DNA of 64,000 nucleotides. It comes from a phage. Positions 1 through 64,000 of this stretch are shown here, one piece after another. The notes under the pieces were generated by a model. The model saw only the letters and a program-made list of their open reading frames with translations, did not search any database and was not told the origin of the DNA. A program made the position numbers and the translations under genes. The stretch's first letter is position 1. Each line of letters starts with the position of its first letter. The stretch lies in assembly GCA_036253495.1 (NCBI GenBank), contig GCA_036253495.1_4125.1; one strand, written 5' to 3'.

Positions 1-20
1 ACCATATAAGGGTAACAGTT

Positions 21-110
21 ATGCACATGAATCCGTTCATAGTAGTAATTGCAATCATTATGGCAGTACAGGCCGTATTAGTTTACTTAAGCAAAGCAGG
101 AGTTATCTAA
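21..110 (+). CDS. hypothetical small hydrophobic peptide (29 aa)
   Basis: ATG21..TAA110 read by eye, below track cutoff; one hydrophobic helix. Confidence 0.25.
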   Translation: MHMNPFIVVIAIIMAVQAVLVYLSKAGVI

Positions 111-111
111 A

Positions 112-285
112 ATGATCCATGTAGAATTATCAGTACTGAAAGATTTGTTTTATCGGATGGGTACTACTGGCGAATATCCGAAGGGTGATACCGCAAAACT
201 TTTTGTATCACTCGACTTATGGCAACGCGAACAATTAGTAACGTCCTGGCGTAAAGGTAAAGCCGACAAGGGGGCCGTAGCATGA
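112..285 (+). CDS. hypothetical protein (57 aa)
   Basis: ATG112..TGA285 read by eye; stop overlaps next ATG. Confidence 0.3.
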   Translation: MIHVELSVLKDLFYRMGTTGEYPKGDTAKLFVSLDLWQREQLVTSWRKGKADKGAVA

Positions 286-431
286 AAGAATACATTTTCG
301 AAGTTACGTTTTTGGGTAAAGGTATGCATCAACTGATACGGTCCAGCGGATACAGTGTTAACCAGGCGTGGAATAACTTAAAACAAATGTACCCGAACGC
401 TATCACATATCGCAACCCTCGCGAGGCATAA
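282..431 (+). CDS. hypothetical protein (49 aa)
   Basis: ATG282..TAA431 read by eye; ATGA coupling. Confidence 0.3.
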   Translation: MKEYIFEVTFLGKGMHQLIRSSGYSVNQAWNNLKQMYPNAITYRNPREA

Positions 432-440
432 AATAAATTG

Positions 441-560
441 AAAAAAGGGATTGACTCCGGTCAGTCCCTTTGCTATTATATACGCATAGAAACAAATTAG
501 CCCACCGGGTGCATAAATGTATCTATTGTTTGCTGGTGGAGGTATTATCTAGTACTGAAA
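441..560. repeat. conserved intergenic element, copy 1 of 3
   Basis: AAAGGGA..TCCCTTT hairpin containing TTGACT-N17-TATTAT, GGGTGCATAAATGTATCTA box, GCTGGTGG at 532-539; near-identical at 3745 and 6823. Confidence 0.75.
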
Positions 561-578
561 ACTATTTTTAAAAAGTAC

Positions 579-645
579 TTGCATTGTACTTAGAATCAAG
601 TATAATGTTTTACATCAGGACGGGGAATGAAACAAGTAACCCCGT
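579..645 (+). promoter_or_regulatory. sigma70-like early promoter + 5' stem-loop
   Basis: -35 TTGCAT 579-584, -10 TATAAT 601-606, A/T-rich upstream, hairpin ACGGGG..CCCCGT 620-645. Confidence 0.6.
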
Positions 646-694
646 TAAGTAGTCCAGGAGTAAGACATAAGAAAACCTCCCCTGATAAAATAGT

Positions 695-722
695 TTGACA
701 ATAGAAAGTAAACGAGTATAAT
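695..722 (+). promoter_or_regulatory. sigma70-like promoter
   Basis: TTGACA 695-700, 16-nt spacer, TATAAT 717-722. Confidence 0.55.
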
Positions 723-754
723 ACTTACATCAACCACTGATAAGGAAACATAAA

Positions 755-1030
755 ATGCGGATTCTACTGACAGCTAACGAAATCGAGCAAGTACTGACTA
801 CTAACCTGGAACAATGGAAACGTGATGCAGATATCCAGGCGGTACAATGGCTTAACGATAAGTTAACGCCAGATGACTTAAGCAAGATTGTTGACCCTCA
901 ATTCTATGAAGATATTCACGACACGGCTTTAAGCGTCGAGGATGTACTTGATAAGCACTACATTGATATTGATTTGCAGGTTTACGGTCGTAAAAACTTT
1001 ATCACTATTCACGACATTTACAATACTTAA
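755..1030 (+). CDS. hypothetical early protein
   Basis: track ORF 91 aa; promoter upstream. Confidence 0.65.
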   Translation: MRILLTANEIEQVLTTNLEQWKRDADIQAVQWLNDKLTPDDLSKIVDPQFYEDIHDTALSVEDVLDKHYIDIDLQVYGRKNFITIHDIYNT

Positions 1031-1033
1031 GTA

Positions 1034-1092
1034 TTGACAAAGTATCTTAGTACTGTATAATAGTTTACATCAAGAGGGGAATGGTTCCCCTC
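1034..1092 (+). promoter_or_regulatory. sigma70-like early promoter + 5' stem-loop
   Basis: TTGACA 1034-1039, TATAAT 1056-1061, hairpin GAGGGGAATGGTTCCCCTC 1074-1092. Confidence 0.7.
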
Positions 1093-1115
1093 CTAACAAA
1101 GAGAGAGAAATAAAA

Positions 1116-1298
1116 ATGGCTAAGTGCACTATCTGTAAGAAAGAAATCGTATTAGTTCCAAGTGCCCGTGAACGTGCCGCTCGGTTCGGTGGCAAAGCGT
1201 CAGACTATACAAAAATGTTTACTGCCCATGCAGATTGCCAGGTAGCAAAACGTTCACAAGAAAGCGTAGAATTAATGCGTAAACTTTCCAAAAAATAA
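1116..1298 (+). CDS. hypothetical small Cys-containing protein
   Basis: track ORF 60 aa; SD GAGAGAGAAA; CxxC..HxxC. Confidence 0.65.
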   Translation: MAKCTICKKEIVLVPSARERAARFGGKASDYTKMFTAHADCQVAKRSQESVELMRKLSKK

Positions 1299-1302
1299 GT
1301 AT

Positions 1303-1363
1303 TGACAAAGTATCTTAGTACTGTATAATAGTTTACATCAAGTGAGGGGAATGGTTCCCCTCC
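1303..1363 (+). promoter_or_regulatory. sigma70-like early promoter + 5' stem-loop
   Basis: TTGACA 1303-1308, TATAAT 1325-1330, hairpin 1345-1363; same cassette as 1034. Confidence 0.7.
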
Positions 1364-1385
1364 TAACTAAAAGAGAGAAATAAAA

Positions 1386-1709
1386 ATGGCTATGATCCTC
1401 ACCCAGAAAGTAGAACTGAAAATTGTAACATCCTTTGACATTAAAGTTAATCGGTGGACTGATTCACACGGCAATACTTACCACTCTTGCTACGTGTCTG
1501 CGTTAATTGGCGACCGCTGGGAGGATTTAGGACATGAAACCTTTACTTACGGTTACGGCACACAAGGCGAATACACGGGCTTGGAGATCATTAAAGAAAC
1601 GGTTATAGGTTTCAACCCGAAAGAAAAAGTTATTCATCAAATAGAAAAAGAGATCAACAAAGAAATAACAGTTCGCTACAACGATGTAAAACGTAAGAAA
1701 GACATGTAA
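1386..1709 (+). CDS. hypothetical early protein
   Basis: track ORF 107 aa; cassette promoter+SD. Confidence 0.7.
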   Translation: MAMILTQKVELKIVTSFDIKVNRWTDSHGNTYHSCYVSALIGDRWEDLGHETFTYGYGTQGEYTGLEIIKETVIGFNPKEKVIHQIEKEINKEITVRYNDVKRKKDM

Positions 1710-1731
1710 TAGAATCCATTTAAAGTACTAT

Positions 1732-1760
1732 TTGACATTGCCCAGATAGTACTTTATAAT
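1732..1760 (+). promoter_or_regulatory. sigma70-like promoter
   Basis: TTGACA 1732-1737, 17-nt spacer, TATAAT 1755-1760. Confidence 0.6.
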
Positions 1761-1795
1761 AGACTCTAGCTTGTAGTACTAACTTAACTAATAGG

Positions 1796-2200
1796 ATGTA
1801 TACCATGATTACTAAATTCTACGCTACCCGTGAAGCTGCCCGTATTGTTGCACGCGAGGAAGGAGCAGCATTTAAAGACATGGGCACGACCGCACCGAAA
1901 GGCCAACGCTGGGCCGTACAGTTCAAAGAAATCTCTGATATTGTGAATTCACCTGAACCAGTACTAACAGCAGCAGAACAGAAGAAAGCTGATGAACTGT
2001 CAGCAGTACTTAACGCTCAAGATGAATTTATCGCGGGTTCTGATATCAAAGTACAGGTAAATGCTAATGCATGGACTCACGCGGATCACCTGGCTAACCT
2101 GAAGCGTCCAAGTGAACTGGTTCGCAACCAGAAAGAGATCCGACACGACCGTAAGGGTAATCGTGTAACAGTATACAGTAAACGCCGCCAGGTTATCTAA
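1796..2200 (+). CDS. hypothetical protein
   Basis: track ORF 134 aa (alt start ATG 1805). Confidence 0.65.
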   Translation: MYTMITKFYATREAARIVAREEGAAFKDMGTTAPKGQRWAVQFKEISDIVNSPEPVLTAAEQKKADELSAVLNAQDEFIAGSDIKVQVNANAWTHADHLANLKRPSELVRNQKEIRHDRKGNRVTVYSKRRQVI

Positions 2201-2222
2201 TAACTTGCAGTACTAACAACAC

Positions 2223-2248
2223 GGCGGGATCAGTTCCCGCCTTTTTTA
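2223..2248 (+). terminator. rho-independent terminator
   Basis: GGCGGGATCAGTTCCCGCC hairpin then TTTTTT. Confidence 0.75.
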
Positions 2249-2262
2249 TAGGATAAACTAAA

Positions 2263-2517
2263 ATGATTAAGGTACAACTATCTAAAGATAATATCTTGCG
2301 GGTACACTATAAAGCCCCTCAGAGAATCATCACAAAGGCCGTACAGCTTGCTAATGAGTTTATTAATGGTAATCTATTGCCCAGGAAGTTAAGCAACGGC
2401 AAACTGCGTGTAATCGATGTAGACACTAACAACAGGATAGTAATCGAGAATACCGGAAAGATAAACCTCTATGAACACCAACAATATAATAAGAAAATAA
2501 AACTAATATCACGTTGA
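2263..2517 (+). CDS. hypothetical protein
   Basis: track ORF 84 aa. Confidence 0.55.
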   Translation: MIKVQLSKDNILRVHYKAPQRIITKAVQLANEFINGNLLPRKLSNGKLRVIDVDTNNRIVIENTGKINLYEHQQYNKKIKLISR

Positions 2518-2542
2518 CAGTACTCAATTGTTTTAGTACTAT
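2514..2542 (+). promoter_or_regulatory. sigma70-like promoter
   Basis: TTGACA 2514-2519, 17-nt spacer, TACTAT 2537-2542. Confidence 0.55.
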
Positions 2543-2570
2543 GTATCTATACCAACACGGGAGAAACAAA

Positions 2571-2789
2571 ATGAAATTATCTAAAATCGAAAAGAAAACT
2601 ATTGATGAAGCAGTTAAGCACGGTTATACCTTTCGTAATGATTCACATTTTACCAATTTTCAACAAGGGTATCGTACTATTAAAAAACTAATTGACAAAG
2701 GTTTATTAGTTAAAGTAGATAACGGTAACGGCGTGGAGTATCAGCCAACACAAGACGCATTATCTTTAAAGAAATATGCAATTATCTAA
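2571..2789 (+). CDS. hypothetical protein (72 aa)
   Basis: track ORF begins at TTG inside promoter; SD GGGAGA + ATG 2571 preferred. Confidence 0.65.
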   Translation: MKLSKIEKKTIDEAVKHGYTFRNDSHFTNFQQGYRTIKKLIDKGLLVKVDNGNGVEYQPTQDALSLKKYAII

Positions 2790-2818
2790 TTGACAGTACT
2801 CAAATGTTTTAGTACTAT
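2790..2818 (+). promoter_or_regulatory. sigma70-like promoter
   Basis: TTGACA 2790-2795, 17-nt spacer, TACTAT 2813-2818; paralogous to 2514 promoter. Confidence 0.55.
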
Positions 2819-2854
2819 ATGTACATACCAACACGGAATAACTGGAGAAACAAA

Positions 2855-3082
2855 ATGATTAATATCTTAGAACGCATCAAAGAAACTACTACGCTGGTGG
2901 ATCTACTCAATGTACTGACTTTTAAAGTAACTCGGTTTAGTACTCCTGAATTTATCAACCTCATTGATAGTAAAGGTGAATACCGCATCACTATTGAAAA
3001 TGGTCGTGCTAATGTATTCAGTACTAAATCAGGTAAAACCGCAATTCATTCTGTAATTGCAAATAAAACTGTTGCAATCTAA
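2855..3082 (+). CDS. hypothetical protein (75 aa)
   Basis: SD GGAGAAA + ATG 2855; track start 2819 lies in promoter. Confidence 0.65.
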   Translation: MINILERIKETTTLVDLLNVLTFKVTRFSTPEFINLIDSKGEYRITIENGRANVFSTKSGKTAIHSVIANKTVAI

Positions 3083-3131
3083 TTAGTACTAACATATAAT
3101 AGTCACATCAAGGCAGGGAATACCTCCCTGC
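3072..3131 (+). promoter_or_regulatory. sigma70-like promoter + 5' stem-loop
   Basis: TTGCAA 3072-3077, TATAAT 3095-3100, hairpin GCAGGGA..TCCCTGC 3113-3131. Confidence 0.6.
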
Positions 3132-3151
3132 TATCTTAAAGAGTAAATGCA

Positions 3152-3736
3152 ATGCGTAATTATACTAAATTCATCCGGGCACTGGCAGAAATGGAAACTA
3201 ACAAAGAGATCCTTACAGCTTGTCGGTTGGCTGGTCTGGAGATCATCGGGGCCGGATCATCCCGTATCGTATTCGCTTTAAATGATCGGTTAGTGATTAA
3301 GGTCGCTAATTGTGACGCTGGCGTAGAACAAAATGAAACAGAATGTAAGGTATGGAATTTTTTAGATTATGACCGCCCTCACCTTAAACAGTACTTTGCT
3401 AAGGTGCATATGCATTTAAGCGATCCTGATAATATGTTTATTGTTATGGATCGTTTGAGTACTGCAAGCAAAGGCAGTGTAAAGCACGTTAACGCTTGCA
3501 ATGAATTAAAGTACAATGTCAAACGTAACACTATTGAACGCCAACACCATTTCGCTGATGCACTACAACACGTTGATGATACCTTATCAACACTAACGAT
3601 AAGAGATATCAGAAAGCAGAACATAGGCCAAGATCGCAATGGCCTGATTAAAGTACTTGATTACGGTTTAACCCGCAATATCTGGAATCAGTACTATAAA
3701 CAACGCGACGTAAAAGCCGTAACTATAACACGATAA
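3152..3736 (+). CDS. putative protein-kinase-like protein (atypical small Ser/Thr kinase fold)
   Basis: IIGAGSSRIVF (Gly-loop), VIKV (Lys), IRDIRKQN (catalytic loop), VLDYG (DFG-like) in kinase order. Confidence 0.45.
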   Translation: MRNYTKFIRALAEMETNKEILTACRLAGLEIIGAGSSRIVFALNDRLVIKVANCDAGVEQNETECKVWNFLDYDRPHLKQYFAKVHMHLSDPDNMFIVMDRLSTASKGSVKHVNACNELKYNVKRNTIERQHHFADALQHVDDTLSTLTIRDIRKQNIGQDRNGLIKVLDYGLTRNIWNQYYKQRDVKAVTITR

Positions 3737-3744
3737 AAAAGATT

Positions 3745-3870
3745 AAAAAAGGGATTGACTCCAGTCAGTCCCTTTGCTATTATATAGTCATTGAGAGATA
3801 ACTCACTGACCCATAGGGTGCATAAGTGTATCTATAATATAAGTATTGTCAGTACTGAAAACTATTTTAA
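3745..3870. repeat. conserved intergenic element, copy 2 of 3
   Basis: same hairpin/promoter-like module and GGGTGCATAAGTGTATCTA box as 441-560; no GCTGGTGG in this copy. Confidence 0.75.
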
Positions 3871-3878
3871 AAAAGTAC

Positions 3879-3940
3879 TTGCATTGTACTTAGAATCAAG
3901 TATAATGTTTTATATCGAGAGGGGGAAACGGTTCTCCCTG
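3879..3940 (+). promoter_or_regulatory. sigma70-like early promoter + 5' stem-loop
   Basis: TTGCAT 3879-3884, TATAAT 3901-3906, hairpin ~3919-3938; identical to 579-606. Confidence 0.7.
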
Positions 3941-3958
3941 GCAATAAGGAATAAAATC

Positions 3959-4180
3959 ATGACTACAATGACTTGCATTTACGCTTCCAATCTTCTGAAT
4001 GATGCGGCCTTTAATGTTGATTCAGAATATCAATGTTATCGGGATGAAAATAAAAAAGTTTTTGTAGTTGATAATAATGGTTTCCATATTGAATTGCAAT
4101 CCGGCTTCACTGGCGTTGATGGTAAATCAGTATGGGGCGTACAGGATGATAAAGGTACATATCATTTTAAACGTAATTAA
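3959..4180 (+). CDS. hypothetical early protein (73 aa)
   Basis: SD AAGGAATAAA + ATG 3959; track start 3791 spans promoter. Confidence 0.65.
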   Translation: MTTMTCIYASNLLNDAAFNVDSEYQCYRDENKKVFVVDNNGFHIELQSGFTGVDGKSVWGVQDDKGTYHFKRN

Positions 4181-4183
4181 GTA

Positions 4184-4242
4184 TTGACAAAGTATCTTAG
4201 TACTGTATAATAGTTTACATCAAGGGGAGAATAGTTCTCCCC
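4184..4242 (+). promoter_or_regulatory. sigma70-like early promoter + 5' stem-loop
   Basis: TTGACA 4184-4189, TATAAT 4206-4211, hairpin GGGGAGAATAGTTCTCCCC 4224-4242. Confidence 0.7.
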
Positions 4243-4263
4243 GATACTAAAAGGAATAAAATC

Positions 4264-4671
4264 ATGACTACTACTAATCAAGCTCGGTCCATCGCCAACG
4301 ATAAAAATCATGCTGCAATGGTCGCTGGTTACATTGAAGCTATGCAATTCAGTACTGTACACAATGAGAACGGCGAATACCTGGAAGATTATGAATTATC
4401 AGAGCAAGCCCATCAAGCGGCAGTGATTGCATGTTCACGTTTCCTTGCTGTACATGGTGAAGATATGGAAACAGTACAAAAACACCATAATCCTGATTAT
4501 ACTTATAATCATGCAGGTCATGATCTCTTTCTTACTCGCGAAGGTCACGGTACTGGCTTTTGGGATCGTGATATCGGTCACTATGACGATGTATTCACTA
4601 AGTACTGCGAAGAAATCAACGTTTGCGATCCCTATGTAGGCGATGATAATCTAATCTATATGGGCGAATAA
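4264..4671 (+). CDS. hypothetical early protein (His/Asp-rich)
   Basis: track ORF 135 aa; cassette promoter + SD AAAAGGAATAAA. Confidence 0.7.
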   Translation: MTTTNQARSIANDKNHAAMVAGYIEAMQFSTVHNENGEYLEDYELSEQAHQAAVIACSRFLAVHGEDMETVQKHHNPDYTYNHAGHDLFLTREGHGTGFWDRDIGHYDDVFTKYCEEINVCDPYVGDDNLIYMGE

Positions 4672-4677
4672 AAGTAC

Positions 4678-4736
4678 TTGACAAAGTATATCAGTACTGT
4701 ATAATAGTTTACATCAAGGGGAGAATAGTTCTCCCC
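4678..4736 (+). promoter_or_regulatory. sigma70-like early promoter + 5' stem-loop
   Basis: TTGACA 4678-4683, TATAAT 4700-4705, hairpin 4718-4736. Confidence 0.7.
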
Positions 4737-4758
4737 ACCAATAAAAGGAAACAACATT

Positions 4759-5031
4759 ATGTCAAGCTACTCCGCTACTATGATCATTAAAGATATGAAC
4801 GGTAATCCTACTTCTGCTGGTGGATCATTTGGAAACATTAACTTAGATGGTCGGTTATCAATGGAATCAGCCATCAATGCAGCGAAAGAAGTTTTTAAGA
4901 ATGAATGTACTGTAAGCAAGCTAGATTATATGGGCTTCGCTATCGAGAAAACTAAACGTTTTGTGGACTACAAAAATCCACTAATGATTGATACTAACCT
5001 GAAAGCTAACGAAGTGGAATACTTATTATGA
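4759..5031 (+). CDS. hypothetical early protein
   Basis: track ORF 90 aa; SD AAAAGGAAAC. Confidence 0.7.
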   Translation: MSSYSATMIIKDMNGNPTSAGGSFGNINLDGRLSMESAINAAKEVFKNECTVSKLDYMGFAIEKTKRFVDYKNPLMIDTNLKANEVEYLL

Positions 5032-5219
5032 CAGTTGAAGAAGTTAAAAAAGTACTGGCAGTACTACGCTATCATAATCATTGCAAGGTGAAGAATGATC
5101 CTGATTATGTTGATTCATCCCTGGAGGAAGACACCTTAAACGCGATAAGCCATATGCAAACATTAGCAAAGCGTATGACCGAAAAGAATAGGCCGGACTA
5201 TATCGGAAATAAAATTTAA
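5028..5219 (+). CDS. hypothetical protein
   Basis: track ORF 63 aa; ATGA overlap with previous. Confidence 0.6.
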   Translation: MTVEEVKKVLAVLRYHNHCKVKNDPDYVDSSLEEDTLNAISHMQTLAKRMTEKNRPDYIGNKI

Positions 5220-5226
5220 AAAGTAC

Positions 5227-5288
5227 TTGCATTGTAGTTAGATTAAAGTATAATGTTTTATATCGAGAGGGGGAAATGGTTTCCCCTC
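5227..5288 (+). promoter_or_regulatory. sigma70-like early promoter + 5' stem-loop
   Basis: TTGCAT 5227-5232, TATAAT 5249-5254, hairpin GAGGGGGAAATGGTTTCCCCTC. Confidence 0.7.
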
Positions 5289-5306
5289 AAGTCCAGGAGA
5301 TACACC

Positions 5307-5570
5307 ATGAACACTATCGAAATCACTATTAATGCTCACGTATACGACAACGTAGTACTGCAAACTACTATGACCGCTAACGATACCAGTACTTTGCGGA
5401 ATACTGTTATAAGTGCTGTATGTGCCGCTATCGGTGATGTATCCCTGGAAAATGCAGAACACATCAACAACGGTTTCACTATGTGCAAACGTGATAACGC
5501 AAAACATATCATCGTAGAAGGTTACGGCGGTGTAGAATATAACCTTTATATGAAAAAAGTACTTGCATAG
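5307..5570 (+). CDS. hypothetical early protein (87 aa)
   Basis: SD AGGAGA + ATG 5307; track start 5253 is in promoter. Confidence 0.65.
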   Translation: MNTIEITINAHVYDNVVLQTTMTANDTSTLRNTVISAVCAAIGDVSLENAEHINNGFTMCKRDNAKHIIVEGYGGVEYNLYMKKVLA

Positions 5571-5619
5571 TAACTAAAACAAAGTATAATGTTTTGCATA
5601 GGGGGAGATATCCTCCCCC
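5563..5619 (+). promoter_or_regulatory. sigma70-like early promoter + 5' stem-loop
   Basis: TTGCAT 5563-5568, TATAAT 5585-5590, hairpin GGGGGAGATATCCTCCCCC 5601-5619. Confidence 0.7.
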
Positions 5620-5638
5620 ACTAATAAGGAGTACTACG

Positions 5639-5863
5639 ATGGCTAATCATGATGAACTGATTCGGGAAGTAGCTAACCTGGCGGCAGAAAAGAAATCATT
5701 TGATTCTATCTATAACACCGCTCACCGTGATTCAGTACTGGCATGTAATCAGGATCAAAAAGATGAACTGATCGCAACCTATCATGAAGCATGGAAGTAT
5801 TACCGTCAATGGGAGAAAGAAGAAAAAGCATCAACCATAAGAGGATTAAATAATCTAGTATAA
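5639..5863 (+). CDS. hypothetical early protein (74 aa)
   Basis: SD TAAGGAG + ATG 5639; track start 5594 is in hairpin. Confidence 0.65.
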   Translation: MANHDELIREVANLAAEKKSFDSIYNTAHRDSVLACNQDQKDELIATYHEAWKYYRQWEKEEKASTIRGLNNLV

Positions 5864-5915
5864 CAATAAAAGGGGATGATAATATCCCCTTAATAATTTC
5901 TATAATAGGTTAACA

Positions 5916-6182
5916 ATGAAAAAGAAAACAACATATCGCTATAATAAAAATTATCAATCCGTTGTATTAGATCACTCTATGCTCCCGCTCGTTGTCCCTG
6001 CCGTTGGTGTAGTCTATCAATCCATATACTGGTCAAGGAAACAACAAAAGTACTTAAAAGGCCCACTAGCACGTTATGAGGGTAACGGTGTATGGTCCGA
6101 TCCGTTACATCCAATCACTACGCGTTATATTGAATATTTTCCTTATTGTGACTACATTGAAATACATCCTAAATTTAATTGA
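5916..6182 (+). CDS. hypothetical protein, paralog of 6263-6520
   Basis: track ORF 88 aa; shared LP..P..G..Y....W......Y.....Y.GNG.W.DP..PI pattern. Confidence 0.65.
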   Translation: MKKKTTYRYNKNYQSVVLDHSMLPLVVPAVGVVYQSIYWSRKQQKYLKGPLARYEGNGVWSDPLHPITTRYIEYFPYCDYIEIHPKFN

Positions 6183-6187
6183 TAGTA

Positions 6188-6241
6188 TTGACAGTACTAA
6201 CTGATAGTGTATAATGTTTTGCATAGGGGGAATACTCCCCC
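6188..6241 (+). promoter_or_regulatory. sigma70-like early promoter + 5' stem-loop
   Basis: TTGACA 6188-6193, TATAAT 6210-6215, hairpin GGGGGAATACTCCCCC 6226-6241. Confidence 0.7.
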
Positions 6242-6262
6242 AATATTAAAAGGGGAATCATC

Positions 6263-6520
6263 ATGGAACAATTCACACAATATCGGGTAAATCCTCAAGC
6301 TATGGCCTACGTAGAAGACCATAAAACGTTACCAGTACTGCAACCAGTTAAAGGCCGTATCTATCGTGGCCTTGCATGGAATACGGCCCAGGATGGATAT
6401 AAAACCGTTGCCGTGGGGATGTATTGCGGGAATGGTGAATGGTTTGATCCTAACAATCCGATTGCACTTGACAGTACTGAAAAAATGAAATGGGCCGACT
6501 ATATCGAGGATATCTCATAA
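6263..6520 (+). CDS. hypothetical protein, paralog of 5916-6182
   Basis: track ORF 85 aa; cassette promoter. Confidence 0.7.
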   Translation: MEQFTQYRVNPQAMAYVEDHKTLPVLQPVKGRIYRGLAWNTAQDGYKTVAVGMYCGNGEWFDPNNPIALDSTEKMKWADYIEDIS

Positions 6521-6526
6521 AACTAT

Positions 6527-6588
6527 TTGACAGTACTATCATATAGTGTATAATGTTTTACATAGAGCGGGGGAATAGTTCTCCCGCC
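6527..6588 (+). promoter_or_regulatory. sigma70-like early promoter + 5' stem-loop
   Basis: TTGACA 6527-6532, TATAAT 6549-6554, hairpin ~6565-6588. Confidence 0.7.
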
Positions 6589-6609
6589 AATAGTTTGGAG
6601 TAAAACATT

Positions 6610-6810
6610 ATGTCAATCGCTATCGCCCTGGTTGAAGTACTGAAAGAAGCTAAAGCTAACCTGATCGACGTAAAGATCCAGGAACTACAATCCGGCTTAA
6701 TCGGCTGTACTTGTACCGCTGGTGGGGCGACAGATTATCGTGAATTCGAATCACTCGAATCTATGGTTCGGTATCTTACAATGATCGTGGAAGATTGGAA
6801 GATCATCTAA
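6610..6810 (+). CDS. hypothetical early protein
   Basis: track ORF 66 aa; SD TTTGGAG. Confidence 0.65.
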   Translation: MSIAIALVEVLKEAKANLIDVKIQELQSGLIGCTCTAGGATDYREFESLESMVRYLTMIVEDWKII

Positions 6811-6822
6811 CAAAAAAGAATA

Positions 6823-6960
6823 AAAAAAGGGATTGACTCCGGTCAGTCCCTTTGCTATTATATACGCATAGACAAAAACTAGCCCACAGGGTGCATAGGT
6901 GTATCTAAAATATATAGTTAATAACGGTGAGTAACTATCTGCTGGTGGAGTGAAAACTAT
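6823..6960. repeat. conserved intergenic element, copy 3 of 3
   Basis: same module as 441-560; GGGTGCATAGGTGTATCTA; GCTGGTGG at 6941-6948. Confidence 0.75.
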
Positions 6961-6973
6961 TAATAAAAAACTA

Positions 6974-7002
6974 TTGACAAAGTATAGCAGTACTGCAATA
7001 AT
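6974..7002 (+). promoter_or_regulatory. sigma70-like promoter
   Basis: TTGACA 6974-6979, 17-nt spacer, AATAAT 6997-7002 (weaker -10). Confidence 0.5.
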
Positions 7003-7055
7003 GTATCTCGTAGGGCGGCAATGGTGCGACGGTCCACAAAGTTAGGAGATTCAAA

Positions 7056-7388
7056 ATGAGTACTTCAATCGCTATCGTAAACGCTTTCATCCGTACCAAT
7101 GTTTCATCTGTATTCATTGACGGGCTGGATCGGGAAGTAGAATACTCAATCATTATCGCACAAACTGCAAACGGTGCTCGGTATATCCTCAATGATAGTG
7201 AAGCAAATCACTACTACTACACTAAAGCTACTGGCTTTAAACGCATCGATGCGGACGTAGTATACGCTAAGATGAATAAGCTGGTAGACAAGATTAACGC
7301 TAAAGGTACTATCGATTTACAGTACTGGACCGAAACCGATCCAGAATATGGATCACATCGCTACCTGAATCCAGGTATTAAAATGTAA
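7056..7388 (+). CDS. hypothetical protein
   Basis: track ORF 110 aa; SD TTAGGAGA. Confidence 0.65.
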   Translation: MSTSIAIVNAFIRTNVSSVFIDGLDREVEYSIIIAQTANGARYILNDSEANHYYYTKATGFKRIDADVVYAKMNKLVDKINAKGTIDLQYWTETDPEYGSHRYLNPGIKM

Positions 7389-7395
7389 AAAGTAC

Positions 7396-7458
7396 TTGCA
7401 TAGTACTTAGTAAAGTGTATAATGTTTTACATAGAGAGGGGGAAATGGTTCTCCCTCC
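7396..7458 (+). promoter_or_regulatory. sigma70-like early promoter + 5' stem-loop
   Basis: TTGCAT 7396-7401, TATAAT 7418-7423, hairpin GAGGGGGAAATGGTTCTCCCTC. Confidence 0.7.
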
Positions 7459-7477
7459 TAAATTAAGGAGTTTTATC

Positions 7478-7879
7478 ATGACCTTCTCAATCACTTCTTA
7501 CGCTGACGTTTTAGTACTGGCTCGGACTTTTGGTAAAGATGCACTGGAGTACGCTGTAAGTAATGGTACTATCCAACCGGAGCAGTGCCGCATCATTGGA
7601 AACTGCAAACGTTGGGCGGTATCCAATACTATTGCACTGGAAAACTTCAACGATGGCAACAATGAATATTCTGTTGATGTAGTATTCGAAGCCGTTGATC
7701 TCGGCGGTATCTATAACACTAACCTGAATGATGTGCGTATCGTTCGCACGGGGTTCGGTGCTTATGATGTATCTATTCGTGAAGCTATGAACACCGGATA
7801 CATTAGCAAGGACTTACTTGCTCACATCATGCAGCTGTGGACGGAACGTAACGAAGCACGCACTATCTTAGGACTGTAA
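7478..7879 (+). CDS. hypothetical early protein (133 aa)
   Basis: SD TAAGGAG + ATG 7478; track start 7415 is in the -10. Confidence 0.65.
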   Translation: MTFSITSYADVLVLARTFGKDALEYAVSNGTIQPEQCRIIGNCKRWAVSNTIALENFNDGNNEYSVDVVFEAVDLGGIYNTNLNDVRIVRTGFGAYDVSIREAMNTGYISKDLLAHIMQLWTERNEARTILGL

Positions 7880-7903
7880 GCATTACACATCACCAAACAT
7901 CAT

Positions 7904-7923
7904 AGGCCGCTCTCTAGCGGCCT
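7904..7923 (+). other. GC-rich stem-loop without T-tract
   Basis: AGGCCGCTCTCTAGCGGCCT perfect inverted repeat; mRNA-stability or processing site candidate. Confidence 0.4.
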
Positions 7924-7947
7924 TAACTATATCAGGAGTACACACAC

Positions 7948-8157
7948 ATGATCTATACAGTATACAGCGTTCTAGGTACTATTGCAGGCGTACACGATAA
8001 CGTCAATGATGCTATGCGTACAGTACTGCAACAGGTTCCACTAAAGCCTAAGACTATTAAGCAGATGACAGCACGACTAACCAGGGCAAAGGCTGGCGGT
8101 GAAGTCTGGCAGGACTACGCGGATACGCAGATTATCATTGCAGTAAGTAATGATTAA
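7948..8157 (+). CDS. hypothetical protein
   Basis: track ORF 69 aa; SD CAGGAG. Confidence 0.6.
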   Translation: MIYTVYSVLGTIAGVHDNVNDAMRTVLQQVPLKPKTIKQMTARLTRAKAGGEVWQDYADTQIIIAVSND

Positions 8158-8202
8158 TGAATTAAATGATTCAGTACTAAAACTATTAGTCAGAAAATAA
8201 TC

Positions 8203-8231
8203 GGTGCATTTTTAAAATGCATCGTTTTTTA
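8203..8231 (+). terminator. rho-independent terminator
   Basis: GGTGCATT..AATGCATC hairpin then GTTTTTT. Confidence 0.6.
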
Positions 8232-8339
8232 TTTTAACCAGTACACTATAACGTATGAAATAGTTTCGACCTGTTATTATAACTTAGGGCAACTAGGGGC
8301 GGGTAATTGCTTAGCTCGTGTGAAGGGGTTCATAGGGTA

Positions 8340-8369
8340 TTGACTTTTTATATGAATCGTGTATTATAT
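8340..8369 (+). promoter_or_regulatory. sigma70-like promoter of the GTNYQ-family array
   Basis: TTGACT 8340-8345, TATTAT 8362-8367. Confidence 0.5.
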
Positions 8370-8397
8370 GATTGATATTAATTTTAAGGGAGTCCCT

Positions 8398-8595
8398 ATG
8401 CGTATTTTAACACAAGAAGAGCATCACGAAAGACTTATCAATAACATGGCTATGATAATGTATAAGTCTCATAAACGTGGTAATGCCTATAAACGTGAAT
8501 TAGTTATGGAACTATTCTTAGGAACTAACTTACAAAATGAATATGTTAAACTATATGTAAAAGAGTTATGTTTAGAGATAAATGGTAAACTATGA
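8398..8595 (+). CDS. GTNYQ-family small protein
   Basis: SD AAGGGAG + ATG 8398; motif LFLGTNLQ. Confidence 0.7.
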   Translation: MRILTQEEHHERLINNMAMIMYKSHKRGNAYKRELVMELFLGTNLQNEYVKLYVKELCLEINGKL

Positions 8596-8792
8596 AAATG
8601 CGTACATTAACTCAAGATGAATATCATCATATACTACGTAAAAACACGGCAAGAATTTACCAAAGCAATGTGCACTTAGAAAGAGTTGAGTTGTACCTGT
8701 TGATTACGATGGGAACAAACTATCAGGAAGTGTGGATAACTCACTATTTGGAATCTTTGAAAGCTGACATACGAGCTAGGAGAAAACTATGA
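8592..8792 (+). CDS. GTNYQ-family small protein
   Basis: track ORF; TMGTNYQ; ATGA coupling; near-duplicate of 8789-8989. Confidence 0.75.
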   Translation: MKMRTLTQDEYHHILRKNTARIYQSNVHLERVELYLLITMGTNYQEVWITHYLESLKADIRARRKL

Positions 8793-8989
8793 AAATGCGT
8801 ACATTAACCGAAAAAGAATATCAAGCTCTACTACGTAAAAACATGGTAAGGATTTACCAAAGCGATGTGCACTTAGAAAGAGTTGAGTTGTACCTTTTGA
8901 TTACAATGGGAACCAACTATCAGGAAGCATTGATATCGAAATATTTGGAATCTTTGAAAGCTGACATACGAGCGAGGTGCAAACATTGA
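8789..8989 (+). CDS. GTNYQ-family small protein
   Basis: track ORF; TMGTNYQ; near-duplicate of 8592-8792. Confidence 0.75.
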   Translation: MKMRTLTEKEYQALLRKNMVRIYQSDVHLERVELYLLITMGTNYQEALISKYLESLKADIRARCKH

Positions 8990-9195
8990 AAATCATAACA
9001 CAGACACAAGCATTTGGTCGTATATTGAAATACCTTGATGACATGATAGATATACATAGTGACCTCCCTAAAACTGTAATCGACGCCAAAAGAGCAGAAT
9101 ATCGCATGATGGCTGTACTGAACACAAACTTTCAGGAAGAGTATGTCAATGATTGGATTGGATTTTTAATTGAAGATATAAAGAGTAAACTATGA
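8986..9195 (+). CDS. GTNYQ-family small protein
   Basis: TTG 8986 after SD GAGGTG (track uses GTG 8977); motif LNTNFQ. Confidence 0.6.
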   Translation: MKIITQTQAFGRILKYLDDMIDIHSDLPKTVIDAKRAEYRMMAVLNTNFQEEYVNDWIGFLIEDIKSKL

Positions 9196-9404
9196 TTATA
9201 TTAACACCAGAGCAATATAGGAAACGTTACAATTCTAAGCAGATTGAAATCTTGCTGATATATGCAGACAGGGATGATGTATACTTATCAAAAGTTATGG
9301 AAAAAGAATTACTTATGGGTGTCTTCTTAGGAACTGACCACCAGAAATCTTATGTCCAAGAGTATCTAATAGCTCTTGAGAAATACATCAGGAGTAAACT
9401 ATGA
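9192..9404 (+). CDS. GTNYQ-family small protein
   Basis: track ORF; FLGTDHQ; ATGA coupling. Confidence 0.7.
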   Translation: MIILTPEQYRKRYNSKQIEILLIYADRDDVYLSKVMEKELLMGVFLGTDHQKSYVQEYLIALEKYIRSKL

Positions 9405-9625
9405 ACTGCATTAATAACTTTGAATACGAGGCTCGCTCAAGGTGTGCATCTCAAAAAGAGAACCACATTTACTTCACTATGATGTACTTATCTTGGAATG
9501 AAATTGAAGAAATGGTTGCTGAAGTATGGCTGTTTGAATTCATGGGGACGCAGTATCAGAATAGGTTTGTGGGTGAGTATCTTAATGTTCTTATGAAACA
9601 TATAGAAAGAAAGGGAATGAACTAA
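9401..9625 (+). CDS. GTNYQ-family small protein
   Basis: track ORF; FMGTQYQ. Confidence 0.7.
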   Translation: MNCINNFEYEARSRCASQKENHIYFTMMYLSWNEIEEMVAEVWLFEFMGTQYQNRFVGEYLNVLMKHIERKGMN

Positions 9626-9876
9626 TGAAAGTATTATCAAGCACTGAGTATCAATCTGCCCTATTCTCTTTACTAAACACCCTTCGCAAGAACAATGAAC
9701 TTTATCCTTCCCCTGAGAATGATGTAGTTAATGGTGACGTGTTTCTACTTAAATTCGTTGGAACTAATAAACAAGATATCTTCACTGATCGTTATATCAA
9801 TGCACTAAGAAACCTTGTAGCGTATAAAACCCGCCAGGCCAAAAGAGAATGGAAGAGACAATGCGATCCAGAATAA
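9625..9876 (+). CDS. GTNYQ-family small protein
   Basis: track ORF; FVGTNKQ. Confidence 0.7.
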   Translation: MKVLSSTEYQSALFSLLNTLRKNNELYPSPENDVVNGDVFLLKFVGTNKQDIFTDRYINALRNLVAYKTRQAKREWKRQCDPE

Positions 9877-10109
9877 ATCACATCATGTACGTTAAACTAT
9901 TTCAGAAACTAATCCACAAACACTATGATACAGTATCTGATAAACTCACTAATGATATCAGCAGACTTATTCACTGTGAAGCAGAGATGCTTGTACTGAT
10001 GACGGGAGACGATACACAAACAATCTCTAAGGCAATAGAGAACTATCTGGAAGCATATCAACAACATATAAGAACGGAAGTCTGGAGACGAGAGAATGAA
10101 AATCCTTAG
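9861..10109 (+). CDS. GTNYQ-family small protein (divergent)
   Basis: ATG 9861 (track 9849); degenerate motif MTGDDTQ. Confidence 0.55.
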   Translation: MRSRINHIMYVKLFQKLIHKHYDTVSDKLTNDISRLIHCEAEMLVLMTGDDTQTISKAIENYLEAYQQHIRTEVWRRENENP

Positions 10110-10311
10110 TGGGTATGAATATTACAGGCTGTTGCGAACTATACAAGCAAAAGTTTCTAGTATTTCTTTAAACAAATCTATTGCACAAGTGGACAAATGT
10201 GTTATAATAACTGAAATGAAGCTATCTATCTTCATTGGGACAAACTATCAAAGCATCTACACTGACGCATGGTTAGCAAGTCTACGTAACAAGGTGATAT
10301 CCAGAGAATGA
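10096..10311 (+). CDS. GTNYQ-family small protein
   Basis: track ORF; FIGTNYQ. Confidence 0.7.
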   Translation: MKILSGYEYYRLLRTIQAKVSSISLNKSIAQVDKCVIITEMKLSIFIGTNYQSIYTDAWLASLRNKVISRE

Positions 10312-10526
10312 AAAAATTACAAGGTTTTGAATATATTAAGCTTCTGCAAACCTGTGAAATCCAAAGAAGAAAGATTCAAAAGGCTAAAAGAATTACCGCA
10401 GAACGAAAGTTTACACTGATAACTGAAGTCTATGTAGAGGCACTCTTAGGCACAAACTATCAACAAACGTATATAGACCTATGGATTGATGCACTCCAGA
10501 AAGAGGTTAAAAGTAAATGCAAATGA
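10308..10526 (+). CDS. GTNYQ-family small protein
   Basis: track ORF; LLGTNYQ; ATGA coupling. Confidence 0.7.
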   Translation: MKKLQGFEYIKLLQTCEIQRRKIQKAKRITAERKFTLITEVYVEALLGTNYQQTYIDLWIDALQKEVKSKCK

Positions 10527-10741
10527 TTAATTTAAGTAAAGATGAATATTATGTACGTCTTGCAAAAACTTATTCATTACGCAAGGCCATTTATGAAAGT
10601 CACATTATTGAACAATCAAATAAGTGGATTGTAGTAAATGAAATCAAGATGCTTTCAGTCTTAGGAACAAACTATCAAGCGAGTGCTGTACTGAAGGTCA
10701 TTAATGCACTTCAAAATGAGGTCCAAAGTAAATGCAAATGA
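10517..10741 (+). CDS. GTNYQ-family small protein
   Basis: track ORF; VLGTNYQ; starts MQM overlapping ..KCK stop. Confidence 0.7.
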   Translation: MQMINLSKDEYYVRLAKTYSLRKAIYESHIIEQSNKWIVVNEIKMLSVLGTNYQASAVLKVINALQNEVQSKCK

Positions 10742-10995
10742 TCAATTTAAGTCAAGATGAATATAACGAGCGACTTGCAAAAATCTCACCTAAACGTAAT
10801 GCAATCTATCACAGCCAAGAAATTCAACACAGTAAGAAGATGATTATGTTTCGTGAGTTAAAGATGGGTGTCTTCTTAGGAACAAACTATCAAGAGACAG
10901 AAGTAAATCGCGTCATAACCGAGTTACTCATGGAAATCAGAGGTAAGCTGTACTTTCATCAAATGACCCAACCACTGAGGTGTAATGAGAAATGA
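10732..10995 (+). CDS. GTNYQ-family small protein
   Basis: track ORF; FLGTNYQ. Confidence 0.7.
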   Translation: MQMINLSQDEYNERLAKISPKRNAIYHSQEIQHSKKMIMFRELKMGVFLGTNYQETEVNRVITELLMEIRGKLYFHQMTQPLRCNEK

Positions 10996-11228
10996 ATAAA
11001 ATTAATAACATCAACTTAGCAGAAAGATTTGATAGAATTGGGGAAGCTCTGAGAAGATACGATAAAGCATATGGTCATTTAAGCTTTACCATAGAAACGA
11101 GATATGCCCTTGAAGAAGAGTTTAAAATGCATAGTCTCTTAGGCACACAGTATCAAAAACAATATGTTCAAAAATGGATTGAATGTTTAATCCAAACAAT
11201 TCATGTGAGGAACATAAAATGCAAATGA
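10992..11228 (+). CDS. GTNYQ-family small protein
   Basis: track ORF; LLGTQYQ. Confidence 0.7.
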   Translation: MNKINNINLAERFDRIGEALRRYDKAYGHLSFTIETRYALEEEFKMHSLLGTQYQKQYVQKWIECLIQTIHVRNIKCK

Positions 11229-11473
11229 TATACTTAACAGACGATGAAATAAAAGAAAGAATAATTAAATCCAGAAAACATACAAATCAACTGCCAAAAG
11301 ACCCAAATCAAACCCCTGCTGAAAGGAGTGCAGAAGTATTATATCAACAACTCCTGTACTTTCTTGGAACTGATAGACAGGATTATTATGTTCGATCGAT
11401 TCTTAGATATCTTAAAATGACTATTCAGGAAAAGATACATGACCAAATATATAAAAATCTTAACAGTCAATGA
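11219..11473 (+). CDS. GTNYQ-family small protein
   Basis: ATG 11219 (MQMIYL, family-typical; track 11183); FLGTDRQ. Confidence 0.65.
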   Translation: MQMIYLTDDEIKERIIKSRKHTNQLPKDPNQTPAERSAEVLYQQLLYFLGTDRQDYYVRSILRYLKMTIQEKIHDQIYKNLNSQ

Positions 11474-11690
11474 ATATCATAAGATTATCATGAAGACTAA
11501 TATTGAGAATTCTAAAAAATCAAATACCAAGTACATTCTGGAACACACATTTGAAGAACGACAATTAGCTTTAGTTGAAGCAAAACTTCTTGCACTATTA
11601 GGGACTAACTATCAAGACGAGTACGTAAGAAAACTAATATACCTTTTAACTAAACACATCAGGAAAAGAAATGCAGCACTTGACAGATGA
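11439..11690 (+). CDS. GTNYQ-family small protein
   Basis: track ORF; LLGTNYQ. Confidence 0.65.
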   Translation: MTKYIKILTVNEYHKIIMKTNIENSKKSNTKYILEHTFEERQLALVEAKLLALLGTNYQDEYVRKLIYLLTKHIRKRNAALDR

Positions 11691-11880
11691 CGAATACGGT
11701 GTTATCATCCTTGATGTTATCAATAAAGAATACCATAGGAAACAACGATACGCTTGTTATGAAGATAAACAGCTTTCTATAGCTGAACAACAATTAGTTC
11801 ATTTATTAGGAACAAACTATCAAGAACAATGCACTGAACGTTACCTGTATCTACTGTCGAGGAAAACACAAAGATTATGA
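11671..11880 (+). CDS. GTNYQ-family small protein
   Basis: track ORF; LLGTNYQ. Confidence 0.7.
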   Translation: MQHLTDDEYGVIILDVINKEYHRKQRYACYEDKQLSIAEQQLVHLLGTNYQEQCTERYLYLLSRKTQRL

Positions 11881-12092
11881 AAATTTTAAGCGAAGGTGAT
11901 GAAGTAATATTACTTATAGAGAATTCAAGTAAATTCTTAAACATATCACTGTCTGATATAGATGAAGATGACAAAGAAGTACTGAGAGCAGATTTAAGAG
12001 TACTGTTACATCTCGGAACAAACCTACAAGAACAATTTGTTGAGGACTACATCAATGAACTTAAAGAATCAGTACTGAGAAGATGCAAATGA
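11877..12092 (+). CDS. GTNYQ-family small protein
   Basis: track ORF; HLGTNLQ; ATGA coupling. Confidence 0.7.
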   Translation: MKILSEGDEVILLIENSSKFLNISLSDIDEDDKEVLRADLRVLLHLGTNLQEQFVEDYINELKESVLRRCK

Positions 12093-12325
12093 AAATCATT
12101 TCACCTACTGAATACAACCAACTATTAAGTAGTTTAATTCCAAAGTTGCATCGTAGCTGGTCAGCAGAATTATCACAGGATGAAAAAAATATTCTAATAA
12201 GTGAAATCTATGTTCTAGCTACTATAGGAACTAACTATCAAGAACACATCATCGTGGATTATATTAATACACTTAAAAGGGTAATACAATTAAAATGCAC
12301 AGACAGCACATACACAAACCCCTAG
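12083..12325 (+). CDS. GTNYQ-family small protein
   Basis: track ORF; TIGTNYQ. Confidence 0.7.
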   Translation: MQMKIISPTEYNQLLSSLIPKLHRSWSAELSQDEKNILISEIYVLATIGTNYQEHIIVDYINTLKRVIQLKCTDSTYTNP

Positions 12326-12525
12326 GAACAGCAGAATACATTGAACTAATGGCAGCAAACTTCTCATCCTTTCAGAAACTGAGGCAAGAATCAAATAATG
12401 ATTTAGAATATCATATCAAAAGTTCAGATTTAAGATTGTTACTCACTCTAGGAACAGACAGTCAGTACAAATTCGTACAGGAGCATATTAGAGCACTTTT
12501 AAATGGCATCAGGGATAAACTATGA
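12295..12525 (+). CDS. GTNYQ-family small protein
   Basis: track ORF; TLGTDSQ; start uncertain. Confidence 0.6.
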   Translation: MHRQHIHKPLGTAEYIELMAANFSSFQKLRQESNNDLEYHIKSSDLRLLLTLGTDSQYKFVQEHIRALLNGIRDKL

Positions 12526-12737
12526 AGGAAATATCAAATCAAGAGTACTTGGCACTATTCAGAAAAAATAAGAAAGAATTTATTGTACTTGATACAAGAA
12601 CTGATATAGGGGAACTTGAAAAAAATCTTTTGCGTTCAGATATGATAGTACTGATACTCTTAGGAACACAGCATCAAGAAAGAACTGTTAATTCACACAT
12701 AGAAATACTTAAGAAGCTTATACAGGAAAAGTTATGA
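12522..12737 (+). CDS. GTNYQ-family small protein
   Basis: track ORF; LLGTQHQ; ATGA coupling. Confidence 0.7.
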   Translation: MKEISNQEYLALFRKNKKEFIVLDTRTDIGELEKNLLRSDMIVLILLGTQHQERTVNSHIEILKKLIQEKL

Positions 12738-12955
12738 GAATCATAACACAAAAAGATATGTTTAAGTTAGCAAGGGATCATGCATCTGAAATTGATGCTA
12801 TAGTATCAAAAAGTTACAATGACCCTTATACACAAGATGTACACTACAATGAATTATGGGTGTATATACTTTTAGATACAAATTATCAAGAGCAAGCAGT
12901 ACAGAGGTATTTGAGTGCTTTAAGTACTGCTACTGCTAATGGAATAGGTGTTTAA
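12734..12955 (+). CDS. GTNYQ-family small protein
   Basis: track ORF; LLDTNYQ. Confidence 0.7.
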   Translation: MRIITQKDMFKLARDHASEIDAIVSKSYNDPYTQDVHYNELWVYILLDTNYQEQAVQRYLSALSTATANGIGV

Positions 12956-12957
12956 AA

Positions 12958-13299
12958 ATGAAAACTAATATTCAACTTAAGGTTTATAAATCATTTGCAA
13001 GTACATATATCAAATGCAGTCTATGTAAAGATGTAATGGACTACAAAGGTAAGCCATTCACGATTACTTACGATTCTACAAGAGGTTTTTATATATCTTT
13101 TGCTGATTACAAATATAACATGTACGAACACATTGACATTGAAGATTTAAGTACTTTATCTGAAGAAGAATACTTTCAAGAATCATTAGTATGGGATTTA
13201 GAGTTTCCTATGCCATTGGTACATAAGATGATAGTACTAATAAAAGAAACTAAACAGGAGCCTAATAGTGCTTATGAAGAACACATTATTGAGTACTGA
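12958..13299 (+). CDS. FQxS-family protein
   Basis: track ORF; motif SEEEYFQESLVWD. Confidence 0.7.
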   Translation: MKTNIQLKVYKSFASTYIKCSLCKDVMDYKGKPFTITYDSTRGFYISFADYKYNMYEHIDIEDLSTLSEEEYFQESLVWDLEFPMPLVHKMIVLIKETKQEPNSAYEEHIIEY

Positions 13300-13302
13300 A
13301 CC

Positions 13303-13533
13303 ATGAAAAGATTATCATTCGAAGAGTACTGCAAGCTTATTAATACTTTACAACCACAAATAAAACAAATAAATTCTCTTCCTATATCCCAAGAAGAACG
13401 TGCAGTACTGAAAGATGAGTTAATTTTAAAATGCACAGTAGGTACTAACTATCAAGCTGATAGTGTTCGTTATCTAATTTGGGGTTTAATGTGCATAATA
13501 GAGAACAAAGCAGTTGACAGTACTCTAATGTAG
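13303..13533 (+). CDS. GTNYQ-family small protein
   Basis: track ORF; TVGTNYQ. Confidence 0.7.
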   Translation: MKRLSFEEYCKLINTLQPQIKQINSLPISQEERAVLKDELILKCTVGTNYQADSVRYLIWGLMCIIENKAVDSTLM

Positions 13534-13582
13534 TGCTATAGTGTCAGTACTTTTTCGAGCGTTAAAATATAGGGTACAGATT

Positions 13583-13828
13583 ATGTTAAAATTTTTAAAT
13601 TTCCTTATCGTCTTGTGTATTGTTCTTGGGATTGCACCGTTTGTATTAGCGTATCTGGATTCAGATGAAATGCACAAGATGAATTGCACAAAGACAGGAC
13701 AGAGTAGAAAAGAGACGGTTATGATGCCCGTAACGGTTATTGTGAATAACATGCCGATTACAAACATGGTCCCTACCCTAACGACAACGTACCAGTACTC
13801 TTGTGATGACGGAGAGAGGTGGAGATAA
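13583..13828 (+). CDS. hypothetical small membrane protein
   Basis: ATG 13583 within track ORF 13541; N-terminal TM helix FLIVLCIVLGIAPFVLAYL. Confidence 0.45.
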   Translation: MLKFLNFLIVLCIVLGIAPFVLAYLDSDEMHKMNCTKTGQSRKETVMMPVTVIVNNMPITNMVPTLTTTYQYSCDDGERWR

Positions 13829-13835
13829 TGCGATA

Positions 13836-14162
13836 ATGCGTAAGATCAATTGTATAAAAAGAGCGAATACATGTTTCATTGCGTTGACCAATGTACCGGG
13901 TGGGTCTGGTGTTAAGATATTTGAGTACAATAAAGTTGATAATTGTTTCTATTGGGTAGAAGGTATCAAATCATATGAAAATACGATAGCAGTACCGAAT
14001 CTAGTTGATATCTCTGAAGAAGAAGAGTTTCAGTACATGTTAGTACACGATGATTCTTTTGGGTTGACATACAAAGAGATGAAGGAAGTACAAAGGCAGA
14101 TGATATCATGTATGAATATTTCTAAGCATTTCCTTCAAAATATTCATCCAATTTACGTATAA
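13836..14162 (+). CDS. FQxS-family protein
   Basis: SD GGAGAGAGGTGGAGA + ATG 13836; motif SEEEEFQYMLVHD. Confidence 0.65.
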   Translation: MRKINCIKRANTCFIALTNVPGGSGVKIFEYNKVDNCFYWVEGIKSYENTIAVPNLVDISEEEEFQYMLVHDDSFGLTYKEMKEVQRQMISCMNISKHFLQNIHPIYV

Positions 14163-14171
14163 GAGATTAAT

Positions 14172-14507
14172 ATGAAATTCAACATTCATAGAATTAATTC
14201 CGGTTGTATATTTGCTTATACGCATGAGAATTACAAGAAGTACATGAATCATGAAGTACATTATGTTTTTGAGGACGGTAAAGAATATTTTGCTTATTTG
14301 AGTCCCAGGAGTTTAGGTAAGTACGAGTTGCTTCAGGATCTTTCTCTTATGCAGGAAGATGAATTATTTCAGTACAGTCTAATTCATGACCCTTATATGT
14401 TTGATATAGATATTATGTGCAGTTTACAGAAGAGGATGAAAGAAGTTTGGGATTCGATTAAAAGAGGTGATTGTATAGAATATGATAGTATACAAGAAGA
14501 TGCCTAA
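14172..14507 (+). CDS. FQxS-family protein
   Basis: track ORF; motif QEDELFQYSLIHD. Confidence 0.7.
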   Translation: MKFNIHRINSGCIFAYTHENYKKYMNHEVHYVFEDGKEYFAYLSPRSLGKYELLQDLSLMQEDELFQYSLIHDPYMFDIDIMCSLQKRMKEVWDSIKRGDCIEYDSIQEDA

Positions 14508-14700
14508 CGGATATGAATTGAAGTACAGACATTTTATTCGAAATGTAGATTCAGATCCTTTTAATGTTAAAATGGCAGAGTTCGATTTATTATTTTATCT
14601 AGGAACGAGAGCACAGCCACAATTCGTTGATGCATACATAAGGGCTTTACGAACAGAGATAGTATGCACACCAAAGGAGTCTAAATGTACAAAAATGTAA
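14482..14700 (+). CDS. GTNYQ-family small protein
   Basis: track ORF; FYLGTRAQ; start uncertain (alt ATG 14500). Confidence 0.6.
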   Translation: MIVYKKMPNGYELKYRHFIRNVDSDPFNVKMAEFDLLFYLGTRAQPQFVDAYIRALRTEIVCTPKESKCTKM

Positions 14701-14942
14701 ACCATCATTTGTACGCATCAAAGTACAGGGATTTTTGTTTACAAGGGGGCGATGAAGATTTTGCTTTGCGATTATCGGAATTTAATATGTTATTTTATCT
14801 TGGTACATCAGTACAAGAAGAAATGGTACAGAAATTTATCAAGCACCTTGAACGAAAAATTCATACGCAAATTTTGGTTGTTAAGTTACAGAATGAGATA
14901 AATGAATACAATGCAGAATCTAACAATAGTACAGGATCTTAG
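14685..14942 (+). CDS. GTNYQ-family small protein
   Basis: track ORF; FYLGTSVQ. Confidence 0.65.
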   Translation: MYKNVNHHLYASKYRDFCLQGGDEDFALRLSEFNMLFYLGTSVQEEMVQKFIKHLERKIHTQILVVKLQNEINEYNAESNNSTGS

Positions 14943-15303
14943 ACCAGTAATAATGATGTTAAATGCAAGACGAGATTTATGGCACGAAATGCATAACAAG
15001 AAGGATTCATTTGCACAAATCAATTTAGTCTTTCAGGAGTTAATCCAGAGTGCATTGGATGTTATTGAACCAAAATACAAAGATGGTATATTCTGTGTAA
15101 AGAATGCAGTTCGTCCTCATGCAATTCCAAGGAAAATTAAGTTAGCTAGATTAACATTTGACGAGAGGGATTTCTTCAGTTATAATCCCAGTACAGCTTT
15201 ATATTTTATTCCTGATTCAGACAAATATCATCCTATCCATTACGGATGGATTATGTCTTATATAGTAAATGAAACGGAATACCCTATTAAATGGGAAAGA
15301 TGA
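14902..15303 (+). CDS. hypothetical protein
   Basis: track ORF 133 aa. Confidence 0.55.
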   Translation: MNTMQNLTIVQDLRPVIMMLNARRDLWHEMHNKKDSFAQINLVFQELIQSALDVIEPKYKDGIFCVKNAVRPHAIPRKIKLARLTFDERDFFSYNPSTALYFIPDSDKYHPIHYGWIMSYIVNETEYPIKWER

Positions 15304-15479
15304 TGATAGATGTTAAGACATTAAATGCATTACAGGATTCATTATTAGATAGTATTAAGCTGTATTACAATATGCATTTGAGGGGTGGTATCAATGATTA
15401 CAATTATTATTTGAGTGTAATTATATTTGAGCATCTTTCAGTACAGGATAGAATTTTACACAAGTACAAACATTATTGA
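15291..15479 (+). CDS. hypothetical small protein
   Basis: track ORF 62 aa. Confidence 0.45.
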   Translation: MGKMMIDVKTLNALQDSLLDSIKLYYNMHLRGGINDYNYYLSVIIFEHLSVQDRILHKYKHY

Positions 15480-15490
15480 GGAAACAAAAT

Positions 15491-15850
15491 ATGTTCAATA
15501 AAATCATGTTCATTTTAACATTTGTGTTTTTATCATTCACAAACACCGCTCATGCAGTACATGCAGAACAGGCATCATCGGATGTACCGTTATATGAAAC
15601 ATACAAATTTGATTGCAGATTGCAGAATAATGAAATAATCAATATCTTTTTACACAATACAGAAGTACCTTATTTGCAGATTGAAGCAACGAAGTACATG
15701 TATTATGGTACGAATTCGGTACAGGAATTTTTATTCAAACACACCAATCAGGATGTAATTATATCATTGCAGTACGTTGATAGTTCATTGTCTTTAATGC
15801 ATTTCAAGAATGCAGAGGGATTAGTTACAGTGCTCAAATGCTATAGGTAA
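15491..15850 (+). CDS. hypothetical secreted protein
   Basis: SD GAGGAAA + ATG 15491; signal-peptide-like MFNKIMFILTFVFLSFTNTAHA. Confidence 0.6.
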   Translation: MFNKIMFILTFVFLSFTNTAHAVHAEQASSDVPLYETYKFDCRLQNNEIINIFLHNTEVPYLQIEATKYMYYGTNSVQEFLFKHTNQDVIISLQYVDSSLSLMHFKNAEGLVTVLKCYR

Positions 15851-15856
15851 TAATAT

Positions 15857-16372
15857 ATGAATGAAATTGAATTATTAACGCACAAGATTAGTACAATAAT
15901 GCTTATGCTCAAAAATAATCATCCTATACATAAGTACATTGATATAGATGAATTACGCATAGAAGATAGGCATGGTAAATTATCGTTTATGTTTCACAAT
16001 GCAAATAATGCAGGGAATGTTAACGTTTGTATTGCAGCATTTACCCAAGCCAATCCAGTACAAACATCTCCTGTTGTATACGAAAATAAAGAAGGGTATT
16101 TGTGGGTAAACACAAACGATTATTTCTTTTATGATTTGAAACAAGATGATGAAGTAGAAGAACGAATTGATTTAATTGATATTAGTACAGATTGTAGTGC
16201 TGAATTATTTCAGAAATCGTTATTATATAGTCCTCGTCAAATGCATTATCTAAAGTTATTCAGTTCATTGTACGCGAATCCTTTAATTAAGGGTTTTAAA
16301 TTTTATATAAAAGTTCCTGACATTCAAGCAGTTTATGATATTTTGATGCAAGGATATAGTTATGAAGTATAG
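15857..16372 (+). CDS. FQxS-family protein
   Basis: track ORF; motif SAELFQKSLLYS. Confidence 0.7.
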   Translation: MNEIELLTHKISTIMLMLKNNHPIHKYIDIDELRIEDRHGKLSFMFHNANNAGNVNVCIAAFTQANPVQTSPVVYENKEGYLWVNTNDYFFYDLKQDDEVEERIDLIDISTDCSAELFQKSLLYSPRQMHYLKLFSSLYANPLIKGFKFYIKVPDIQAVYDILMQGYSYEV

Positions 16373-16670
16373 AATGCTCTATACAAAAGATATGATTTAT
16401 GTTGAATTAGAAGGCGATGAAGACGGTTGGAATTTGATTTATTCATGTAGTTCAGGTTGGTACATGGCACATTTAAATGATAACGAAGTCACAGATTATT
16501 TTGTAGATTTCAATACATTATCCGACGAAGAATTGTTTCAACAGCAATTAGTGATTGACACAGGTGGATATGATGTGTTATTATTAAAAAAGATACAGAA
16601 AGCTGTTATGAATTTTAATGCCCAGGTATCCGAATGGGAAAGGAAATATTATGACCTCGAAGTACAATAA
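16362..16670 (+). CDS. FQxS-family protein
   Basis: track ORF; motif SDEELFQQQLVID. Confidence 0.7.
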   Translation: MKYRMLYTKDMIYVELEGDEDGWNLIYSCSSGWYMAHLNDNEVTDYFVDFNTLSDEELFQQQLVIDTGGYDVLLLKKIQKAVMNFNAQVSEWERKYYDLEVQ

Positions 16671-17019
16671 TACATTTGATATCAATAAGTTAACAGAATG
16701 GTTTTATAATATTGAAATTGAAGCTATTCCGTATCATAAGTACGAACAAAGTGATTTGCGTAGTATAGATATTCGTGAGTTGTATGCATATTATCAGAGT
16801 GCATTAGAGATGCATAAGATATTTTTGAGTACAGAATACATGACACGTTGTAAGGATGCGTTTGATGAATTCAAGAAGAATGATAATTTAGTACAGAAAT
16901 ATGTAATAGCAAAGTACATGTACCTTCAGGGAATTACAAGTACAGTGGAATTCAATACAGTTCTTGCTTTAGTTGAGATTATTTTATTATGCAAAAATGT
17001 AAAGTGGAATTTAGTTTAG
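16651..17019 (+). CDS. hypothetical protein
   Basis: SD GGAAAGGAAA + ATG 16651 (track 16618). Confidence 0.55.
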   Translation: MTSKYNNTFDINKLTEWFYNIEIEAIPYHKYEQSDLRSIDIRELYAYYQSALEMHKIFLSTEYMTRCKDAFDEFKKNDNLVQKYVIAKYMYLQGITSTVEFNTVLALVEIILLCKNVKWNLV

Positions 17020-17486
17020 AGAGTGCTGTACAGTACGTTAAGTACATTGAAGGTGTATACAATATAATGAAAGCATATGAAGGAAAAGGATATGCTTCAA
17101 TAAATCACAAATATGATTATATTAACAATCAGTTAGAAGAATCAAATTCAGGTAAAGTGCTTTTTAGTTTTTTATATTTTGCTCCTGACAATGTATATCC
17201 TGATGAAAATGATCTTCGTCTGGAAAGAGATGACCTTTGGTATATGTATCCAGGACGTGATAAGCCAATGGATGATGCTTTGTTGGAAATCAAATACAGT
17301 ACAGAACCTTTGACACCGGAGTTGTGGTTCCAGTACAGTACAATACATGAAGAAATTGATATCTTTTTCTACGCAATATATAAGATGCTTTATGAGAATG
17401 GTGTGCTTAAGAATCATGTATATTTTTATTTCCAGCAAATGAAAAATGTATATGAGTCCTTTTACCCAACCGAGCCTGTATCGTAA
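16989..17486 (+). CDS. FQxS-family protein
   Basis: track ORF; motif PELWFQYSTIHE. Confidence 0.7.
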   Translation: MQKCKVEFSLESAVQYVKYIEGVYNIMKAYEGKGYASINHKYDYINNQLEESNSGKVLFSFLYFAPDNVYPDENDLRLERDDLWYMYPGRDKPMDDALLEIKYSTEPLTPELWFQYSTIHEEIDIFFYAIYKMLYENGVLKNHVYFYFQQMKNVYESFYPTEPVS

Positions 17487-17512
17487 GATATGGGCTTTTT
17501 TACGTTTTGGTA

Positions 17513-17541
17513 TTGACACAGTACAGAATCGGTGCTAACAT
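17513..17541 (+). promoter_or_regulatory. sigma70-like promoter
   Basis: TTGACA 17513-17518, 17-nt spacer, TAACAT 17536-17541. Confidence 0.45.
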
Positions 17542-17568
17542 ACCTGAACCATTTTTAAGGAGAACCCA

Positions 17569-18111
17569 ATGCAAACATCGCAAAAATCGCAAAAATCGCA
17601 AGTACAGAAAGCAATGACATTCAATGAAATTGGTGCATTTAAAGATAAGATTATTGATTGTATTGAATACGCGATTTGTAGTAATATCAAAAGTATAGAG
17701 GTATTTAACAAGTCAAATCGCTCTTACCATATGATGTACATTGCAAACAATAATGGTATCATTCCATTTGTTTCGGATAGTACAATATGGTTCGCTTGCG
17801 ATGTGAAAAAATACACAATAGGTTCATATGTCTTCGGTAAACATGGTGATCTAATTATTCCTGAGCATTGTATGCAAGAAGAAGAATATTTTCAAAAGCA
17901 ATGTGTACATGAACCATTAGAGATGGTTGCTTTATATATGATACCTTATATCTCTAAATGTGTTCATGAGAATAAAGCTCCGTGGAATCATGAATTTGTA
18001 TCGTTGAAGTTATTGTATAATGTTTTAGTACAATATTATGATTACAGACACGAGGGTACAATCAGCGATGTATGGGATTTCGAAAATTTAAGGGTAAAAA
18101 CATATGAATAA
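17569..18111 (+). CDS. FQxS-family protein
   Basis: track ORF; SD AAGGAGAA; motif EEEYFQKQCVHE. Confidence 0.7.
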   Translation: MQTSQKSQKSQVQKAMTFNEIGAFKDKIIDCIEYAICSNIKSIEVFNKSNRSYHMMYIANNNGIIPFVSDSTIWFACDVKKYTIGSYVFGKHGDLIIPEHCMQEEEYFQKQCVHEPLEMVALYMIPYISKCVHENKAPWNHEFVSLKLLYNVLVQYYDYRHEGTISDVWDFENLRVKTYE

Positions 18112-18742
18112 TTTTCCAAGAAATGCTTCACCGTATGAGGTGATGAAGTTCATGGAGCCTCATGTTCCTTATATGTTTGAAATGCTAAAGAAGTTCAATG
18201 CTATTTTCCCTGAGAATTCAAAATTGGAGATTCCATTTGATTCCGCATCCAGATACAGTGCATCCTGTGGTAAATTAGTTTTAGTTATCGGTAGTGACAG
18301 AATTGGTTTCAGGGAAGTATTTGACACGTCATTAGCATTTGGTATATTCGATAACAACAATAACATCACATACATTGACAAGTACATTTGCGACATAGCA
18401 GGTTCATCTAAGCCGGATTCCTTTGTGGATTCAGTTGCAGATTATGGTGTTTCAAAAGATGGTAATGTAATAAGTACAAAGACGTTCATATCATTATCGT
18501 TAGACGATGACATATGTTACATTGCAGGTCAAGAGTACGAGGGTGTAGAGGAAGTGCTTTTTCAAATGTCCTTAGTACAGAAGGATATGGTGGACCCTAC
18601 CGAAATCCTGAAGTTGTGCAAATATGCAAATGAGTACAAGAAATTGATTGAACCTGGGTTTAGTTTCAGTGCACAGAGTCCGCATTTTCAGATAAAAGTA
18701 TATGAAGATTTCATTTTGAAGTTAAAAGAGATTGTGTTATAA
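18104..18742 (+). CDS. FQxS-family protein
   Basis: track ORF; motif EEVLFQMSLVQK. Confidence 0.7.
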   Translation: MNNFPRNASPYEVMKFMEPHVPYMFEMLKKFNAIFPENSKLEIPFDSASRYSASCGKLVLVIGSDRIGFREVFDTSLAFGIFDNNNNITYIDKYICDIAGSSKPDSFVDSVADYGVSKDGNVISTKTFISLSLDDDICYIAGQEYEGVEEVLFQMSLVQKDMVDPTEILKLCKYANEYKKLIEPGFSFSAQSPHFQIKVYEDFILKLKEIVL

Positions 18743-18794
18743 TACGCAATAACATGCAATAACACACAATACAACAAAGACGGGAGTGATTTAG

Positions 18795-19331
18795 ATGATC
18801 CAGCACAAACATTTTGAGTACGAGTTCGCTGACAATTTAGTAAAAATCGTACAGGCGTTTGAGGCTGGGGATTTTGACCACATCTATCCTAAGCACAAGG
18901 AAGGATGGCTTGAGCCTAAGAGCGATATTGAAAAGTATCCATCTATTGTGTATTACAGGAGAGATACGGTAATGCACGCTGTAGGTGAGAAGATGCAGTT
19001 AGAGTATTGTCTTTTGTTCAATGCTATTACATCGGCTACATCAGCATCTGAAGAGTTCGCTCCAGTGAATTGGATTCGTTATTTGGATATGAGCAAGAGA
19101 GAGGAAGAAACCTTTTTTGCTTTAACAAAGCACGTTGATATTGCAACCTTGAATCCTAACATCCTGAGTCCTGAAGAATATTTTCAGGAGTCCTTAGTAC
19201 AAGATCCTTATGTTTTACAGGTGCAGCAAGTATATAATGTATTACGTGCTAATGTGAAAACGAATTTCTTTTTAGCTTTAACGTGGTACGATAGGTTAGT
19301 AAAAGATCTCAAAGAGATTAAGGGGGAGTAA
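18795..19331 (+). CDS. FQxS-family protein
   Basis: track ORF; SD GGGAGTGA; motif PEEYFQESLVQD. Confidence 0.7.
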   Translation: MIQHKHFEYEFADNLVKIVQAFEAGDFDHIYPKHKEGWLEPKSDIEKYPSIVYYRRDTVMHAVGEKMQLEYCLLFNAITSATSASEEFAPVNWIRYLDMSKREEETFFALTKHVDIATLNPNILSPEEYFQESLVQDPYVLQVQQVYNVLRANVKTNFFLALTWYDRLVKDLKEIKGE

Positions 19332-19897
19332 TGCTGGACCTTCAGGACATAGAAAGTACATGCAAAGCGATAGAAGATGATTTAGAATACATCAAGGGGT
19401 TGTATTTAATTGTAGATAGGATTTACAAAAATCCGAATGCGTTTCAGGAAACGTACCAGCATGATAAATTTCGTCACGAACCAATCATTACGCTTATGTC
19501 GGATTTATCGATTTACGAAAGAAAATCCAACAAATCACATAGTGTATTATTTGTGAGTACAGATAGATTTTACAGTACAACATCAATTTGTTCAGATGTA
19601 TCATGTGCATGGTTCAGTTCAAATGAATATATAACAGTTAAAAATAATGGCGAAAATGAGAAATTAAAAGTAAGTGAGCTTATTGATTTGATGCCATATA
19701 GTCCTGATGTTGTGTTTCAGTACAGTACATTGCACGATTATAATTCAATACGATATCGTTATTTTGTTAAGCATTATTATGATACCTTCGGGGAGTTGAC
19801 GGAGAAGTTAACGTTGAGATTTGACCGTGATATCGATCTCGTTGCAATGCTTCAGTACATACAGTACGTGTTTGATAAGGACGCGGAAAAGGGGTAA
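19331..19897 (+). CDS. FQxS-family protein
   Basis: track ORF; motif PDVVFQYSTLHD. Confidence 0.7.
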   Translation: MLDLQDIESTCKAIEDDLEYIKGLYLIVDRIYKNPNAFQETYQHDKFRHEPIITLMSDLSIYERKSNKSHSVLFVSTDRFYSTTSICSDVSCAWFSSNEYITVKNNGENEKLKVSELIDLMPYSPDVVFQYSTLHDYNSIRYRYFVKHYYDTFGELTEKLTLRFDRDIDLVAMLQYIQYVFDKDAEKG

Positions 19898-20097
19898 TTT
19901 TAAAATGATAAATATAGGCTTGTTTTTGGGGGTCAAAAAAATTTTCGCTGAAAAACATGTTAAGGTATATGTTTAATATAAAATTTTATATTGTGTTTTT
20001 CAGAGTACAGTTCATGTTTCCTTAAACAAAAAATACCCCGCCGCCGAACGTGCTCCTTATATTGTAGTTTACCTTATTAATTATAGTAGAGGTTATT

Positions 20098-20454
20098 ATG
20101 AGCAATGATTTTGCTATTCACAGTTTTTTCTACAAAAAGGTTGAGTTCTATTGTAATCTCGTTAAGGGTGATACCAATCATTCGTTGGACCAATATATTA
20201 AGTACACCTCAAATGGATTTTCTTTTATTGATTACGGTCGAGTGGGTGGTGGTGTTAATGAACCTCTACTGGACTATACAGAAATGGATGAGGCTACACT
20301 ATTTCAGGAATCATTAGTGTTCGATAAGAAATATATTTGTACACTAGATGAAGTTATTGGTATTCAGAATATCATGAAAGAACACTCTGCGAAGTGCATG
20401 ATAGAATTAACTCAAGATAAGCACAAGACTGTTCAGTACCATTTCAATCTTTAG
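20098..20454 (+). CDS. FQxS-family protein
   Basis: track ORF; SD AGAGGT; motif EATLFQESLVFD. Confidence 0.7.
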   Translation: MSNDFAIHSFFYKKVEFYCNLVKGDTNHSLDQYIKYTSNGFSFIDYGRVGGGVNEPLLDYTEMDEATLFQESLVFDKKYICTLDEVIGIQNIMKEHSAKCMIELTQDKHKTVQYHFNL

Positions 20455-20465
20455 GGGTCTTAACT

Positions 20466-20810
20466 ATGACATACAATGAATACCGTGAAATAGATCTTCT
20501 CCAGAATACATTATATGAAATTGAAGATTTAATGCACGGATGGACAAGTCTTTCTTTCTTTAATGAAATGTTCGAAGAAATAAAAGTAGTACTACAGAAA
20601 AAACATAATGGTACTAAAATTAAAATAAAGACTTTCACTGGAGAAGTCTGGTGCGGAGAAATTGTGAAATACATTATAACTCGCAATAACGCATCATTCT
20701 GTTTGAATACTGGTCATTACAGAAATCATTTCAACAATAGCAGTACTCAAATTATTTCCGAGGAAGAATACAATGAGCACTGTAATAAACTTCTTAAGAG
20801 TAGATTCTAA
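20466..20810 (+). CDS. hypothetical protein
   Basis: track ORF 114 aa; no family motif. Confidence 0.55.
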   Translation: MTYNEYREIDLLQNTLYEIEDLMHGWTSLSFFNEMFEEIKVVLQKKHNGTKIKIKTFTGEVWCGEIVKYIITRNNASFCLNTGHYRNHFNNSSTQIISEEEYNEHCNKLLKSRF

Positions 20811-21136
20811 TGAATACTAAAATATATGTTTCTTCAAGTACAATGGGAAGTGGTTTTACTTATACGTGCTTTTTTACTACATTGAATAAAACACCTATAT
20901 TGATTATTCGTGATTTCAATGAATGTAATATAGAGTACGTATCCAAAACAGATAAGCTTCCTAATTACATCGAATGCGAATACATGGAGAACTATGAAAG
21001 TTTTATATTTCAGGAATCATTAGTATGGGATAAAGAAATCGATTTCTTTATGTACCTTGCATTACAAAAGTACTACAGAGATAACAAGGACCAAATAGTT
21101 CGTTCTTGCATTTATTCTATTAATCTGGAGTACTGA
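20810..21136 (+). CDS. FQxS-family protein
   Basis: track ORF; motif ESFIFQESLVWD. Confidence 0.7.
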   Translation: MNTKIYVSSSTMGSGFTYTCFFTTLNKTPILIIRDFNECNIEYVSKTDKLPNYIECEYMENYESFIFQESLVWDKEIDFFMYLALQKYYRDNKDQIVRSCIYSINLEY

Positions 21137-21306
21137 TGCTTAAAAAAGAACAAATGGAATCATTAATGAATGCAGTTATTCGTCGTTTTGTTAAAGACAT
21201 TAGTCATAAAAACTGTATTACAAATGACAGGTACGGTATAGAATTGTATATAGCTAATATTCACATGGCGTACAGAGAATATATTAAGACACGTCACAGG
21301 GGTTGA
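21136..21306 (+). CDS. hypothetical small protein (56 aa)
   Basis: ATG 21136..TGA 21306 read by eye; fills gap between coupled genes. Confidence 0.35.
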   Translation: MLKKEQMESLMNAVIRRFVKDISHKNCITNDRYGIELYIANIHMAYREYIKTRHRG

Positions 21307-21307
21307 A

Positions 21308-21790
21308 ATGAGTTTAGAAAGTGCATTGAAAGAAGCAAAGAAGATTCATGAGTACATGAATATGGCAAAAGAAGGTTCAGTTTACGGTATTTTCAAAGAC
21401 ACAAGTACTCAATATTATGTCTCTGATAACCTCATTGATAATGACTTCCCAGATACAGAAACGTGCGTACTAGATACCGACCCTAATGATTATGAATGTT
21501 TCATTGATATGCATAATGAGTACATGGTCTATGTTAATGATGGAGATATTACCATCTACAGTACTGTCCACGATACCGATGACATTATAATTCCGTGTGC
21601 AGTACTGGAAGGTCCGTGGGATAGTGAAGAGTATTACTTCCAACAAAGTACTGTATACAATGAAGAAGAACTTGATTGTATTGTAATTATGTGGTACTTT
21701 AAAAGTATTGGTTCTGAGAACTTCTATTTCGATTACAGATACGTAAAGAAAACTGTAGATAACGGTATTAATAAACTTCACAGGGGTTGA
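21308..21790 (+). CDS. FQxS-family protein (MSLESALKEAKK subgroup)
   Basis: track ORF; motif SEEYYFQQSTVYN; close paralog of 21792 and 22235. Confidence 0.75.
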   Translation: MSLESALKEAKKIHEYMNMAKEGSVYGIFKDTSTQYYVSDNLIDNDFPDTETCVLDTDPNDYECFIDMHNEYMVYVNDGDITIYSTVHDTDDIIIPCAVLEGPWDSEEYYFQQSTVYNEEELDCIVIMWYFKSIGSENFYFDYRYVKKTVDNGINKLHRG

Positions 21791-21791
21791 A

Positions 21792-22235
21792 ATGAGTTTA
21801 GAAAGAGCACTAGAACTAGCCAACAAAATACATCACTTCCACGATAACATAAAAAGTGGGTTCTATGGTGATAAAGTAAGTGCATTTGGTAATGAGTATT
21901 ATCTATCAGGTATAAAGACATACTCTGCTGATATTTTACTTATGGGTCATGATAAAGACAATACTATACAGTACTCTTCATGTAGTCAATATACTAGTTT
22001 TATGGTATATATTCCAGGTACTAAGATTACTTTTGACACAACAAATACACCTGTTGACTTCGGGGTACTTGATGGCCCGTGGGGTACTGAAGAGTATTAC
22101 TTCCAACAGAGTCTCATTTTTAACCAAGAAATGCTTGATTCCTTGGTTGTGTTGTGGTACTTTAAGGAATTGAATTTTGAACCATTCTTTCTTGACTGGG
22201 GAGCATGTGAATATTTAAGTACAGGGGATTTGTAA
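21792..22235 (+). CDS. FQxS-family protein (MSLESALKEAKK subgroup)
   Basis: track ORF; motif TEEYYFQQSLIFN. Confidence 0.75.
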   Translation: MSLERALELANKIHHFHDNIKSGFYGDKVSAFGNEYYLSGIKTYSADILLMGHDKDNTIQYSSCSQYTSFMVYIPGTKITFDTTNTPVDFGVLDGPWGTEEYYFQQSLIFNQEMLDSLVVLWYFKELNFEPFFLDWGACEYLSTGDL

Positions 22236-22690
22236 TGTCGTTACAAAGTGCATTGAAAGAAGCAAAGAAGATTCATGAGTACATGATTAAGGTCAAAGGT
22301 GGAGAAATTCCAGGTATCTTCAAAATGTCAGAGACAGAATATTGCACGAAGAATATTGAGGATTTTGATGGTTCTGATACATTAGTACTGCAATGTGATG
22401 ATTATGATCATGATAATTGTGGTTATAACCCTTTGTACTACTTTATCAATTACTACCCAGGGTCAGATATAACCGTATACAACCCTGATTATTATGGTAA
22501 AGATTTGACAATTCCGTTTTCAGTACTGGATGGTCCGTGGGATAGTGAAGAGTATTACTTTCAGCAAAGTACTGTATATACTGAACATGAACTCGATACT
22601 CTGGTCATTATGTGGTACTTTAAAAGTATAGATTCAACATGTTTCTATATGGATTATGAATACATAGAGACACAGAAATATAAGAGGTAA
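22235..22690 (+). CDS. FQxS-family protein (MSLESALKEAKK subgroup)
   Basis: track ORF; motif SEEYYFQQSTVYT. Confidence 0.75.
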   Translation: MSLQSALKEAKKIHEYMIKVKGGEIPGIFKMSETEYCTKNIEDFDGSDTLVLQCDDYDHDNCGYNPLYYFINYYPGSDITVYNPDYYGKDLTIPFSVLDGPWDSEEYYFQQSTVYTEHELDTLVIMWYFKSIDSTCFYMDYEYIETQKYKR

Positions 22691-22695
22691 TTGTA

Positions 22696-23142
22696 ATGTT
22701 TTTTTATTATTATGAAGTAAATGATAAGTTGGTTCAGGATATTGTACAAATAATCAAGTACTTCAATGATAATCCTAACGTATTGGGTAGTGAGCTTGAA
22801 TACGAGAAAGGTGGGTGTGTATATTTTACTTTCTGTGGTGGGTGCTCGGAAGAGCAATCATTTTTCAATTCTTATTCAAATTACATCTCCTATAATGCAC
22901 TTGCAGACGAGTTGATTGTGGTACGTGACAGTAGTGATGACCGTACAGTGTATACCAGAGAGACAATACAAAGTGTAGGTAATGAAGAAGGATACTTTCA
23001 ATTGAGTACAGTACTTAATCATGAAGAACTACATGTATTACGTTTGTTTTATCTTATTAGTACTATGAACTTGAAGCACGATCAGGTATACATTGATTTA
23101 GATTACTTTGAGTACTTACGTAAGATTAGTTCTAAAAAATAA
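22696..23142 (+). CDS. FQxS-family protein
   Basis: track ORF; motif EEGYFQLSTVLN. Confidence 0.7.
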   Translation: MFFYYYEVNDKLVQDIVQIIKYFNDNPNVLGSELEYEKGGCVYFTFCGGCSEEQSFFNSYSNYISYNALADELIVVRDSSDDRTVYTRETIQSVGNEEGYFQLSTVLNHEELHVLRLFYLISTMNLKHDQVYIDLDYFEYLRKISSKK

Positions 23143-23152
23143 GTTCATGCTA

Positions 23153-23180
23153 TTGACAAGAGCCTGTACTGTGTTACAAT
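23153..23180 (+). promoter_or_regulatory. sigma70-like promoter
   Basis: TTGACA 23153-23158, 16-nt spacer, TACAAT 23175-23180. Confidence 0.5.
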
Positions 23181-23214
23181 GCACAGTAATATTAATTCAA
23201 AAGGTGCACATTAA

Positions 23215-23748
23215 ATGATTATTGATGCTTACAATGCTGAGGAAATGCAGGAATTATCTCGTAAAATCAACATTATAGTTCCTTTGCTTAAGGATTGCAG
23301 TACTGGTTTGATTCCATCACGAGACATTATTAAAGAAGGATACTACCTACAGGCAGTCTATAAGGGTGGTACATTTCATCGTTGTCGTGTATTACGTGAT
23401 GGCCTTCCTGCACTTACACTCATTGGTATTGGTATTGCCTTATGCGGTACGAACCGTTTGTACTTGAATGAAAAAAATCAAATCATGAATTTGTTTTATA
23501 CAGGAAAAAGTACTGAATTATATTTTGGTATTCAGAACTGGTGGGATACAGTAAAGAGTAGTACTATTGAAATCCCAAAATACAATTACAACGCATTTGA
23601 AGAGCAGATGTTTCAATTGTCATGTACAGATGACATGTACATGATTCTACGTCTATATATGGAGATGCAAATGAACTTCAGAAGTAATTTATACATTGAT
23701 ACTTCAACATTTGAATTCGAAGATGTATTCGTTGATGGTATACTATGA
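23215..23748 (+). CDS. FQxS-family protein
   Basis: track ORF; motif EEQMFQLSCTDD. Confidence 0.7.
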   Translation: MIIDAYNAEEMQELSRKINIIVPLLKDCSTGLIPSRDIIKEGYYLQAVYKGGTFHRCRVLRDGLPALTLIGIGIALCGTNRLYLNEKNQIMNLFYTGKSTELYFGIQNWWDTVKSSTIEIPKYNYNAFEEQMFQLSCTDDMYMILRLYMEMQMNFRSNLYIDTSTFEFEDVFVDGIL

Positions 23749-23972
23749 AGTATATTCCAAAACACCAGTACTACAGGATGTGTTCTGACATTTACACAAA
23801 ATGGAATACATTTCATCCCCTTTTGAAGAAGAGGCGTCCATATCATGATTACAAGTTGAATCATTTTCTTGGAACTAATTATCAAGAGGTTGTGATGAAA
23901 GATTACATTTTTAACCTTCAGAAATTAATTCAGAATAAAGTTCAAGGAAAGGGGGAGTCACCGTGGGTATAA
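23745..23972 (+). CDS. GTNYQ-family small protein
   Basis: track ORF; FLGTNYQ; ATGA coupling. Confidence 0.7.
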   Translation: MKYIPKHQYYRMCSDIYTKWNTFHPLLKKRRPYHDYKLNHFLGTNYQEVVMKDYIFNLQKLIQNKVQGKGESPWV

Positions 23973-24169
23973 GACACAGAGACATGCAAGATATTCTTAA
24001 CCAATACAGTGCTCAAATGTTCACTGCAATCAGGTCTTCCAATCAAAATGACGTGTCGGAATTACAGTTACTGATGTACATAGGGACACAATACCAGGAG
24101 GCTTCAGTTGAGACGTATATTAAGTACCTATTGGGTATTATAAGGATGAAAAATGGACAATACTTTTGA
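23963..24169 (+). CDS. GTNYQ-family small protein
   Basis: track ORF; YIGTQYQ. Confidence 0.7.
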   Translation: MGIRHRDMQDILNQYSAQMFTAIRSSNQNDVSELQLLMYIGTQYQEASVETYIKYLLGIIRMKNGQYF

Positions 24170-24389
24170 ACAAGCACCAGCATCGGATTTTAGTTATGGG
24201 TTTATTATAGATATATTTTCTGGTACTGAAGAATCGGATATACCTCTCTATATCTTTGCTAATATGCGTTATATTTTTCGTATTGCAGAGGACAGTGACA
24301 AATCTGATATGTCTTTTATGATTAAAAAAATTATATACCTATCGTGCTATGAATATATGAATAAAATGAGCGAACACTATGACCTATGA
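24153..24389 (+). CDS. hypothetical protein
   Basis: track ORF 78 aa. Confidence 0.5.
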   Translation: MDNTFEQAPASDFSYGFIIDIFSGTEESDIPLYIFANMRYIFRIAEDSDKSDMSFMIKKIIYLSCYEYMNKMSEHYDL

Positions 24390-24927
24390 TGAGATAATTT
24401 CTTTTGCAAATAAGTTAAGTACACTAACCAAATTGACGGAAGTAGTACTGCAAGATGAGCGTATACTTTCTAGGAGTGAGCTAATTGTTTCACAACACGA
24501 TTACATGACGTATATGTCTTTCAGATCGTCAGGCCGAACAATTATTAAGTTCGGTTCTGTTCCTGAAACAAATGGAAAATTATCTATGTGCACCCATAAC
24601 AATGGGGAATTGTATGGATTAGTGTACAGAAAAGATTCGACAGTACTGAATACTTTTAATGCAGGTGCGAGTGCAGTTGATGTTACATCATTAAGCGATG
24701 TTGACAAACACATAGATTTACCACACCTTGAAATTAATGAAGAAAGTGTTTTTCAGTTAAGTACAGTGTACAATGATATTGAAGTGTTTGGTATTTCTTT
24801 GTGGAATATCCTTCGTTTAAGGGATGATGCTCCTGTATTTGTATATGCAAATTATGAAGACATTGATACTTGTATTGATGAAATGGAGAAATACATTGAT
24901 CAATTTAAACAAAACTTCCACATTTGA
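24379..24927 (+). CDS. FQxS-family protein
   Basis: track ORF; motif NEESVFQLSTVYN. Confidence 0.7.
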   Translation: MTYDEIISFANKLSTLTKLTEVVLQDERILSRSELIVSQHDYMTYMSFRSSGRTIIKFGSVPETNGKLSMCTHNNGELYGLVYRKDSTVLNTFNAGASAVDVTSLSDVDKHIDLPHLEINEESVFQLSTVYNDIEVFGISLWNILRLRDDAPVFVYANYEDIDTCIDEMEKYIDQFKQNFHI

Positions 24928-25474
24928 TATTCACGAGAAAGCTAAGCTACTCATCAGTACTGCTGAATATTATTACGATACAGTACTGAGTCAATCACCT
25001 TCTACATTTCGTGATTTAGTTAAATCATTTAATAAAACACAAAAAGAATGTGAGCTTTCATATAATGGTGTGAACTTTATGTATATTAAACCATATATGT
25101 CAAAGCGTGATTTGATTAAATGCAATGATGATTTCAAGATTGATCGTGATTTAAATCGTTTCTTCTACGATGTAAGAAGCAATCTGTATCAACTTACATT
25201 AAATTCCAGTACTTCTTTCATTATTGGATTGGGTAAGAATTTAGGCACAGGTACTTCATTTTATAATAAAGGTGCAGTACAAGATGTGGATCTCAATCCA
25301 AGTACTGATGTTGCATTCCAACAGGATTTGATTATGAATGTGGATTCAGCATCAGTATACAGTTCTAATGTTCTGTGTAAGGAATTTCAGAATTCCAAAA
25401 TTCTTGAGTTATTGTACATTGCGGATTGCAATATACTGTACAAATTTTGTACTCATCTGAAGGAGATTTTATGA
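24896..25474 (+). CDS. FQxS-family protein (divergent)
   Basis: TTG 24896 after SD GGAGA (track 24824); motif TDVAFQQDLIMN. Confidence 0.55.
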   Translation: MINLNKTSTFDIHEKAKLLISTAEYYYDTVLSQSPSTFRDLVKSFNKTQKECELSYNGVNFMYIKPYMSKRDLIKCNDDFKIDRDLNRFFYDVRSNLYQLTLNSSTSFIIGLGKNLGTGTSFYNKGAVQDVDLNPSTDVAFQQDLIMNVDSASVYSSNVLCKEFQNSKILELLYIADCNILYKFCTHLKEIL

Positions 25475-25839
25475 AAAAAGAAATTAGAATCCAATTCGGT
25501 ATGAGGAAAAAAGAGGTCATTTGTACACTGAATCATGAGGTCGTGGAAAGGTTTGATGCATTACAAAAATTCTCCCATTTTGTTCTTGTACTATATGAAA
25601 ATGGGTCTTTTAAAATCTTCACATATGATGATTCAAAAAATTATCGTAATGATTTTGTAAATCTTACAGTACTGTCAGAAGAGGAATTCTTTCAGGAAAG
25701 TACAGTTTGGGATTTACCAGGAGCACCAATTGAATACGTCCGTGCTACACAGGTAGAGATGATCAAAGCAATGCAGAACTATCCAGAAGATCATATGACT
25801 AAGTTTCCTGAATCTATTCATGTAGAGGTTGAGTACTGA
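25471..25839 (+). CDS. FQxS-family protein
   Basis: SD AAGGAGA + ATG 25471 (ATGA with previous); motif SEEEFFQESTVWD. Confidence 0.7.
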   Translation: MKKEIRIQFGMRKKEVICTLNHEVVERFDALQKFSHFVLVLYENGSFKIFTYDDSKNYRNDFVNLTVLSEEEFFQESTVWDLPGAPIEYVRATQVEMIKAMQNYPEDHMTKFPESIHVEVEY

Positions 25840-26177
25840 TGGATTTAGTAAAAGTTACTATAGCCAAACATCAGTACTATGTAATGATTGAGTTAGGTTA
25901 TAACCACAAGAAAGAACATTTTTATTATCTTACATATGAAAAGAATATGTTCAAGATAATCACTAATAATTTAGCACGAGATGTATATCATATTTTTGAT
26001 TACAGTGATTATAGTGAAGAAGAGTTATTTCAGGAATCATTAGTATGGGAGTACAATAGAATTGTAGATATTGAAAAGTTAATTAAGTATCAACAACTAA
26101 TGAAAGATATAATGAATAACTATCCATGTAAACTACAAAGAGAACTGGAATTTATTGTCCAATACAAAGAGGTTTAA
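25839..26177 (+). CDS. FQxS-family protein
   Basis: track ORF; motif SEEELFQESLVWE. Confidence 0.7.
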   Translation: MDLVKVTIAKHQYYVMIELGYNHKKEHFYYLTYEKNMFKIITNNLARDVYHIFDYSDYSEEELFQESLVWEYNRIVDIEKLIKYQQLMKDIMNNYPCKLQRELEFIVQYKEV

Positions 26178-26179
26178 TT

Positions 26180-26716
26180 ATGTTAGATTATGACAGAATA
26201 GAGAAAGATGATTGGGACGGTACTCACCATTTAAAGGTTGACACTTTTGAACACGCTCGCAGTACTGCTCAAGATCTTATGCAAATCCATGAGTTCATTT
26301 GTAATAACAGAGAGACTTCTATTTGGACAAAATCTGACAGATTTATTGATTCAAGTTATGATTACTTCAGTATTCGTTCAAATCATCTAGATGATGACGG
26401 GTACAGTGTTGATATGTTCAATATCAACAAATTTAATGACCCTGAATATGATCCAAAATACAGCGGTGGATTTTTAAGTTATTCCCCTAACTATGACAGA
26501 ATAAAGTTCTTTTACGTAGATACTGACATTGTTCTTCCATTTATCGAAGAAGAACTTACAGAAGAACTGTTCTTTCAGATGAGTACTGTTGACGACCCGT
26601 ACATAGTTGGTGTACAATTCATGTTCTCTTGGCTTAAACAGAATAACTTCCCTCCTTTTTATGTTGACCTTACTTTTTACGATCTAATTTGGAATTTTGT
26701 TCGTAATCCATCTTGA
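26180..26716 (+). CDS. FQxS-family protein
   Basis: track ORF; motif TEELFFQMSTVDD. Confidence 0.7.
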   Translation: MLDYDRIEKDDWDGTHHLKVDTFEHARSTAQDLMQIHEFICNNRETSIWTKSDRFIDSSYDYFSIRSNHLDDDGYSVDMFNINKFNDPEYDPKYSGGFLSYSPNYDRIKFFYVDTDIVLPFIEEELTEELFFQMSTVDDPYIVGVQFMFSWLKQNNFPPFYVDLTFYDLIWNFVRNPS

Positions 26717-26741
26717 CACCTCCTTCTGTGCATGATATAAT
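26713..26741 (+). promoter_or_regulatory. sigma70-like promoter
   Basis: TTGACA 26713-26718, 17-nt spacer, TATAAT 26736-26741. Confidence 0.65.
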
Positions 26742-26772
26742 CTTTTTCATCTAATACGAAAAGGATCATATC

Positions 26773-27279
26773 ATGCAATTCAATCCTGAACTCTCATACA
26801 GTAATGCTATAACTTTTGCAGACAATTTAATTCGCATTCATAACTTTTTAAGAGATGTTGAAACTAATTTTGACGTTACATATGTGGACCCCAAAAGTGG
26901 TGAAATGTTTACCGATACAGTACAGGTATCCAGTATCCTGTCATTTCGTATGCATATGTTATACAGCAAAGTTGAAGCACATAATAATGTCAGAATTCTT
27001 GGTTCGTCATTCTTTGGATTCAATGCGAAAGCGAAAGGTACTCTTCGTTTTTATAAAGAATTTTTGGAGTACGAAGATATAGAATATATAGATCTCATTG
27101 ATATCAATGATGAGTGTGAATACTTTCAGTACTGCACAATCTATTCAGAAGATGTGGTTTTTGCATTAACTGCAATATCTGAATTGCATAAAAAATTACC
27201 ACCAGATGCCCAATTTTACTTTGACCTTAGTGATTATGATATCATGTTGGATCATATTAATCGTGTAGGAGAATTGTAA
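26773..27279 (+). CDS. FQxS-family protein
   Basis: track ORF; SD AAAGGA; motif ECEYFQYCTIYS. Confidence 0.7.
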   Translation: MQFNPELSYSNAITFADNLIRIHNFLRDVETNFDVTYVDPKSGEMFTDTVQVSSILSFRMHMLYSKVEAHNNVRILGSSFFGFNAKAKGTLRFYKEFLEYEDIEYIDLIDINDECEYFQYCTIYSEDVVFALTAISELHKKLPPDAQFYFDLSDYDIMLDHINRVGEL

Positions 27280-27782
27280 TGCCTGATATTAGTAAACTTA
27301 ATTACGATGAGATTGAACAGTACGCAAAAGATATCTACGAAATCTATGATGAATTCAAGAACAATACTACAGCATTTGGTTCAATGTATTCTCGAAAAAA
27401 GAGTCTTAACAGGGATAGGAAAAGTTGTTTAACATATACACAGAAATCGGGCGAAATGATGGAAATCTTCTGTGAATCATTTGATGATAGTGAATATAGT
27501 GTAGGCATGAATTACCTATCTTACTCAAAAAAAGGTGAAGTTGTAGTAGATTTACGTCTTGAAAATGGTCGTAATAGAAAGAGTAGTATCAATGAAGAAG
27601 ATGTAAAACTAATTTCTGAAGAAGATTACTTTCAGTTAAGTACTACTATGAATATGTTGGTATTGAGTGTCATAACACTCTACGGTTTCCTTCGATATAA
27701 GCATGAAATTGAAACTGACTTCTATTTTGATTTGAATGATTTTGAAGTATGCAAGGGATATCTAAATGGGAAAAGTAGTTGA
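27279..27782 (+). CDS. FQxS-family protein
   Basis: track ORF; motif SEEDYFQLSTTMN. Confidence 0.7.
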   Translation: MPDISKLNYDEIEQYAKDIYEIYDEFKNNTTAFGSMYSRKKSLNRDRKSCLTYTQKSGEMMEIFCESFDDSEYSVGMNYLSYSKKGEVVVDLRLENGRNRKSSINEEDVKLISEEDYFQLSTTMNMLVLSVITLYGFLRYKHEIETDFYFDLNDFEVCKGYLNGKSS

Positions 27783-28104
27783 TATTGAGTACATGCACGA
27801 TGGTGATGAAATTTTCATTGTCCAAAAAGAATGCAAGGCTGGACATTGGGTTATCTTCTCTGTAGAAGAGGATGAATCCATTGTATCTTTTATTTCTACT
27901 AAACACAAAGATACGAATTTAGAACTTCTTTACAATTTAAGTGAAGAAGAACTATTTCAAATGAGCACTGCATTTGAATATGATGTATACGAATTATTAG
28001 ATGTACAGAATATTTTGTTGGAGTCTCTTCAGAAACTAAAACACAAAGATTTATTTCTGGTTAAATCATTTATGATGCACAAATATACACTTGAGGTGGA
28101 TTAA
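27766..28104 (+). CDS. FQxS-family protein
   Basis: track ORF; motif SEEELFQMSTAFE. Confidence 0.7.
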   Translation: MGKVVDIEYMHDGDEIFIVQKECKAGHWVIFSVEEDESIVSFISTKHKDTNLELLYNLSEEELFQMSTAFEYDVYELLDVQNILLESLQKLKHKDLFLVKSFMMHKYTLEVD

Positions 28105-28535
28105 TGTATTTTGAAATTATAAAAGTTAAATCAAAGGCGTTACTTAATACAAGATTTCAAACGTATGGTTGCACTCATAGTGTAATGCTGGATGATAATA
28201 ACGAATTGTATTATTCTAAAGTAACACAACCAGTACCGGAGAATAAATTCTATATCTATTCTCACAAAGATAACTCACAATATGACATTGAGAATCTCGC
28301 TGTAATGCCACCTGACGAGCTATTTCAGTACAGCTTAGTATGTCCTTACCGTGGTGATATTGACCTTCTCAAGAAGATTCAGGAGGGTTTAATGGACTTT
28401 GTGCCTAAGTCTAGCCCTGAATATTTTTCAACTAATGTAGAGTTTTTAAAGATCGAAAGAGAAATTCCTGATTATATGCTTAGTGATGATGAGTTCTACG
28501 ATAAGCATTTCCCAGGAAAAAAATGGAGAGATTAA
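28104..28535 (+). CDS. FQxS-family protein
   Basis: track ORF; motif PDELFQYSLVCP. Confidence 0.7.
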   Translation: MYFEIIKVKSKALLNTRFQTYGCTHSVMLDDNNELYYSKVTQPVPENKFYIYSHKDNSQYDIENLAVMPPDELFQYSLVCPYRGDIDLLKKIQEGLMDFVPKSSPEYFSTNVEFLKIEREIPDYMLSDDEFYDKHFPGKKWRD

Positions 28536-29005
28536 TGACATTCCAGGAAGATATTGATTTTGCAAAAAAGATTTACAAAATTCATCTTATAATGGAAAGT
28601 ACTGAGTTCCAAAAGCGTTCATATGTCGATAAGATTAAAAGCTGTGATAAAAGTTCATTTGTCATAAAACTACCAACATTCAAATCCAAAAGAGAGGCCA
28701 TCTACGCTACGATTTATGATGATTCAGAATACAATCTAATGGATTTGTACATGACCTTTACCCCAGGGAATACACTTGTATGTTACTTCCAATGGGAGGA
28801 AGAGACAATTGTACTTGATAATATAAGTTCTTATAAGCCCACTGAAGAGACGCACTTTCAGTTATCTTTGATCTATACAGAAGAAACGGTTCGTGCTATA
28901 ATGTTGTATTCATATCTCAATAGTGTAAATGCCAGTGCTTTCTATCTGGATTTAGTACATCTTGAACTTATTGAGGAATTACTTGCAGAGGAACTTTCTC
29001 TATGA
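28535..29005 (+). CDS. FQxS-family protein
   Basis: SD GGAGAG + ATG 28535 (track 28523); motif EETHFQLSLIYT. Confidence 0.7.
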   Translation: MTFQEDIDFAKKIYKIHLIMESTEFQKRSYVDKIKSCDKSSFVIKLPTFKSKREAIYATIYDDSEYNLMDLYMTFTPGNTLVCYFQWEEETIVLDNISSYKPTEETHFQLSLIYTEETVRAIMLYSYLNSVNASAFYLDLVHLELIEELLAEELSL

Positions 29006-29472
29006 TAGAATCCGACGAGTTAGTACTGGATGGTCACGTTATCCGATACGATTCATTTGCGGCGTGTATTGATTTTGCAAAGATTTTGATGAAGATTTAT
29101 CATGCTGGTAATAATGGTAAATTTGACAAAGTGTTTGAAAAATCATTTACTCATAATGCATGGTATTACGCTGGTACTGAAGTTTTAAACATAGGGGAAT
29201 CAGTGTGTGATAATGAATCATTCATGAGCTTTGATTACTATTATATTCAGTACCATTCATACCTTGATAAAATTTGTGTTCATGACAGTGATTTTAAAGT
29301 ATTACCTTCATATATTGAAATATGTAATGAAGAGATGTACTTTCAAAACTCATTATTATATACAAGTAATATACTTTTACTATCTGTGATTGTAACATAC
29401 TTAAGAAGCGAAGGACTTAATTCCTTTTATATTGATTTGGATTTCTTTAATACATTTTTGGAACATTTATAA
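29002..29472 (+). CDS. FQxS-family protein
   Basis: track ORF; motif NEEMYFQNSLLYT. Confidence 0.7.
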   Translation: MIESDELVLDGHVIRYDSFAACIDFAKILMKIYHAGNNGKFDKVFEKSFTHNAWYYAGTEVLNIGESVCDNESFMSFDYYYIQYHSYLDKICVHDSDFKVLPSYIEICNEEMYFQNSLLYTSNILLLSVIVTYLRSEGLNSFYIDLDFFNTFLEHL

Positions 29473-29481
29473 AGGTGCTAT

Positions 29482-29988
29482 ATGTCGAGGAAACTATCAG
29501 AACTAATAAAGTTCGCAAAGGATTGTCTTGATACAATAACTTATTTGTACGTTAATGAAGTTAATTTGCATAGATATTTCGCTATCCATCACAGTACTGA
29601 ATCGTCTTTCAATATTCGTCACGGTGCTCATAGTATATATTTTCATACTAAAGCTGAAGATCGTCTGGCTCATTCTATGTTTGAGAAAGGTAAAACGGAC
29701 TATATTCTATTTCGTTCAGATGGTTCTGATATAAAATATATTTCACACCAAAGAGGAAAAGCCCAATTTATTAATCATATACTTCCGTACATTACGGATT
29801 TAACGGATGAAAATTATTTCCAAAATTCATTAATTTACAATGACTCTGAACTTAAAGCTATGTTTATTCTATCGTACTTTAAAAAATATAGTGAGTTTCA
29901 GAGAATTAGTTTTGAATTTGCTTCAATGAAGCACTTTATTAAACAGGTAAGGATTTTAAAAAATGCTGACAAACGAAACAATAGATAA
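29482..29988 (+). CDS. FQxS-family protein
   Basis: track ORF; SD AAAGGTG; motif TDENYFQNSLIYN. Confidence 0.7.
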   Translation: MSRKLSELIKFAKDCLDTITYLYVNEVNLHRYFAIHHSTESSFNIRHGAHSIYFHTKAEDRLAHSMFEKGKTDYILFRSDGSDIKYISHQRGKAQFINHILPYITDLTDENYFQNSLIYNDSELKAMFILSYFKKYSEFQRISFEFASMKHFIKQVRILKNADKRNNR

Positions 29989-30574
29989 AATTAGTCAGAT
30001 AAGTTTAGAACTAATTCGTATTCATGAATTTGCATGGCGTCTAACAAATCGTGTTATTTCATTTCATACCAGTACTGACCAAAATTCTACATACAAATTT
30101 GACCGTGGTGACAAATGGTTTGATTTAATGGATGAAAATGATAAATGTATCATCTGCGTAAGAACTGAATTGACCGACCGCAACAGTGCAAGAGATTTAG
30201 ATATATATATGCCCAGTTCTTATATTTGTATCTCAAGAAGCGATGGTATTTTTATTAGTTCATCTGGACTTAATTATCTTAATAAAGTCTACATTGATAT
30301 GGATGAAGAAGAATACTATGTCACAACACATGAACCTGAATTTCTGGATATTCCAGATGATGATGTACTCGACGAAACATTGTTTCAGTACTCATTAATT
30401 CACAACGCCTGTGTTATTGATGCTATTAAATTTTGTAAAAATCTATCCCCTAAATTACCATTAACAAAGTATATCAAATTAGAACCTGAAATATTCAAAG
30501 AACAGGACTGGGATGGGTTATTACTTAAATTAAAAAGTATTACTGAAGAAAACATATGTACAATTGAGGATTAA
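29963..30574 (+). CDS. FQxS-family protein
   Basis: track ORF; motif DETLFQYSLIHN. Confidence 0.7.
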   Translation: MLTNETIDKISQISLELIRIHEFAWRLTNRVISFHTSTDQNSTYKFDRGDKWFDLMDENDKCIICVRTELTDRNSARDLDIYMPSSYICISRSDGIFISSSGLNYLNKVYIDMDEEEYYVTTHEPEFLDIPDDDVLDETLFQYSLIHNACVIDAIKFCKNLSPKLPLTKYIKLEPEIFKEQDWDGLLLKLKSITEENICTIED

Positions 30575-30578
30575 TTGA

Positions 30579-31211
30579 ATGAGTACAAAAAGAAAACCAA
30601 TTTCAAAGTACGTTTTTCATCGCCTAGAATATAAGCACTGCATTGCGTATGCACGAGCCTTAACGGACATATTACCACGTCTGAAAGATGATAAGTTCCT
30701 TGAATGTTATGACATGCGTTTTCATAACAATGTTCTTGAGTACATAGAATCAGATGATAGTGAGTTGAATGAAGTATGGCTTGATTTCAGTCCTAGTGGT
30801 TTAGATAAAAATAGAGTTGGGAACTTGGGTCTATTTTATACGCACTGCTTGAACTTCGATTTGTCAGATAAAACATTAGTACTGGATAGTAATGAGGTAC
30901 TTAGATTGAACCTCAATGTTATGGATTATTCAGAAGAATCATTCTTTCAAAATAGTTTAATATATGAACCGAATGATTTATTATATACTATTGTTTTCCC
31001 ATATCTACATGAGCACCTTAAAGGTACTACAGTTCAAAGAGCAGACATTACCTTTAGTTTAGTAAATTTATTCAAGTACAGTGACGTATTCAAAGAAATA
31101 TGTATTGAAGGCGGTTACTTCGATGACCTTGCTGATTTGAATAACATGGCGTTTGAAAATGATAATTATTTTAACGATACCTATATAGGCGGTTCAAGGA
31201 TAATGAAATGA
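30579..31211 (+). CDS. FQxS-family protein
   Basis: track ORF; motif SEESFFQNSLIYE. Confidence 0.7.
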   Translation: MSTKRKPISKYVFHRLEYKHCIAYARALTDILPRLKDDKFLECYDMRFHNNVLEYIESDDSELNEVWLDFSPSGLDKNRVGNLGLFYTHCLNFDLSDKTLVLDSNEVLRLNLNVMDYSEESFFQNSLIYEPNDLLYTIVFPYLHEHLKGTTVQRADITFSLVNLFKYSDVFKEICIEGGYFDDLADLNNMAFENDNYFNDTYIGGSRIMK

Positions 31212-31759
31212 GTTTACCATTAACAATAAACCCAGTACTAAAAGATCTATCTAAAGTTATTATGAACTTTTTTCCTATTGTACTACAAGATATAAAACCT
31301 ATATCAAATCTTGGTTCATGTTATATTCGACACAGTAATAATAAAAACGGTACTATAGGTACTTTGTACATTAGTGATAGTTCATTGTTTCTTTTGCACC
31401 CTGAGTTATCAGATGAAGAAATTGCAGATGGTTGTTCGGAGGCACAGAATCGTGTACTCACCCGTTATCCATATGTGTACATAAGCAGCATTAAACATAA
31501 AAATCTTGCTAATAACTTTTGCCAATGCAATCACGGTGATAACTTAATAGATTTAAATGTTGACGATGGGGTGCTTTTCCAGTACAGTACTCTATATGAT
31601 CAGTTAACAATGGATATCATTGAGTTGGATAAGTTAGTGCGTGATTACATCCCTGATGGTTTCTATCTTACAATGGATCTTAATGTACTGAATTCCGTAA
31701 TGGAACAAGGCACTCTACCAAACATTCTGAGAGACTTACGAGCATTTAAAAGACCCTGA
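31208..31759 (+). CDS. FQxS-family protein
   Basis: track ORF; motif DGVLFQYSTLYD. Confidence 0.7.
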   Translation: MSLPLTINPVLKDLSKVIMNFFPIVLQDIKPISNLGSCYIRHSNNKNGTIGTLYISDSSLFLLHPELSDEEIADGCSEAQNRVLTRYPYVYISSIKHKNLANNFCQCNHGDNLIDLNVDDGVLFQYSTLYDQLTMDIIELDKLVRDYIPDGFYLTMDLNVLNSVMEQGTLPNILRDLRAFKRP

Positions 31760-31772
31760 TGGGTCTTTTTTC
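31751..31772 (+). terminator. rho-independent terminator
   Basis: AGACCCTGATGGGTCT hairpin (contains stop codon) then TTTTTT. Confidence 0.7.
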
Positions 31773-31781
31773 GTTTATAGG

Positions 31782-31810
31782 TTGACATTAGTAATGTAGA
31801 GTGTTAGAAT
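31782..31810 (+). promoter_or_regulatory. sigma70-like promoter of the MCP-like operon
   Basis: TTGACA 31782-31787, 17-nt spacer, TAGAAT 31805-31810. Confidence 0.6.
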
Positions 31811-31841
31811 ATTGTAACCTATTTAAAAGAGAGCGTATTTT

Positions 31842-32390
31842 ATGGATAGCATTGTAAATATTATTGAATGCATGATTTATATTTTTAAAAACAGTCCTGA
31901 TAATAAGACTGTTAATTTTGAGTTAGGTGAATTAAATATCAACCCAAAAGAATCTCCATCAGTATATTCTAATATTACATTGTTCATTAGTGGTTTAGGT
32001 TATGTCGTAAAGATCATTAATGCGACACAACGTAGACAAGAATACAAGATGGAAATTCTACGCGGAGATAGTGAAATTCGTCTATATAATGTATCACGCT
32101 ACACTAAGATACTGGTAAAACATTCTTATGAAGATGACGAGAAGTTAGCTGTAGCTAAAATTGATTCAAACACTTTCAAAGAACAAATGTTCATGGCTGC
32201 TATGTCATATGATCAATTAACTTATAATAAGCTAGAAATGGGTTATAAATTACTTAGGTTATTAGAAGATCATTATGAAATTACAATTATGGACAAATTG
32301 CTTACCAAAAGCCAAGAGGAACTAGAGAAAATGCATTTGTTATTAAAAAAATATATTGATGATAATTTAAATTATGGAGAAGTACGTTGA
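31842..32390 (+). CDS. hypothetical protein, degenerate FQxS-family member
   Basis: track ORF; SD AAAAGAGAG; degenerate motif [13 protein letters not shown]; first gene of operon. Confidence 0.65.
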
Positions 32391-33799
32391 AAAGTAATTT
32401 AGAAAATATACGCAAAAAAGCCGATAATTTAGTACTATGTTGTATAGGGGCTTTATTCGCTGTTACTTTAGTTTCCGGTGTTGTTCATGGTAGTTTTATT
32501 ATTGCACTAATCGGTGCAGTTTTATTATTAGTAATGCTAACTCCTTTACTATTTGTTGAAAGTAATGCGTTCACTCGAACGTTGTTAAGTATAAATGTGA
32601 TGTGCTGGAGTGCGTTACTAATACATCTTGGCTTAGGGATGGTGGAATGGCACTTTACAGTTTTTGTCTTTTTAAGTTTATTGATTGTATGGCGTGACTG
32701 GCGTTGTGTATTAGCAGGTTCAGTACTGATTGCTATACATCATTTATTATTTGGATTGTTACAGGGTGCTGGAATTCCAATATTATTCGTGTTTTCTTTT
32801 CACCATATTTCGTTATGGCACATTATAGAGCACGCAATATATGTAGTAGTACAGGCAATAGTTCTGATGTACGTAGCGTACATTATGGAGAAAGATGCAA
32901 ATGAAGCAGATGAAATTCAACGAATTGCAAGATCAGTGAATTCTGAAGACGGCAATATTACTTTAGAAATACAAAATAATCATTTCAACTCCGAATTTGC
33001 ACAGACTTTTAGTAAAACAATATCAGCTATGCGTGAGGCAATTGAACAAGTACAAATTACAGTTCAGTCAATGAAAAGCAACTCCTATCATCTCGAAAGT
33101 AAAAGTAATGATTTAGCTTTCAGAACTGAAACACAAGGACAGGCACTTACTCAAATCGCTGCTGCTATGGAAGAATTAAGTGCTACATCTGCAAATACAT
33201 CTGATAACTCCAATACTGCAAAAAGTATGGTTAAAACTACAAAAGAATCCAGTACTAATGCAATTGAAAGTATCAATAATTGCAAAGAGCAGATGGATAG
33301 AATTAAAGAAGATTCTAATGCTATAGTTGCTATACTCAAAAATATAGAAACTATTGCTTTCCAGACTAATATTCTTTCTTTAAATGCCAGTATTGAAGCT
33401 GCTAAAGCTGGTGAACATGGACGTGGATTCTCTGTTGTTGCACAGGAAGTTCGTAACTTAGCAATGAAATGTGATGCATGTAGTAAAGAAATTAAAGAAA
33501 TCGTTGATAACTCCGTAAAAAACAACAACCAAGGAATAGAACAAATCAACGAAACTGCAAGTGATATTGATTCTATTGTAAAAAATGTTGATTCACTCTT
33601 GCAGTTCATTGATGATTTAGCTATAATGGCTGAACAACAAAGCATTGCAATCCTTCAGGTTACTGAGAGTGTTAATATGATGGACCGTTCAGTACAGCAA
33701 AATGCGGAGCATGTAAAGGACACAATGATGATGGTAGACAATCAACAGTCTGAAGTACATGCTTTACAAAAAGCCACTTCGATTTTTAACGTGAAATAA
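32387..33799 (+). CDS. methyl-accepting chemotaxis protein-like transducer (multi-TM N-terminus + MCP signalling domain)
   Basis: SD GGAGA + TTG 32387 (alt ATG 32534); 5-6 hydrophobic helices; canonical MCP core [32 protein letters not shown]. Confidence 0.85.
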
Positions 33800-33806
33800 T
33801 TTTAAA

Positions 33807-33833
33807 GCCAGGGTATTGACTCTGGCTTTTTTC
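33807..33833 (+). terminator. rho-independent terminator
   Basis: GCCAGGGTATTGACTCTGGC hairpin then TTTTTT. Confidence 0.75.
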
Positions 33834-33872
33834 TTTGCTATTATTTTAATATTATTTAACCGAGGATATCAT

Positions 33873-34427
33873 ATGGACAATTACCTATTAATCTTACAAA
33901 TTTACAACGAACTGGGAAAACTTCTTGAAACGTGTAATTCACAGGGACGTAAATTAAGAATCGGTTTCGATTATGAAATTGAATACACAGGAGAGGGTAT
34001 TGCAACGCAGCAGATGTTCACAGAAGAAAATAAAACTATTCTGTGCGTTTACCCACATGAAGGTGATGAGGAAGACTGTGTTGTTGATTTTTCATATGAC
34101 AGTTCTTGGGCTTTTATTTCACGTAATCCTCGAATGAAAGAGGCAGTGGATTACAAAGAACCATCATATGATCCTATTGCGTTGTTCAGTACTGAGAATT
34201 TAGAAGAACAAAATTTCCAGAGTTCTGTAACTCACGATAAATTAATCACTGATGCACTTACGATTGAAGCTTTAGCACGTAACTATAAATTTGATTTCAA
34301 TCTCAATAATTATTATATGTCATATAGTGCAACAGCATCATTACTCACTGATGATCAATTAGTAGTATTACTCAAGGACTTGAAAAACTACGCACAAACG
34401 AGAAAAGAACATGAAAACACTAATTGA
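33873..34427 (+). CDS. FQxS-family protein
   Basis: SD GAGGA + ATG 33873 (track start 33816 lies in terminator); motif EEQNFQSSVTHD. Confidence 0.7.
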   Translation: MDNYLLILQIYNELGKLLETCNSQGRKLRIGFDYEIEYTGEGIATQQMFTEENKTILCVYPHEGDEEDCVVDFSYDSSWAFISRNPRMKEAVDYKEPSYDPIALFSTENLEEQNFQSSVTHDKLITDALTIEALARNYKFDFNLNNYYMSYSATASLLTDDQLVVLLKDLKNYAQTRKEHENTN

Positions 34428-34983
34428 TATTTTTAAAGTACTAGAAGAACTTACTCATAAGTTAGATGAACAAAAAAGAACTGAGAATATTTTTCATTAC
34501 TTCAACAATCCAATGTACCGATTAGTTTTTGATTGCAGTACTTTGTATCGTTATGCTAATATCCAAATACAACACTGCATTCAACATAAAACCAAAAATA
34601 TATGGTCAGTTGATGCTTCTTATGTGGCATCAGGCAGAGAGAGTAAATTTTTGGGTTCAGTTTCTGATTGTAGTCTTACTGTGAATAAACTCAAAGAAAC
34701 TAACGAATTAATCGTCAGAAATTTGTACGATGATTATTATGATGATGAAGAATATCTTCATATTGCACCTGAGCTACAAAATCCAGAAGAGCGAGAAGCA
34801 TATCTTTTCCAGTTGTCGTTGCTCCCAGGTTATGATATGATAGCTAAAGCTGATTTTGTATATCAACTATCAATGCAACTTGGTAGTGGGGAGTGTTCTG
34901 CTTTCAATAATCTATACAATGAAAGTACTGAAACACAAGAAGAATTATTGGAGGAATTAAATGCATTTCTCAAATCTTTATAA
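34411..34983 (+). CDS. FQxS-family protein
   Basis: track ORF; motif EAYLFQLSLLPG. Confidence 0.7.
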   Translation: MKTLIDIFKVLEELTHKLDEQKRTENIFHYFNNPMYRLVFDCSTLYRYANIQIQHCIQHKTKNIWSVDASYVASGRESKFLGSVSDCSLTVNKLKETNELIVRNLYDDYYDDEEYLHIAPELQNPEEREAYLFQLSLLPGYDMIAKADFVYQLSMQLGSGECSAFNNLYNESTETQEELLEELNAFLKSL

Positions 34984-34987
34984 TTAC

Positions 34988-35539
34988 ATGTCCGAAGAGT
35001 ATCAATATTACACTAAGATGGTTTTGAAAGTGAATGCTATTCTTAATAGTGATTTATGTAAAACTAAAAAGACATTTAATCTCCCATATATGCGTTTGGC
35101 GATTACTAAAGACCAGGAAGGTATGTATGATCATGCAGTAGTTTCGATGAATGATCTACGTGTCTTTCTGATAATTAAGTACAATAAAGAAGATTTAACC
35201 AACAACGATGGGTACATTAACTACGATTATATTATTGGAGGAAATGCTGAAGTTCCAGGGACAAGTGAATTTGCAGGGATTGTTATTTCAGGTAAAAAAA
35301 TTCCAAAGATTAATCTTAACAGTAGTACTATAGAAGAAGAACTATTCCAGTTAAGTACTATGTACAGTACTAACGAATTGGATTTATTACTTTTCAGTAC
35401 AATCGTCAATCATGAACTGGATAAGAAAGACAAATACTGTCCATTGCAACAAATTGTTCATCGTTTCAAACGTAGTGAATTTAAAAGAATTCATGAAGGT
35501 CTGGACAGTCTTATTAACAATACTGGGGATTTCTCATGA
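34988..35539 (+). CDS. FQxS-family protein
   Basis: ATG 34988 just after previous stop (track 34961); motif EEELFQLSTMYS. Confidence 0.65.
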   Translation: MSEEYQYYTKMVLKVNAILNSDLCKTKKTFNLPYMRLAITKDQEGMYDHAVVSMNDLRVFLIIKYNKEDLTNNDGYINYDYIIGGNAEVPGTSEFAGIVISGKKIPKINLNSSTIEEELFQLSTMYSTNELDLLLFSTIVNHELDKKDKYCPLQQIVHRFKRSEFKRIHEGLDSLINNTGDFS

Positions 35540-36096
35540 AATATAGTCTTTACTATAGAGGGAAGTTCCTTGAGAAGTTTATTGAAGATTGTGTAGCTGC
35601 ACTGAGTTTAATTCGTGAAGGTGAATACATTAAAGTCAATCACACTGTACTAAGAGATCTTAATTTTTTTCTGAGTGGTGATTTGAATAATGATATGCAC
35701 TTCACAATAACGTACAACCACAAAGATATCATTGAAATCAATACACAACAACGACACATAAAAGAATACACCCGATTACGCAATACCAAGACAAAGCGTG
35801 TAGTAATTAAAAAAGGTGATGTAGAGTTGATGTGTAAAGATAGTACTGCAATAGATATCAGTACTTACTTCGATAATGAAGAAGATATGGATTGTGATTG
35901 CTTCCAGAAGAGTTTAATTATTGATGATCCGTATGTACTGTACGGTGCAGTACTGGCTCCGTTCTGTCAGAAGAACTTACCAGATGGATGTACGGTTGAA
36001 TTGAACTTGACAGAACTCATGAATGATGATATATTTGAGTACATGAGTACTAACTCCAAGGCAATGATTGAACATATTAAGGCAATCCAATGTTAA
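35536..36096 (+). CDS. FQxS-family protein
   Basis: track ORF; ATGA coupling; motif DCDCFQKSLIID. Confidence 0.7.
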   Translation: MKYSLYYRGKFLEKFIEDCVAALSLIREGEYIKVNHTVLRDLNFFLSGDLNNDMHFTITYNHKDIIEINTQQRHIKEYTRLRNTKTKRVVIKKGDVELMCKDSTAIDISTYFDNEEDMDCDCFQKSLIIDDPYVLYGAVLAPFCQKNLPDGCTVELNLTELMNDDIFEYMSTNSKAMIEHIKAIQC

Positions 36097-36575
36097 ATCC
36101 AGCAGACGTTATTAAATTTTGTAAAATTCTTGAGAAGTATTCTCATAAATTTGTGCACGAAGTACAGATAATGATTGATGGCATTCCCTTTAACTTCGTG
36201 AAAAACAACGACATTATCGCTGTGTTCTGTGGCTCATGGACATTTTGTGAACTCAACTGTCAAGAATCTCAAAATGTTATTGTGAAACGAAACATGATCC
36301 TATCAAGGGAAAGTTCAGTATTCATTGAACCAAGTGGTGAAATCATATACGAGAAAAAGAACGGCGACAGAACTTTAGATGATTTTATGGCTGAATTGAG
36401 CCTTGATAATGAGTTTCATAGAAATGCAGTACTGATACATAGTGCTATGGTGCATGAAACTAATTTAAATTCTATATCAATTAATTTCGGTGTTTATTCT
36501 TATTACAAATTTACATTTGATATGATATTTCAAACACTTAACAAACATCCTATATTCTGGAAATGCAATGAATAA
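36090..36575 (+). CDS. hypothetical protein, degenerate FQxS-family member
   Basis: track ORF; weak motif. Confidence 0.6.
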   Translation: MLNPADVIKFCKILEKYSHKFVHEVQIMIDGIPFNFVKNNDIIAVFCGSWTFCELNCQESQNVIVKRNMILSRESSVFIEPSGEIIYEKKNGDRTLDDFMAELSLDNEFHRNAVLIHSAMVHETNLNSISINFGVYSYYKFTFDMIFQTLNKHPIFWKCNE

Positions 36576-37026
36576 AGACGATTACGAATTACTGAAAAAG
36601 TTAATCCAGTACTGCCTCAATGAACTGGATAATGGTAAAGCTCGAAAATCAGGTTCATGGTTTGATGTAAGCTATCCATCAGACGGCGATGATATGATGA
36701 CATTATGGTCAAATGAAAGATACATTGATTATAGTGTAATGGATAATACTACTATAGATTATGTCAATGACAATGTATGGTATTTCAATACACAGTTAAT
36801 CATTGATATTAAAAGTATAGATTTAAGTACTGAGATTGATGAAGCAACCATATTTCAATTAAGTACTTTGTATTCTGATGAAGTGATATATCCGTTATTA
36901 CTTCTCCTACAGTTGCGAGCCATTGCAGCAGAACGTGGTTTCACATCCATATCATTTGCTCATGACATTGATGTACGAAGAGCTGAAATTACAAAATTAG
37001 TTGAGGGATATGATGGAACACTTTAG
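36568..37026 (+). CDS. FQxS-family protein
   Basis: track ORF; motif EATIFQLSTLYS. Confidence 0.7.
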   Translation: MNKDDYELLKKLIQYCLNELDNGKARKSGSWFDVSYPSDGDDMMTLWSNERYIDYSVMDNTTIDYVNDNVWYFNTQLIIDIKSIDLSTEIDEATIFQLSTLYSDEVIYPLLLLLQLRAIAAERGFTSISFAHDIDVRRAEITKLVEGYDGTL

Positions 37027-37504
37027 TACTAAAGACTTTGTGGAATTGCATAAAATTCTTGAAGAAAAATATATCAATGAACAATATGGTCGATTCGAAC
37101 TGGCTCCAGATATTATTCTTAAAATACAAAAAGATGGTATGATCCGAGTTGTATTTGAGCAGAAAAGAGGTTTAGACCATGACATTTTCATGCTCTTTGA
37201 TAGCAATAGTCCTATCTATGATGCACCAAGTTTCGATACAAGCACCATTGGTTCACAATCCGCAGTCTTTCATCCAGGAACTACTGTTGTAAAAATCGAT
37301 GGTGTAGATTGCAACATGCGACCTGTATCATTGGATGAAATTGATGAAGTTGAATTTCAGAACAGTACTGTGAATAATTATAGTGCAATGTTCACCTACA
37401 TGTGCTATCTTAACAGTACTTGTTGCAAATTTCTTATGTACACATCGTATGTAAATGAAGATGAAGTACTACACTATGTATTGAAAAAACTAAGAGAATT
37501 ATGA
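37013..37504 (+). CDS. FQxS-family protein
   Basis: ATG 37010/37013 (track TTG 37001); motif DEVEFQNSTVNN. Confidence 0.65.
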   Translation: MEHFSTKDFVELHKILEEKYINEQYGRFELAPDIILKIQKDGMIRVVFEQKRGLDHDIFMLFDSNSPIYDAPSFDTSTIGSQSAVFHPGTTVVKIDGVDCNMRPVSLDEIDEVEFQNSTVNNYSAMFTYMCYLNSTCCKFLMYTSYVNEDEVLHYVLKKLREL

Positions 37505-37505
37505 T

Positions 37506-38108
37506 ATGATCATTGACATGCCTATTCTTAATAAAATGCTTAACCCTGTCATTACGTTAGCTAAAAGTATTTCTAATAATGAAAAGTTGCATCTCCCATA
37601 CTCTATGTTAACGTATGCAACTGATTTTTACAGGATTGAAATCTCGGCATGTGAACAACGAATTACACTAGCATTCAAACGCCTTGGTGCTGGACTTGCA
37701 AATGATTTTGATATTTCACTGATACTTCATGGTGAATTAGAAGATAGTAAAATTCTGTCCTATGAAAGAATTCTTCGCAGTACAAATGAAATAAAATTAT
37801 TCAAAACATTTTCACATTATAATGGTTCTGATGTTTCATATTATTTTGATAAGGATTCATTTAAGAATATCAAAAGTGTTGAAGTGAAAGATTTCAGCGA
37901 AGAATGGTATTTTCAAAATACATTAATTCATTCTTTACCTTCATATGAAGAAATGAAGATGAACATTGATCTTTATGAAAAATTAAAATCAGAACTGAAA
38001 TGTAATTTTCTATTATCAATGAACTACAAAAAGATCAGTACTGATGTGGTATTGGAAGATGAACTAATGAAACGAATTTGGTCTGCTATACCAGTTATTA
38101 AGGAATAA
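37506..38108 (+). CDS. FQxS-family protein
   Basis: track ORF; motif SEEWYFQNTLIHS. Confidence 0.7.
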   Translation: MIIDMPILNKMLNPVITLAKSISNNEKLHLPYSMLTYATDFYRIEISACEQRITLAFKRLGAGLANDFDISLILHGELEDSKILSYERILRSTNEIKLFKTFSHYNGSDVSYYFDKDSFKNIKSVEVKDFSEEWYFQNTLIHSLPSYEEMKMNIDLYEKLKSELKCNFLLSMNYKKISTDVVLEDELMKRIWSAIPVIKE

Positions 38109-38110
38109 TA

Positions 38111-38650
38111 ATGCACATTGCAACATTATCAAATACTAAAGAATTTGAGCTATGGCCTGAGAAAGTTAACAGCTTAAGACAGCGTTATGTGAATTTCTGC
38201 CGTGGTATCAGGAAAGCCAGTAGAATGTCACATTCACTAAGCATGTCAATTGATGGTTGTGTTATGAATGCAGATAAGAACCGTTTGTACGTTGAATCAT
38301 ACAGTTCGCAAGCTCTGTACATTATGCTTCATGCTGGTACACAAATCCCACAGAATTCGATTGGTTGTTATTCAATTACATGGTCTGGACGAAAGTCTAC
38401 TAAATTATATCCGTGCAAAAGAAACGACCAATCGTTCAGTGTTGATATTAATTACTGTGAGTACACTGAAGAAGAACACTTTCAGCACAGTACTCTTCAT
38501 GATATCATTGAGTACAATGAATGCATCAATGTACTGGATAAATGTTATGATTTAGAACATAATACTGGTATCGTTGTAGTTAATAATTGCTTTTTTGATA
38601 GTGATGTACTTGATACATTAGATTATTTTTTAGAGGGTTACAATGACTAA
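38111..38650 (+). CDS. FQxS-family protein
   Basis: track ORF; motif TEEEHFQHSTLHD. Confidence 0.7.
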   Translation: MHIATLSNTKEFELWPEKVNSLRQRYVNFCRGIRKASRMSHSLSMSIDGCVMNADKNRLYVESYSSQALYIMLHAGTQIPQNSIGCYSITWSGRKSTKLYPCKRNDQSFSVDINYCEYTEEEHFQHSTLHDIIEYNECINVLDKCYDLEHNTGIVVVNNCFFDSDVLDTLDYFLEGYND

Positions 38651-39260
38651 CATTAGAACAGAGTATGTTAAGTACGAGAAAGCACTACGTGATTTACTAA
38701 ACATTGCACCGGATTTAATTAGAGCTAAACAAACACTATTTGACAAGTACGGTCCGAAAAGTGAACTCAAGCTATCAAAAAAGGGAAAACCCACACAATA
38801 TACAACGCTGTATAATAGATATAGCGTTGGGATTTGTAATATCTATACAGATGAATTAGTACTGGAATTAACCCAAGACGATGATGAAGAAGCACATGAT
38901 TTATTTCCTGAATTTGAAGAGTGCATGTTTAGTCCAGGTAATCCAGTGTTTTTAACCTTAAATGATGGAAGAAAAACGCTAAAAGAATCGTTCATCACAT
39001 ATGATGCCAAAACTAAAACACTAATGGATATTGAATCTGGGTATAAGACTGATCTGAAATCACTTGAAGATTGTAAGGGTGCATTGTTTCAGATGGGTGT
39101 AATCACAGAGGTTACCACTACACCAGAAGAATTATGGCTTATGGTTTCAGTACTGAATGATTGGTACAAAGTGAAGAGTCTACGAAATATGTTCATTTAT
39201 ATCAAGCCTGATTGCATCAAGAAAGAAACACTAATTAACAATATGGTAATACCTGAATGA
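38643..39260 (+). CDS. FQxS-family protein (divergent)
   Basis: track ORF; motif KGALFQMGVITE. Confidence 0.65.
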   Translation: MTNIRTEYVKYEKALRDLLNIAPDLIRAKQTLFDKYGPKSELKLSKKGKPTQYTTLYNRYSVGICNIYTDELVLELTQDDDEEAHDLFPEFEECMFSPGNPVFLTLNDGRKTLKESFITYDAKTKTLMDIESGYKTDLKSLEDCKGALFQMGVITEVTTTPEELWLMVSVLNDWYKVKSLRNMFIYIKPDCIKKETLINNMVIPE

Positions 39261-39856
39261 AAAAAGATCCAAATGAAGACTTAATCAATTCTTTAAGTAC
39301 TATCAAAGATTTGTGGTTACGATATCGTGGATTGTATAGTGTTAAAGATACAGAAAATAACATACTCCAAAGTCTTAAAATCACGATTCGAATGCAATTC
39401 AAAAATGGAATGGCAGTTGATGTTGAGATGAACAAAACTGGAGTTTATGTATATGATGGTTCTCGAACTGCAATCTTTATGGCAGAATTCATAGATGAAG
39501 ACTGTAATCTATATTGTTCATACGACATTGAAAGTGGTGATATCGAAATGTTCGCTAATGAACCTATCCTGCTCCGTTTCACTAAATCATGGAATGAAGA
39601 TTACATTATATATCAAAATGGAGGCTTCTTAAATTCCGATGAGGAACCCATCGATAACATAGAAGAAATGGCATTCCAGAGTAGTACTGTTAATGATGAT
39701 GCATTATCTTATCAAGAAATCCTTGACACAGTGAATGGTTATGATAAGATACAGGCTGCAATGAAAGAGAACGGTATCTGTTACCTTACAGTACTGGACA
39801 AACTCTTCTACGATGAACTGTGTTCGTACCTGAACTGTATTCTCACTGAGGATTGA
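39257..39856 (+). CDS. FQxS-family protein
   Basis: track ORF; ATGA coupling; motif EEMAFQSSTVND. Confidence 0.7.
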   Translation: MKKDPNEDLINSLSTIKDLWLRYRGLYSVKDTENNILQSLKITIRMQFKNGMAVDVEMNKTGVYVYDGSRTAIFMAEFIDEDCNLYCSYDIESGDIEMFANEPILLRFTKSWNEDYIIYQNGGFLNSDEEPIDNIEEMAFQSSTVNDDALSYQEILDTVNGYDKIQAAMKENGICYLTVLDKLFYDELCSYLNCILTED

Positions 39857-40272
39857 TGATGATTCTATACCATGCAAGTACTGTTAAAATTGACAACTTC
39901 TACATTCCTTATGGTGGTTTACATATGGGAGGGAAGCATAGTGCTCTTGAGGCTGCGTTACGCAAGCTGAGAAGCCCACTGAACGTTGTTGATGCTGACA
40001 CGGTGTACTTGCATACCTTAGAAGTTGACGTTGATAACGTGCTTCTGTGTGAGGATATGGGTAGTGATGACGAATGGCGATCACTTATTGAGTATTGTGA
40101 TACTGAAGGTTACGATGCAGTTCAGTACAAGAATGAATACGAGCCGGACAATGTTCCTAGTTATATGATTTGGGATACATCTAAAGTTCGTATTGTTGAA
40201 GTTGATGCTATGCATATGGATGAAGCTGAAATGATTATCGAAGATTTTCTTGATGAATATGAAGGTGTATAA
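39853..40272 (+). CDS. hypothetical protein (locally more GC-rich)
   Basis: track ORF 139 aa; no family motif; composition differs from neighbours. Confidence 0.6.
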   Translation: MMMILYHASTVKIDNFYIPYGGLHMGGKHSALEAALRKLRSPLNVVDADTVYLHTLEVDVDNVLLCEDMGSDDEWRSLIEYCDTEGYDAVQYKNEYEPDNVPSYMIWDTSKVRIVEVDAMHMDEAEMIIEDFLDEYEGV

Positions 40273-40796
40273 TGACTGATTCAATGACAGTACTGGTACG
40301 TACTAAGTTACTATTGAAGATTGGTGAGATTTTCACAGATCTTATGCACAATCAAATTGATATTACAGAACTAGATATTAAGCAACCGTGGGAAATTACA
40401 AGGTTCTCGGCGTTCCACCGATTGTCATATAAAGGTGAAACTGTTCTTGATTTTAATCACAAAGCAAAATTCATGGATTATGCCGCGTTGTACCGAAATA
40501 ATTATTCAGGTTGTATAACCAATAACTTCAAAGGAATAAAAGTACAGATTGAATCAATTGAATTTAACGAATTACTATATCCAGAATTTAAGTTAACTGA
40601 AGAATCTATGTTTCAGTACTCACTAATTCTAAAAGATCTAGAAACTCTAGAGTACTACAGAGAGTTAGTAGATATTTTTATGAATGTTCGTCTTTCAAAA
40701 GATATTGTGATATTCTGGTATACAGAGCGTATTACAGAGGAAGTACTTGAAGAATTTCTCGTAAATATGACAGCTATTAAGGAGAATTTATGTTAG
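40272..40796 (+). CDS. FQxS-family protein
   Basis: track ORF; motif EESMFQYSLILK. Confidence 0.7.
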   Translation: MTDSMTVLVRTKLLLKIGEIFTDLMHNQIDITELDIKQPWEITRFSAFHRLSYKGETVLDFNHKAKFMDYAALYRNNYSGCITNNFKGIKVQIESIEFNELLYPEFKLTEESMFQYSLILKDLETLEYYRELVDIFMNVRLSKDIVIFWYTERITEEVLEEFLVNMTAIKENLC

Positions 40797-41254
40797 ACAT
40801 TTTAGGAAACATTGATACGGTAAACTTTTTTATTCAAGACGCAATTATCAATATCACATCAAAGCCAATCCAAGTTAGAAGTAACTTTTATAGTGGGGAT
40901 GGTTATATGGTTGATATTGTTGAAGTTAAGAAAAATGTTTTCCAAATCAATATTCTCACACAAACGAGAACACAGATTTCTCGTATCATCATCAATAAAG
41001 ATGAAGCCGTCATTCGTTATAATTCAAAATTCATGATGTTCTTTAAAAAGAAAACTGGTATGTTCAGTACTAATCTCTTTGATGAATCATTTTATTCAAC
41101 CGATGTGGAATCTACCTTCTTCACACAAAGTACATTTATCAAATTTGATAGTATTGAGTTCGATTCAAATATCATGTCAGAAACATTACAATGCCTAAAG
41201 GTATTACATAATGAATTTACCAACTTTATCGATAGCCGAAACAAGATTAACTAA
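40790..41254 (+). CDS. FQxS-family protein (divergent)
   Basis: track ORF; motif STFFTQSTFIK. Confidence 0.6.
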   Translation: MLDILGNIDTVNFFIQDAIINITSKPIQVRSNFYSGDGYMVDIVEVKKNVFQINILTQTRTQISRIIINKDEAVIRYNSKFMMFFKKKTGMFSTNLFDESFYSTDVESTFFTQSTFIKFDSIEFDSNIMSETLQCLKVLHNEFTNFIDSRNKIN

Positions 41255-41669
41255 TATAAATGAATTAGTTAATGCTATCTTATCATGCAAATTAAAAATT
41301 GATACCAAATGTAAGTACAATGGTATTAATTTATACAAATTAAAATATTCACGAATACATAATTCAGTAAAATACATTTACGGTACTAGTCAAATCATCT
41401 TTGAAACGGTTACAGTGAACAGTAAATTACTTATTGATGTTTATATCAGTAATAAGATTAAAAATTCACAAAAAGTGTTGACAGTTTCTTCTGATAATGT
41501 TACTATGTTTGATACCAACAATAAGAAGTTAGATATTGATTTAGATGTTATTCTTGATGGTGACTTATTCCAGTACGAGTGTATTGGTCTAAATAATCCA
41601 TTTGATAAATCAGTACTAGTCAATTTAATCAAACATATTAAGGGTATTTTAGATGAAACTAACAACTGA
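41211..41669 (+). CDS. FQxS-family protein (divergent)
   Basis: track ORF; motif DGDLFQYECIGL. Confidence 0.6.
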   Translation: MNLPTLSIAETRLTNINELVNAILSCKLKIDTKCKYNGINLYKLKYSRIHNSVKYIYGTSQIIFETVTVNSKLLIDVYISNKIKNSQKVLTVSSDNVTMFDTNNKKLDIDLDVILDGDLFQYECIGLNNPFDKSVLVNLIKHIKGILDETNN

Positions 41670-42153
41670 TATGAAACTTTGCATTTCTTTGATTATGCGT
41701 TCATTCGATGACAAAAGGACAAGTAAAGTTACTATCACCAATGACCATTTACAATGCAGTACACTCAATAGTACTGTAGTTTTCGGATTACATAGCCTCC
41801 GTTTGACGATAGTAAATAATATTGACAATACGGCGATGTGTATTACCCCCTGCCACGTTCAGGATGAACATGGTGTTTATCTTCACCACATGGGGACTTC
41901 GTATTTCATTTTCAATGAAGAAAAGGGAGTACAAAAAGACTTTAACACGTTGTGCGTAGACGGCGGTGAATTGTTCCAGATGGGAACTTTATATCAGTGT
42001 GATTTTACTGATACATCTGAAGTACTTCCATTATTTCTTGATCTCATTAAGAATTTAGGTTCATTTACTGGTCGCTATAACAAATCATTAAAGGCACAGG
42101 CAATTCAAAATATCTCGGAAGCAATAGAATATTACGAAAACGCTGTGTCGTAA
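41653..42153 (+). CDS. FQxS-family protein (divergent)
   Basis: track ORF; motif GGELFQMGTLYQ. Confidence 0.65.
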   Translation: MKLTTDMKLCISLIMRSFDDKRTSKVTITNDHLQCSTLNSTVVFGLHSLRLTIVNNIDNTAMCITPCHVQDEHGVYLHHMGTSYFIFNEEKGVQKDFNTLCVDGGELFQMGTLYQCDFTDTSEVLPLFLDLIKNLGSFTGRYNKSLKAQAIQNISEAIEYYENAVS

Positions 42154-42193
42154 CACCAGCACATGGATGTGCGATGACGATCAAGGATAGATC

Positions 42194-42667
42194 ATGGAGA
42201 TTAAAACTGTTGAAAACGGAAAGATTGATGACATTTTAGAGTTGGACGCTTTCAAAGTGCATGATATAATGTTTAACGTAAGAGACATTATCCAATGCCT
42301 TTTCTTGTGCAGCAAGTCAATGTATGAACATTTCCATTGCCCACGTACTAATATTTTTATACTAACTATCAGTACTGAAAACTCATTTATAATGGGTATA
42401 CCAATGAATACGAATGAAGAATATATTGATTGTGTTGTTCGTAATGATCCTTCTATCACACCACAGAGTGAAGTGCATAAGAAGAAAAATACATATACTA
42501 TTAAAGACGATAAAATTATGATGTGCGTTACCAAGGGTTTTCTACTTGACAACTTCATAATCAAAGATAGTTATCATGACTTTAAAGTATCTGAGAAGCA
42601 AGTCAACGTAGTTCTATATGCAAGTGATATCGAGAGCCTTACAGTGAAAGATCCAGACCTGGAGTAA
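42194..42667 (+). CDS. hypothetical protein
   Basis: track ORF 157 aa; no family motif. Confidence 0.6.
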   Translation: MEIKTVENGKIDDILELDAFKVHDIMFNVRDIIQCLFLCSKSMYEHFHCPRTNIFILTISTENSFIMGIPMNTNEEYIDCVVRNDPSITPQSEVHKKKNTYTIKDDKIMMCVTKGFLLDNFIIKDSYHDFKVSEKQVNVVLYASDIESLTVKDPDLE

Positions 42668-42669
42668 TT

Positions 42670-42807
42670 ATGGCTAAGAAATCTAAAGTAAACAACTTTG
42701 TTGCAAAGCACTGTAATGAGTTTAATAAGGCTCAAGTGCACGTGGACCGCAAGAAAGCTGCAAAAAATGGAAAAATTAAACACCAGTCGAGATTTTATCT
42801 CGACTAA
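42670..42807 (+). CDS. hypothetical small basic protein (45 aa)
   Basis: SD GGAG + ATG 42670..TAA 42807 read by eye; Lys-rich. Confidence 0.4.
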   Translation: MAKKSKVNNFVAKHCNEFNKAQVHVDRKKAAKNGKIKHQSRFYLD

Positions 42808-42813
42808 TTTTTT
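42786..42813 (+). terminator. putative terminator overlapping the end of the small basic ORF
   Basis: GTCGAGATTTTATCTCGAC hairpin then TAATTTTTT. Confidence 0.5.
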
Positions 42814-42829
42814 GTCCGAGGAAATGTAA

Positions 42830-43666
42830 ATGTTCTTAAACTTCAAAGAGTATTCAGTACTTGATCATATCAAGATTCTATCTGAGAATCCTGAAACATT
42901 TGGTGCAGTAAAAACAGCAAATGGAGAATCTTATGATGTTTATAACATTACAGGACATACTGTTTCTGTAAAAAACAATATCCGTCCTTCGACACTAGAT
43001 ATTAATATTCGTAATAATGAAACTTATGAAACTTCACTATCATACGAATATGATTCAGATCTTAAGTCTGAAATATTCAACACACCATCAGTCCATTATT
43101 ACAAGTCAGAAGATACAATTCGTTACCGAGATACCACGATTAATGATATAGTTTTTAATCGTAGAATTAATGCCAGTGGTATAGTTTCAGTTCGTAGTAC
43201 TGATAGATTTGCAAAATATACTGTCGAAAATAATGTACGATCATTTGAAACAACTTTCCGTCTAACACAAGGTACAGAAGAAAGCAACATCACACTCCAA
43301 GAACGTTTGTCATCAGACGGGATTATTATGCGTAGTGTTGCTTTTTTCAGATATAACACCGAAGATGGGCGTCCAGTGATGTGTGATTTGGATATCACTC
43401 GTACAGGTGATAAAACAATTGCCACTATAACCTCTGGATACCGACATTCGTTTACATTAGAACTGGATGTACCTGATGCATCATTACTTGGTATTTTTGA
43501 TCCGCTGGCAGCATTTCAAGCAGAGTTAGTACTGAACCCTAAGCAGTACGAGATTCTTGATATCTTACGTAAAGGCATAGTTAATAAGTTGAAAACTTAC
43601 CAACAGTTAGGTGGTAAGATGAGTATAGTTAATACTATTCTCGAAAATATTGAAAGAGTAAGTTAA
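42830..43666 (+). CDS. hypothetical protein (278 aa) with weak FQxxL motif
   Basis: track ORF; SD GAGGAAA; motif LAAFQAELVLN near C-terminus. Confidence 0.65.
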   Translation: MFLNFKEYSVLDHIKILSENPETFGAVKTANGESYDVYNITGHTVSVKNNIRPSTLDINIRNNETYETSLSYEYDSDLKSEIFNTPSVHYYKSEDTIRYRDTTINDIVFNRRINASGIVSVRSTDRFAKYTVENNVRSFETTFRLTQGTEESNITLQERLSSDGIIMRSVAFFRYNTEDGRPVMCDLDITRTGDKTIATITSGYRHSFTLELDVPDASLLGIFDPLAAFQAELVLNPKQYEILDILRKGIVNKLKTYQQLGGKMSIVNTILENIERVS

Positions 43667-43686
43667 TACATGGAGATAGATTTAGT

Positions 43687-43989
43687 ATGGATACTAAATT
43701 TGAAATTAAATTCTTGACACAACCATATACTCCTAATACTGGGAAACGTTTTATTCCTGAAGGAGCAGTAGAGGTTGTTCACCCTGATGGTACTAAATTG
43801 TATTTGAATCCATGTTCATATGAGCGTGCTGTTGAAATGCTTATCATGAACTGTAAGCACAATACAAAGACAGAGGACAGTAAGTACATCAGTTATCTAT
43901 ATAGCGAGCACATCCTCGACTTCCAAGACGAGAATATGTTCATCCTTGCAATTCAAGACTTTGAAAATTGGATTGAAAATATTGTCTAA
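43687..43989 (+). CDS. hypothetical protein
   Basis: track ORF 100 aa; SD TGGAGA. Confidence 0.65.
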   Translation: MDTKFEIKFLTQPYTPNTGKRFIPEGAVEVVHPDGTKLYLNPCSYERAVEMLIMNCKHNTKTEDSKYISYLYSEHILDFQDENMFILAIQDFENWIENIV

Positions 43990-44055
43990 AATCATCTGGA
44001 CATATGACAATTCAATGATATAATGTTCGCATCTTTTTGATAAACGGAGATAAAG

Positions 44056-44442
44056 ATGAATACAAGTTCTATTCTAAAAGCAATTGGTGGTGTACTTCTC
44101 ATCGAGGTACAAGGTGAACCAAAACTATGTTGTTTAGAAGATATGAAACAAACTAAATTCTTTGGTACTGGTCAGATTTTCAATGCAATTCGTGTTTTGA
44201 ATGATAAAACAGTAGGTGACTACGGTCGTGCATGGCCTAACTATCGCAATGACGAAGGTGAAATCAGTACTGACTGGAAAACAATTGAAGCTGTTCGTCA
44301 GAATTGTGATTCAGATTGGGATTTCATTGTTGAAGTGTGTAATCAACTTCAAGAAGAAGTACCAGAGATTGTTGAACGTAAAGAAGTACTATCACAGCTA
44401 GAGAAGTTCCGTCACGGAACACTACAATACGAAGTACTGTAA
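44056..44442 (+). CDS. hypothetical protein
   Basis: track ORF 128 aa; SD ACGGAGA. Confidence 0.65.
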   Translation: MNTSSILKAIGGVLLIEVQGEPKLCCLEDMKQTKFFGTGQIFNAIRVLNDKTVGDYGRAWPNYRNDEGEISTDWKTIEAVRQNCDSDWDFIVEVCNQLQEEVPEIVERKEVLSQLEKFRHGTLQYEVL

Positions 44443-44496
44443 TATCTCCGATTATTAAAACAAACTAATTAAACATTATATAAAAAGGAATTTAAA

Positions 44497-44805
44497 ATGG
44501 AAGACAACGGAATGAAATTTGATATGTTTGAAGGTGTACCAGAGTTTGATTTCAACAAGCTTGAAAATGGCGAAGAAGCAGAACTCGTAAGTGTTACCTT
44601 AAAATCGGATACTAAGAAGAAATACTCTTCAGCAGTTCGTGCTCGTTCACAAGAAGAATATGAAACGTTCATTGAAAGTATTCATTATGAAACAATGACT
44701 CGTGCAGATGGAAGTACTTATGAAGTTCGCGTTACAGTACTGAAACCTGAAGTTAATCCTCTTGAGAATTTGAAACCAGTCTACTGCTGGGGAACCTCAA
44801 ACTAA
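44497..44805 (+). CDS. hypothetical protein
   Basis: track ORF 102 aa; SD AAAAGGAA. Confidence 0.65.
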   Translation: MEDNGMKFDMFEGVPEFDFNKLENGEEAELVSVTLKSDTKKKYSSAVRARSQEEYETFIESIHYETMTRADGSTYEVRVTVLKPEVNPLENLKPVYCWGTSN

Positions 44806-44820
44806 TACATAATAAAAAAA

Positions 44821-44846
44821 GGTCGGGAATATTCTCGGCCTTTTTG
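44821..44846 (+). terminator. rho-independent terminator
   Basis: GGTCGGGAATATTCTCGGCC hairpin then TTTTT. Confidence 0.75.
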
Positions 44847-44859
44847 TCTATGAGGCACT

Positions 44860-45699
44860 ATGAAATTAAATTTTATTATCAACTTTAATGTTAAAGAAAC
44901 CGATCATTACGCATCAGAAGATGACCGTGTTGCACCAGCTTCGTCTGAATACATCAGAAATGAAAATGTCCATATGCATGAAAATTATTTCGACTTTGGT
45001 AATTTTATTATCTACCGTGGATTTAAGGATGTTGTATTCCGTTCCAGATATGAAGACTTTGAACATGCACTCATTGATGTACCAGATGAATTAGTATTCC
45101 AGTTCATGTTACTTGGTATTAAAGATTATGACTTTATAGTTTATAACCATTATACTAAGCGTATTATGATTGGTAATGATTCATATGATCTTACTTATTA
45201 TTCCAGTACTGATGAAGATTTAGAAAATATTAAACGCCGTTCTGGTGGTATACGTAATTGTTCATCTTCAAACTCCAGTAGAATGAGTGAAAGGTTTTTT
45301 GATTTCAAAAATAGCAATAATAACGACTGTGAAGACGCGGACAATACTGAACATGTAATGTTTGAAATTGACCACAATAATGGATATAATGACTTCCTTA
45401 ATGTTCTGAAGCCTTATATCAATCATAAATTCATCAAAGATGTAAATCTGGTAGCTCGTGACTTACAGTACAGTGATCGTACTGGTGGTATGCCTGTACC
45501 AATGGATCGTGTATGTACGAACAATACAGTGTTTAATGTACCACGAGAAGATGTTGCATTTGTATTTCTGGCATTTTTGAATTCAGATGCACTATGGGAC
45601 GATAATGAAAGACAATTTAGTTCAAGACATATTGAAATAATTCGTCAAAATACATTACTACTGTGGAAGAAATTTACTGAAAATACCCAGGACAAATAA
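44860..45699 (+). CDS. hypothetical protein (279 aa), FQxS-like motif
   Basis: track ORF; motif DELVFQFMLLGI. Confidence 0.65.
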   Translation: MKLNFIINFNVKETDHYASEDDRVAPASSEYIRNENVHMHENYFDFGNFIIYRGFKDVVFRSRYEDFEHALIDVPDELVFQFMLLGIKDYDFIVYNHYTKRIMIGNDSYDLTYYSSTDEDLENIKRRSGGIRNCSSSNSSRMSERFFDFKNSNNNDCEDADNTEHVMFEIDHNNGYNDFLNVLKPYINHKFIKDVNLVARDLQYSDRTGGMPVPMDRVCTNNTVFNVPREDVAFVFLAFLNSDALWDDNERQFSSRHIEIIRQNTLLLWKKFTENTQDK

Positions 45700-45719
45700 A
45701 TTCTTGGTGATATAATGAT

Positions 45720-45752
45720 GAGTGGCAATATATCTTTGTCACTCTTTTTTTT
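45720..45752 (+). terminator. rho-independent terminator
   Basis: GAGTGGCAA..TTGTCACTC hairpin (one G-U) then TTTTTTTT. Confidence 0.7.
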
Positions 45753-46391
45753 AATCCTGAAAGGTTCCATATGGAAATGATTAAGAGCCTAATCCACTCG
45801 AAAATGTAGAGGGTAGATGAGTAGTCCTTTCAGTACGAACAGCAGATGAAACCCGTCAGATGTGGGCATATTATGAACCCCTCACGGCAATGCGGCTGTA
45901 TAAAGAACTCCGATAAGCACACAGAGAGTTCCTAGATAGACATATAAGGATCGCACCTTACCAGATTTGCTAAGGGAGATTTCATTAGAAATTGCGGTCA
46001 ACTATTTGTACAAGATAGTTGCGTCCAAAATTTGGTGAAATCAAATACCAGTACTGTTCATATGGTACTCGTATTATGTGTCGGGATGTTTAAGACCGAC
46101 GACCGTTGCTACAAGAACCGCGATAGAGAGAAACAGAGCAACCCGCTTTCGCCTCGTTAAGAGAATTCGTGATATGAAATATGTGAAGACCACCAGCGTC
46201 AAATTTTAATTCTTTCCCCCAGTGGGGGGATGAAATATGCTCTTCCAAACCTCGTCAATATTAATTAAAACCATTTAGTACTATTAGAATTATTCAGAGC
46301 GTAGCGATGAATTAATTCTACTGATGTTGATTGAGTGCTAACGAAATCAATATCGAGTACATTATTTGATGTTTCCTAAAAAGGAATAATA
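45753..46391. other. ORF-free, GC-enriched intergenic island; candidate structured RNA or degraded insert
   Basis: no ORF >=60 aa in any frame over ~640 bp in an otherwise gene-dense window; visibly more G+C; hairpin CCCCCAGTGGGGGG at ~46216-46229. Confidence 0.3.
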
Positions 46392-46934
46392 ATGCCTGTA
46401 TTTTCAAAGAACAAAACAACAGAGATCATTTATAAATCAAAAGAATTTGAAGTACTAGAAGAATTTGATAGAGATTCATTTGATGGATATAAAATAGTAA
46501 AAGAAAAAGGAACTATCAATCATATTGTTGAGTACATGGGAGGTGTAGAACTAGCAAAAATCACTTGTAGACCTACAAAAAACCCAGTAATTTTTTCTGT
46601 TCGCTATGGACATTACGGAGAAGAGCGATATAATTCTAATACAGTATCAAGGAAATTCCATGTTGTAGATGGGAAATTAGAAGGGGAATCCAGACAATAT
46701 AGTGTTCTTGGACTTCCTTTGTCAGTGAAGTACTTCCATCAAGGACATGATGTTACTATTGAAATTATGGATTTTATTGGGTTCAATGGTACAGTAGATG
46801 ACTTCAACTTCTATGTATTAGCAGAAGATGAAGCATTCAATATAATGATGAAGTACGGTTCTAGATTTAAATTTTTATATGAGTACAACCTGGACAGTAA
46901 ACTGTTCGATAATATCTTACAGAACTGTCTATAA
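46392..46934 (+). CDS. hypothetical protein
   Basis: track ORF 180 aa; SD AAAAGGAA. Confidence 0.65.
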   Translation: MPVFSKNKTTEIIYKSKEFEVLEEFDRDSFDGYKIVKEKGTINHIVEYMGGVELAKITCRPTKNPVIFSVRYGHYGEERYNSNTVSRKFHVVDGKLEGESRQYSVLGLPLSVKYFHQGHDVTIEIMDFIGFNGTVDDFNFYVLAEDEAFNIMMKYGSRFKFLYEYNLDSKLFDNILQNCL

Positions 46935-46951
46935 TTAAAGGACTTAATGAT

Positions 46952-47479
46952 ATGGGGAAAAAGGATAATCCCACAAAAAACAAACATTCGGTACACTTCA
47001 GTACTGGAAAAGATAACTGGACTACTCCAAAGGAATTCTTTGAAGATTTGGATGAAGTCTGGGGATTTACACTTGATGCAGCATGTGTTAAAGAAACTGC
47101 ATTATGTGACAAGTTTTTTACACCGGAAGATGATAGTCTTTCACAGGATTGGGGAAACAATATCGTCTTTCTTAACCCACCATACAGCGACCTGAAACCT
47201 TGGCTATCTAAGGCAGTTGATGCTTATAATAATGGTGCAACAGTACTGATACTTGTTCCATCACGTACTGATACAATTGCATTTCAGGAATATGCATCTA
47301 AGCTTTGTGACTGTATTTGTTTTATTAAAGGACGTTTAAAATTTGGCATCCCTGAAGAACCAGATAAAAAGACTGATAGTGCTCCATTCCCTAGCTGTTT
47401 AATAGTACTGGATAAGTACTTAACACCAGCTAAAATCAACCATCTTAAATCTATCGGTCAGGTGATGAAGAATATATGA
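46952..47479 (+). CDS. phage Dam-family DNA N6-adenine methyltransferase
   Basis: track ORF; NPPYS catalytic motif, FTLDAA, WTTPKEFFEDL N-terminal block. Confidence 0.8.
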   Translation: MGKKDNPTKNKHSVHFSTGKDNWTTPKEFFEDLDEVWGFTLDAACVKETALCDKFFTPEDDSLSQDWGNNIVFLNPPYSDLKPWLSKAVDAYNNGATVLILVPSRTDTIAFQEYASKLCDCICFIKGRLKFGIPEEPDKKTDSAPFPSCLIVLDKYLTPAKINHLKSIGQVMKNI

Positions 47480-48015
47480 AAGACACTTGTATAGTAACGT
47501 ATGGACGTATAAATCCAGTGCATTTGGGACATGGGTTAATTTTTGATAAAGCCGTATCGATGAAAGAACAATACAATGCTGATTTAAAAATATACCTTAG
47601 TACTACACAAGATTGTATTAAGAATCCATTACCACCTGAATTGAAAATGTATTACACTGAGGGTTTCTATCCAAGAATTCAACACAACATCAGTACTGAA
47701 GATAATCTTTTTGATATTATGCAGGAATTGAATGGTAAGTACAGTGATGTTCTTTTCATATGTGGTTCAGACAGGATAGAAAACTTTCAAAATGTACTTG
47801 ACAGATACAATGGAAACTTGTATAATTTTCGTAATATAAAAGCAATCCAAGCTGGTATAGACCGAACCGTTAGCAAGTACAGTTCAACTGAAATGCGTTC
47901 TTTTGCTAAGCGTGATGATTTTGAAAGCTTCAGTTCTTATCTACCAGGTGATGATAATGACTTGAAAATAAAACTTTTTAAAGATGTAATAAAATACATG
48001 AGGAAAGAACCATGA
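47476..48015 (+). CDS. HxGH-motif nucleotidyltransferase (NMN/NaMN adenylyltransferase-like)
   Basis: YGRINPVHLGHG (GxFxPxHxGH-type) near N-terminus and SSTEMR (ISSTxIR-like) near C-terminus; ATGA coupling to methyltransferase. Confidence 0.6.
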   Translation: MKDTCIVTYGRINPVHLGHGLIFDKAVSMKEQYNADLKIYLSTTQDCIKNPLPPELKMYYTEGFYPRIQHNISTEDNLFDIMQELNGKYSDVLFICGSDRIENFQNVLDRYNGNLYNFRNIKAIQAGIDRTVSKYSSTEMRSFAKRDDFESFSSYLPGDDNDLKIKLFKDVIKYMRKEP

Positions 48016-48305
48016 CAGTACTCTTCAAAACTAACCCAGTACTATGGGAACAAAATGAAAGTTCAGGATATCGTAATATCCAAGTAGAATACAAAGGTAA
48101 CACTATTGTATCGGTTGTTGCGAACAAAACCCTAGGTGAATGGACATGTCAAGTGGTTCCAATGGGTTATTCATATCGTCTGGATGAAGTTGAATTTCTC
48201 GCTAATCTTTATTCACAAATGCAGTTCATTATGAACTTCCTTTGTACTGATACTGAACTTACACACGATGATGTAATCAACTTACTGGACAATTTACATG
48301 TCTGA
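48012..48305 (+). CDS. hypothetical protein
   Basis: track ORF 97 aa; ATGA coupling. Confidence 0.6.
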   Translation: MTVLFKTNPVLWEQNESSGYRNIQVEYKGNTIVSVVANKTLGEWTCQVVPMGYSYRLDEVEFLANLYSQMQFIMNFLCTDTELTHDDVINLLDNLHV

Positions 48306-48588
48306 AATAAATGATATCACTTCTATCATATTGGATGAGTGTATTTTAGGATCATACGAAACATTTTCAGTACTAGACGGTATAGAACTATGGCACATTA
48401 AATGCCGTGGTATCAATGGCTTCAGTACTGAATGCAAAAAACTCTTGACTTCGTGCAGTACTGAAGGTAAACTGTGTACAGTGAGGTCATCACCGAGTCT
48501 TTCATATACTGGATATATAATTTATCTTGGAAGTGATCATTTATTCTATCTCACCAAGGAGAACTATTTTGACAAATACAAACAGTAA
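48298..48588 (+). CDS. hypothetical Cys-rich protein
   Basis: track ORF 96 aa. Confidence 0.6.
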   Translation: MSEINDITSIILDECILGSYETFSVLDGIELWHIKCRGINGFSTECKKLLTSCSTEGKLCTVRSSPSLSYTGYIIYLGSDHLFYLTKENYFDKYKQ

Positions 48589-49186
48589 TACATATTTTCG
48601 TTACCTACGCCTTGGGCTATCACTTCGTCCAATTCGAGGTAAATGTGATTCTCTTGCTGATTTAGATTATGCATATTCCATTTATGATGATGGTGTACAG
48701 TATGTTCTGGGTGACTTCGGTGAGTTTGAAGAAACCAATGACAGTACTGGTATTATGGACGGCATTGAGAATCTAGATTGCATCGTAAACAGTTCAAGAC
48801 ATGATGTAATCAAAGAAATTCATAAATTTATTGAAACTAACACAGCAAAAACTACATGGTGTTTAGTAGGTACAGATCCACAAATGGCAATTGCTTTTGG
48901 TAATGAAGATGGATATGTAGCACAACTTATCATGGATTTTGCATCTAAAGAGAAATTTGAAGAATTCAAAGCAAAGATGGTTCAATCACTTCTTCAGATG
49001 GGTATCCCTGAAGATAAGATGCCAGAGATTCAAGATATTGAAGAATTTGTCTTAATTCCTTCAGATGAAAAATATGACGTATTATTCAGTACTCTGAACA
49101 TTCCAGGTGTTATCGTTGAAAGCTTTGATGACGATGATGGTGAAATCTACATCGAACTGGATGATGATGACGACGACGATGAATAA
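48569..49186 (+). CDS. hypothetical protein with poly-Asp C-terminal tail
   Basis: SD AAGGAGA + TTG 48569 (track ATG 48527); tail DDDDGEIYIELDDDDDDDE. Confidence 0.6.
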   Translation: MTNTNSNTYFRYLRLGLSLRPIRGKCDSLADLDYAYSIYDDGVQYVLGDFGEFEETNDSTGIMDGIENLDCIVNSSRHDVIKEIHKFIETNTAKTTWCLVGTDPQMAIAFGNEDGYVAQLIMDFASKEKFEEFKAKMVQSLLQMGIPEDKMPEIQDIEEFVLIPSDEKYDVLFSTLNIPGVIVESFDDDDGEIYIELDDDDDDDE

Positions 49187-49191
49187 TAATT

Positions 49192-49220
49192 ATGCCCGAC
49201 TTTGTTCGGGCATCTTTTTA
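49192..49220 (+). terminator. rho-independent terminator
   Basis: ATGCCCGACTTTGTTCGGGCAT hairpin then CTTTTT. Confidence 0.75.
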
Positions 49221-49231
49221 AGGAAAAGTAA

Positions 49232-49504
49232 ATGGACTATCGAGTACTGAATAGAACATATAAAGCTTTATACAAAACATATATTGAAAGTAAAGTACAT
49301 AATCCTATCATTTATAAAAATCCAGTTTATATTATATGGAATGAATATTTTACAATGATTCAAAATTACTTTTACTCTAACGAAATCTTTATAGATGGTG
49401 AAATGCGTAAGCTAACACGCGTTGATAGTATAGGTGGTGAAATTGTGTTATTCTATACTGATTCTATTATTGGACAACAATCTATAAATTTAGAGATATT
49501 ATAA
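49232..49504 (+). CDS. KYIGK-family small protein
   Basis: track ORF; MDYRVLNRTYK N-terminus; VDSIGGEI block. Confidence 0.65.
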   Translation: MDYRVLNRTYKALYKTYIESKVHNPIIYKNPVYIIWNEYFTMIQNYFYSNEIFIDGEMRKLTRVDSIGGEIVLFYTDSIIGQQSINLEIL

Positions 49505-49770
49505 TGAATTATAAGGATTTACATTTCACCTATAAACTAACATTTTATATGTATCGTTATGCTGATAACAACTTCATGGATAATGCATTTTATCATCGTT
49601 TGTGGAGTGATTATATAAATTCTTTACGTGAACATTTTATAGGTACTATAATTCAATACGAAGGTAAAACAGTAAAAATATTTCAAGTTGATAGTTACAA
49701 CGGGGATCTATGCTTCAAGGGTAGAGATTCTAGTGATGGATTACATGAGATTTATATCTATGAATTATAA
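49504..49770 (+). CDS. KYIGK-family small protein
   Basis: track ORF; MNYKDLHFTYK; HFIGT..VDSYNGDL. Confidence 0.7.
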   Translation: MNYKDLHFTYKLTFYMYRYADNNFMDNAFYHRLWSDYINSLREHFIGTIIQYEGKTVKIFQVDSYNGDLCFKGRDSSDGLHEIYIYEL

Positions 49771-50035
49771 GGATTTACAATTCACGTACAAAATTCTTCA
49801 TGAACAATATGAACGTGGTGAAGGAATATTAACTTACGATGAACGAGATTTTTTTCTTACATTGTGGTGTGAATATTTGGCAATGATTAACGAGATTTTT
49901 GTTGATAAAGAATATATGATTGACGACATGACTGTACGTATTATCAGAATTAAAAGTTATAATGGAAGTCTTGTTGGAATTTACTATAACAATGAAAAGG
50001 CGAAAAGCGGATTTGTTGATTTGGAGTATCTATGA
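49760..50035 (+). CDS. KYIGK-family small protein
   Basis: ATG 49760 (MNYKDLQFTYK; track 49688). Confidence 0.65.
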   Translation: MNYKDLQFTYKILHEQYERGEGILTYDERDFFLTLWCEYLAMINEIFVDKEYMIDDMTVRIIRIKSYNGSLVGIYYNNEKAKSGFVDLEYL

Positions 50036-50295
50036 ACTATAATGATTTACAATTCACGTATCAACTTTTATATGATGATATGAATAACGAATTAGGTTTC
50101 TACTATGAAGTACGTAATAAAATATGGTCAAATTATCTATCTGAGATACAACATCATTTTATAGGACTTCCAATACGTAGAAATAATAAAAACTATCGTT
50201 GTACTGATGTAGTAAGTCATAGAGGTAGGTTGCGTTTAGAATTCTACCGCAGAGACGGGGACTTCATTGGTATAAATTTACTGGATTTTAAATGA
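50032..50295 (+). CDS. KYIGK-family small protein
   Basis: track ORF; MNYNDLQFTYQ; HFIGL..CTDVVSHRG. Confidence 0.7.
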   Translation: MNYNDLQFTYQLLYDDMNNELGFYYEVRNKIWSNYLSEIQHHFIGLPIRRNNKNYRCTDVVSHRGRLRLEFYRRDGDFIGINLLDFK

Positions 50296-50580
50296 TGAAA
50301 AACAACTTAAAGGAAATACAAGTATTTTATAGATTCTTATACTTGTCATATGTAACAGATGAGTACTATGAAAGTGTGTATTATTTTTTTATGGCAACAT
50401 TACCGTACTATAGTAAGAGATTTATATATAGGAAAATCTATCATATCCAATGGTGAAAAATGTACCTGTACAGATGTTGTTAGTTTTAATGGTTCTTTAA
50501 CACTGTGTTTCAGATGCGATAATAATAGTGGGTCATTTTCATTAAACGTATATCAGTTAGAAGGAATAAATTTTGAATAA
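50295..50580 (+). pseudogene. KYIGK-family paralog split by a +1 frameshift
   Basis: N-terminal half (ATG 50295, 56 aa, family-like) in one frame; C-terminal half (YIGKS..CTDVVSFNG) in the +1 frame as track ORF 50359-50580. Confidence 0.45.
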
Positions 50581-50773
50581 GTGTCCATATTGTAACAGTA
50601 CTCAATTAGCTCGTTTCCGCTTAGATTCAGACTGGGCCACTGGTGCTGGGGATTTCTTTCCCATCAATGATGATGCGGAATACACTGAAGAACAGCACAA
50701 AGATTTTGATAAATCATGGCGACCTGACATTGAGTGCATTTATTGCCTTAATTGTGAGCGTGTACATGACTAA
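50573..50773 (+). CDS. small zinc-ribbon protein
   Basis: track ORF 66 aa; CPYC..CIYCLNC. Confidence 0.6.
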   Translation: MNKCPYCNSTQLARFRLDSDWATGAGDFFPINDDAEYTEEQHKDFDKSWRPDIECIYCLNCERVHD

Positions 50774-51029
50774 AGCTGAACTAATAGTTCATACATATAA
50801 AATGATATACAGTACTGAGTTATCCTGTGGTGCAGATAATCCAGTACTGGACTATTTTATAGAATCTTTGAAAGAACATTATATTGGTAAATCACTGATT
50901 CTTAATAATATTAATTTCACTGTAAAGGATGTAGCACCTGGAAAAAACGTACTAATAGTATGTGTTACTTCATCTGATAACCCAGTATACCCAATAACAA
51001 TAATTTTTGAGGTATTAGGTGATTTATGA
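50766..51029 (+). CDS. KYIGK-family small protein
   Basis: ATG 50766 (track 50643); EHYIGKSLIL. Confidence 0.65.
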   Translation: MTKAELIVHTYKMIYSTELSCGADNPVLDYFIESLKEHYIGKSLILNNINFTVKDVAPGKNVLIVCVTSSDNPVYPITIIFEVLGDL

Positions 51030-51316
51030 ATATCATTTTAATACAGAAAACATATGCTATATTGGTGAAAGATTATTCCATTACATTCGATTCACAAGAA
51101 AGTGCTCTACATAACCTATACAAAAACGTAACACAAGAATACAGAAATATGTTTTCTGACTTAGTAGTAGGAAGATATTTCAGTACTAGAAAATATCCAA
51201 AACTTCAAGCAGAGGATGTTTCTTTTTATTTCAATGGTCATATTACTATTCATAGTTTAGACCAAAATTCACCAACGTACTTAAACTTTTCATTCGATGA
51301 GGTAACCTTTTTATGA
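51026..51316 (+). CDS. hypothetical small protein (KYIGK-family-like N-terminus)
   Basis: track ORF 96 aa. Confidence 0.6.
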   Translation: MNIILIQKTYAILVKDYSITFDSQESALHNLYKNVTQEYRNMFSDLVVGRYFSTRKYPKLQAEDVSFYFNGHITIHSLDQNSPTYLNFSFDEVTFL

Positions 51317-51495
51317 GAACATTATTTTTTATCTGGAGTCTTTTTTCTCTTGCAGTACTGACAGTTGCAGGTGCTTATTCATTTTTAACAATGAATACAT
51401 GGTATATCAATTTACTATTTCCAATTGTCGGTGTAGGTTTAGGATTTACTTTACATAGTGTATGTAAGGATTTCAATGACAAATCAAACAAATGA
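51313..51495 (+). CDS. small membrane protein (two TM helices)
   Basis: track ORF 60 aa; ATGA coupling. Confidence 0.55.
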   Translation: MRTLFFIWSLFSLAVLTVAGAYSFLTMNTWYINLLFPIVGVGLGFTLHSVCKDFNDKSNK

Positions 51496-51760
51496 AGTAC
51501 TTATTGCTGAAACAATGAAGATGATTTATAGTATTACTACAGCACAGAATATGCCCTATCCCATTAAGTCTTTATTGAGGACCGTGTATCTTGTGACTGT
51601 GCAGGAATACTATAAATCCAAGCACAAAAGCATTATTAGTGTTTATCGTGATTATGAAAGGATTCGTATTTTGTACTGGAACAAGAACCGAGTACGTTCT
51701 GAATGTGACCTTGCGGACTTCAAATTAGAGAATCTTTATTGTTATAAAGCGGGACAGTAG
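51476..51760 (+). CDS. hypothetical small protein
   Basis: SD TAAGGA + ATG 51476 (track 51458). Confidence 0.6.
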   Translation: MTNQTNEVLIAETMKMIYSITTAQNMPYPIKSLLRTVYLVTVQEYYKSKHKSIISVYRDYERIRILYWNKNRVRSECDLADFKLENLYCYKAGQ

Positions 51761-51818
51761 TATAAGTAGTGATATAATTGTTGGTATGGAATAATAACTA
51801 ACACAAGGAGCGTGTAGA

Positions 51819-52547
51819 GTGATTGACCGTATCAGATTTGCCAGCGAGTTAGCAAACCAATTAAACATTGCAAATTTCCAAATGCTAACATCCGTAATGG
51901 CAGAACATGCAACTGCATATTCAGTAAGTGGTGTCCAATGCGGACAAGAGAATTTACTAGCTGATGTATACAGTGAAGTGCAAGGTAAACAATATTCAGT
52001 CAAAACATACAAGGATAAGTTTGTTAGTCTGTATATGAACGGCGATATTGAAGAAGAACGTAAGTTTACCGATTTTATTATTGAACGTCGTGTATCAGGT
52101 GTGTCAAACCCGAATGCTGCAAGTGATGTAGTATTTGATGAAGTACTGAAAGATATATACGAAAATGAAGCGAAAAGTAAGAATCATTACAATGTACGTG
52201 AAACTAACACAGTGCTCTTGGGATATGATGAAGACGAATTTTTCTATTATTTCCGTATAACTGAAGTACCTTTTGATTATAAAAAACCACATACCACATG
52301 TGCTCGTGAATTTACTGAAAAGAGTAAAAACTACAAAAAGCACGAAGGCAATCGTTGTAGTGTAAATGGTTATGATGAGAATGGTGTACACATTTATGAA
52401 TGGGTACATCCGAACTGTCAGACTTACACACGTTGCCTTAAAAAGAGATATAATTTAGAAGAACATGAGTCTTTCTACTTCAAAGTTAAGAAGCAAGATT
52501 ATAACAGACCAGACGATTCTGAATTACTTGGTATGATTTACTTCTAA
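51819..52547 (+). CDS. hypothetical protein (242 aa)
   Basis: track ORF; SD AAGGAG + GTG 51819. Confidence 0.65.
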   Translation: MIDRIRFASELANQLNIANFQMLTSVMAEHATAYSVSGVQCGQENLLADVYSEVQGKQYSVKTYKDKFVSLYMNGDIEEERKFTDFIIERRVSGVSNPNAASDVVFDEVLKDIYENEAKSKNHYNVRETNTVLLGYDEDEFFYYFRITEVPFDYKKPHTTCAREFTEKSKNYKKHEGNRCSVNGYDENGVHIYEWVHPNCQTYTRCLKKRYNLEEHESFYFKVKKQDYNRPDDSELLGMIYF

Positions 52548-52555
52548 GGTAAGTT

Positions 52556-52834
52556 ATGAATTTACAAAGAGATGTGTGGACATATGAATATCTTTTAGAA
52601 CTTTATGGTGATATGTATATTAAAAATAAACCATACATAGACGATATAAGGGCTATGATAGATGATTTTTCTTCTGAGTTTATTCCACTTTATACTAATA
52701 AAGAAGTTACACATAAATCAATGAATAAATCAGGTATCATTGATGAAATTGATTTTGATACACATGGTGTGTATTTTTATATTATTTTCTCCAATGATAC
52801 TGTTGGTATATACACGTATAAAGAATTAAAATAA
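52556..52834 (+). CDS. hypothetical protein
   Basis: track ORF 92 aa. Confidence 0.6.
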   Translation: MNLQRDVWTYEYLLELYGDMYIKNKPYIDDIRAMIDDFSSEFIPLYTNKEVTHKSMNKSGIIDEIDFDTHGVYFYIIFSNDTVGIYTYKELK

Positions 52835-52841
52835 GTACAGG

Positions 52842-52867
52842 CCAGCATGGATTGCTGGTCTTTTTTG
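52842..52867 (+). terminator. rho-independent terminator
   Basis: CCAGCATGGATTGCTGG hairpin then TCTTTTTT. Confidence 0.75.
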
Positions 52868-52877
52868 TAGGTACATT

Positions 52878-53177
52878 ATGGACAAAATACAATTAGTTAG
52901 TAGTACTATAACAATGCTTGCTGATGTTGCCAGATGGAGCAGTGGTGGTTCCGTTAGTACTATGCTCGGTATACTCACGCAATACACCTATACATGCAAT
53001 GGAATGTTATATGGTAAGGAGGTTGAAATTGATGATCCCTATGGAATTCCCATATCATATGACCGAGGTGTAATAAAAAGGGTTACTCTGAGACTAACAT
53101 ATCATCCATATTTTGTAGTAGAACTTCCAGATGGAAAATTAAGAGAATATGTTGCTAAAAGGTTAAAACTAAAATGA
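52878..53177 (+). CDS. hypothetical protein
   Basis: track ORF 99 aa. Confidence 0.6.
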   Translation: MDKIQLVSSTITMLADVARWSSGGSVSTMLGILTQYTYTCNGMLYGKEVEIDDPYGIPISYDRGVIKRVTLRLTYHPYFVVELPDGKLREYVAKRLKLK

Positions 53178-53752
53178 ATATTGTAGAATTAAGTACTAAG
53201 CTGATTACTATGCGTAACGAGTGGTACAATTGGTATTATAACGGTACTGACATGGATTTTTCAAAATATCCATTTATGGAATCAGGATGTGATTCAAGAT
53301 ACCGCTGGTTGAGTAAAGATGATTCTGGTTTACATATTCGAGTTGATGATAGTGGTCAGGGAATTATAAAAGATTTACTTCAAGTTGAAGAACTCGTCCA
53401 TGATGAGTGGTGTGATAATGATCCATACCTAGGAAATATAATTTATGTAACTGAAGATGATTGTATATTCGTCATTCAGCGTCATGGTGATTCTATGTTT
53501 TATATAGCAGACAGCAGTACACCTGAAGGTGCAGCATCAGATGGTCTTATTCCTAAGATTAATATATTAGATTTTGGCTTACCTGAGCACTTCCAGATGA
53601 GTACTCTATTCGATATTCCACCGTTTGAGTTCTTTGACGAATTTAAATTGTACTACAGTGATCTTCAGAAATTGAGTACAGAGAGTCGTATTGAAATAAC
53701 TGTCAGGTACATGGACGGGGCAAAATTAACCGACACGGGGATAGAATTTTGA
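53174..53752 (+). CDS. FQxS-family protein (outlier copy)
   Basis: track ORF; motif PEHFQMSTLFD. Confidence 0.65.
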   Translation: MNIVELSTKLITMRNEWYNWYYNGTDMDFSKYPFMESGCDSRYRWLSKDDSGLHIRVDDSGQGIIKDLLQVEELVHDEWCDNDPYLGNIIYVTEDDCIFVIQRHGDSMFYIADSSTPEGAASDGLIPKINILDFGLPEHFQMSTLFDIPPFEFFDEFKLYYSDLQKLSTESRIEITVRYMDGAKLTDTGIEF

Positions 53753-54438
53753 TTAAAGATTTAGATAGAATTTTATATGTACTAAGGGGTGTAATTACTT
53801 TACAACCACAGATTAACCGCATGGAGAGAGCCTTTGAATTAAAATCAAGAGAAACTCCATATTCACATATATCAAATGTAGTTGGCTCATTCTGCTCTGA
53901 AGACTCTGCATATGATATATATGTGTGTGAAGTACAGCCCAGTAATGATCTTGGTTTTGCAATCTTCGATAAAAATCAAGTACTGGTCAGTATGTTTCAG
54001 TGCAATAATCCTTTCTGGAAAACATGCCTGTACCCTGATTGGGCTATGCTTGACCCTACGAAGAGTAAGATTAAAGTATATGACTCTAAGAATGAAGAAG
54101 TTGTTATTGATTTGGATGAATCAATGACAGAGGAAGAACACTTCCAGCTTATGATGATGCGTGCGATGCCAGACTATGAAGCAATGATTAACACAGTACA
54201 ATACATTAAGGATACGATGAGATCATTGTGTAATCATGAGTTTTGTCATCCAGTATCTTATGAACATTTGGATTTAGATTTCAGTACTATCAAGTTTAAA
54301 GATAGTGTTATTGAATATATCCAAGAGAACACTAAATTTGATTTTATTAGTACAATGACAAATAATCCAAATACTAATTTCAGGCATCAGTACAATGAAT
54401 CTTTGTCTAATGGTCGAGATACCAGTTGGTGGAAATAA
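53749..54438 (+). CDS. FQxS-family protein (outlier copy)
   Basis: track ORF; motif EEEHFQLMMMRA. Confidence 0.65.
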   Translation: MIKDLDRILYVLRGVITLQPQINRMERAFELKSRETPYSHISNVVGSFCSEDSAYDIYVCEVQPSNDLGFAIFDKNQVLVSMFQCNNPFWKTCLYPDWAMLDPTKSKIKVYDSKNEEVVIDLDESMTEEEHFQLMMMRAMPDYEAMINTVQYIKDTMRSLCNHEFCHPVSYEHLDLDFSTIKFKDSVIEYIQENTKFDFISTMTNNPNTNFRHQYNESLSNGRDTSWWK

Positions 54439-54439
54439 T

Positions 54440-54703
54440 ATGAATATCCAAGATAGATTGCAATTGTTGCACACACTTGAAGAAGCTGCTTTTGAACTTG
54501 TTAATAAAATTGCACAAGAACTCCCAAAAGGAACCAACATTCGTGTTCGTGAAATGGATTATTTAACGGGAGAAATTGAAGAAAAAGTTCTAACAGTGAT
54601 CAAAGTAACATACTATGAATCAGAGTTATCAATTCAATGTAAGTCAGATAATGGTTACGTTTCCTACTATGGCACAGATGTAGATATAGAGGTAATTAGA
54701 TGA
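54440..54703 (+). CDS. hypothetical small protein
   Basis: ATG 54440 (track 54395). Confidence 0.55.
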   Translation: MNIQDRLQLLHTLEEAAFELVNKIAQELPKGTNIRVREMDYLTGEIEEKVLTVIKVTYYESELSIQCKSDNGYVSYYGTDVDIEVIR

Positions 54704-55845
54704 GTAATTTACGAGAAATATACAATGATTTAATGGAACTATGTGAATCTAATGATGCATTTTTCTATATAGATCACACAAGCCCTGGTGGTGGTTTATA
54801 CCGTGTATTCACCTATCGTCTGGCATCTTATACCGATTTCACAAATAAAAATGCACTAGAAACTCGTGGTTCTATGTGGGAAATTGATTCCAACGGAATT
54901 ATGATTCGTTGTGCAGCACGTACAATGAAAAAGTTCTTCAATGCATATGAAAACCCGTACACAATGTTCAGTACTGATACTACCTGTGATGATATTGCGG
55001 TTGTAATGCCTAAGCTAGATGGATCTATCATCAGCACATTCCGTGATAATGATGGTGAAATCCGTTGCAAATCACACACTTCGTTATCTTCTGACCATGC
55101 TATTAACAGTACTCGACTTTTGAACGAGAACCAAAATCTCTATCAATACATTGATGAAGCAGACCGTTTGGGCTATACTGTGAATCTGGAATACACAAGC
55201 CCAGAGTATCGAATTGTGTTACCATATCAGGTGGAACAGTTATTTGTTCTTAACGTTCGTCATCGTATTAGTGGTGAGTTGTTATGCGGTAAAGCACTAC
55301 GTGATAAGTTTCCATGCCTTTCACAGTACAGTACTAATATGACAGGTAATGACATTCATCATACATTCCCGATTATGCCTACATTTAAAGAGTCAATCGA
55401 TAAAGTACGTTCTATGATTGACATTGAAGGTTTTGTGTGTATAATGAAAGATGGTACAATGTGCAAAATCAAAACTGACTGGTATTGCTCTTTGCATTTA
55501 ACAAAAGATTCCATTCTTATTGATTCCCATTTATATGAAGCTGTACTGACTGGTGCAAGTGATGACTTAAAACAATTGTTCAGTACTGATACATATGCTA
55601 TGGATAAGATATTAAGAATGGAACAATTGGTATTTTCGTGCTATAATGCTTTACAAGATGAGGTAGAAAGCTTCGTCCATGCATACAAGCACTTAGAGCG
55701 AAAGGAATTCGCACAAAAGGTTCAGCAAGATTTACCGAATGTATTGAACCGACAAGGCTTGGCCTTTGCGTTGTACAATGGCAAAAGTGTCGATTATAAA
55801 GAGACTTTACTAAAGTACTACAAAGATGTACTAAAGGATTTTTAG
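54700..55845 (+). CDS. rnlA: RNA ligase 1 (T4 RnlA-like)
   Basis: 381 aa; collinear with T4 RnlA as I recall it: YNDLMELC N-terminus, ligase lysine motif PKLDGS, MKDG..KIK..DWY, GASDDLK. Confidence 0.85.
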   Translation: MSNLREIYNDLMELCESNDAFFYIDHTSPGGGLYRVFTYRLASYTDFTNKNALETRGSMWEIDSNGIMIRCAARTMKKFFNAYENPYTMFSTDTTCDDIAVVMPKLDGSIISTFRDNDGEIRCKSHTSLSSDHAINSTRLLNENQNLYQYIDEADRLGYTVNLEYTSPEYRIVLPYQVEQLFVLNVRHRISGELLCGKALRDKFPCLSQYSTNMTGNDIHHTFPIMPTFKESIDKVRSMIDIEGFVCIMKDGTMCKIKTDWYCSLHLTKDSILIDSHLYEAVLTGASDDLKQLFSTDTYAMDKILRMEQLVFSCYNALQDEVESFVHAYKHLERKEFAQKVQQDLPNVLNRQGLAFALYNGKSVDYKETLLKYYKDVLKDF

Positions 55846-55874
55846 TACTAACTAGCCCAGCACAAGGAGAAGTG

Positions 55875-56129
55875 ATGGCTAAACCTAAGTATAAAAATGA
55901 TGGTTCCCTTTCTCCTACTGAGTTCAGGAAAATACAACAAGAAATCGATGATTTACAGCACAAACGCTCAATGAAAGGTGTGAAGATTAGTAAGAAGCGA
56001 ATCGAGAATACTTTTGGGTGTAGTAGTACTGAATATAAGAAGAAAAGGAAACCAAAGGATGTTAAGCCGAGAATACATGATGTAACTCGCTATACATCAA
56101 AACGTGAAAATAAATTCGATCCACTATAA
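55875..56129 (+). CDS. hypothetical basic protein
   Basis: SD AAGGAGA + ATG 55875 (track GTG 55872); Lys/Arg-rich. Confidence 0.6.
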   Translation: MAKPKYKNDGSLSPTEFRKIQQEIDDLQHKRSMKGVKISKKRIENTFGCSSTEYKKKRKPKDVKPRIHDVTRYTSKRENKFDPL

Positions 56130-56138
56130 GGAGTTCAT

Positions 56139-56375
56139 ATGAAAGTTGAAGTTCAGCATAGTATTGTTCAGGATATGTCAGTGGTTAAGTTTCTTTCTCT
56201 GAAAGATTACTTCAGATGTATCAAGTTCCTTGAAGAATCTCAATTACAGTGGACCCCCTTAAAGTACAGTTCATCCAATGACACTGCTAGTATTCGTTGT
56301 GATGAAGCTGTACTTGTAAAAATCTCCAAGCGATTTGGAGTTGGGAAATACAATGAAAAACAATCATTCAAGTGA
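56139..56375 (+). CDS. hypothetical protein
   Basis: track ORF 78 aa. Confidence 0.6.
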   Translation: MKVEVQHSIVQDMSVVKFLSLKDYFRCIKFLEESQLQWTPLKYSSSNDTASIRCDEAVLVKISKRFGVGKYNEKQSFK

Positions 56376-56607
56376 TTTGTTATATTATAAAGTACTATCA
56401 GAATGTTTGACAGATGTATTGTACCGTGAGAGTAATACTCTACGTGCAAAATATATTAACAAAAGAGTACGTTATAAATCATCTTATGATGGGATGAATG
56501 TTTATGGTAAAATCACTAATGTATATGTAGATGATGATTTTACATTGAATATCACTGTCGATAATTGTATTGGTATCTCAATTGATGATATTATTGAGGT
56601 AATCTAA
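56353..56607 (+). CDS. KYIGK-family small protein
   Basis: ATG 56353 (track 56335); AKYINKRV. Confidence 0.6.
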   Translation: MKNNHSSDLLYYKVLSECLTDVLYRESNTLRAKYINKRVRYKSSYDGMNVYGKITNVYVDDDFTLNITVDNCIGISIDDIIEVI

Positions 56608-56918
56608 TGAATAAAGCATTAAAAGAACTTCATAATTTAATGAATGCAGAAATTGAATTAACTAATACTATTTCTGAAATTGTTCATGATATGATTACAC
56701 AATACAAGAAATCACTCATTGGTAAGAAAGTTGAATGCTGGGATTACAACACTAAAACATGGTTCGAAACTATCATTAGTGATGTTAATGTTAAATTTCA
56801 TGTAGTTACTCATCACATTTCTGACGAGTGCTATGTAGAAGTAACTATAGGACACAACACGCGACATGAACGTTTTTCGTGGTACAATCTAAAGAATGTG
56901 AAATTTATTGAGGATTAA
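56607..56918 (+). CDS. KYIGK-family small protein
   Basis: track ORF; SLIGKKV. Confidence 0.65.
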   Translation: MNKALKELHNLMNAEIELTNTISEIVHDMITQYKKSLIGKKVECWDYNTKTWFETIISDVNVKFHVVTHHISDECYVEVTIGHNTRHERFSWYNLKNVKFIED

Positions 56919-57851
56919 ATGCCAACTATTACACTAACAGTTGGATTGCCAGGATGTGGTAAAACCACGTGGGCAGTGCAAGAAATTAAAAAAGCAAAGT
57001 CCAAGACTATCAACATCAACCGTGATGATATTCGAGAGTCTATGGCTGGGTCACATGATGCTTATAAATTCACTGATGCGAACGAGAAGTACGTAACTAA
57101 TCAACAGTTCAGTGCAGCAAACGCCGCAGCAGCGAATGGATGGAACATTATTGTGTCCGATACGAACCTGAAACAAGGTTTTCGTGATGAATGGAAACGT
57201 TGGGCTAAAGATAATGGCTACGACTACAAAGAAAAGAACTTCTACGAAGATTTTGTACCGAATGAAGACCGTGGTGCAGATGTTCATGAATTCTTTAAGA
57301 TTAAGGAATTCGTGAAGCTCTGTAAGAAACGCAACCTTCTTCGTGAGCGTTCAGTACAAGATGAAATCATTGACACTATGGCAGATACGTACTATTATAG
57401 TAAGGCGATGCACATTGGTTACTATGGTAATGCACGTGAAGCTGCTATCATTGTTGATATCGACGGTACTCTTGCTCATAAGTGGGGACGTAACCCGTTT
57501 GATGAAAGTACTGTCCTTCAGGATACACCAGATGAAGAAGTAATTCTGTCTGTCATTGCTGAGGCTGTTTTCCATAAGCGTAAGGTAATCGTCATGAGTG
57601 GGCGTACTGAAGGGTGTCGTGCTGATACTGAACAGTGGCTTAAGAATTGGGGCATTCCCTACGATGTATTGTTAATGCGAGCTATCGATGATAAACGTCC
57701 TGATGATGTTGTCAAATTCGAGTTGTATATGAATAACGTTGTTAATCATTACGATGTTAAGAAAGTATTTGATGACAGGGCCGCCGTTGTATTCATGTGG
57801 CGTAAGCTACTAGGCTTGAAAGTATTTCAGGTGGAACCTGGACTATTTTGA
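56919..57851 (+). CDS. pnk: polynucleotide 5'-kinase / 3'-phosphatase (T4 Pnk/PseT-like)
   Basis: 310 aa; kinase P-loop GLPGCGKTT, phosphatase DIDGTL, C-terminal RKDDV..K-like block; collinear with T4 Pnk as I recall it. Confidence 0.85.
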   Translation: MPTITLTVGLPGCGKTTWAVQEIKKAKSKTININRDDIRESMAGSHDAYKFTDANEKYVTNQQFSAANAAAANGWNIIVSDTNLKQGFRDEWKRWAKDNGYDYKEKNFYEDFVPNEDRGADVHEFFKIKEFVKLCKKRNLLRERSVQDEIIDTMADTYYYSKAMHIGYYGNAREAAIIVDIDGTLAHKWGRNPFDESTVLQDTPDEEVILSVIAEAVFHKRKVIVMSGRTEGCRADTEQWLKNWGIPYDVLLMRAIDDKRPDDVVKFELYMNNVVNHYDVKKVFDDRAAVVFMWRKLLGLKVFQVEPGLF

Positions 57852-57861
57852 TTATTACAAA

Positions 57862-57889
57862 GGGATCAGTACTGATCCCTTTTCTTTTA
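57862..57889 (+). terminator. rho-independent terminator
   Basis: GGGATCAGTACTGATCCC hairpin then TTTTCTTTT. Confidence 0.75.
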
Positions 57890-57903
57890 ATTTAGGTGAT
57901 ATA

Positions 57904-58164
57904 ATGGATAATAGTTATGATGTACATTTCAAACAATGCCAGTTGGTTTTACACTCCCTAATGGAAGAGTTGCGAATCAAGTACATAGGCAAAATTGCTA
58001 CATGTTTATCAACTGGAAGACGTGGGCAAATTGTAGAGATTTATTATTCTCCACTTAGTGATGAAATTAAAATAAAAGCTAAAATATTCCTAACTGGATC
58101 TAACAATTTCTTGGGTGAACATATGGTAAAAATTATCTCTGAATTATCGATAACGGATGAATAA
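57904..58164 (+). CDS. KYIGK-family small protein
   Basis: track ORF; IKYIGKIA. Confidence 0.7.
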   Translation: MDNSYDVHFKQCQLVLHSLMEELRIKYIGKIATCLSTGRRGQIVEIYYSPLSDEIKIKAKIFLTGSNNFLGEHMVKIISELSITDE

Positions 58165-58166
58165 AC

Positions 58167-58433
58167 ATGGATATTAATAAAGATTTTAGATTTATCAATT
58201 CGCATATACAAGTACTGAAAACATTAGTAAAACAAGTATCAGAAAAATACACAGGAACTTATGTTAGATGTGCTTTTGATGCAAATGACTGGCAACGAAT
58301 TATAAAAATAGATTCAGTTTATCTTGATACAAATAATAGTATTACAGTTTCAGGTATTGATATGTATGGTCATCGATATCAATTTACTACAAGAGCCACA
58401 ATAACTACAGTGGATGGATATGAATACGAATGA
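58167..58433 (+). CDS. KYIGK-family small protein
   Basis: track ORF; EKYTGTYV. Confidence 0.7.
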   Translation: MDINKDFRFINSHIQVLKTLVKQVSEKYTGTYVRCAFDANDWQRIIKIDSVYLDTNNSITVSGIDMYGHRYQFTTRATITTVDGYEYE

Positions 58434-58719
58434 ATTCCAAGCATTATTGAAAACATTATATCTTCTTAAAGAAGAATCTCTTGCAATGTATAATGAAAAA
58501 CAATACAAGTTTGAAGAACAACTCATTCATTTTCATGATGAATATCTTGACTTTTTGAATAAAAAATACTCAAATGTTCAGTGCAAATATCGAGGTAGTG
58601 ATGTTATTATTACCGAAATCGAATCCAGTACTTACGGATATCCATACCTTTGTTGCAAATATATCCCAAGTAATATAACATTTCGCTCAAGAATGTATTC
58701 GAGGTTTATTTTTTCATGA
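58414..58719 (+). CDS. hypothetical small protein (KYIGK-family-like)
   Basis: track ORF 101 aa. Confidence 0.55.
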   Translation: MDMNTNEFQALLKTLYLLKEESLAMYNEKQYKFEEQLIHFHDEYLDFLNKKYSNVQCKYRGSDVIITEIESSTYGYPYLCCKYIPSNITFRSRMYSRFIFS

Positions 58720-58997
58720 ATAATGATTCATTGAAGTTTTTTTATTATCATTATCGTATTTTACGTAGTTTATATTTTTCAGAATCCGATGAAAGATTAC
58801 TAACATCATTATCAGTACTGATGGATAATTACGAGAACGAATTATCAAAAGTGGTTTTTGGTGTCAATGTTCTAGATGATACCGATTTAACATGGACAAT
58901 TATTGAAGTGGCGACCTGGAATGGTAATATTTTGTACAGGTGCGAACGAGCAGGTTTTTTATGGGATGCAACATATGACGAGATTAGAATTGTATGA
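58716..58997 (+). CDS. hypothetical small protein (KYIGK-family-like)
   Basis: track ORF 93 aa; ATGA coupling. Confidence 0.55.
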   Translation: MNNDSLKFFYYHYRILRSLYFSESDERLLTSLSVLMDNYENELSKVVFGVNVLDDTDLTWTIIEVATWNGNILYRCERAGFLWDATYDEIRIV

Positions 58998-59274
58998 CAG
59001 GCAAGTGAAATTGATAAGAGATACTCGTCGTTTCTTTCATACTCAATTAGTAGACCCATGTTATGATATTTCCGATTTCCTTGAAACCTATCTCCTTGAT
59101 CTAACTACACCACTGCTTAAAAAATACGTAGGAACAAAAGCTATATATCTTGGAAGAGAAGTTGAAATTACCAACATATCATATTCTTATGGGGCATACA
59201 TGTATACGGCAAAATCTGATAATGGACAAAGATATTATGCAATACGATCAAGAGAACTTACTATTATTGGATAG
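58975..59274 (+). CDS. KYIGK-family small protein
   Basis: ATG 58966/58975 (track 58903); KKYVGTKA. Confidence 0.55.
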   Translation: MTRLELYDRQVKLIRDTRRFFHTQLVDPCYDISDFLETYLLDLTTPLLKKYVGTKAIYLGREVEITNISYSYGAYMYTAKSDNGQRYYAIRSRELTIIG

Positions 59275-59302
59275 GCATCTTGCTATTCTTATCGACCTTG
59301 TG

Positions 59303-59566
59303 ATGGAAAGTGATGTAAAAATTTTTGAAAGTAGATTTCTTGAGGATTATAAAACTGAATTGCAAGAACTGTACAAAGGTAAAAAAGTATTACTTAGTAC
59401 TGGTGACTATGGTAAAATTGAGTACGTGTATTATGAATGGAAAAAGGTTATATATTTTATAAAAACCAAAATAAAATACCAAAATAAAACAAGAACCTAT
59501 AAAGCATATTACGATTCAAATGAGATAGAGATTATATATGACCAACACGTTAATAACAAAAAGTGA
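59303..59566 (+). CDS. KYIGK-family small protein
   Basis: ATG 59303 (track 59150; alt 59222); ELYKGKKV. Confidence 0.5.
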   Translation: MESDVKIFESRFLEDYKTELQELYKGKKVLLSTGDYGKIEYVYYEWKKVIYFIKTKIKYQNKTRTYKAYYDSNEIEIIYDQHVNNKK

Positions 59567-59861
59567 ATTAGATTATTTGAATTATATAAACAGATACTTT
59601 CTGATTCTATATAATATACTTCTTGAAGAACAATGCACTAAATCAAACCATCAGTTATATAACTATATTAACTGTATAATTAGTGAAATATATGAATCAT
59701 TGGAAAAGAGATTTAAGTACAGAACTATTAAGTGCGAAGATGATATTGTATATATTCATGGTGTTTTTGGTACAGGATATGGAATATTCGTTGATTATAA
59801 AATACACCCATTTGATCCGTACATAGAAAATAGTATGTACATAGAAGAGATTGAACTATGA
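59538..59861 (+). CDS. hypothetical small protein, paralog of 59858-60175
   Basis: track ORF; VFGTGYGIFVDY. Confidence 0.6.
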   Translation: MTNTLITKSELDYLNYINRYFLILYNILLEEQCTKSNHQLYNYINCIISEIYESLEKRFKYRTIKCEDDIVYIHGVFGTGYGIFVDYKIHPFDPYIENSMYIEEIEL

Positions 59862-60175
59862 CACAAGAAGAATATAATAAATTAATAATGTACGAGAATC
59901 ATTTTAATTATTGTCTGAAATGGTTATTGTACATTGATAACGTTGAGATGGATATGTACAGAAAAGAGGTGAATAAACGTGTTAAAGATTTCTATTACGA
60001 ATTGACTGATCTTTTTTATAATAATGTAGTATATGAAGCAAATACCAGTCGTGATTATGACCTTTATATCAAGCAAATATGGGGTACTGACTACGGTCTG
60101 ATGATTGATTGCAGTACTGATGTTAATACAGACAGACCCAGTACTACATTGTATCTGGATGAGATTTTCATATGA
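59858..60175 (+). CDS. hypothetical small protein, paralog of 59538-59861
   Basis: track ORF; IWGTDYGLMIDC; ATGA coupling. Confidence 0.6.
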   Translation: MTQEEYNKLIMYENHFNYCLKWLLYIDNVEMDMYRKEVNKRVKDFYYELTDLFYNNVVYEANTSRDYDLYIKQIWGTDYGLMIDCSTDVNTDRPSTTLYLDEIFI

Positions 60176-60474
60176 ATGAACTATTACTTTGTCATAAAAC
60201 ATACATTATGCTATTCAGAACGTGCCATGATATGCGAATTGAGGGGATACTAGACTACCCAACTATGATGATTAACTTCAGGGTGTTAATGGATTCATAT
60301 TCACAATCTGTTATTGATGCATTTGAAGGTAGAGAAATAAAGTTCAAAAATGCCAGGACAAATAATGAGCTATGTGATACAATTAAATCAGTGGGGATTT
60401 CGGTTCCAAATGTGTACGTAATCCCATTGATGTACGGAAAAGTAGTATCCACTAACGAAATTATTAGTATATGA
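60172..60474 (+). CDS. hypothetical small protein
   Basis: track ORF 100 aa; ATGA coupling. Confidence 0.6.
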   Translation: MNELLLCHKTYIMLFRTCHDMRIEGILDYPTMMINFRVLMDSYSQSVIDAFEGREIKFKNARTNNELCDTIKSVGISVPNVYVIPLMYGKVVSTNEIISI

Positions 60475-60770
60475 TTAAAACATTATATGAAGCAGAAGAA
60501 ACATATAAACTTCTGTGGGAAACTTTTATTTTTGACAAATACTATAATAGAACTGAATGGTTAGAGGTAAGTAAAATATATCTTCAAATTTTAAATGATT
60601 ATTTTTGTCCGTTCGTTGCTGAATGTAAAAATAATCCAATTGAAGAAATTAATATAATCGAAATAGTAGATGGGTTTGGTGCGTGGTTGATATACCAAGA
60701 CAACTATCACTTTTCTAATTATATCGAAGATATCGGTAAAATAATTGTAATTAAAGGAGTCATACTATGA
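60471..60770 (+). CDS. hypothetical small protein
   Basis: track ORF 99 aa; ATGA coupling. Confidence 0.6.
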   Translation: MIKTLYEAEETYKLLWETFIFDKYYNRTEWLEVSKIYLQILNDYFCPFVAECKNNPIEEINIIEIVDGFGAWLIYQDNYHFSNYIEDIGKIIVIKGVIL

Positions 60771-61384
60771 TTTATGCACTATACGTACTATACGTACTTG
60801 GTCTGGTTATTGGTTGGTTTTTGGCAAAATCTTACAACCGTAATGCACTGGCATACACAGTATTTGGTATTATTTTTACGCCAGTACTAGAACTAGGTTT
60901 ACTAATTATTATGGGTCGCCGTGACATGACACCAGTCATTGACGATAATCGTGATAAAGCAGTACATGATGTACCAGTTTTTGAAGGATATACGCCAACT
61001 TTAACTGTTGATGACGTTTACATTGATGGTGCTGCTGAAGAAGTTAAATCAGTTCAGGAAGAAGTTGAAGAAGTTCCAGTAAAAGAAGAACCACAACCAA
61101 AAGCATCAACAACTAAAACAAAAGCAAAAACTTCTAAGAAAACAAAAGGTCGCAAGACTAGCACTAAAAATACCAAAAAAACCAGTACAACTCGCAAAAG
61201 CACTAAAACTGATAAGGAAGCATCTTCCAGTACTACCAGTACTGATGATGGTACAAGCACTGTTCTACTGACAGCAGCAACAACTGCCGCAATTATCAGT
61301 ACTTCATCCTATAGCGACTCATCTTCCTCTTATGACAGTGGCTCTTGTGATAGTTCAAGCTCAAGTTCAGGAAGCTGTGATTAA
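60767..61384 (+). CDS. membrane protein with Ser/Thr/Lys-rich low-complexity tail
   Basis: track ORF 205 aa; two N-terminal TM helices; tail KTKAKTSKKTKGRKTSTKNTKKTSTTRKSTK..SSSSSSGSCD. Confidence 0.65.
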   Translation: MIYALYVLYVLGLVIGWFLAKSYNRNALAYTVFGIIFTPVLELGLLIIMGRRDMTPVIDDNRDKAVHDVPVFEGYTPTLTVDDVYIDGAAEEVKSVQEEVEEVPVKEEPQPKASTTKTKAKTSKKTKGRKTSTKNTKKTSTTRKSTKTDKEASSSTTSTDDGTSTVLLTAATTAAIISTSSYSDSSSSYDSGSCDSSSSSSGSCD

Positions 61385-61728
61385 TGGTTCCGTTATCATC
61401 TGAACTAAGGTACTTCGAATCTCTCCTTGATCTTCAATCAGAATTCGTTAGTACCTTAAAAAATAAATTAATAGGCAAAAAAGTAAAATTCACTCAAGAG
61501 TATATTGACCACATCAATAAGGCTAAGGAGGATGAAGTAGATTCTGACTGGATTTATTGTGATGATGAAGCTTCTCATATCAACGAAAATACAGTTATGT
61601 TTATTACTTTGTTGCGAGTAAAGAATTCATCAATCTATGTTGATGTTGAATATGAAAATCCAAAAAGTTCTGAATGGTACGGATTCACTTACCGTTTAGA
61701 TCGTTTAGAACTAATAGAAGAGGAATAA
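61384..61728 (+). CDS. KYIGK-family small protein
   Basis: track ORF; NKLIGKKV. Confidence 0.65.
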   Translation: MVPLSSELRYFESLLDLQSEFVSTLKNKLIGKKVKFTQEYIDHINKAKEDEVDSDWIYCDDEASHINENTVMFITLLRVKNSSIYVDVEYENPKSSEWYGFTYRLDRLELIEEE

Positions 61729-61971
61729 ATGATTTTATTTTTTGCTTTGTATGGTGTAGGAGTACTGAGTACATTTATCAGTACTTTTCTTATCATCAAT
61801 TGGGGTTCTTTTAAAGATACCCCTACCACAATGATTAATATTAGTACCTGCTCTATGTTATCAGTACTGTGGCCTGTGTCGTTGGTGTATCTTTTCATTT
61901 CAATCTGTAAAGATTTTTACGATACACTAACAAAATTCAAGAAGAAGAAACATGACAAAGACGGAAATTGA
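61729..61971 (+). CDS. small membrane protein (two TM helices)
   Basis: track ORF 80 aa. Confidence 0.55.
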   Translation: MILFFALYGVGVLSTFISTFLIINWGSFKDTPTTMINISTCSMLSVLWPVSLVYLFISICKDFYDTLTKFKKKKHDKDGN

Positions 61972-62206
61972 ACAGTTAAAGATGTTACAATCGTTATCTG
62001 ATGATTTTGTCCAACGTGCTAAGCACAAATATATTGGTCAAGAAATTCTTCTTAAACACTCCAGAGGTTGGCAAAAAATATGCATAAGAGATATGGGAAC
62101 ATATTATGGTGATGTGCGATATTACGTAGATTGCTATGTTAATGACCAAATTGCCAATACTCAAGTTGTCACCTATGATAAAATTATATGGATTAAAGAA
62201 CAATGA
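61952..62206 (+). CDS. KYIGK-family small protein
   Basis: track ORF; HKYIGQEI. Confidence 0.65.
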   Translation: MTKTEIEQLKMLQSLSDDFVQRAKHKYIGQEILLKHSRGWQKICIRDMGTYYGDVRYYVDCYVNDQIANTQVVTYDKIIWIKEQ

Positions 62207-62946
62207 AACATTTCTTAGAAGTAACAGTTCCTGATGAAAAAGATTTGTATATAGTAGGAGACATTCACGGTAATGCAAAACTATGGGAACATACCAAGAA
62301 AGAATTTGGTATTACTCCTGAAGATTATGTATTCAGTTTAGGCGATTTAATTGACAGAGGTGAGCAAAGTGCTCACCTTTTGTTTGAGTTTTTATTCGCT
62401 GAGAATCGATATATGATCATGGGCAATCATGAATCGATGTGTATTGATTCTGCAACTCATCGTGACTGGTATCATTGCTGGACACAGAATGGGGGCGATA
62501 AGTTCCTGGAAGAAGTTGGTGTATCAGGAGTGGAATTCTTCCGTCAGTACTTGAACCAGCTACCTATGATTATCCAAATCAATCACAGAGGACTCAAGAT
62601 TGGCCTCGTACATGCAAGTGTAGACCTTAAGCACACTGACTGGAATAAGTTCATTACTGGGACAAAATCAATGTCCAGTGATACAATTGAGTCATGCCTA
62701 TGGGACAGAAAGACATTTGATTTCTGTAAAGCTAACAACGTCTTTAATGCACCACGTATTGCTAACGTCGATTACGTTCTTAGTGGTCATACCGCTGTGT
62801 TTGATCCCCTAATTTATGGAAACCGTATCTGGATTGACAGTCAGTTCCTTACTGGTGATTTGACTATTGCTACCCCACAAGGTGGTAAGATGCGTTATTT
62901 GCGTAAAGAAAAAGACGAATATTCATTCAGTCGATTCAAAAGGTAA
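62203..62946 (+). CDS. PPP-family Ser/Thr protein phosphatase (lambda-phosphatase-like metallophosphoesterase)
   Basis: GDIHGN, GDLIDRG, GNHE motifs in canonical order; ATGA coupling. Confidence 0.85.
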   Translation: MKHFLEVTVPDEKDLYIVGDIHGNAKLWEHTKKEFGITPEDYVFSLGDLIDRGEQSAHLLFEFLFAENRYMIMGNHESMCIDSATHRDWYHCWTQNGGDKFLEEVGVSGVEFFRQYLNQLPMIIQINHRGLKIGLVHASVDLKHTDWNKFITGTKSMSSDTIESCLWDRKTFDFCKANNVFNAPRIANVDYVLSGHTAVFDPLIYGNRIWIDSQFLTGDLTIATPQGGKMRYLRKEKDEYSFSRFKR

Positions 62947-62951
62947 TTATT

Positions 62952-63230
62952 ATGCATGACATGATTGATAGTGCATTAACCGAATTTAACTTTTTTAAAA
63001 AATCACTCGATACAATAATCAATGATACCAACCAACAAATGAAAGACCATTTAAGTGATAAATTGGTTGGTCGTTGGGTTGAGCTACCATATATAGATGG
63101 AACTACTGTTGGTGTGATTCATAGAATTGTAACAATTCATGAAGTGAAGGTGTATGTTGAAATTTTGGTTGACAATGAAACTAACAAATGTTTTGTACAA
63201 TTAAGCACTGAAGATTTAACTTTTTTATAA
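62952..63230 (+). CDS. KYIGK-family small protein
   Basis: track ORF; DKLVGRWV. Confidence 0.65.
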   Translation: MHDMIDSALTEFNFFKKSLDTIINDTNQQMKDHLSDKLVGRWVELPYIDGTTVGVIHRIVTIHEVKVYVEILVDNETNKCFVQLSTEDLTFL

Positions 63231-63239
63231 GGATATAAA

Positions 63240-63467
63240 ATGAAAGTAATTTATGTTCAGGTTGAAAAATATCAAACTGAAGATGGTCGCATTTTTGATT
63301 CAGCTAAACAAGCTGAGCATCATGAACGTATTATTTCTGGTGTTCGTCGCATTTGTCCTAAATGTAACGGAACACAACAAGTTCCCGATGAAGAATTTCG
63401 TCGCTATTATGCATGTCCAGATTGTGATGGTAAAGGATATGTAGAAAAACAAGAGGTATGGAAGTGA
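63240..63467 (+). CDS. small CxxCxGxG zinc-finger protein
   Basis: track ORF 75 aa; CPKCNGTQ and CPDCDGKG. Confidence 0.65.
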   Translation: MKVIYVQVEKYQTEDGRIFDSAKQAEHHERIISGVRRICPKCNGTQQVPDEEFRRYYACPDCDGKGYVEKQEVWK

Positions 63468-63877
63468 AACTATATTGCTTAACAAACATGTACTGTCAGG
63501 GTGTTCAGGCTGGCATTCAGGCATTTCATGCTGGTATTAAACTCGTCAAAGATTATGAAGGTTCAGTATTCAGTACTCTAATCGATGAATGGTATAATGA
63601 GCACGAAACTATTGTAATTCTCAATGCTGGCAACCAAGATAAATTAACCACTCATTACGAGAATCTATCCAAACAGGGCAAGGTTCCATTTGCTAAATTC
63701 AATGAACCAGGTTTGAACGATACCCTCACTAGTGTAGCAGTACTATGCACTGAAGAAATGATTGATGACATGGCACTGATGCGTACTAACGACCCAATGA
63801 CTGATTTACAGCTATGTCACAAATACGGTCATATGTACGAAACACTAAAAGCTATGAGTACAATGAGGACTATTTGA
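63458..63877 (+). CDS. hypothetical protein
   Basis: track ORF 139 aa. Confidence 0.6.
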   Translation: MEVKLYCLTNMYCQGVQAGIQAFHAGIKLVKDYEGSVFSTLIDEWYNEHETIVILNAGNQDKLTTHYENLSKQGKVPFAKFNEPGLNDTLTSVAVLCTEEMIDDMALMRTNDPMTDLQLCHKYGHMYETLKAMSTMRTI

Positions 63878-64000
63878 TGAATTTTCCTGAAAAGATTTTC
63901 GTCGCAAGACGTTTTGTTAGTGGGGATCAGGTTGACGGATATATTATCGACGCAACTAAAATGCACACTAAAGCATTTGAAACTAAGAAAGAACGTGTTG
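63877..64000 (+). CDS. hypothetical protein, 3'-truncated by window edge
   Basis: ATG 63877 overlapping previous stop; open to end of window. Confidence 0.45.
   Translation, partial: MNFPEKIFVARRFVSGDQVDGYIIDATKMHTKAFETKKERV

Follow-up and report, generated by a model that had tools for sequence, protein, structure and literature searches.

In the related phages PA5oct (PMC7318152) and CBB (PMC5259590), early genes were located in regions of short ORFs with RpoD promoters. Ordered arrays of the gene family described here were present in RaK2 (at least 34 copies), Munch (20 copies), GAP32 (about 8 copies) and metagenome contigs, and were also kept in uncultivated lineages; the copy number ranged from about 8 to about 43 across related genera, and no member was found in the first 50 kb of PA5oct. 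The 64,000-nucleotide stretch of DNA analysed here (the window) was part of an Asteriusvirus jumbo coliphage, with phage A4 at 98.4% identity. Its family members and the neighbouring regulatory features are listed in Table 1.

Searches of Pfam, NCBIfam, PADLOC and PDB with the family gave no match, and in PHROGs it was scattered over 35 families, all of unknown function, in agreement with the initial annotation, which had recognised no known domain. Only 175 related clusters were obtained from a library of 1.84 billion proteins, with no fusion protein among the matches listed (150 of the 175 clusters), and the family appears to be confined to RaK2-like jumbo phages. The label "DNA ligase" carried by one A4 orthologue was not credible, because the translation of 18795..19331 lacked the KxDG adenylation motif.

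Iterative HMM building from a seed set converged on 42 firm members, comprising an array at 12958-40796 and an outlier at 53174-53752. The existence of the family and of its block was confirmed, at a frequency far above chance. The extent was smaller than first described: about 50 head-to-tail copies of 100-280 aa, reaching 45699 and filling about 40% of the window, had been claimed, whereas the members measured 102-212 aa and added up to 20.6 kb (32% of the window), with one further probable (53749-54438) and one possible (41653-42153) member. No family member was detected at 42154-45699, including the 278/279-aa ORFs, by HMM and hhalign membership tests, and the run was broken by about 20 ORFs from other families (a family of about 70 aa with "LGTNYQ", a chemoreceptor-like gene, and singletons). 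Of the two outliers proposed at 53174-54438, the first was a firm member; the second was only probable and lacked the FQxS block.

Table 1. Family members and transcription signals in the window (HMM, detected by the family profile).
Feature	Coordinates	Strand	Block	Remarks
Member	12958..13299	+	SEEEYFQESLVW	HMM; 80% identity to 121Q positional orthologue
Promoter, sigma-70-like	13514..13542	+		11/12, TG extension
Member	13803..14162	+	SEEEEFQYMLVH	Met in place of Ser; HMM-recruited, outside seed set
Member	14172..14507	+	QEDELFQYSLIH	HMM
Member	15857..16372	+	CSAELFQKSLLY	HMM
Member	16362..16670	+	SDEELFQQQLVI	HMM-recruited in round 2
Member	16989..17486	+	TPELWFQYSTIH	HMM
Terminator-like hairpin	17472..17497	+		Then promoter-like site 17513-17541, 10/12, TG
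Member	17569..18111	+	QEEEYFQKQCVH	HMM-recruited; 83% identity to 121Q
Member	18104..18742	+	VEEVLFQMSLVQ	HMM
Member	18795..19331	+	SPEEYFQESLVQ	HMM; A4 orthologue labelled "DNA ligase"
Member	19331..19897	+	SPDVVFQYSTLH	HMM
Member	20098..20454	+	DEATLFQESLVF	HMM
Member	20810..21136	+	YESFIFQESLVW	HMM
Member	21308..21790	+	SEEYYFQQSTVY	HMM; AlphaFold-modelled
Member	21792..22235	+	TEEYYFQQSLIF	HMM; one extra copy at this site in A4
Member	22235..22690	+	SEEYYFQQSTVY	HMM; 53% to 21308, closest paralogue pair in window
Member	22696..23142	+	NEEGYFQLSTVL	HMM
Promoter, sigma-70-like, intergenic	23153..23180	+		11/12, TG; next start 35 nt on
Member	23215..23748	+	FEEQMFQLSCTD	HMM
Member	24379..24927	+	NEESVFQLSTVY	HMM
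Member	25426..25839	+	SEEEFFQESTVW	HMM; longest-ORF start, true start may be downstream; 90% identity to 121Q
Member	25839..26177	+	SEEELFQESLVW	HMM
Member	26180..26716	+	TEELFFQMSTVD	HMM
Promoter, perfect consensus, intergenic	26713..26741	+		12/12, TG; next start 32 nt on
Member	26773..27279	+	DECEYFQYCTIY	HMM-recruited, E 9e-13
Member	27279..27782	+	SEEDYFQLSTTM	HMM; 96% identity in A4, 26-30% in 32 other phages
Member	27766..28104	+	SEEELFQMSTAF	HMM
Member	28104..28535	+	PPDELFQYSLVC	HMM
Member	28523..29005	+	TEETHFQLSLIY	HMM
Member	29002..29472	+	NEEMYFQNSLLY	HMM
Member	29482..29988	+	TDENYFQNSLIY	HMM
Member	29963..30574	+	LDETLFQYSLIH	HMM; reciprocal best hit in RaK2
Member	30579..31211	+	SEESFFQNSLIY	HMM; equally far from 121Q (76.6 bits) and RaK2 (75.9 bits)
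Member	31208..31759	+	DDGVLFQYSTLY	HMM
Terminator-like hairpin and promoter	31748..31810	+		Hairpin 31748-31769, then 11/12 promoter 31782-31810
Terminator-like hairpin	33804..33844	+		3' of chemoreceptor-like gene; overlaps 10/12 promoter with TG
Member	33816..34427	+	LEEQNFQSSVTH	HMM; no reciprocal best hit in 121Q
Member	34411..34983	+	REAYLFQLSLLP	HMM
Member	34961..35539	+	IEEELFQLSTMY	HMM
Member	35536..36096	+	MDCDCFQKSLII	HMM
Member	36568..37026	+	DEATIFQLSTLY	HMM
Member	37001..37504	+	IDEVEFQNSTVN	HMM
Member	37506..38108	+	SEEWYFQNTLIH	HMM; second AlphaFold model
Member	38111..38650	+	TEEEHFQHSTLH	HMM
Member	39257..39856	+	IEEMAFQSSTVN	HMM
Member	40272..40796	+	TEESMFQYSLIL	HMM; last firm member of array; 79% identity to 121Q
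Possible degenerate member	41653..42153	+		HMM E 6e-4; hhalign 55% over 16 columns only
Outlying member	53174..53752	+	GLPEHFQMSTLF	HMM E 2.4e-15; 87% identity to 121Q
Probable divergent member	53749..54438	+		EYIQENT in place of FQxS block; HMM E 3.2e-6 among candidate ORFs; hhalign 82%, motif region

FQx[ST] occurred in 39 of the 110 ORFs at 12.9-55 kb, compared with 3.0 ± 1.7 expected after shuffling of each ORF, and in none of the 69 window ORFs outside this range. The block was located at 0.51-0.75 of protein length, mainly 0.6-0.7, as the description "about two-thirds into the protein" had implied. In alignments of 42 sequences (mean column identity 13%) and of 100 sequences from four phages (9%), F and Q were the only invariant residues besides Met1; the Ser was 88% conserved, and the flanking hydrophobic positions were conserved in the manner of core positions. 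The block was present in 165 of 170 retrieved relatives, and the HMM still detected the GAP32 relatives, in which it was degenerate (MFQLST, KFQKND, MMQYSY). It was conserved at the level of protein rather than of DNA, since Ser was drawn from both AGY (22 copies) and TCN (15 copies) codons. Phe (TTT/TTC, 31/11) and Gln (CAG/CAA, 28/14) codons were also mixed, identity over the 36-nt block was just 51%, and no tandem DNA repeat was found in the array, which argued against a repeat artefact.

The AlphaFold model of 21308..21790 showed an alpha/beta fold (pLDDT 82, pTM 0.80) with no fold match in PDB, in which F111-Q112 lay within helix 107-113 and the motif formed a short capped helix and turn (pLDDT 92-96). 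The model of 37506..38108 was of low confidence (pLDDT 59); its elements followed in the same sequence, from the N-terminal helix through the beta meander and the motif helix to the long helix. Together with the HMM detection, the two models support a single family of paralogues built on a common scaffold. Diverged orthologues were most alike in the motif block (56% identity), followed by the N-terminal helix (37%), the segment behind the motif (35%) and the beta region (27.5%). The median pI of the members was 4.76 versus 6.7 for other ORFs, and 41 of 42 had no membrane-like segment. Acidity, small size and early-region position are generic traits of phage early genes.

The polycistronic layout with overlapping starts and stops was borne out: 53 of 61 gene junctions overlapped or were separated by 10 nt or less, 16 of them overlapping by exactly 1 or 4 nt. 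Sigma-70 matches of at least 11/12 numbered 24 on the + strand versus 2 on the - strand; 13 of the 24 fell in intergenic DNA (6.3% of the DNA), 32-57 nt before a start codon. Few strong promoters lay inside the array, in line with the handful first proposed. The consensus promoters and the layout in relatives suggest that the array may be transcribed early; the absence of family members from the first 50 kb of PA5oct speaks against this. The RNA-repair genes RnlA and polynucleotide kinase were found about 12 kb downstream of the array, and in 121Q a ClpP-like protease was encoded about 20 kb downstream. The virion proteome of phAPEC6 contained no protein between gp347 and gp549 (family member, gp442c), and that of RaK2 none between gp275 and gp493 (members, ORF363-439); absent from both proteomes, the family consists of non-virion proteins.

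In the comparison of the window with A4, members had a pN/pS of 0.217, similar to the 0.197 of neighbouring genes; this indicates real genes under purifying selection, with no excess over their neighbours; all 42 reading frames were intact. A4 carried two extra copies, one at a 23-bp overlap of alignment pieces (21792-21814); since A4 is otherwise so close, single copies appear dispensable. The members had a median identity of 35% to their 121Q positional orthologues versus 74% for neighbouring genes. This divergence was regional, because non-family genes in the same block were equally far from 121Q (31842, 29%; 38643, 30%), and its cause may be recombination that replaced the block, not selection acting on the family. 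Paralogues were mostly less than 40% identical, the closest relative of a member was usually its 121Q positional counterpart and not a paralogue, and 16 reciprocal best pairs with RaK2 were collinear (Spearman rho 0.92, p 5.5e-7). The array is thus old, stable and ordered rather than the product of fast birth-and-death, and a fast arms race is disfavoured because slots were conserved one by one across genera. The "diversifying arsenal" suggested by the initial annotation was supported in part: the divergence of members from 121Q stood, but its regional character, the low pN/pS and the order kept as far as RaK2 spoke against fast diversification.

The explanation that we favour, tentatively, is that the array encodes an old, ordered collection of binding proteins that share one scaffold, are made early, stay out of the virion and probably act on the host. 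Host RNA polymerase would transcribe the array early from few strong sigma-70-type promoters, giving long operons with translational coupling. The products would be small, acidic, soluble alpha/beta proteins that stay unpackaged in the infected cell and share one fold (N-terminal helix, beta meander, motif helix, long C-terminal helix). The block would form an N-capped short helix (S/T-E-E-x-x-F-Q) and a tight turn (x-S-[TL]-[VIL]-aromatic-[DN]) leading into the long helix, and its invariance could reflect a fold lock or a site common to all copies. With the most variable part of the fold, the beta meander, every copy would present a distinct surface and bind a target of its own, which is most probably a host factor. 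Slots would be long retained, yet any single copy dispensable. We infer the binding role and the host targets; host takeover or anti-defence is a candidate role suggested by position, timing signals and protein character.

Among the alternatives, it is unlikely that the invariant EE-x-x-FQ-x-S face docks all paralogues to one partner (host RNA polymerase, ribosome or protease, or a phage enzyme) while the variable beta surface recruits differing targets, as in the F-box and PRANC adaptor families. The invariant F and Q and the 88% Ser at 9% mean identity exceed the usual need of a hydrophobic core, no other segment was as well conserved as the block in diverged orthologues, and the GAP32 relatives suggest that the fold can outlive the block. 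However, the model packs its helix and turn, with very high confidence, into the long helix, so that a structural role fits equally, and the GAP32 copies may merely be decaying.

An array of antidotes, each against a different toxin (host abortive-infection or toxin-antitoxin effectors, or competing phages), is quite improbable. The nearby RnlA and polynucleotide kinase, which in T4 counter the host anticodon nuclease, and the variable copy number between near-identical phages are in its favour, but the fold is unlike SUKH/SMI1 or other solved immunity proteins, Pfam Imm families gave no match and toxin genes were absent nearby.

Similarly doubtful is a role within the phage, as subunits or chaperones of an intracellular structure or of the replication or assembly machinery. 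Slot orthology with order kept across genera and purifying selection would suit housekeeping, and coupled operons would suit stoichiometric complexes; against this, two copies were present or absent between 98.4%-identical phages, related genera carried anywhere between about 8 and about 43 copies, orthologues fell to 25-35% identity where core genes kept 75-98%, and the promoters were of host sigma-70 rather than late type.

The proposed common processing site, an FQ|xS cleavage or recognition site for one protease (polyprotein or TEV-like), is unlikely in the extreme: E-x-x-Y-F-Q in 10 of 42 members resembles the TEV site E-x-x-Y-x-Q|(S/G) and the phage encodes the ClpP-like protease, but none of the 42 fitted the strict TEV consensus, the post-Gln residue was Y, L, E, N, Q, M or K and not small in 39 of 42, the block lay in a confident helix and turn rather than a flexible linker, neighbouring hydrophobic positions were conserved like core, and a Gln-specific protease was not found. 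Neutral filler without present function, left over from tandem duplication that padded the genome for a capsid of larger size (ratchet idea; Hua et al. 2017), is just as implausible: individual copies are dispensable, but pN/pS was 0.22, residues were invariant though the Ser codon families cannot interconvert, all frames were intact, order was kept across genera and arrays were retained in uncultivated lineages, and recent padding is disfavoured because the paralogues are old.

The antidote array is a sub-case of the set of early binding proteins favoured here and not a true alternative to it. It is drawn by analogy with bacterial polyimmunity loci, whose hallmark is reportedly (Zhang, Iyer and Aravind 2011) a tandem array of small, acidic, diverged alpha/beta proteins, and the array in the window shares this look.

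Megablast analysis of an 8-kb piece of the window showed 98.4% identity to Escherichia phage A4, and no other phage record was matched. The A4 genome consists of 355.5 kb and belongs to the genus Asteriusvirus (121Q/PBECO4 group); because of this match, the phage was taken to be a RaK2-like jumbo myovirus, with the FQxS family in its small-gene region. Every long ORF of the window was on the + strand, and the G+C content was about 33%. No match to the window was found in the complete E. coli genomes searched. Several relatives filed as 'Escherichia coli' proteins (P0007, P0010, P0011, P0013, P0017, P0018, and P0021) lay on contigs of 347-358 kb and were proteins of entire Asteriusvirus genomes within bacterial assemblies, a situation described for lytic phages (PMC12768965).

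FQx[ST] was present in 39 of the 110 ORFs at 12.9-55 kb, against 3.0 +/- 1.7 when each ORF was shuffled, and in none of the 69 ORFs in the rest of the window. An HMM seeded on the motif-bearing ORFs recruited four non-seed ORFs and converged on 42 members. ORF starts were taken as longest-ORF starts, and the true starts may lie a few codons further in. The members measured 102-212 aa and occupied 20.6 kb (32% of the window), while about 20 ORFs within the range of the array belonged to other families. The initial annotation had described about 50 copies of 100-280 aa between 12958 and 45699, with two outliers at 53174-54438, covering about 40% of the window. A large paralogue family was confirmed, and its count came to 42 firm members, one probable and one possible; the firm members of the main array ended at 40796, the ORFs at 42194-45699 fell outside the family, only the first outlier was firm, and the size range and coverage were both smaller than claimed.

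Two alignments, one of the 42 sequences of the window and one of 100 sequences drawn from four phages, showed that F and Q of the block were the sole invariant residues besides Met1; the mean column identity was 13% and 9%, respectively. F and Q were found in all 42 window members, and the +3 position was Ser or Thr in 38 of them. The consensus block was [ST]-E-E-x-x-F-Q-x-S-[TL]-[VIL]-[YHF]-[DN]; after it came a helix in which hydrophobic positions were conserved, and then an F-Y-x-D strand. The block was located at 0.51-0.75 of the protein length, in agreement with the first placement about two-thirds into the protein.

AGY codons specified the conserved Ser in 22 copies and TCN codons in 15; no synonymous change converts one of these codon families to the other. 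Both synonymous codons were in use for Phe and for Gln of the block, the mean DNA identity of the 36-nt block between copies was 51%, and Tandem Repeats Finder reported no repeat across the array. The mixed Ser codon families, the block identity and the lack of a tandem repeat showed that conservation acts on the protein and not on the DNA, and ruled out the DNA-level repeat artefact that had been raised as a danger to the motif. Comparison of the members with A4 gave a pS of 0.038, a pN of 0.0082 and a pN/pS of 0.217 (0.197 for neighbouring non-members). All 42 reading frames were intact, and orthologues of members were found in every related phage examined. The pN/pS of 0.22 and the conservation across five or more phage lineages ruled out that these ORFs are not real genes, and, judged from the sequences, the family is under purifying selection.

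AlphaFold2 modelling of the member at 21308-21790, with 42 paralogues as the alignment, gave a pLDDT of 82 and a pTM of 0.80. The predicted chain starts with a long N-terminal helix, six short strands and short helices. Next comes the motif helix (107-113), which carries F111-Q112; a turn leads from it to a long helix (119-133), and one more strand and a last helix complete the model. Residues 91-140 had a pLDDT of 92-96. A second model (37506-38108) was poor (pLDDT 59) and had a larger sheet. In these two models, a motif helix was present and the order of elements was alike. The members were rich in Tyr and Phe, and 41 of the 42 had no membrane-like segment.

In Pfam-A, NCBIfam and PADLOC, any family that was hit at all was hit by a single member of the 42, below its curated threshold. 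PDB sequence profiles gave no consistent match among the members, and neither sequence-profile nor fold similarity to any PDB chain was found; the earlier impression that no known domain is present was thus upheld. Among the BFVD viral models, every Foldseek match at E < 1 either carried no name in the output or belonged to 121Q, RaK2, GAP32, SP27 or Serratia phage BF. In PHROGs, the 42 proteins were spread over 35 families, each of unknown function, with the largest matches to phrog_12674 (15 window members), phrog_9317 (12) and phrog_13866 (9); PHROGs records neither that these form a single family nor that they share the block. Candidate identities were also rejected. AcrIIA2 (PDB profile, E 0.48) was non-significant and not among the structural matches. 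For an ADP-ribosyltransferase-like reading of 'Q-x-S-T' plus 'EE', the motif order was wrong, the proteins were too small and there was no fold match. The A4 record A4_348, the orthologue of 18795-19331, is annotated as 'DNA ligase', which looks spurious because its translation lacks the KxDG adenylation motif and is a typical family member.

When 1.84 billion representative proteins were scanned with the HMM, just 175 clusters were retrieved at E <= 0.001. The 150 of these that were listed had 65-212 aa throughout and no domain fusions, and the block was kept by 165 of the 170 retrieved relatives. Word-indexed homologue searches gave matches confined to close Asteriusvirus relatives. The members detected numbered 43 at the A4 locus, 40 in phage 121Q, at least 34 in Klebsiella phage RaK2, 20 in Salmonella phage Munch, about 8 with a degenerate block in Cronobacter phage GAP32, and 15-30 on each of four metagenome contigs of 11-20 kb. 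The array arrangement was seen in all genomic contexts inspected.

Genes of the window and of 121Q that were each other's best hit lay in collinear order, as did the 16 reciprocal pairs with RaK2 (rho 0.92, p 5.5e-7). Most members were nearer to their positional counterpart, the gene at the matching slot of the other array, than to any paralogue of the same genome, and only one paralogue pair was more than 50% identical over most of its length. Collinearity and positional orthology showed that the array is old and ordered, with no recent amplification. The median identity to 121Q was 35% for members and 74% for other genes. This divergence was patchy: slots of 78-90% identity adjoined slots of 25-38%, with abrupt switches at gene boundaries, and non-family genes in the diverged block had diverged as much as the members. 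Given these sharp boundaries and equally diverged non-family genes, recombinational block replacement is no less likely than faster evolution of the family itself. In diverged orthologue pairs, the beta region varied most (27.5% identity), and the motif block was the best conserved segment (56%). The proposed diversifying arsenal was borne out only in part, by the strong, though regional, divergence of members from 121Q, and not by the selection test, in which the members stood beside their neighbours, nor by the age and order of the array. A4 carried two members missing from the window. At the junction of one extra A4 copy, homology overlapped by 23 bp, which is the pattern that unequal crossing-over between adjoining paralogues should leave.

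On the + strand, 24 sites matched the sigma-70 promoter consensus at 11/12 or better, against 2 on the - strand. Of the + strand sites, 13 fell in intergenic DNA (6.3% of the window), 32-57 nt 5' of a start codon. Clear sites within the array were few, and 53 of the 61 array junctions overlapped or were <=10 nt, which supported the initial description of a polycistronic, coupled layout behind a handful of sigma70-like promoters. Equivalent short-ORF regions were interpreted as early operons of host RNA polymerase in phage CBB (PMC5259590) and were measured as early and read by host RNA polymerase in phage PA5oct (PMC7318152). By analogy, we infer that the promoter and junction layout is compatible with long early operons transcribed by host RNA polymerase. 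The PA5oct RNA-seq was dropped as a direct source of timing, because the first 50 kb of that genome had no family member. The structural proteome of phAPEC6 had no protein between gp347 and gp549 (family member gp442c), and the RaK2 proteome had none between gp275 and gp493 (members ORF363-439); these two proteomes ruled out that the members are virion proteins.

Features of the window and their coordinates
Feature	Position	Observation
Firm members (n = 42)	12958-40796 and 53174-53752	E < 1e-4 against the family HMM
Probable member	53749-54438	hhalign 82%
Possible member	41653-42153	hhalign 55%
ORFs with membership unsupported	40790-41669, 42194-45699	relaxed HMM and hhalign; includes the 278/279-aa pair
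Interspersed ORFs with no membership support (start coordinates)	31842, 36090, 38643, 24824 and others	relaxed HMM and hhalign
In-array intergenic promoter	23153	clear sigma-70 match
In-array intergenic promoter	26713	12/12 with TG extension
In-array intergenic promoter	31782	clear sigma-70 match
Weaker promoter sites	behind 17472 and 33804	terminator-like hairpins at these positions
Promoter run	695-6554	eight perfect 12/12 TTGACA-N16/17-TATAAT promoters, each 33-57 nt 5' of a small gene
Second expanded family, 25 copies of ~70 aa	8359-12955, 13303-13533, 14482-14942, 23745-23972	common 'LGTNYQ' block; immediately 5' of the FQxS array and scattered through it
Tandem repeat	8587-8993	197-bp period, 2.1 copies, 87% matching; sole DNA-level tandem repeat of the window
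Third small paralogue group	49232-50580	five adjoining ORFs, 73-115 aa (BLASTP links)
Chemoreceptor-like gene, mid-array	32387-33799	470 aa; ~6 N-terminal membrane-like segments and methyl-accepting chemotaxis signalling domain (PF00015, E 7e-37); terminator-like hairpin 3'
RNA-repair cluster, downstream of array	54700-57851 and 62203-62946	RnlA-type RNA ligase (381 aa), polynucleotide kinase/phosphatase orthologue (310 aa), Ser/Thr phosphatase orthologue
Identity switches against 121Q (L002/L003)	26180-39856 and 58167-62206	at gene boundaries, 75-98% to 25-45% protein identity, family and non-family alike
Indel sites against A4	17518/17599, 21792-21814, 42813/42830, 46942/46978, 8338/8394	A4-only DNA: two FQxS genes, ~650-bp HNH endonuclease insert, ~620-bp insert 5' of Dam methylase gene, ~900-bp insert near 8.3 kb

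Other features of the region were also observed. The promoter run 5' of the arrays is apparently a series of very strong, monocistronic early units. The ~70-aa family was also found in 121Q (26 hits), RaK2 (12) and metagenome contigs, and the tandem repeat was a recent duplication of one of its members. The chemoreceptor-like gene was also present in A4 and one metagenome contig and was missing from the corresponding 121Q position. The identity switches against 121Q suggest, on sequence grounds, mosaic block replacement between Asteriusvirus lineages. The RNA-repair cluster resembles that of T4, which uses it to counter host anticodon nuclease.

The best explanation is that the family is old and consists of non-structural binding proteins, made early and cytoplasmic, that share a single scaffold. 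In the block, an acidic, N-capped helix would pass through a tight turn into the long helix, and the variable beta meander would provide copy-specific binding. Host proteins would be the most probable targets, because of the early-type promoters, the absence from virions, the dispensability of individual copies and the analogy with viral multigene families. The descriptive part of this explanation is regarded as highly probable; the whole, with the role included, is put a little below an even chance.

The absolute invariance of the block exceeds the usual need of a hydrophobic core, and in the GAP32 relatives, where the block is degenerate, the fold was still detectable. On these observations, a site shared by every copy has to be weighed seriously against a keystone that serves structure alone. 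That the copies are adaptors of a hub is considered rather unlikely. Its specific form is quite doubtful: in a new-fold adaptor, the invariant EE-x-x-FQ-x-S face would dock about 40 paralogues on one hub, which might be a host machine (RNA polymerase, ribosome or AAA+ protease) or a phage enzyme, and each beta surface would deliver a different host protein. A toxin-immunity role is given a small chance. Polyimmunity loci (SUKH/SMI1-KNR4 and other Imm) are likewise arrays of small, acidic, strongly diverged alpha/beta proteins, but the FQxS family has no structural or Pfam match to them and its array lies in a virulent phage; an SMI1/KNR4-like fold was not found for the family, and no toxin domain was present in the scanned window ORFs or annotated neighbourhoods. 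A role in a phage-internal complex or as chaperones is improbable to the same degree.

The common processing site proposed initially, a cleavage site shared by all copies, is very improbable. The acidic, aromatic and Gln spacing of TEV/NIa and 3C-type sites (E-x-x-Y-x-Q↓S/G; [LFM]-Q↓[SAG]) was seen in 10 of the 42 blocks, but none matched the strict TEV consensus E-x-x-Y-x-Q-(S/G), the residue behind Gln was bulky in 39 and a small Ser in two, and the block lies within predicted ordered structure (helix 107-113 and turn, at the high pLDDT of this segment). Neutral duplication filler is hardly credible, being at odds with purifying selection, codon-independent invariance and cross-genus gene order.

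Jumbo phages are under development for therapy, and the function of most of their genes is obscure. The FQxS family, previously unrecognised, makes up about 6% of a 355-kb genome. Several phage genera have kept it in order, it is under purifying selection, and Pfam, PDB and the searched literature offer no explanation for it. Its definition as a single family brings together 35 'unknown' PHROGs that had stood apart, along with hundreds of 'hypothetical proteins', and three mutable residues, about 40 natural variants and natural deletions provide handles for study. If the copies bind different host proteins, as in the preferred binding-protein explanation, the array would amount to a ready collection of inhibitors directed at E. 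coli functions or defences; a hub common to the copies would indicate a new mode of phage takeover. If the adaptor reading is true, the family would be a bacterial-virus counterpart of the F-box/PRANC substrate-receptor families, and dozens of host targets would be reprogrammed or destroyed simultaneously by a single phage.

The FQxS family was nowhere defined or analysed in the literature searched; the nearest statements were one sentence (Hua et al. 2017) and the mention of '10% paralogues' in the RaK2 paper. An array of '>30 very similar genes' was remarked in 121Q (PMC5646251), which may refer to the FQxS family or to the neighbouring ~70-aa family. The jumbo-phage overview of Iyer et al. 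(PMC7824862) does not describe the FQxS family and reports a lineage-specific zinc-ribbon expansion of about 35 copies in Bacillus phage G. This expansion is similar in that a jumbo phage carries dozens of tandem copies of a small protein; however, the domain of the phage G copies can be recognised and has been proposed to bind DNA, while in the FQxS family no domain was recognised and the members fall short of 'very similar', with a mean column identity of 9-13%.

The Ocr/ArdA DNA-mimic anti-restriction proteins share with the family a strong acidity (median pI of members 4.76 vs 6.7 for other ORFs; D+E 15.8%), which is an unspecific likeness; ArdA of Pfam was matched by 1 of the 42 members at E 0.073, and there was no structural match. 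The T4 internal proteins are also very diverse phage proteins with one common short motif. Their capsid-targeting motif is N-terminal, is cleaved and directs head packaging, whereas the FQxS block lies in a folded domain, past the middle of the protein, and the FQxS members were not in the phAPEC6 or RaK2 virion proteomes.

The African swine fever virus MGF360/505/110 and poxvirus Bcl-2-like families are tandem paralogues in a variable genome region; they are non-structural, and each copy binds a different host factor. The features of such viral multigene families recur, by analogy, in the FQxS family: tens of tandem paralogues in a variable genome region, low identity on a conserved fold, copy-number variation between close isolates and a non-structural nature. 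The FQxS family differs in its bacterial host, in having no sequence or fold homology to them, in a gene order kept across genera and in one invariant block. The ASFV multigene families and poxvirus Bcl-2-like proteins would be its closest analogues in behaviour, and not its homologues.

Follow-up and report, generated by a model that had tools for sequence, protein, structure and literature searches.

In T4-like phages, clusters of small non-essential early genes lie behind sigma-70 early promoters, and the early genes of T4 are mostly unrelated to each other. For the RaK2-like jumbo phages, general remarks on paralogs are all that was found in the literature, and a description of the protein family treated here, the FQxS family, was not found. 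A further point of comparison is provided by the genomic accordions of poxvirus multigene families (Elde et al. 2012, cited in PMC13359090).

The window analysed here is a single stretch of phage DNA of 64,000 nt. A megablast search with positions 20000-24000 matched 34 phage records, all of them ~350 kb Asteriusvirus jumbo phages, either coliphages or phages of Salmonella (121Q, PBECO4, phAPEC6 and others), and Escherichia phage A4 is the closest relative of the window, with 97% identity. Judged by its sequence, the window comes from an Asteriusvirus jumbo coliphage. The three genes at the centre of this analysis are termed A, B and C, and the exact A, B and C proteins are also found together on a 352-kb contig of an "E. 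coli O157" assembly. Many "Escherichia coli" assemblies hold complete ~350-kb Asteriusvirus contigs (352052, 357761 and 358987 bp are instances), which suggests a carrier-state or contaminating jumbo phage in the sequenced cultures. Rfam and tRNA scans of the window were both empty. The genes and motifs referred to below are as follows; alpha, beta, gamma, delta and epsilon are labels for paralog types coined in this analysis.

12958-40796, + strand: wider FQxS array, with 40 of the 41 ORFs found by the family HMM, all on the + strand and tightly packed or overlapping
21136-21306, + strand: 56-aa upstream ORF, not of the family; its end, CAC AGG GGT TGA (H R G stop), is the left half of junction copy 1
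21308-21790, + strand: gene A, 160 aa, alpha-type, pI 4.2; starts MSLESALKEAKKIHEYM; ortholog of A4_354 (99%) and 121Q gp370 (79-82%)
21626-21649, + strand: motif EEYYFQQS of gene A (E107-S114); F111 and Q112 are family-invariant
21792-22235, + strand: gene B, 147 aa, gamma-type, pI 4.4; starts MSLERALELANKIHHFH; ortholog of A4_356 (97%) and 121Q gp372 (87-88%)
22089-22112, + strand: motif EEYYFQQS of gene B, as read from the sequence
22235-22690, + strand: gene C, 151 aa, delta-like type, pI 4.3; starts MSLQSALKEAKKIHEYM; 99% identical to A4_357 and 55-60% to 121Q gp373
22547-22570, + strand: motif EEYYFQQS of gene C, with TTT CAG codons for F-Q as against TTC CAA in A
22696-23142, + strand: gene D, 148 aa, the next family member, which ends the gene run; like A-C over the motif block only
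23153-23180, + strand: sigma-70-like promoter TTGACA-16-TACAAT with TG extension, in the gap after D; overlaps a hairpin at 23167-23188
53174-53752, + strand: family member outside the array (192 aa), one gene upstream of that for RNA ligase

The first-pass annotation had described A, B and C as close paralogs within a larger family. An ORF check recovered the three reading frames with the coordinates and N-termini given there. In BLASTP comparisons A and C are 52.7% identical over 148 aa (E 2e-46), A and B 35.7% (E 6e-26) and B and C 34.6% (E 2e-25); the range of amino-acid identity among the paralogs is 32-53%. The annotation had also named a similarity confined to the short motif as the result on which the paralogy would fall. 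When the motif block is removed, the N-terminal parts still align (A-C E 1e-18, A-B 1e-5, B-C 5e-6), and therefore the similarity of A, B and C is not motif-confined. It is for gene D that the match to A-C is limited to the motif block. A block said to be shared by all three genes is exact in C only; A reads LEGPWDSEEYYFQQSTVY and B reads LDGPWGTEEYYFQQSLIF at this place. All three proteins match the profile of phrog_9317 over its full length, from position 1 to ~155 of 160, with E values of 7e-61 (A), 2e-55 (B) and 3e-47 (C). They are thus real paralogs inside the larger FQxS family, full-length and anciently diverged members of the phrog_9317 sub-family.

Iterated HMM searches of all window ORFs gave 41 members of the FQxS family, every one on the + strand, encoding acidic proteins of 100-215 aa. 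F-Q is present in 41/41 and S at +3 in 35/41, within a consensus [ST]-E-E-x-[YL]-F-Q-x-S-[LT]-[VIL]-[YH]-[DN]. A, B and C, which read EEYYFQQS, have all the marks of the family, namely the F-Q, the x-S, the acidic S/T-E-E run before it and a length within 100-215 aa. All four F-Q codon combinations are in use, and the retention of F-Q across all four codon pairs shows that selection acts on the protein. A short sub-type of 100-122 aa, which lacks the N-terminal helix, is represented at 12958-13299, 13806-14162, 14172-14507, 16362-16670, 20098-20454, 20810-21136, 25471-25839, 25839-26177 and 27766-28104. The ORF at 24824-25474 overlaps the previous family member (24379-24927) by ~100 nt; the A4 annotation begins the orthologous gene later, so that the true start is probably an internal ATG.

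Word-indexed homolog searches gave nothing beyond Asteriusvirus, and an exhaustive HMMER search did reach further, finding 175 clusters among 1.84 billion representatives. All of these are 39-215 aa long and none is a fusion; FQx[STC] is retained in 157/170 database sequences. Distant members detected by tblastn and by Foldseek against BFVD belong to RaK2, K64-1, Muenster, Munch and 7t3 (both Salmonella), Klebsiella fENko-Kae01, GAP32, Serratia BF and Yersinia fHe-Yen9-03. Klebsiella phage RaK2 has at least 31 family members in 30 kb (array ORF363-439; within 244840-285307), and with this number the expansion is placed before the Alcyoneusvirus/Asteriusvirus split. The family is restricted to RaK2-like jumbo phages. 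Scans of 7-49 members against Pfam, NCBIfam and PADLOC gave no threshold-level match, the best being DUF4467 with E 0.0011 in one member, and PHROGs divides the family into at least 25 groups, with function not assigned there. The FQxS family is large and previously undescribed, and it is worth experimental attention. Two labels in related genomes look like annotation errors: A4_348, the ortholog of window ORF 18795-19331, is annotated "DNA ligase" and is actually an FQxS member without a ligase domain, and phAPEC6 gp447c is annotated "amidohydrolase 3" though it is only 125 aa long.

The AF2 model of the gene A protein (pLDDT 84.8, pTM 0.79) has a helix at 3-22, seven strands between 28 and 95, a helix at 107-113 (EEYYFQQ), a long helix at 119-133 and a strand at 139-142, and ends in short C-terminal helices. 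In this model EEYYFQQS stands at the end of the short helix and is followed by a loop that leads into helix 119-133. A short member, 25839-26177 (112 aa, AF2 pLDDT 77.1), is modelled without the N-terminal helix and with the same sheet, F-Q helix, long helix and final strand as A. Thus both models have a common core of sheet, short helix ending in F-Q, loop, long helix and terminal strand. The members are small and acidic and are taken to be cytoplasmic, with a predicted alpha+beta fold. Foldseek against BFVD recovers proteins of 121Q, RaK2, GAP32, Serratia BF and Yersinia fHe-Yen9-03. Foldseek searches of PDB with the two AF2 models gave no significant match, the best E values being 3.4 and 0.49, and PDB sequence profiles gave chance matches to acetylcholine receptor, or none. 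Frataxin, p32 and YbjN were set aside as fold relatives (TM 0.16-0.32); for the p32/gC1qBP/MAM33-like fold the matches are at chance level only (1p32_B, E 6.5, TM 0.16; 3jv1, E 2.1, TM 0.32).

The expectation of the first-pass annotation that the trio would reveal which residues are free to vary is borne out. The beta-sheet region 23-96 and the C-terminal tail are variable, and the start of the N-terminal helix and residues 99-131 are fixed. Averaged over positions, 45% of the six paralog types agree on the most frequent residue in the sheet (23-96), 42% in the tail and 77-83% in 107-133. Invariant in the sub-family are M1, S2, L3, A6, L7, A10, I81, V99, L100, W104, E107, E108, Y110, F111, Q112, L122, V126, W129, Y130, F131, F139 and D142. 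The proteins may therefore be pictured as a conserved scaffold, made of the N-terminal helix, the helix-loop-helix with the invariant F-Q and near-invariant S, and the final strand, that would carry a highly variable antiparallel beta-sheet.

One tentative explanation of such a pattern is that the F-Q helix docks all members on one partner, which might belong to the host (RNA polymerase or a protease, for example) or be a phage protein, and that the sheet selects cargo or targets. The presence of F and Q in every window member, and of FQx[STC] in most database proteins despite an overall identity below 20%, is consistent with a common docking surface. So is the profile-profile comparison (hhalign), which pairs the two types, long and short, in the 23-column SEE-x-FQ-x-S block and nowhere else; that block is the sole part common to both. 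However, the motif lies in the best-predicted region of the model (pLDDT 92-94), and it may thus be simple core packing. An equally speculative elaboration is a modular effector repertoire on a fold that lacks a solved relative, in which the F-Q helix would dock the ~40 members on one partner, each sheet would bind a different host protein of defence or housekeeping, and the gene junctions would be cassette borders for shuffling of the repertoire between related phages.

The surroundings of the genes suggest an early role. The window has 24 near-consensus sigma-70 promoters on the + strand versus 2 on the - strand (2.2 expected), one of them directly after gene D, and with this bias the whole window looks like an early region. 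Several of the strong promoter matches fall inside ORFs. The promoter consensus suggests early expression of the family, and the promoter at 23153-23180 would mark the start of the next transcription unit. For the A-C operon, no convincing promoter was seen in the 19897-20098 gap. A near-identical promoter cassette of ~45 nt, aagtaTTGACAaagtatcttagtactgTATAATagtttacatcaag, occurs four times, at 1034-1075, 1302-1343, 4184-4225 and 4678-4719. Just downstream of the array the window encodes a T4 Rnl1-type RNA ligase (RNA_lig_T4_1 and T4_Rnl1_C, 54700-55845) and a T4 Pnk-type kinase/phosphatase (AAA_33 and HAD_PNKP, 56919-57851). Together, Rnl1 and Pnk form the well-known tRNA-repair pair used in counter-defence. 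In RaK2 the order is the same, with the family at ORF363-439, RNA ligase gp464 and Pnk gp470.

The median pI of the family is 4.8 as compared with 5.8 for the other ORFs, and A, B and C are at pI 4.2-4.4. Despite this acidity, membership of the ArdA/Ocr class of anti-restriction DNA mimics was rejected, since ArdA matched one member only at E 0.073 and there was no PDB fold match. No homology link to a function was obtained from Pfam, NCBIfam, PADLOC, the PDB sequence search or Foldseek against PDB.

Small size and acidity are also properties of T4 internal proteins and other injected proteins, and the family might thus be packaged in the virion or injected, like internal head proteins. However, the phAPEC6 orthologs gp438c-442c are not among 62 virion proteins of that phage, whose proteome has no gp4xx protein, and the 54 virion proteins of RaK2 are encoded in other clusters of the genome; low-copy injected proteins could escape such proteomes. 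The genes are also placed among sigma-70-type promoters, far from structural genes. Virion packaging is accordingly considered improbable. The promoters, the virion proteomes and the presence/absence variation described below together suggest an early, non-virion accessory role, and the proteins probably serve in host takeover or counter-defence.

In 121Q, CRJP21, UE-S1 and phAPEC6 the locus consists of five paralog types in the fixed order alpha, beta, gamma, delta, epsilon. A groups with alpha (79-83%) and B with gamma (78-97%), and C and A4_357 represent a divergent delta-like form (55-60%). Each paralog type thus has genus-wide orthologs, which places the duplications before the diversification of Asteriusvirus. 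The 55-60% identity of C and A4_357 to the delta type of 121Q, phAPEC6 and others compares with 79-97% for the neighbouring orthologs, and gene D stands in place of the epsilon type. The divergence of C and the replacement of epsilon by D indicate that the right half of the cluster was exchanged in the A4 lineage. The boundaries between the genes involve three further features.

21295-21321, + strand: junction copy 1, an exact match; also present in phage A4 before A4_354
21779-21805, + strand: junction copy 2, consisting of the end of A (H R G stop), the Shine-Dalgarno-like run, and ATG with the first 14 nt of B
21792-21809, + strand: crossover segment ATGAGTTTAGAAAGAGCA, identical to beta-type gene starts (A4_355, 121Q gp371), with gamma-type sequence downstream

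The nucleotide junction that had been reported before the first two genes is confirmed as a 27-mer, CACAGGGGTTGAAATGAGTTTAGAAAG, that is present exactly twice, at 21295 and at 21779. No further copies were found at up to 3 mismatches, and 0 are expected in shuffles. It reads CAC AGG GGT TGA A ATG AGT TTA GAA AG, that is, the last three codons and the stop of the upstream gene, with an AGGGG Shine-Dalgarno-like run, followed one base on by an ATG and four codons. Stop and start thus form TGAAATG, and the first 14 nt of the downstream gene encode MSLE. The boundary between B and C, ACAGGGGATTTGTAATG, is built alike: the start of C overlaps the stop of B (TAATG) and AGGGGA lies upstream. This anatomy is that of a translational-coupling region, and we infer that the genes are translationally coupled at their junctions.

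Related genomes indicate where the junction belongs. In 121Q-type genomes AACAGG(T/G)GTTGAAATGAGTTTAGAAAGAGCA precedes the beta gene. WPEC3 has no alpha gene, and its homolog of the 56-aa ORF (61 aa) sits immediately 5′ of the beta-type gene, with ACACAGGAGTTGATATGAGTTTTGCAAGAGCA between the two. Since the beta gene is preceded by the junction motif in both, the motif is the beta gene's own 5′ region. In A4 and in the window, the 56-aa ORF is followed by a beta-type leader with 14 nt of beta-type coding sequence, and then by alpha-type sequence. Evidently, as read from this arrangement, an alpha unit was joined in after the beta-type start, which would have duplicated the leader. The counterpart of junction copy 2 in A4 and 121Q stands before the beta-type gene, which is absent in the window.

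The absence of this gene can be followed at the nucleotide level. A4 holds four genes here (354-357), and its beta gene A4_355 lies between the orthologs of A and B. The A/B junction of the window tracks the A4 354/355 junction through ATGAGTTTAGAAAGAGCA and then continues with gamma-type sequence. A 401-nt probe taken over this joint matches all 34 phage records in two pieces only, spread over ~860-1190 nt, which shows that every sequenced relative has an extra unit between A and B. The lost segment is 467 nt, exactly one unit, and the crossover is placed between nt 14 and nt 19 of the beta- and gamma-type ORFs, in a homology of 14-18 nt. Thus the N-terminus of gene B, MSLER, is chimeric. A 359-kb contig of an independent assembly, GCA_011911785.2, agrees with 99.3% identity over 5.5 kb, and both the order of the genes and the joint are the same in it. 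Gamma-type proteins that start with MSLER occur solely in assemblies in which A, B and C are neighbours by accession or locus-tag number. The deletion of one unit in the window lineage is therefore real. The junction is best read not as a sign of recent duplication but as a sequence moved by recombination, which before B is now a deletion scar. Unit number is three here, four in A4 and five in 121Q, WPEC3 lacks the alpha type, and the joints are at unit boundaries.

The 5′ end of gene A is a mosaic as well. Its nt 1-14 are beta-type, and nt 11-52 are identical to gene C in a 42-nt exact run. The local dS of A versus C at the 5′ end is 0.18. Gene conversion between A and C at the 5′ end is graded as suggestive only, because the same-codon test gave p = 0.09.

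A family in which one unit was dispensable in the window lineage, and in which dN/dS between orthologs is fairly high (0.5-0.65), might consist of functionless, decaying duplicates that inflate the genome. However, every genome examined has the ORFs intact, synonymous change has left the motif in place, 30-40 copies have been retained since before the RaK2/Asteriusvirus split, and the translational coupling signals are kept. Decay is thus very unlikely.

Slightly further still from the evidence is a recent tandem duplication in the window lineage with the repeated junction as the duplication boundary. The genes are adjacent, on the same strand and of similar length, the 27-mer is exact at two boundaries, and A and C have their 42-nt identical run, all of which would fit such an origin. 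However, by the Nei-Gojobori method on the codon alignment, paralog dS is ~1.0 for A-C, ~1.8 for A-B and saturated for B-C, as against ortholog values of 0.14 for A versus 121Q gp370 and 0.12 for B versus 121Q gp372. In addition, 121Q, phAPEC6, CRJP21 and UE-S1 have separate orthologs of each gene, and the gene type to which the second junction copy belongs is deleted in the window. The splits within the genus are several-fold younger than the duplications, and the first-pass annotation was mistaken in taking the cluster to be young. The weakest proposal, that the EExYFQxS block is a TEV/3C-like protease cleavage site at which the proteins are processed, draws on members that read EEGYFQGS and so fit the TEV consensus ExxYxQ(G/S), and is scarcely credible: the position that follows Q is taken by another Q in A-C and across the family often by Y, L, E or N, the conserved S coming one place later, so that the P1′ residue is wrong, the segment is helical (pLDDT >90) rather than extended, and no TEV/3C-like protease was seen in ORF scans of the window.

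What is preferred is a reading in which A, B and C are ancient paralogs of a clade-specific family whose units are gained, lost and exchanged by recombination, and whose proteins act early as takeover or counter-defence binders; as a whole it is given a probability of roughly 0.55. The genes would lie in long operons and be translationally coupled, the last codons of one gene carrying the ribosome-binding site of the next, with stop and start codons of successive genes overlapping or nearly touching. The conserved borders, together with the conserved first codons, would constitute short patches of homology, and recombination at such patches could insert, delete or exchange whole gene units. 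The two 27-mers that flank A would represent one such recombination joint, and in the window lineage a crossover within the opening 14-18 nt of the beta and gamma genes removed one unit and gave B its beta-type start. The proteins would be made early from host sigma-70 promoters and remain in the cell, possibly as a varied set of binders for host takeover or counter-defence in which the variable sheet recognises different targets.

Taken alone, A, B and C are nothing unusual for a tandem paralog array. They do provide a clean, dated example of how such an array changes, with old duplications and a turnover of units at 14-18 nt of homology at the gene borders. In RaK2-like jumbo phages ~30 kb of sequence and ~40 genes are taken up by a single undescribed family in which F-Q is invariant. 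If the proteins are indeed takeover or anti-defence binders, the family would be a rich source of new inhibitors, and natural presence/absence variants, such as the missing beta-type unit, would be ready-made genetic tests.

Among known systems, phrog_9317 (PHROGs v4) is matched over its length by A, B and C; it differs in being a bare sequence cluster, with function not assigned there and without an attached structure. The literature on RaK2 paralogs concerns the same phage clade and the same phenomenon, but it leaves the family, the F-Q motif, the fold and the boundaries undefined. With the early clusters of T4-like phages the locus has in common genes packed densely on one strand, stop codons that overlap starts, a large number of strong sigma-70-type promoters and a nearby Rnl1/Pnk pair. 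However, the ~40 FQxS genes are paralogous, in contrast to the T4 early genes. The poxvirus accordions, as they are represented in the paper that cites them, consist of near-identical and recent copies, whereas the FQxS copies are 32-53% identical, with dS from ~1 to saturated, and an anti-defence role is putative for the FQxS proteins. What the two share, within the same account of the poxvirus case, is a large virus encoding small proteins of one diversified family, whose copy number shifts by recombination between units, here between close relatives.

Follow-up and report, generated by a model that had tools for sequence, protein, structure and literature searches.

Phages are known to remodel the metabolism of their hosts and to switch off their pili. 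In Pseudomonas aeruginosa, the small inhibitors Tip, Aqs1 and Zip of temperate phages bind PilB or PilZ and block type IV pili, a form of superinfection exclusion (PMC11656802). For a receptor of flagellar chemotaxis that is supplied by a phage, no study was found in the literature. The Vibrio phage vB_VmeM-Yong XC31 encodes a complete dCache_1-HAMP-MCP (methyl-accepting chemotaxis protein) and the 'Microcystis phage MaAM05' a complete protoglobin-MCP, both annotated as hypothetical proteins, and a 2026 preprint lists MCP, CheR and CheY in predicted phages of the ammonia oxidiser Nitrosospira; functional work on these MCPs did not turn up in our literature search.

The best described chemoreceptors, Tsr and Tar of E. 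coli (1QU7, 3ZX6, 6S1K), combine a periplasmic four-helix ligand domain with two transmembrane (TM) helices. E. coli Aer has no periplasmic ligand domain and no C-terminal pentapeptide, senses by a cytoplasmic FAD-PAS domain on a two-helix anchor, and works in mixed arrays. The aerotaxis transducer HtrVIII of Halobacterium salinarum is described in PMC13401364, citing Brooun 1998, as having six N-terminal TM helices followed by an MCP domain, with a sensing site proposed within the membrane helices.

Here we describe the MCP gene in a stretch of phage DNA of 64,000 nucleotides (the window), which shares ~99% identity with the 355-kb genome of Escherichia phage A4 (Asteriusvirus); all features given below lie on the plus strand. 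The phage is a giant, strictly lytic E. coli jumbo phage. As with Tip, Aqs1 and Zip, interference with a host motility apparatus is proposed; unlike these, the present case concerns a lytic jumbo phage with a full host-type receptor of the flagellar chemotaxis pathway. The gene is already labelled methyl-accepting chemotaxis protein in the GenBank entry of A4, a label that an earlier note on the locus had missed together with the unnamed bacterial sensor family and the lost glycine hinge. No paper discussing the A4-type gene, or any functional phage MCP, was found.

The gene and its signalling domain

The MCP gene (32387..33799) encodes 470 amino acids. Its TTG start shares 4 nt (TTGA) with the end of the preceding gene (31842-32390), whose stop codon it overlaps, and a GGAG ribosome-binding site read from the sequence (32376..32379) lies 7 nt before it, inside the 3' end of that gene. 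The A4 annotation and the third copy, from a Logan contig, have the same start and length, and the open reading frame claimed earlier is intact in all three. Translation is expected to be modest from a TTG start, and the gene is predicted to be translationally coupled to its upstream neighbour, a homologue of gp169 of phage PBECO4.

Judged by its sequence, the product is a complete MCP. Profile searches confirmed that the C-terminal half carries an MCP signalling domain, with a match to Pfam MCPsignal (PF00015) at residues 281-434 (E=7.1e-37, 127.3 bits versus a cutoff of 34.6); phmmer comparison with the Tsr structure 6s1k gave E=7.5e-36 and with that of Aer E=8e-26. From NCBIfam only MCP equivalog models were obtained, at scores far below their cutoffs; those for Tar, Tsr, Tap and a citrate transducer aligned over residues 150-469. 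Residues 225-469 align with Tsr 273-517 without a single gap at a constant offset of 48, and residues 246-469 likewise with residues 1-224 of 1qu7, placing the protein by alignment in the 36H length class (in the scheme of Alexander & Zhulin) of the E. coli receptors Tsr, Tar, Trg, Tap and Aer. The kinase-control hairpin, comprising methylation helices, flexible bundle and tip as aligned to Tsr, spans residues 225-470 (33059..33796); AlphaFold predicts hairpin helices at 203-340 and 342-464 with the turn at 340-342.

The tip (residues 303-382, 33293-33532) is nearly that of the host, being identical to Tsr at 41/80 positions (51%) including the motif EVRNLA. F373, I377, L380, N381, E385, F396, V398 and E402 of Tsr are identical, and the trimer-contact positions are retained or conservatively changed relative to Tsr. 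Tip identity to bacterial relatives with the same N-terminal module (see below) is 50-58%, that of the adjoining flexible bundle just 3-20%. The earlier idea that the phage receptor could plug into host CheW/CheA is strengthened by the Tsr-like 36H length, the 51% identity of the tip, and the absence of a phage cheW, since searches of A4 and of all complete phage genomes gave none.

Conservation is highest in the very region that contacts CheA, CheW and the other dimers of a trimer, and the hairpin keeps the 36H length exactly to the residue. Both points speak against a role independent of CheA, in which the protein would be a polar or membrane sensor or scaffold using the conserved tip for oligomerisation only. 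Pole marking, envelope or energy sensing for lysis timing, and exclusion of other phages would be examples of such a role. It would suit the report that broth cultures of the host are not lysed by A4 and that the infection strategy of this phage is atypical (PMC9355613), and the co-translation of the MCP with a conserved phage gene of no assigned function. In bacteria, however, the N-terminal module is joined almost solely to MCP signalling domains, and a PADLOC search for a defence-system link yielded nothing beyond weak coiled-coil similarity to DruC and JetC, which was rejected as noise. We consider a CheA-independent function, including each of these examples, improbable.

The hairpin departs from Tsr at the glycine hinge and at methylation sites. 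Mapped on Tsr, the glycine-hinge residues G340/G341/G439 are replaced by A292-I293 (33260-33265) and A391 (33557-33559) in all three phage copies, whereas glycine occupies the first position in 20/20, the second in 14/20 and the third in 18/20 aligned bacterial relatives; Tsr R388 is replaced by K340. The five methylation sites of Tsr (taken from PMC6606802) correspond to ET, TQ, EE, KD and QQ. Two positions thus carry Q and two (sites 1 and 4) are lost, and the sole canonical motif (EExxA[ST]) retained is E262-E263-L-S-A-T. The NWETF pentapeptide, the tether for CheR/CheB, is absent. Tsr in the kinase-OFF state is bent at the hinge, ON receptors being straight, and chemotaxis is impaired or lost when hinge residues are replaced (PMC6606802). 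Loss of the hinge may cause the phage MCP to signal abnormally or to pack poorly in arrays, and together with the two lost methylation sites suggests that its output is shifted or adapts poorly.

These replacements, the loss of methylation sites 1 and 4, the absence of a tether and the divergence of the flexible bundle beside a retained tip would also suit a protein that mainly jams the system. Such a receptor would enter or titrate host arrays in a locked-output or dominant-negative form and freeze behaviour as constant tumbling or smooth swimming while reporting no stimulus; possible benefits are energy saving, staying among hosts, or switching off taxis-driven escape. How a hinge made of A, I and A affects the output is, however, not predictable from sequence, and less bending may suffice for packing in a receptor that has no periplasmic domain, as deduced from PMC6628036. 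Moreover, a purely jamming protein would have no need of its sensor, yet the N-terminal module retains every invariant residue of its family, and its codons that vary among the three phage copies comprise 10 synonymous and 0 nonsynonymous ones. We therefore regard signal jamming as a possible but rather doubtful explanation.

The six-helix sensor and its bacterial family

The N-terminal half had been described as hydrophobic helices with no obvious periplasmic sensor domain, which the predicted topology bears out. AlphaFold places six TM helices (residues 4-33, 37-56, 61-81, 86-102, 105-127 and 143-172) in the sensor module (residues 1-170, 32387..32896; pLDDT 91, pTM 0.87), with a longest periplasmic loop of 15 amino acids, in agreement with a membrane-embedded sensor. 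All family-invariant residues (G84, H89, F90, F93, A116, H119, Q126 and H149) are present in the phage MCP, as are the near-invariant E87, R103 and H118; the conserved histidines are encoded at 32651-32653 (H89), 32738-32743 (H118/H119) and 32831-32833 (H149). The conserved His and Glu residues would make up a putative site in the outer-leaflet half of the six-helix bundle. The core residues E87, H89, F90, F93, H119 and H149 recur in histidine kinases with the same module.

Phage MCP and HtrVIII both join six TM helices to an MCP domain, a likeness by description only; a resemblance of helices to the haem sites of cytochrome c oxidase is described for HtrVIII only. Aer shares the 36H hairpin and the lack of a periplasmic ligand domain and pentapeptide; unlike Aer, the phage MCP lacks a PAS domain and carries its conserved residues within the bundle of membrane helices. 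It differs from Tsr/Tar by having six TM helices and no four-helix ligand domain, besides lacking NWETF and carrying the A/I/A hinge and a lysine for R388. The six-TM modules of class III adenylyl cyclases (AC9 6R3Q, AC5 8SL3) and P. aeruginosa ImcA (8WCN) show just 9-13% identity, a resemblance at the fold level at most; Foldseek returned nothing at E<1 for the sensor module, and a profile search of the module against PDB sequences gave no match.

Module and hairpin are connected by a HAMP-like linker (residues 171-224, 32897..33058, delimited by AlphaFold secondary structure). The TM6 helix runs to residue 184 and is followed by an 18-aa connector and a second helix from residue 203. The linker aligns weakly to the Tsr HAMP region and to the Tar profile at its positions from 195 on. 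Pfam HAMP was not detected at E<=10 in the phage protein or three bacterial homologues, while some longer members of the six-TM family have recognisable HAMP or HAMP_2 domains.

By profile searches, the sensor belongs to a large and widespread, unnamed bacterial family: 5,831 representatives were retrieved at E<=1e-3, of which 3,238 clusters remained when the limit was set to E<=1e-10, and a profile built from the module alone retrieves the phage MCP at 1.7e-54. No Pfam model matched the six-TM part of the phage protein or of three bacterial homologues at E<=10, and the PHROG match had no assigned function. Full-length homologues occur in Enterobacter, Pseudocitrobacter, Siccibacter and Pantoea (99% coverage, 37-40% identity, E down to 7e-95). 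Members such as those of Enterobacter soli P0006, Pseudocitrobacter P0009 and Cupriavidus P0020 have the same architecture over 99% of the length and are annotated merely as methyl-accepting chemotaxis protein; the phage copy differs by being AT-rich and devoid of the glycine hinge. The bacterial homologues are orphan chromosomal genes without conserved neighbours, located for example next to exbBD (Enterobacter), tctC (Cupriavidus) or a MHYT-GGDEF-EAL gene (Paraburkholderia). A search of 5,426 complete E. coli genomes at the DNA level gave no match to the six-TM module.

The enterobacterial six-TM clade is nearest to the phage MCP overall and in most sub-domains, and this family is, from sequence comparison, the evident source of the phage gene. 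A chimera of a bacterial sensor and a host-derived signalling domain was rejected on the same pattern of similarity.

Transcription unit, distribution and selection

A sigma-70-type promoter (31782..31810; TTGACA-17-TAGAAT, 11/12 positions, TG extension) precedes the 182-aa gene (31842..32390) and the MCP gene, and an intrinsic terminator follows (33804..33829; 11-bp stem then TTTTTT; -15.5 kcal/mol, z = -4.4), so that the promoter and strong terminator claimed before are both present. One spacer nucleotide of the promoter varies among the three phage copies, and the terminator has no differences. Promoters of this kind are numerous in the window. Upstream, the preceding unit ends in a hairpin (31748..31769; AAAAGACCC-TGAT-GGGTCTTTT then a T run; -12.5 kcal/mol, z = -4.1) that also occurs in PBECO4 upstream of gp169, where an equivalent promoter (TTTACA-17-TATAAT) stands at the same place. 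The syntenic site of PBECO4 holds no MCP gene. Since PBECO4 has the terminator, the promoter and the gp169 homologue without the MCP, the latter landed behind a pre-existing promoter and first gene. The view of an operon of the MCP's own accordingly holds for the promoter-to-terminator unit, but the unit is not wholly the MCP's.

The 182-aa gene, to which no function is assigned, matches PBECO4 gp169 (phmmer 7.6e-11 in a 47-sequence database) and phrog_36809 (E=1e-9), and differs by 0-1 amino-acid changes among the three phage copies. A large protein search gave no homologue outside the phage lineage, and a comparison with solved structures no match. Its earlier assignment as a degenerate member of the FQxS family does not stand. 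It had no hmmsearch match at E<10 and an hhalign probability of 0.05, its FQxS neighbours score 1e-11 to 1e-30 (n=43), and the F and Q that are invariant in 21 aligned paralogs are both missing. Co-acquisition of this gene with the MCP was likewise rejected on account of the PBECO4 homologue that lacks an MCP. The description of the unit as an island within a paralog array remains valid, with ~43 FQxS open reading frames between 12.9 and 42.2 kb (iterated HMM). The next of these paralogs (33873..34427, 184 aa, family HMM E=1e-19) is preceded by a promoter-like site (33816..33844; TTGACT-17-TATTAT, 10/12 positions, TG extension) that overlaps the terminator stem. This paralog has no counterpart in PBECO4, where the following two genes match gp168 and gp167, and is therefore counted with the segment by which the phage exceeds PBECO4. 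Searches of the window for tRNA genes and Rfam features gave none.

A search of phage databases agreed with the earlier statement on rarity, in that genuine phage genomes seldom carry MCP genes: A4 has the sole full-length match to this gene in INPHARED, and IMG/VR holds no close relative. In the 246 IMG/VR contigs with MCP relatives the match is to the C-terminal domain only. The sensors of Yong XC31 and MaAM05 differ from the A4-type sensor, and these genes are therefore independent captures. Being confined to one Asteriusvirus lineage and absent from PBECO4 and from all other records, the MCP is dispensable for this phage type.

The restriction to a single lineage and the location in a hypervariable phage region could also be understood if the gene were a passenger without phage function, be it a decaying piece of host DNA picked up recently by accident or an error of assembly. 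Many 'viral' MCP matches are indeed host DNA at contig ends (among the best 80 IMG/VR loci the match lies <=3 kb from the contig end in 44/80), and several 'phage' records are bacterial contigs. Against this, the open reading frame, promoter and terminator are intact in three independent assemblies (window, A4 and Logan contig), and identity to any bacterial protein is at most 37-40%. The GC content of the gene (34.4%) is that of the phage (window 34.1%) and 23 points below its nearest bacterial homologue (Enterobacter, 57%). The pN/pS value is 0.04-0.08 for the three phage copies, and the genes of the window and A4 differ by 22 synonymous and 3 nonsynonymous changes, a pattern pointing to strong purifying selection. 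Base composition and pN/pS effectively refute the passenger or artefact explanation, to which we give almost no weight.

Proposed function in infected cells

The reading we favour, at about even confidence, is a working phage-encoded chemoreceptor that joins host CheA/CheW arrays and alters the swimming of infected cells. An ancestor of the A4 lineage would have captured a whole MCP gene from the enterobacterial six-helix-bundle family. Host RNA polymerase probably transcribes the gene early from the pre-existing sigma-70-type promoter. The protein would then insert into the inner membrane, its N- and C-terminus both facing the cytoplasm, form mixed trimers of dimers with host receptors, and bind host CheW and CheA, shifting CheA output and thereby changing swimming. 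The trigger would be a membrane or periplasm-facing signal, with a metal, haem or redox state, and protons as candidates; E. coli itself would have no receptor of the six-TM type for such a signal. The slow turnover of host arrays and a possible collapse of host gene expression once the cell is infected count against this reading. On balance, the phage probably interferes with the swimming of infected cells.

A more far-reaching version is tentative and in our view rather unlikely in full: the lytic jumbo phage would steer its host by placing its own receptor, tuned by the loss of hinge and adaptation sites, into the host array, so that the virocell moves or stops on a cue at the membrane to which uninfected E. 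coli is blind. The E. coli setting offers receptor-less strains, CheY-CheZ FRET and cryo-tomography of arrays. Since every receptor assay exists in this organism, the effect of a virus on host navigation is directly testable.

If the gene just jams signalling or has no measurable effect, it would be a curiosity of a hypervariable phage region. The phage MCP is in addition a natural experiment on how a receptor behaves without its glycine hinge and on what a six-helix module with a histidine site detects. Should steering prove true, the independent captures of MCP genes by giant phages would make manipulation of host taxis a recurrent strategy of jumbo phages.

The signalling half and its phage-specific changes

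As the earlier note had proposed, the C-terminal half of the 470-aa product of ORF 32387-33799 (+ strand) is a methyl-accepting chemotaxis protein (MCP) signalling domain, matching the Pfam model MCPsignal with 127 bits (E=7e-37). NCBIfam models for the E. coli chemoreceptors Tar, Tsr and Tap and for the citrate transducer aligned over residues 150-469, and the top solved-structure match was Tsr (E=7.5e-36). Residues 246-469 aligned residue for residue with the Tsr cytoplasmic fragment 1QU7, and residues 225-469 followed Tsr at a constant offset of 48 with 34% identity, which rose to 51% in the hairpin tip (residues 303-382). The Tsr trimer-contact positions F373, I377, L380, N381, E385, F396, V398 and E402 were all unchanged. 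In the AlphaFold model (pLDDT 85), this half formed a single long hairpin with its turn at residues 340-342. The protein therefore shares its 36H geometry with the E. coli receptors; the identification as an MCP is sound, and the protein is a complete MCP of the same length class as the host receptors. Chemoreceptors share an array when they are equal in length and segregate when their lengths differ (PMC6628036). A role of the phage MCP independent of CheA appears quite improbable.

The glycine hinge of Tsr (G340, G341, G439) was replaced by A292, I293 and A391; all 20 aligned bacterial relatives had glycine at the first position, and most had it at the second and third. Tsr R388 corresponded to K340, the C-terminal NWETF was absent, and the five Tsr methylation positions comprised one canonical EE (EExxAT motif), two with Q and two that were lost. 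In cryo-tomograms of Tsr arrays, a pronounced bend was seen at the hinge when the kinase was OFF, and receptors were straighter when it was ON; according to the same study, replacing hinge residues impairs chemotaxis (PMC6606802). Without its hinge, a receptor might therefore have a biased output, in a direction unreadable from sequence. The main rival reading, a jammer with locked output, is on balance unlikely.

The six-transmembrane sensor module

For the N-terminal 170 residues, AlphaFold predicted six TM helices (pLDDT 91, pTM 0.87) with a longest outside loop of 15 residues, in line with the earlier description of a membrane-embedded half that lacks an obvious periplasmic sensor domain. 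Basic residues were located at the N-terminus and in the loops after TM2 and TM4, and by the positive-inside rule both termini are probably cytoplasmic. The module had no Pfam model in the phage protein or its bacterial relatives. Full-length homologues were found in Enterobacter, Pseudocitrobacter, Siccibacter and Pantoea (37-40% identity), and further ones in Cupriavidus, Paraburkholderia and elsewhere (~30%). A profile of the module alone matched 5,831 cluster representatives at E<=1e-3; a cutoff of E<=1e-10 left 3,238. The module was N-terminal in 150 of the 150 matches listed, whose lengths clustered around 470-520 aa; the sampled matches with any Pfam match were all MCPs (9/9), some with recognisable HAMP modules, and a few histidine kinases also carried the module. 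Across the bacterial proteins of the family (P0002-P0279, for example Enterobacter soli locus L002, 6001-7452), this His/Glu module almost always precedes an MCP signalling domain and rarely HisKA (P0129).

G84, H89, F90, F93, A116, H119, Q126 and H149 were invariant, and E87, R103 and H118 nearly so. The three invariant histidines together with E87 and Q126 lie in the outer-leaflet half of the predicted helices TM4, TM5 and TM6, positions that suggest a metal, haem or proton site. A DNA-level search of 5,426 complete E. coli genomes yielded no copy of the module. The most likely reading, at about even confidence, is a working receptor that would enter the host CheA/CheW arrays and would alter the taxis of the infected cell via a sensor type that the host lacks.

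Transcription unit and locus history

The MCP gene begins with TTG, is preceded by a GGAG ribosome-binding site (32376-32379, +) and overlaps by 4 bases the stop of the upstream gene (31842-32390, +, 182 aa). A promoter (TTGACA-17-TAGAAT with a TG extension, 31782-31810) lies behind an upstream terminator (31748-31769, hairpin of -12.5 kcal/mol, z = -4.1), and a second terminator follows the gene (33804-33829, -15.5 kcal/mol, z = -4.4); both hairpins fold far more strongly than shuffled sequence. The earlier note had given the ORF, promoter and terminator with correct coordinates and motifs. With a cutoff of 10 matches out of 12, 46 distinct sigma-70-like sites (47 listings) were counted on the + strand of the window, and 11 matched perfectly. 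The promoter of the unit is an ordinary phage promoter for its region, which fits early transcription by host RNA polymerase. The 11 perfect promoters (TTGACA-16/17-TATAAT, 12/12, + strand) are found at 695-6560 and at 26713, 47798 and 55418, most with TG immediately 5' of the -10 hexamer; eight crowd the first 6.5 kb ahead of very short ORFs, and this stretch looks like a dense early-promoter region.

The upstream gene had been regarded as a degenerate member of the FQxS paralog family. This is ruled out, as it fell outside the ~43 members found by an iterated profile between 12.9 and 42.2 kb; it matched gp169 of phage PBECO4 (phmmer 7.6e-11, 47-sequence set). The paralogs themselves (12958-42153, +) stand in tandem, measure roughly 110-210 aa with F-Q-x-S invariant, are spread over many small PHROGs and are so diverged that BLASTP connects only 13; PBECO4 has the family at the syntenic place (28/47 CDS match).

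Around the MCP unit, 30579-31211, 31208-31759, 34411-34983 and 34961-35539 are syntenic with PBECO4 gp171, gp170, gp168 and gp167, respectively. In PBECO4, gp169 is preceded by the same terminator hairpin and by a sigma-70-like promoter, and only 29 nt separate gp169 from gp168. By this synteny and spacing, the A4 lineage (Escherichia phage A4, see below) bears an extra segment relative to PBECO4, made up of the MCP gene, its terminator, a promoter and one paralog (33873-34427). The MCP gene uses a pre-existing promoter: of the proposed operon of its own, promoter and terminators stand, but the promoter is older than the gene's arrival. The paralog 33873-34427 has no PBECO4 counterpart, while the flanking genes on both sides have one; apparently it came in, or was duplicated, along with the MCP segment.

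Occurrence, selection and function

Escherichia phage A4 (ON286972.1), an Asteriusvirus of 355 kb whose isolation host was E. coli LF82, was 98.7-99% identical to the MCP region and was the sole match for the central 10 kb; the flanks had 83-87% identity to some 50-100 further Asteriusvirus-like genomes. The window comes from a phage closely related to A4 but distinct from it: of the first 20 kb, A4 covers only 46% (96.5% identity; other Asteriusviruses 48-57% at ~87%). Relative to A4 it is mosaic, with 99% identity in the MCP region and low coverage in 1-20000. The A4 paper puts that phage among strictly lytic lineages, reports that the host in broth was not lysed and leaves chemotaxis unmentioned (PMC9355613). 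A third copy of the gene, in identical gene order, was present on a Logan contig.

The gene has the base composition of the phage (GC 34.4%, GC3 25%; window 34.1%; Enterobacter homologue 57%). Among the three phage copies, 24 codons varied synonymously and 6 by amino acid (pairwise pN/pS 0.04-0.08), in the six-TM part all 10 variable codons were synonymous, and promoter and terminators were conserved. Because of this composition, the low pN/pS and the conserved signals, the MCP gene is functional for the phage, and a mere passenger is effectively excluded. The enterobacterial six-TM clade was nearest for the protein as a whole and for most sub-domains, so the gene was taken whole and a chimeric origin is ruled out. 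In Enterobacter soli (L002, 4592-7452), the closest bacterial homologue lies directly 3' of exbB-exbD in a metC-exbBD region, a neighbourhood unconserved in Cupriavidus and Paraburkholderia; the Paraburkholderia homologue adjoins a gene for an MHYT-GGDEF-EAL protein, likewise a sensor whose TM helices contain histidines.

MCP genes proved rare in phage genomes, in line with the rarity that the earlier note had claimed for virulent phages. Among 50,697 phage records, A4 alone had a full-length copy, and the other matches were mostly short fragments or phage-labelled contigs of bacterial DNA. Such INPHARED records include Salmonella WGS contigs of ~500 kb and 1-4 kb bacterial fragments with MCP or cheW genes ('Salmonella phage S.Kent 1-2-1', 'Escherichia phage ECO95', 'Listeria phage LM'), and they inflate apparent phage chemotaxis gene counts. 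IMG/VR held no close relative; 246 of its contigs had relatives of the C-terminal domain only, and over half of the best 80 had the match <3 kb from a contig end. Complete MCPs, both annotated as hypothetical protein, are encoded by two other large genomes filed as phages (>270 kb, MCP GC close to the flanks): Vibrio phage vB_VmeM-Yong XC31 (L086, 1187-3019, 610 aa, dCache_1-HAMP-MCPsignal) and 'Microcystis phage MaAM05' (L087, 1796-3322, 508 aa, protoglobin-MCPsignal). The latter locus adjoins thiL and ispD, and its phage status may need checking. For ammonia oxidisers, a 2026 preprint lists an MCP, CheR and CheY in their predicted phages. Neither A4 nor any complete phage genome yielded a cheW, and the literature search turned up no functional study of a phage MCP.

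The A4 gene (A4_379) is already labelled 'methyl-accepting chemotaxis protein' in GenBank, and MCPs and phage-borne host-like genes are both familiar. The six-TM His/Glu family, with 3,238 clusters and no Pfam model, deserves its own name and a ligand search, and the reading that the receptor would change infected-cell taxis is directly testable in E. coli.
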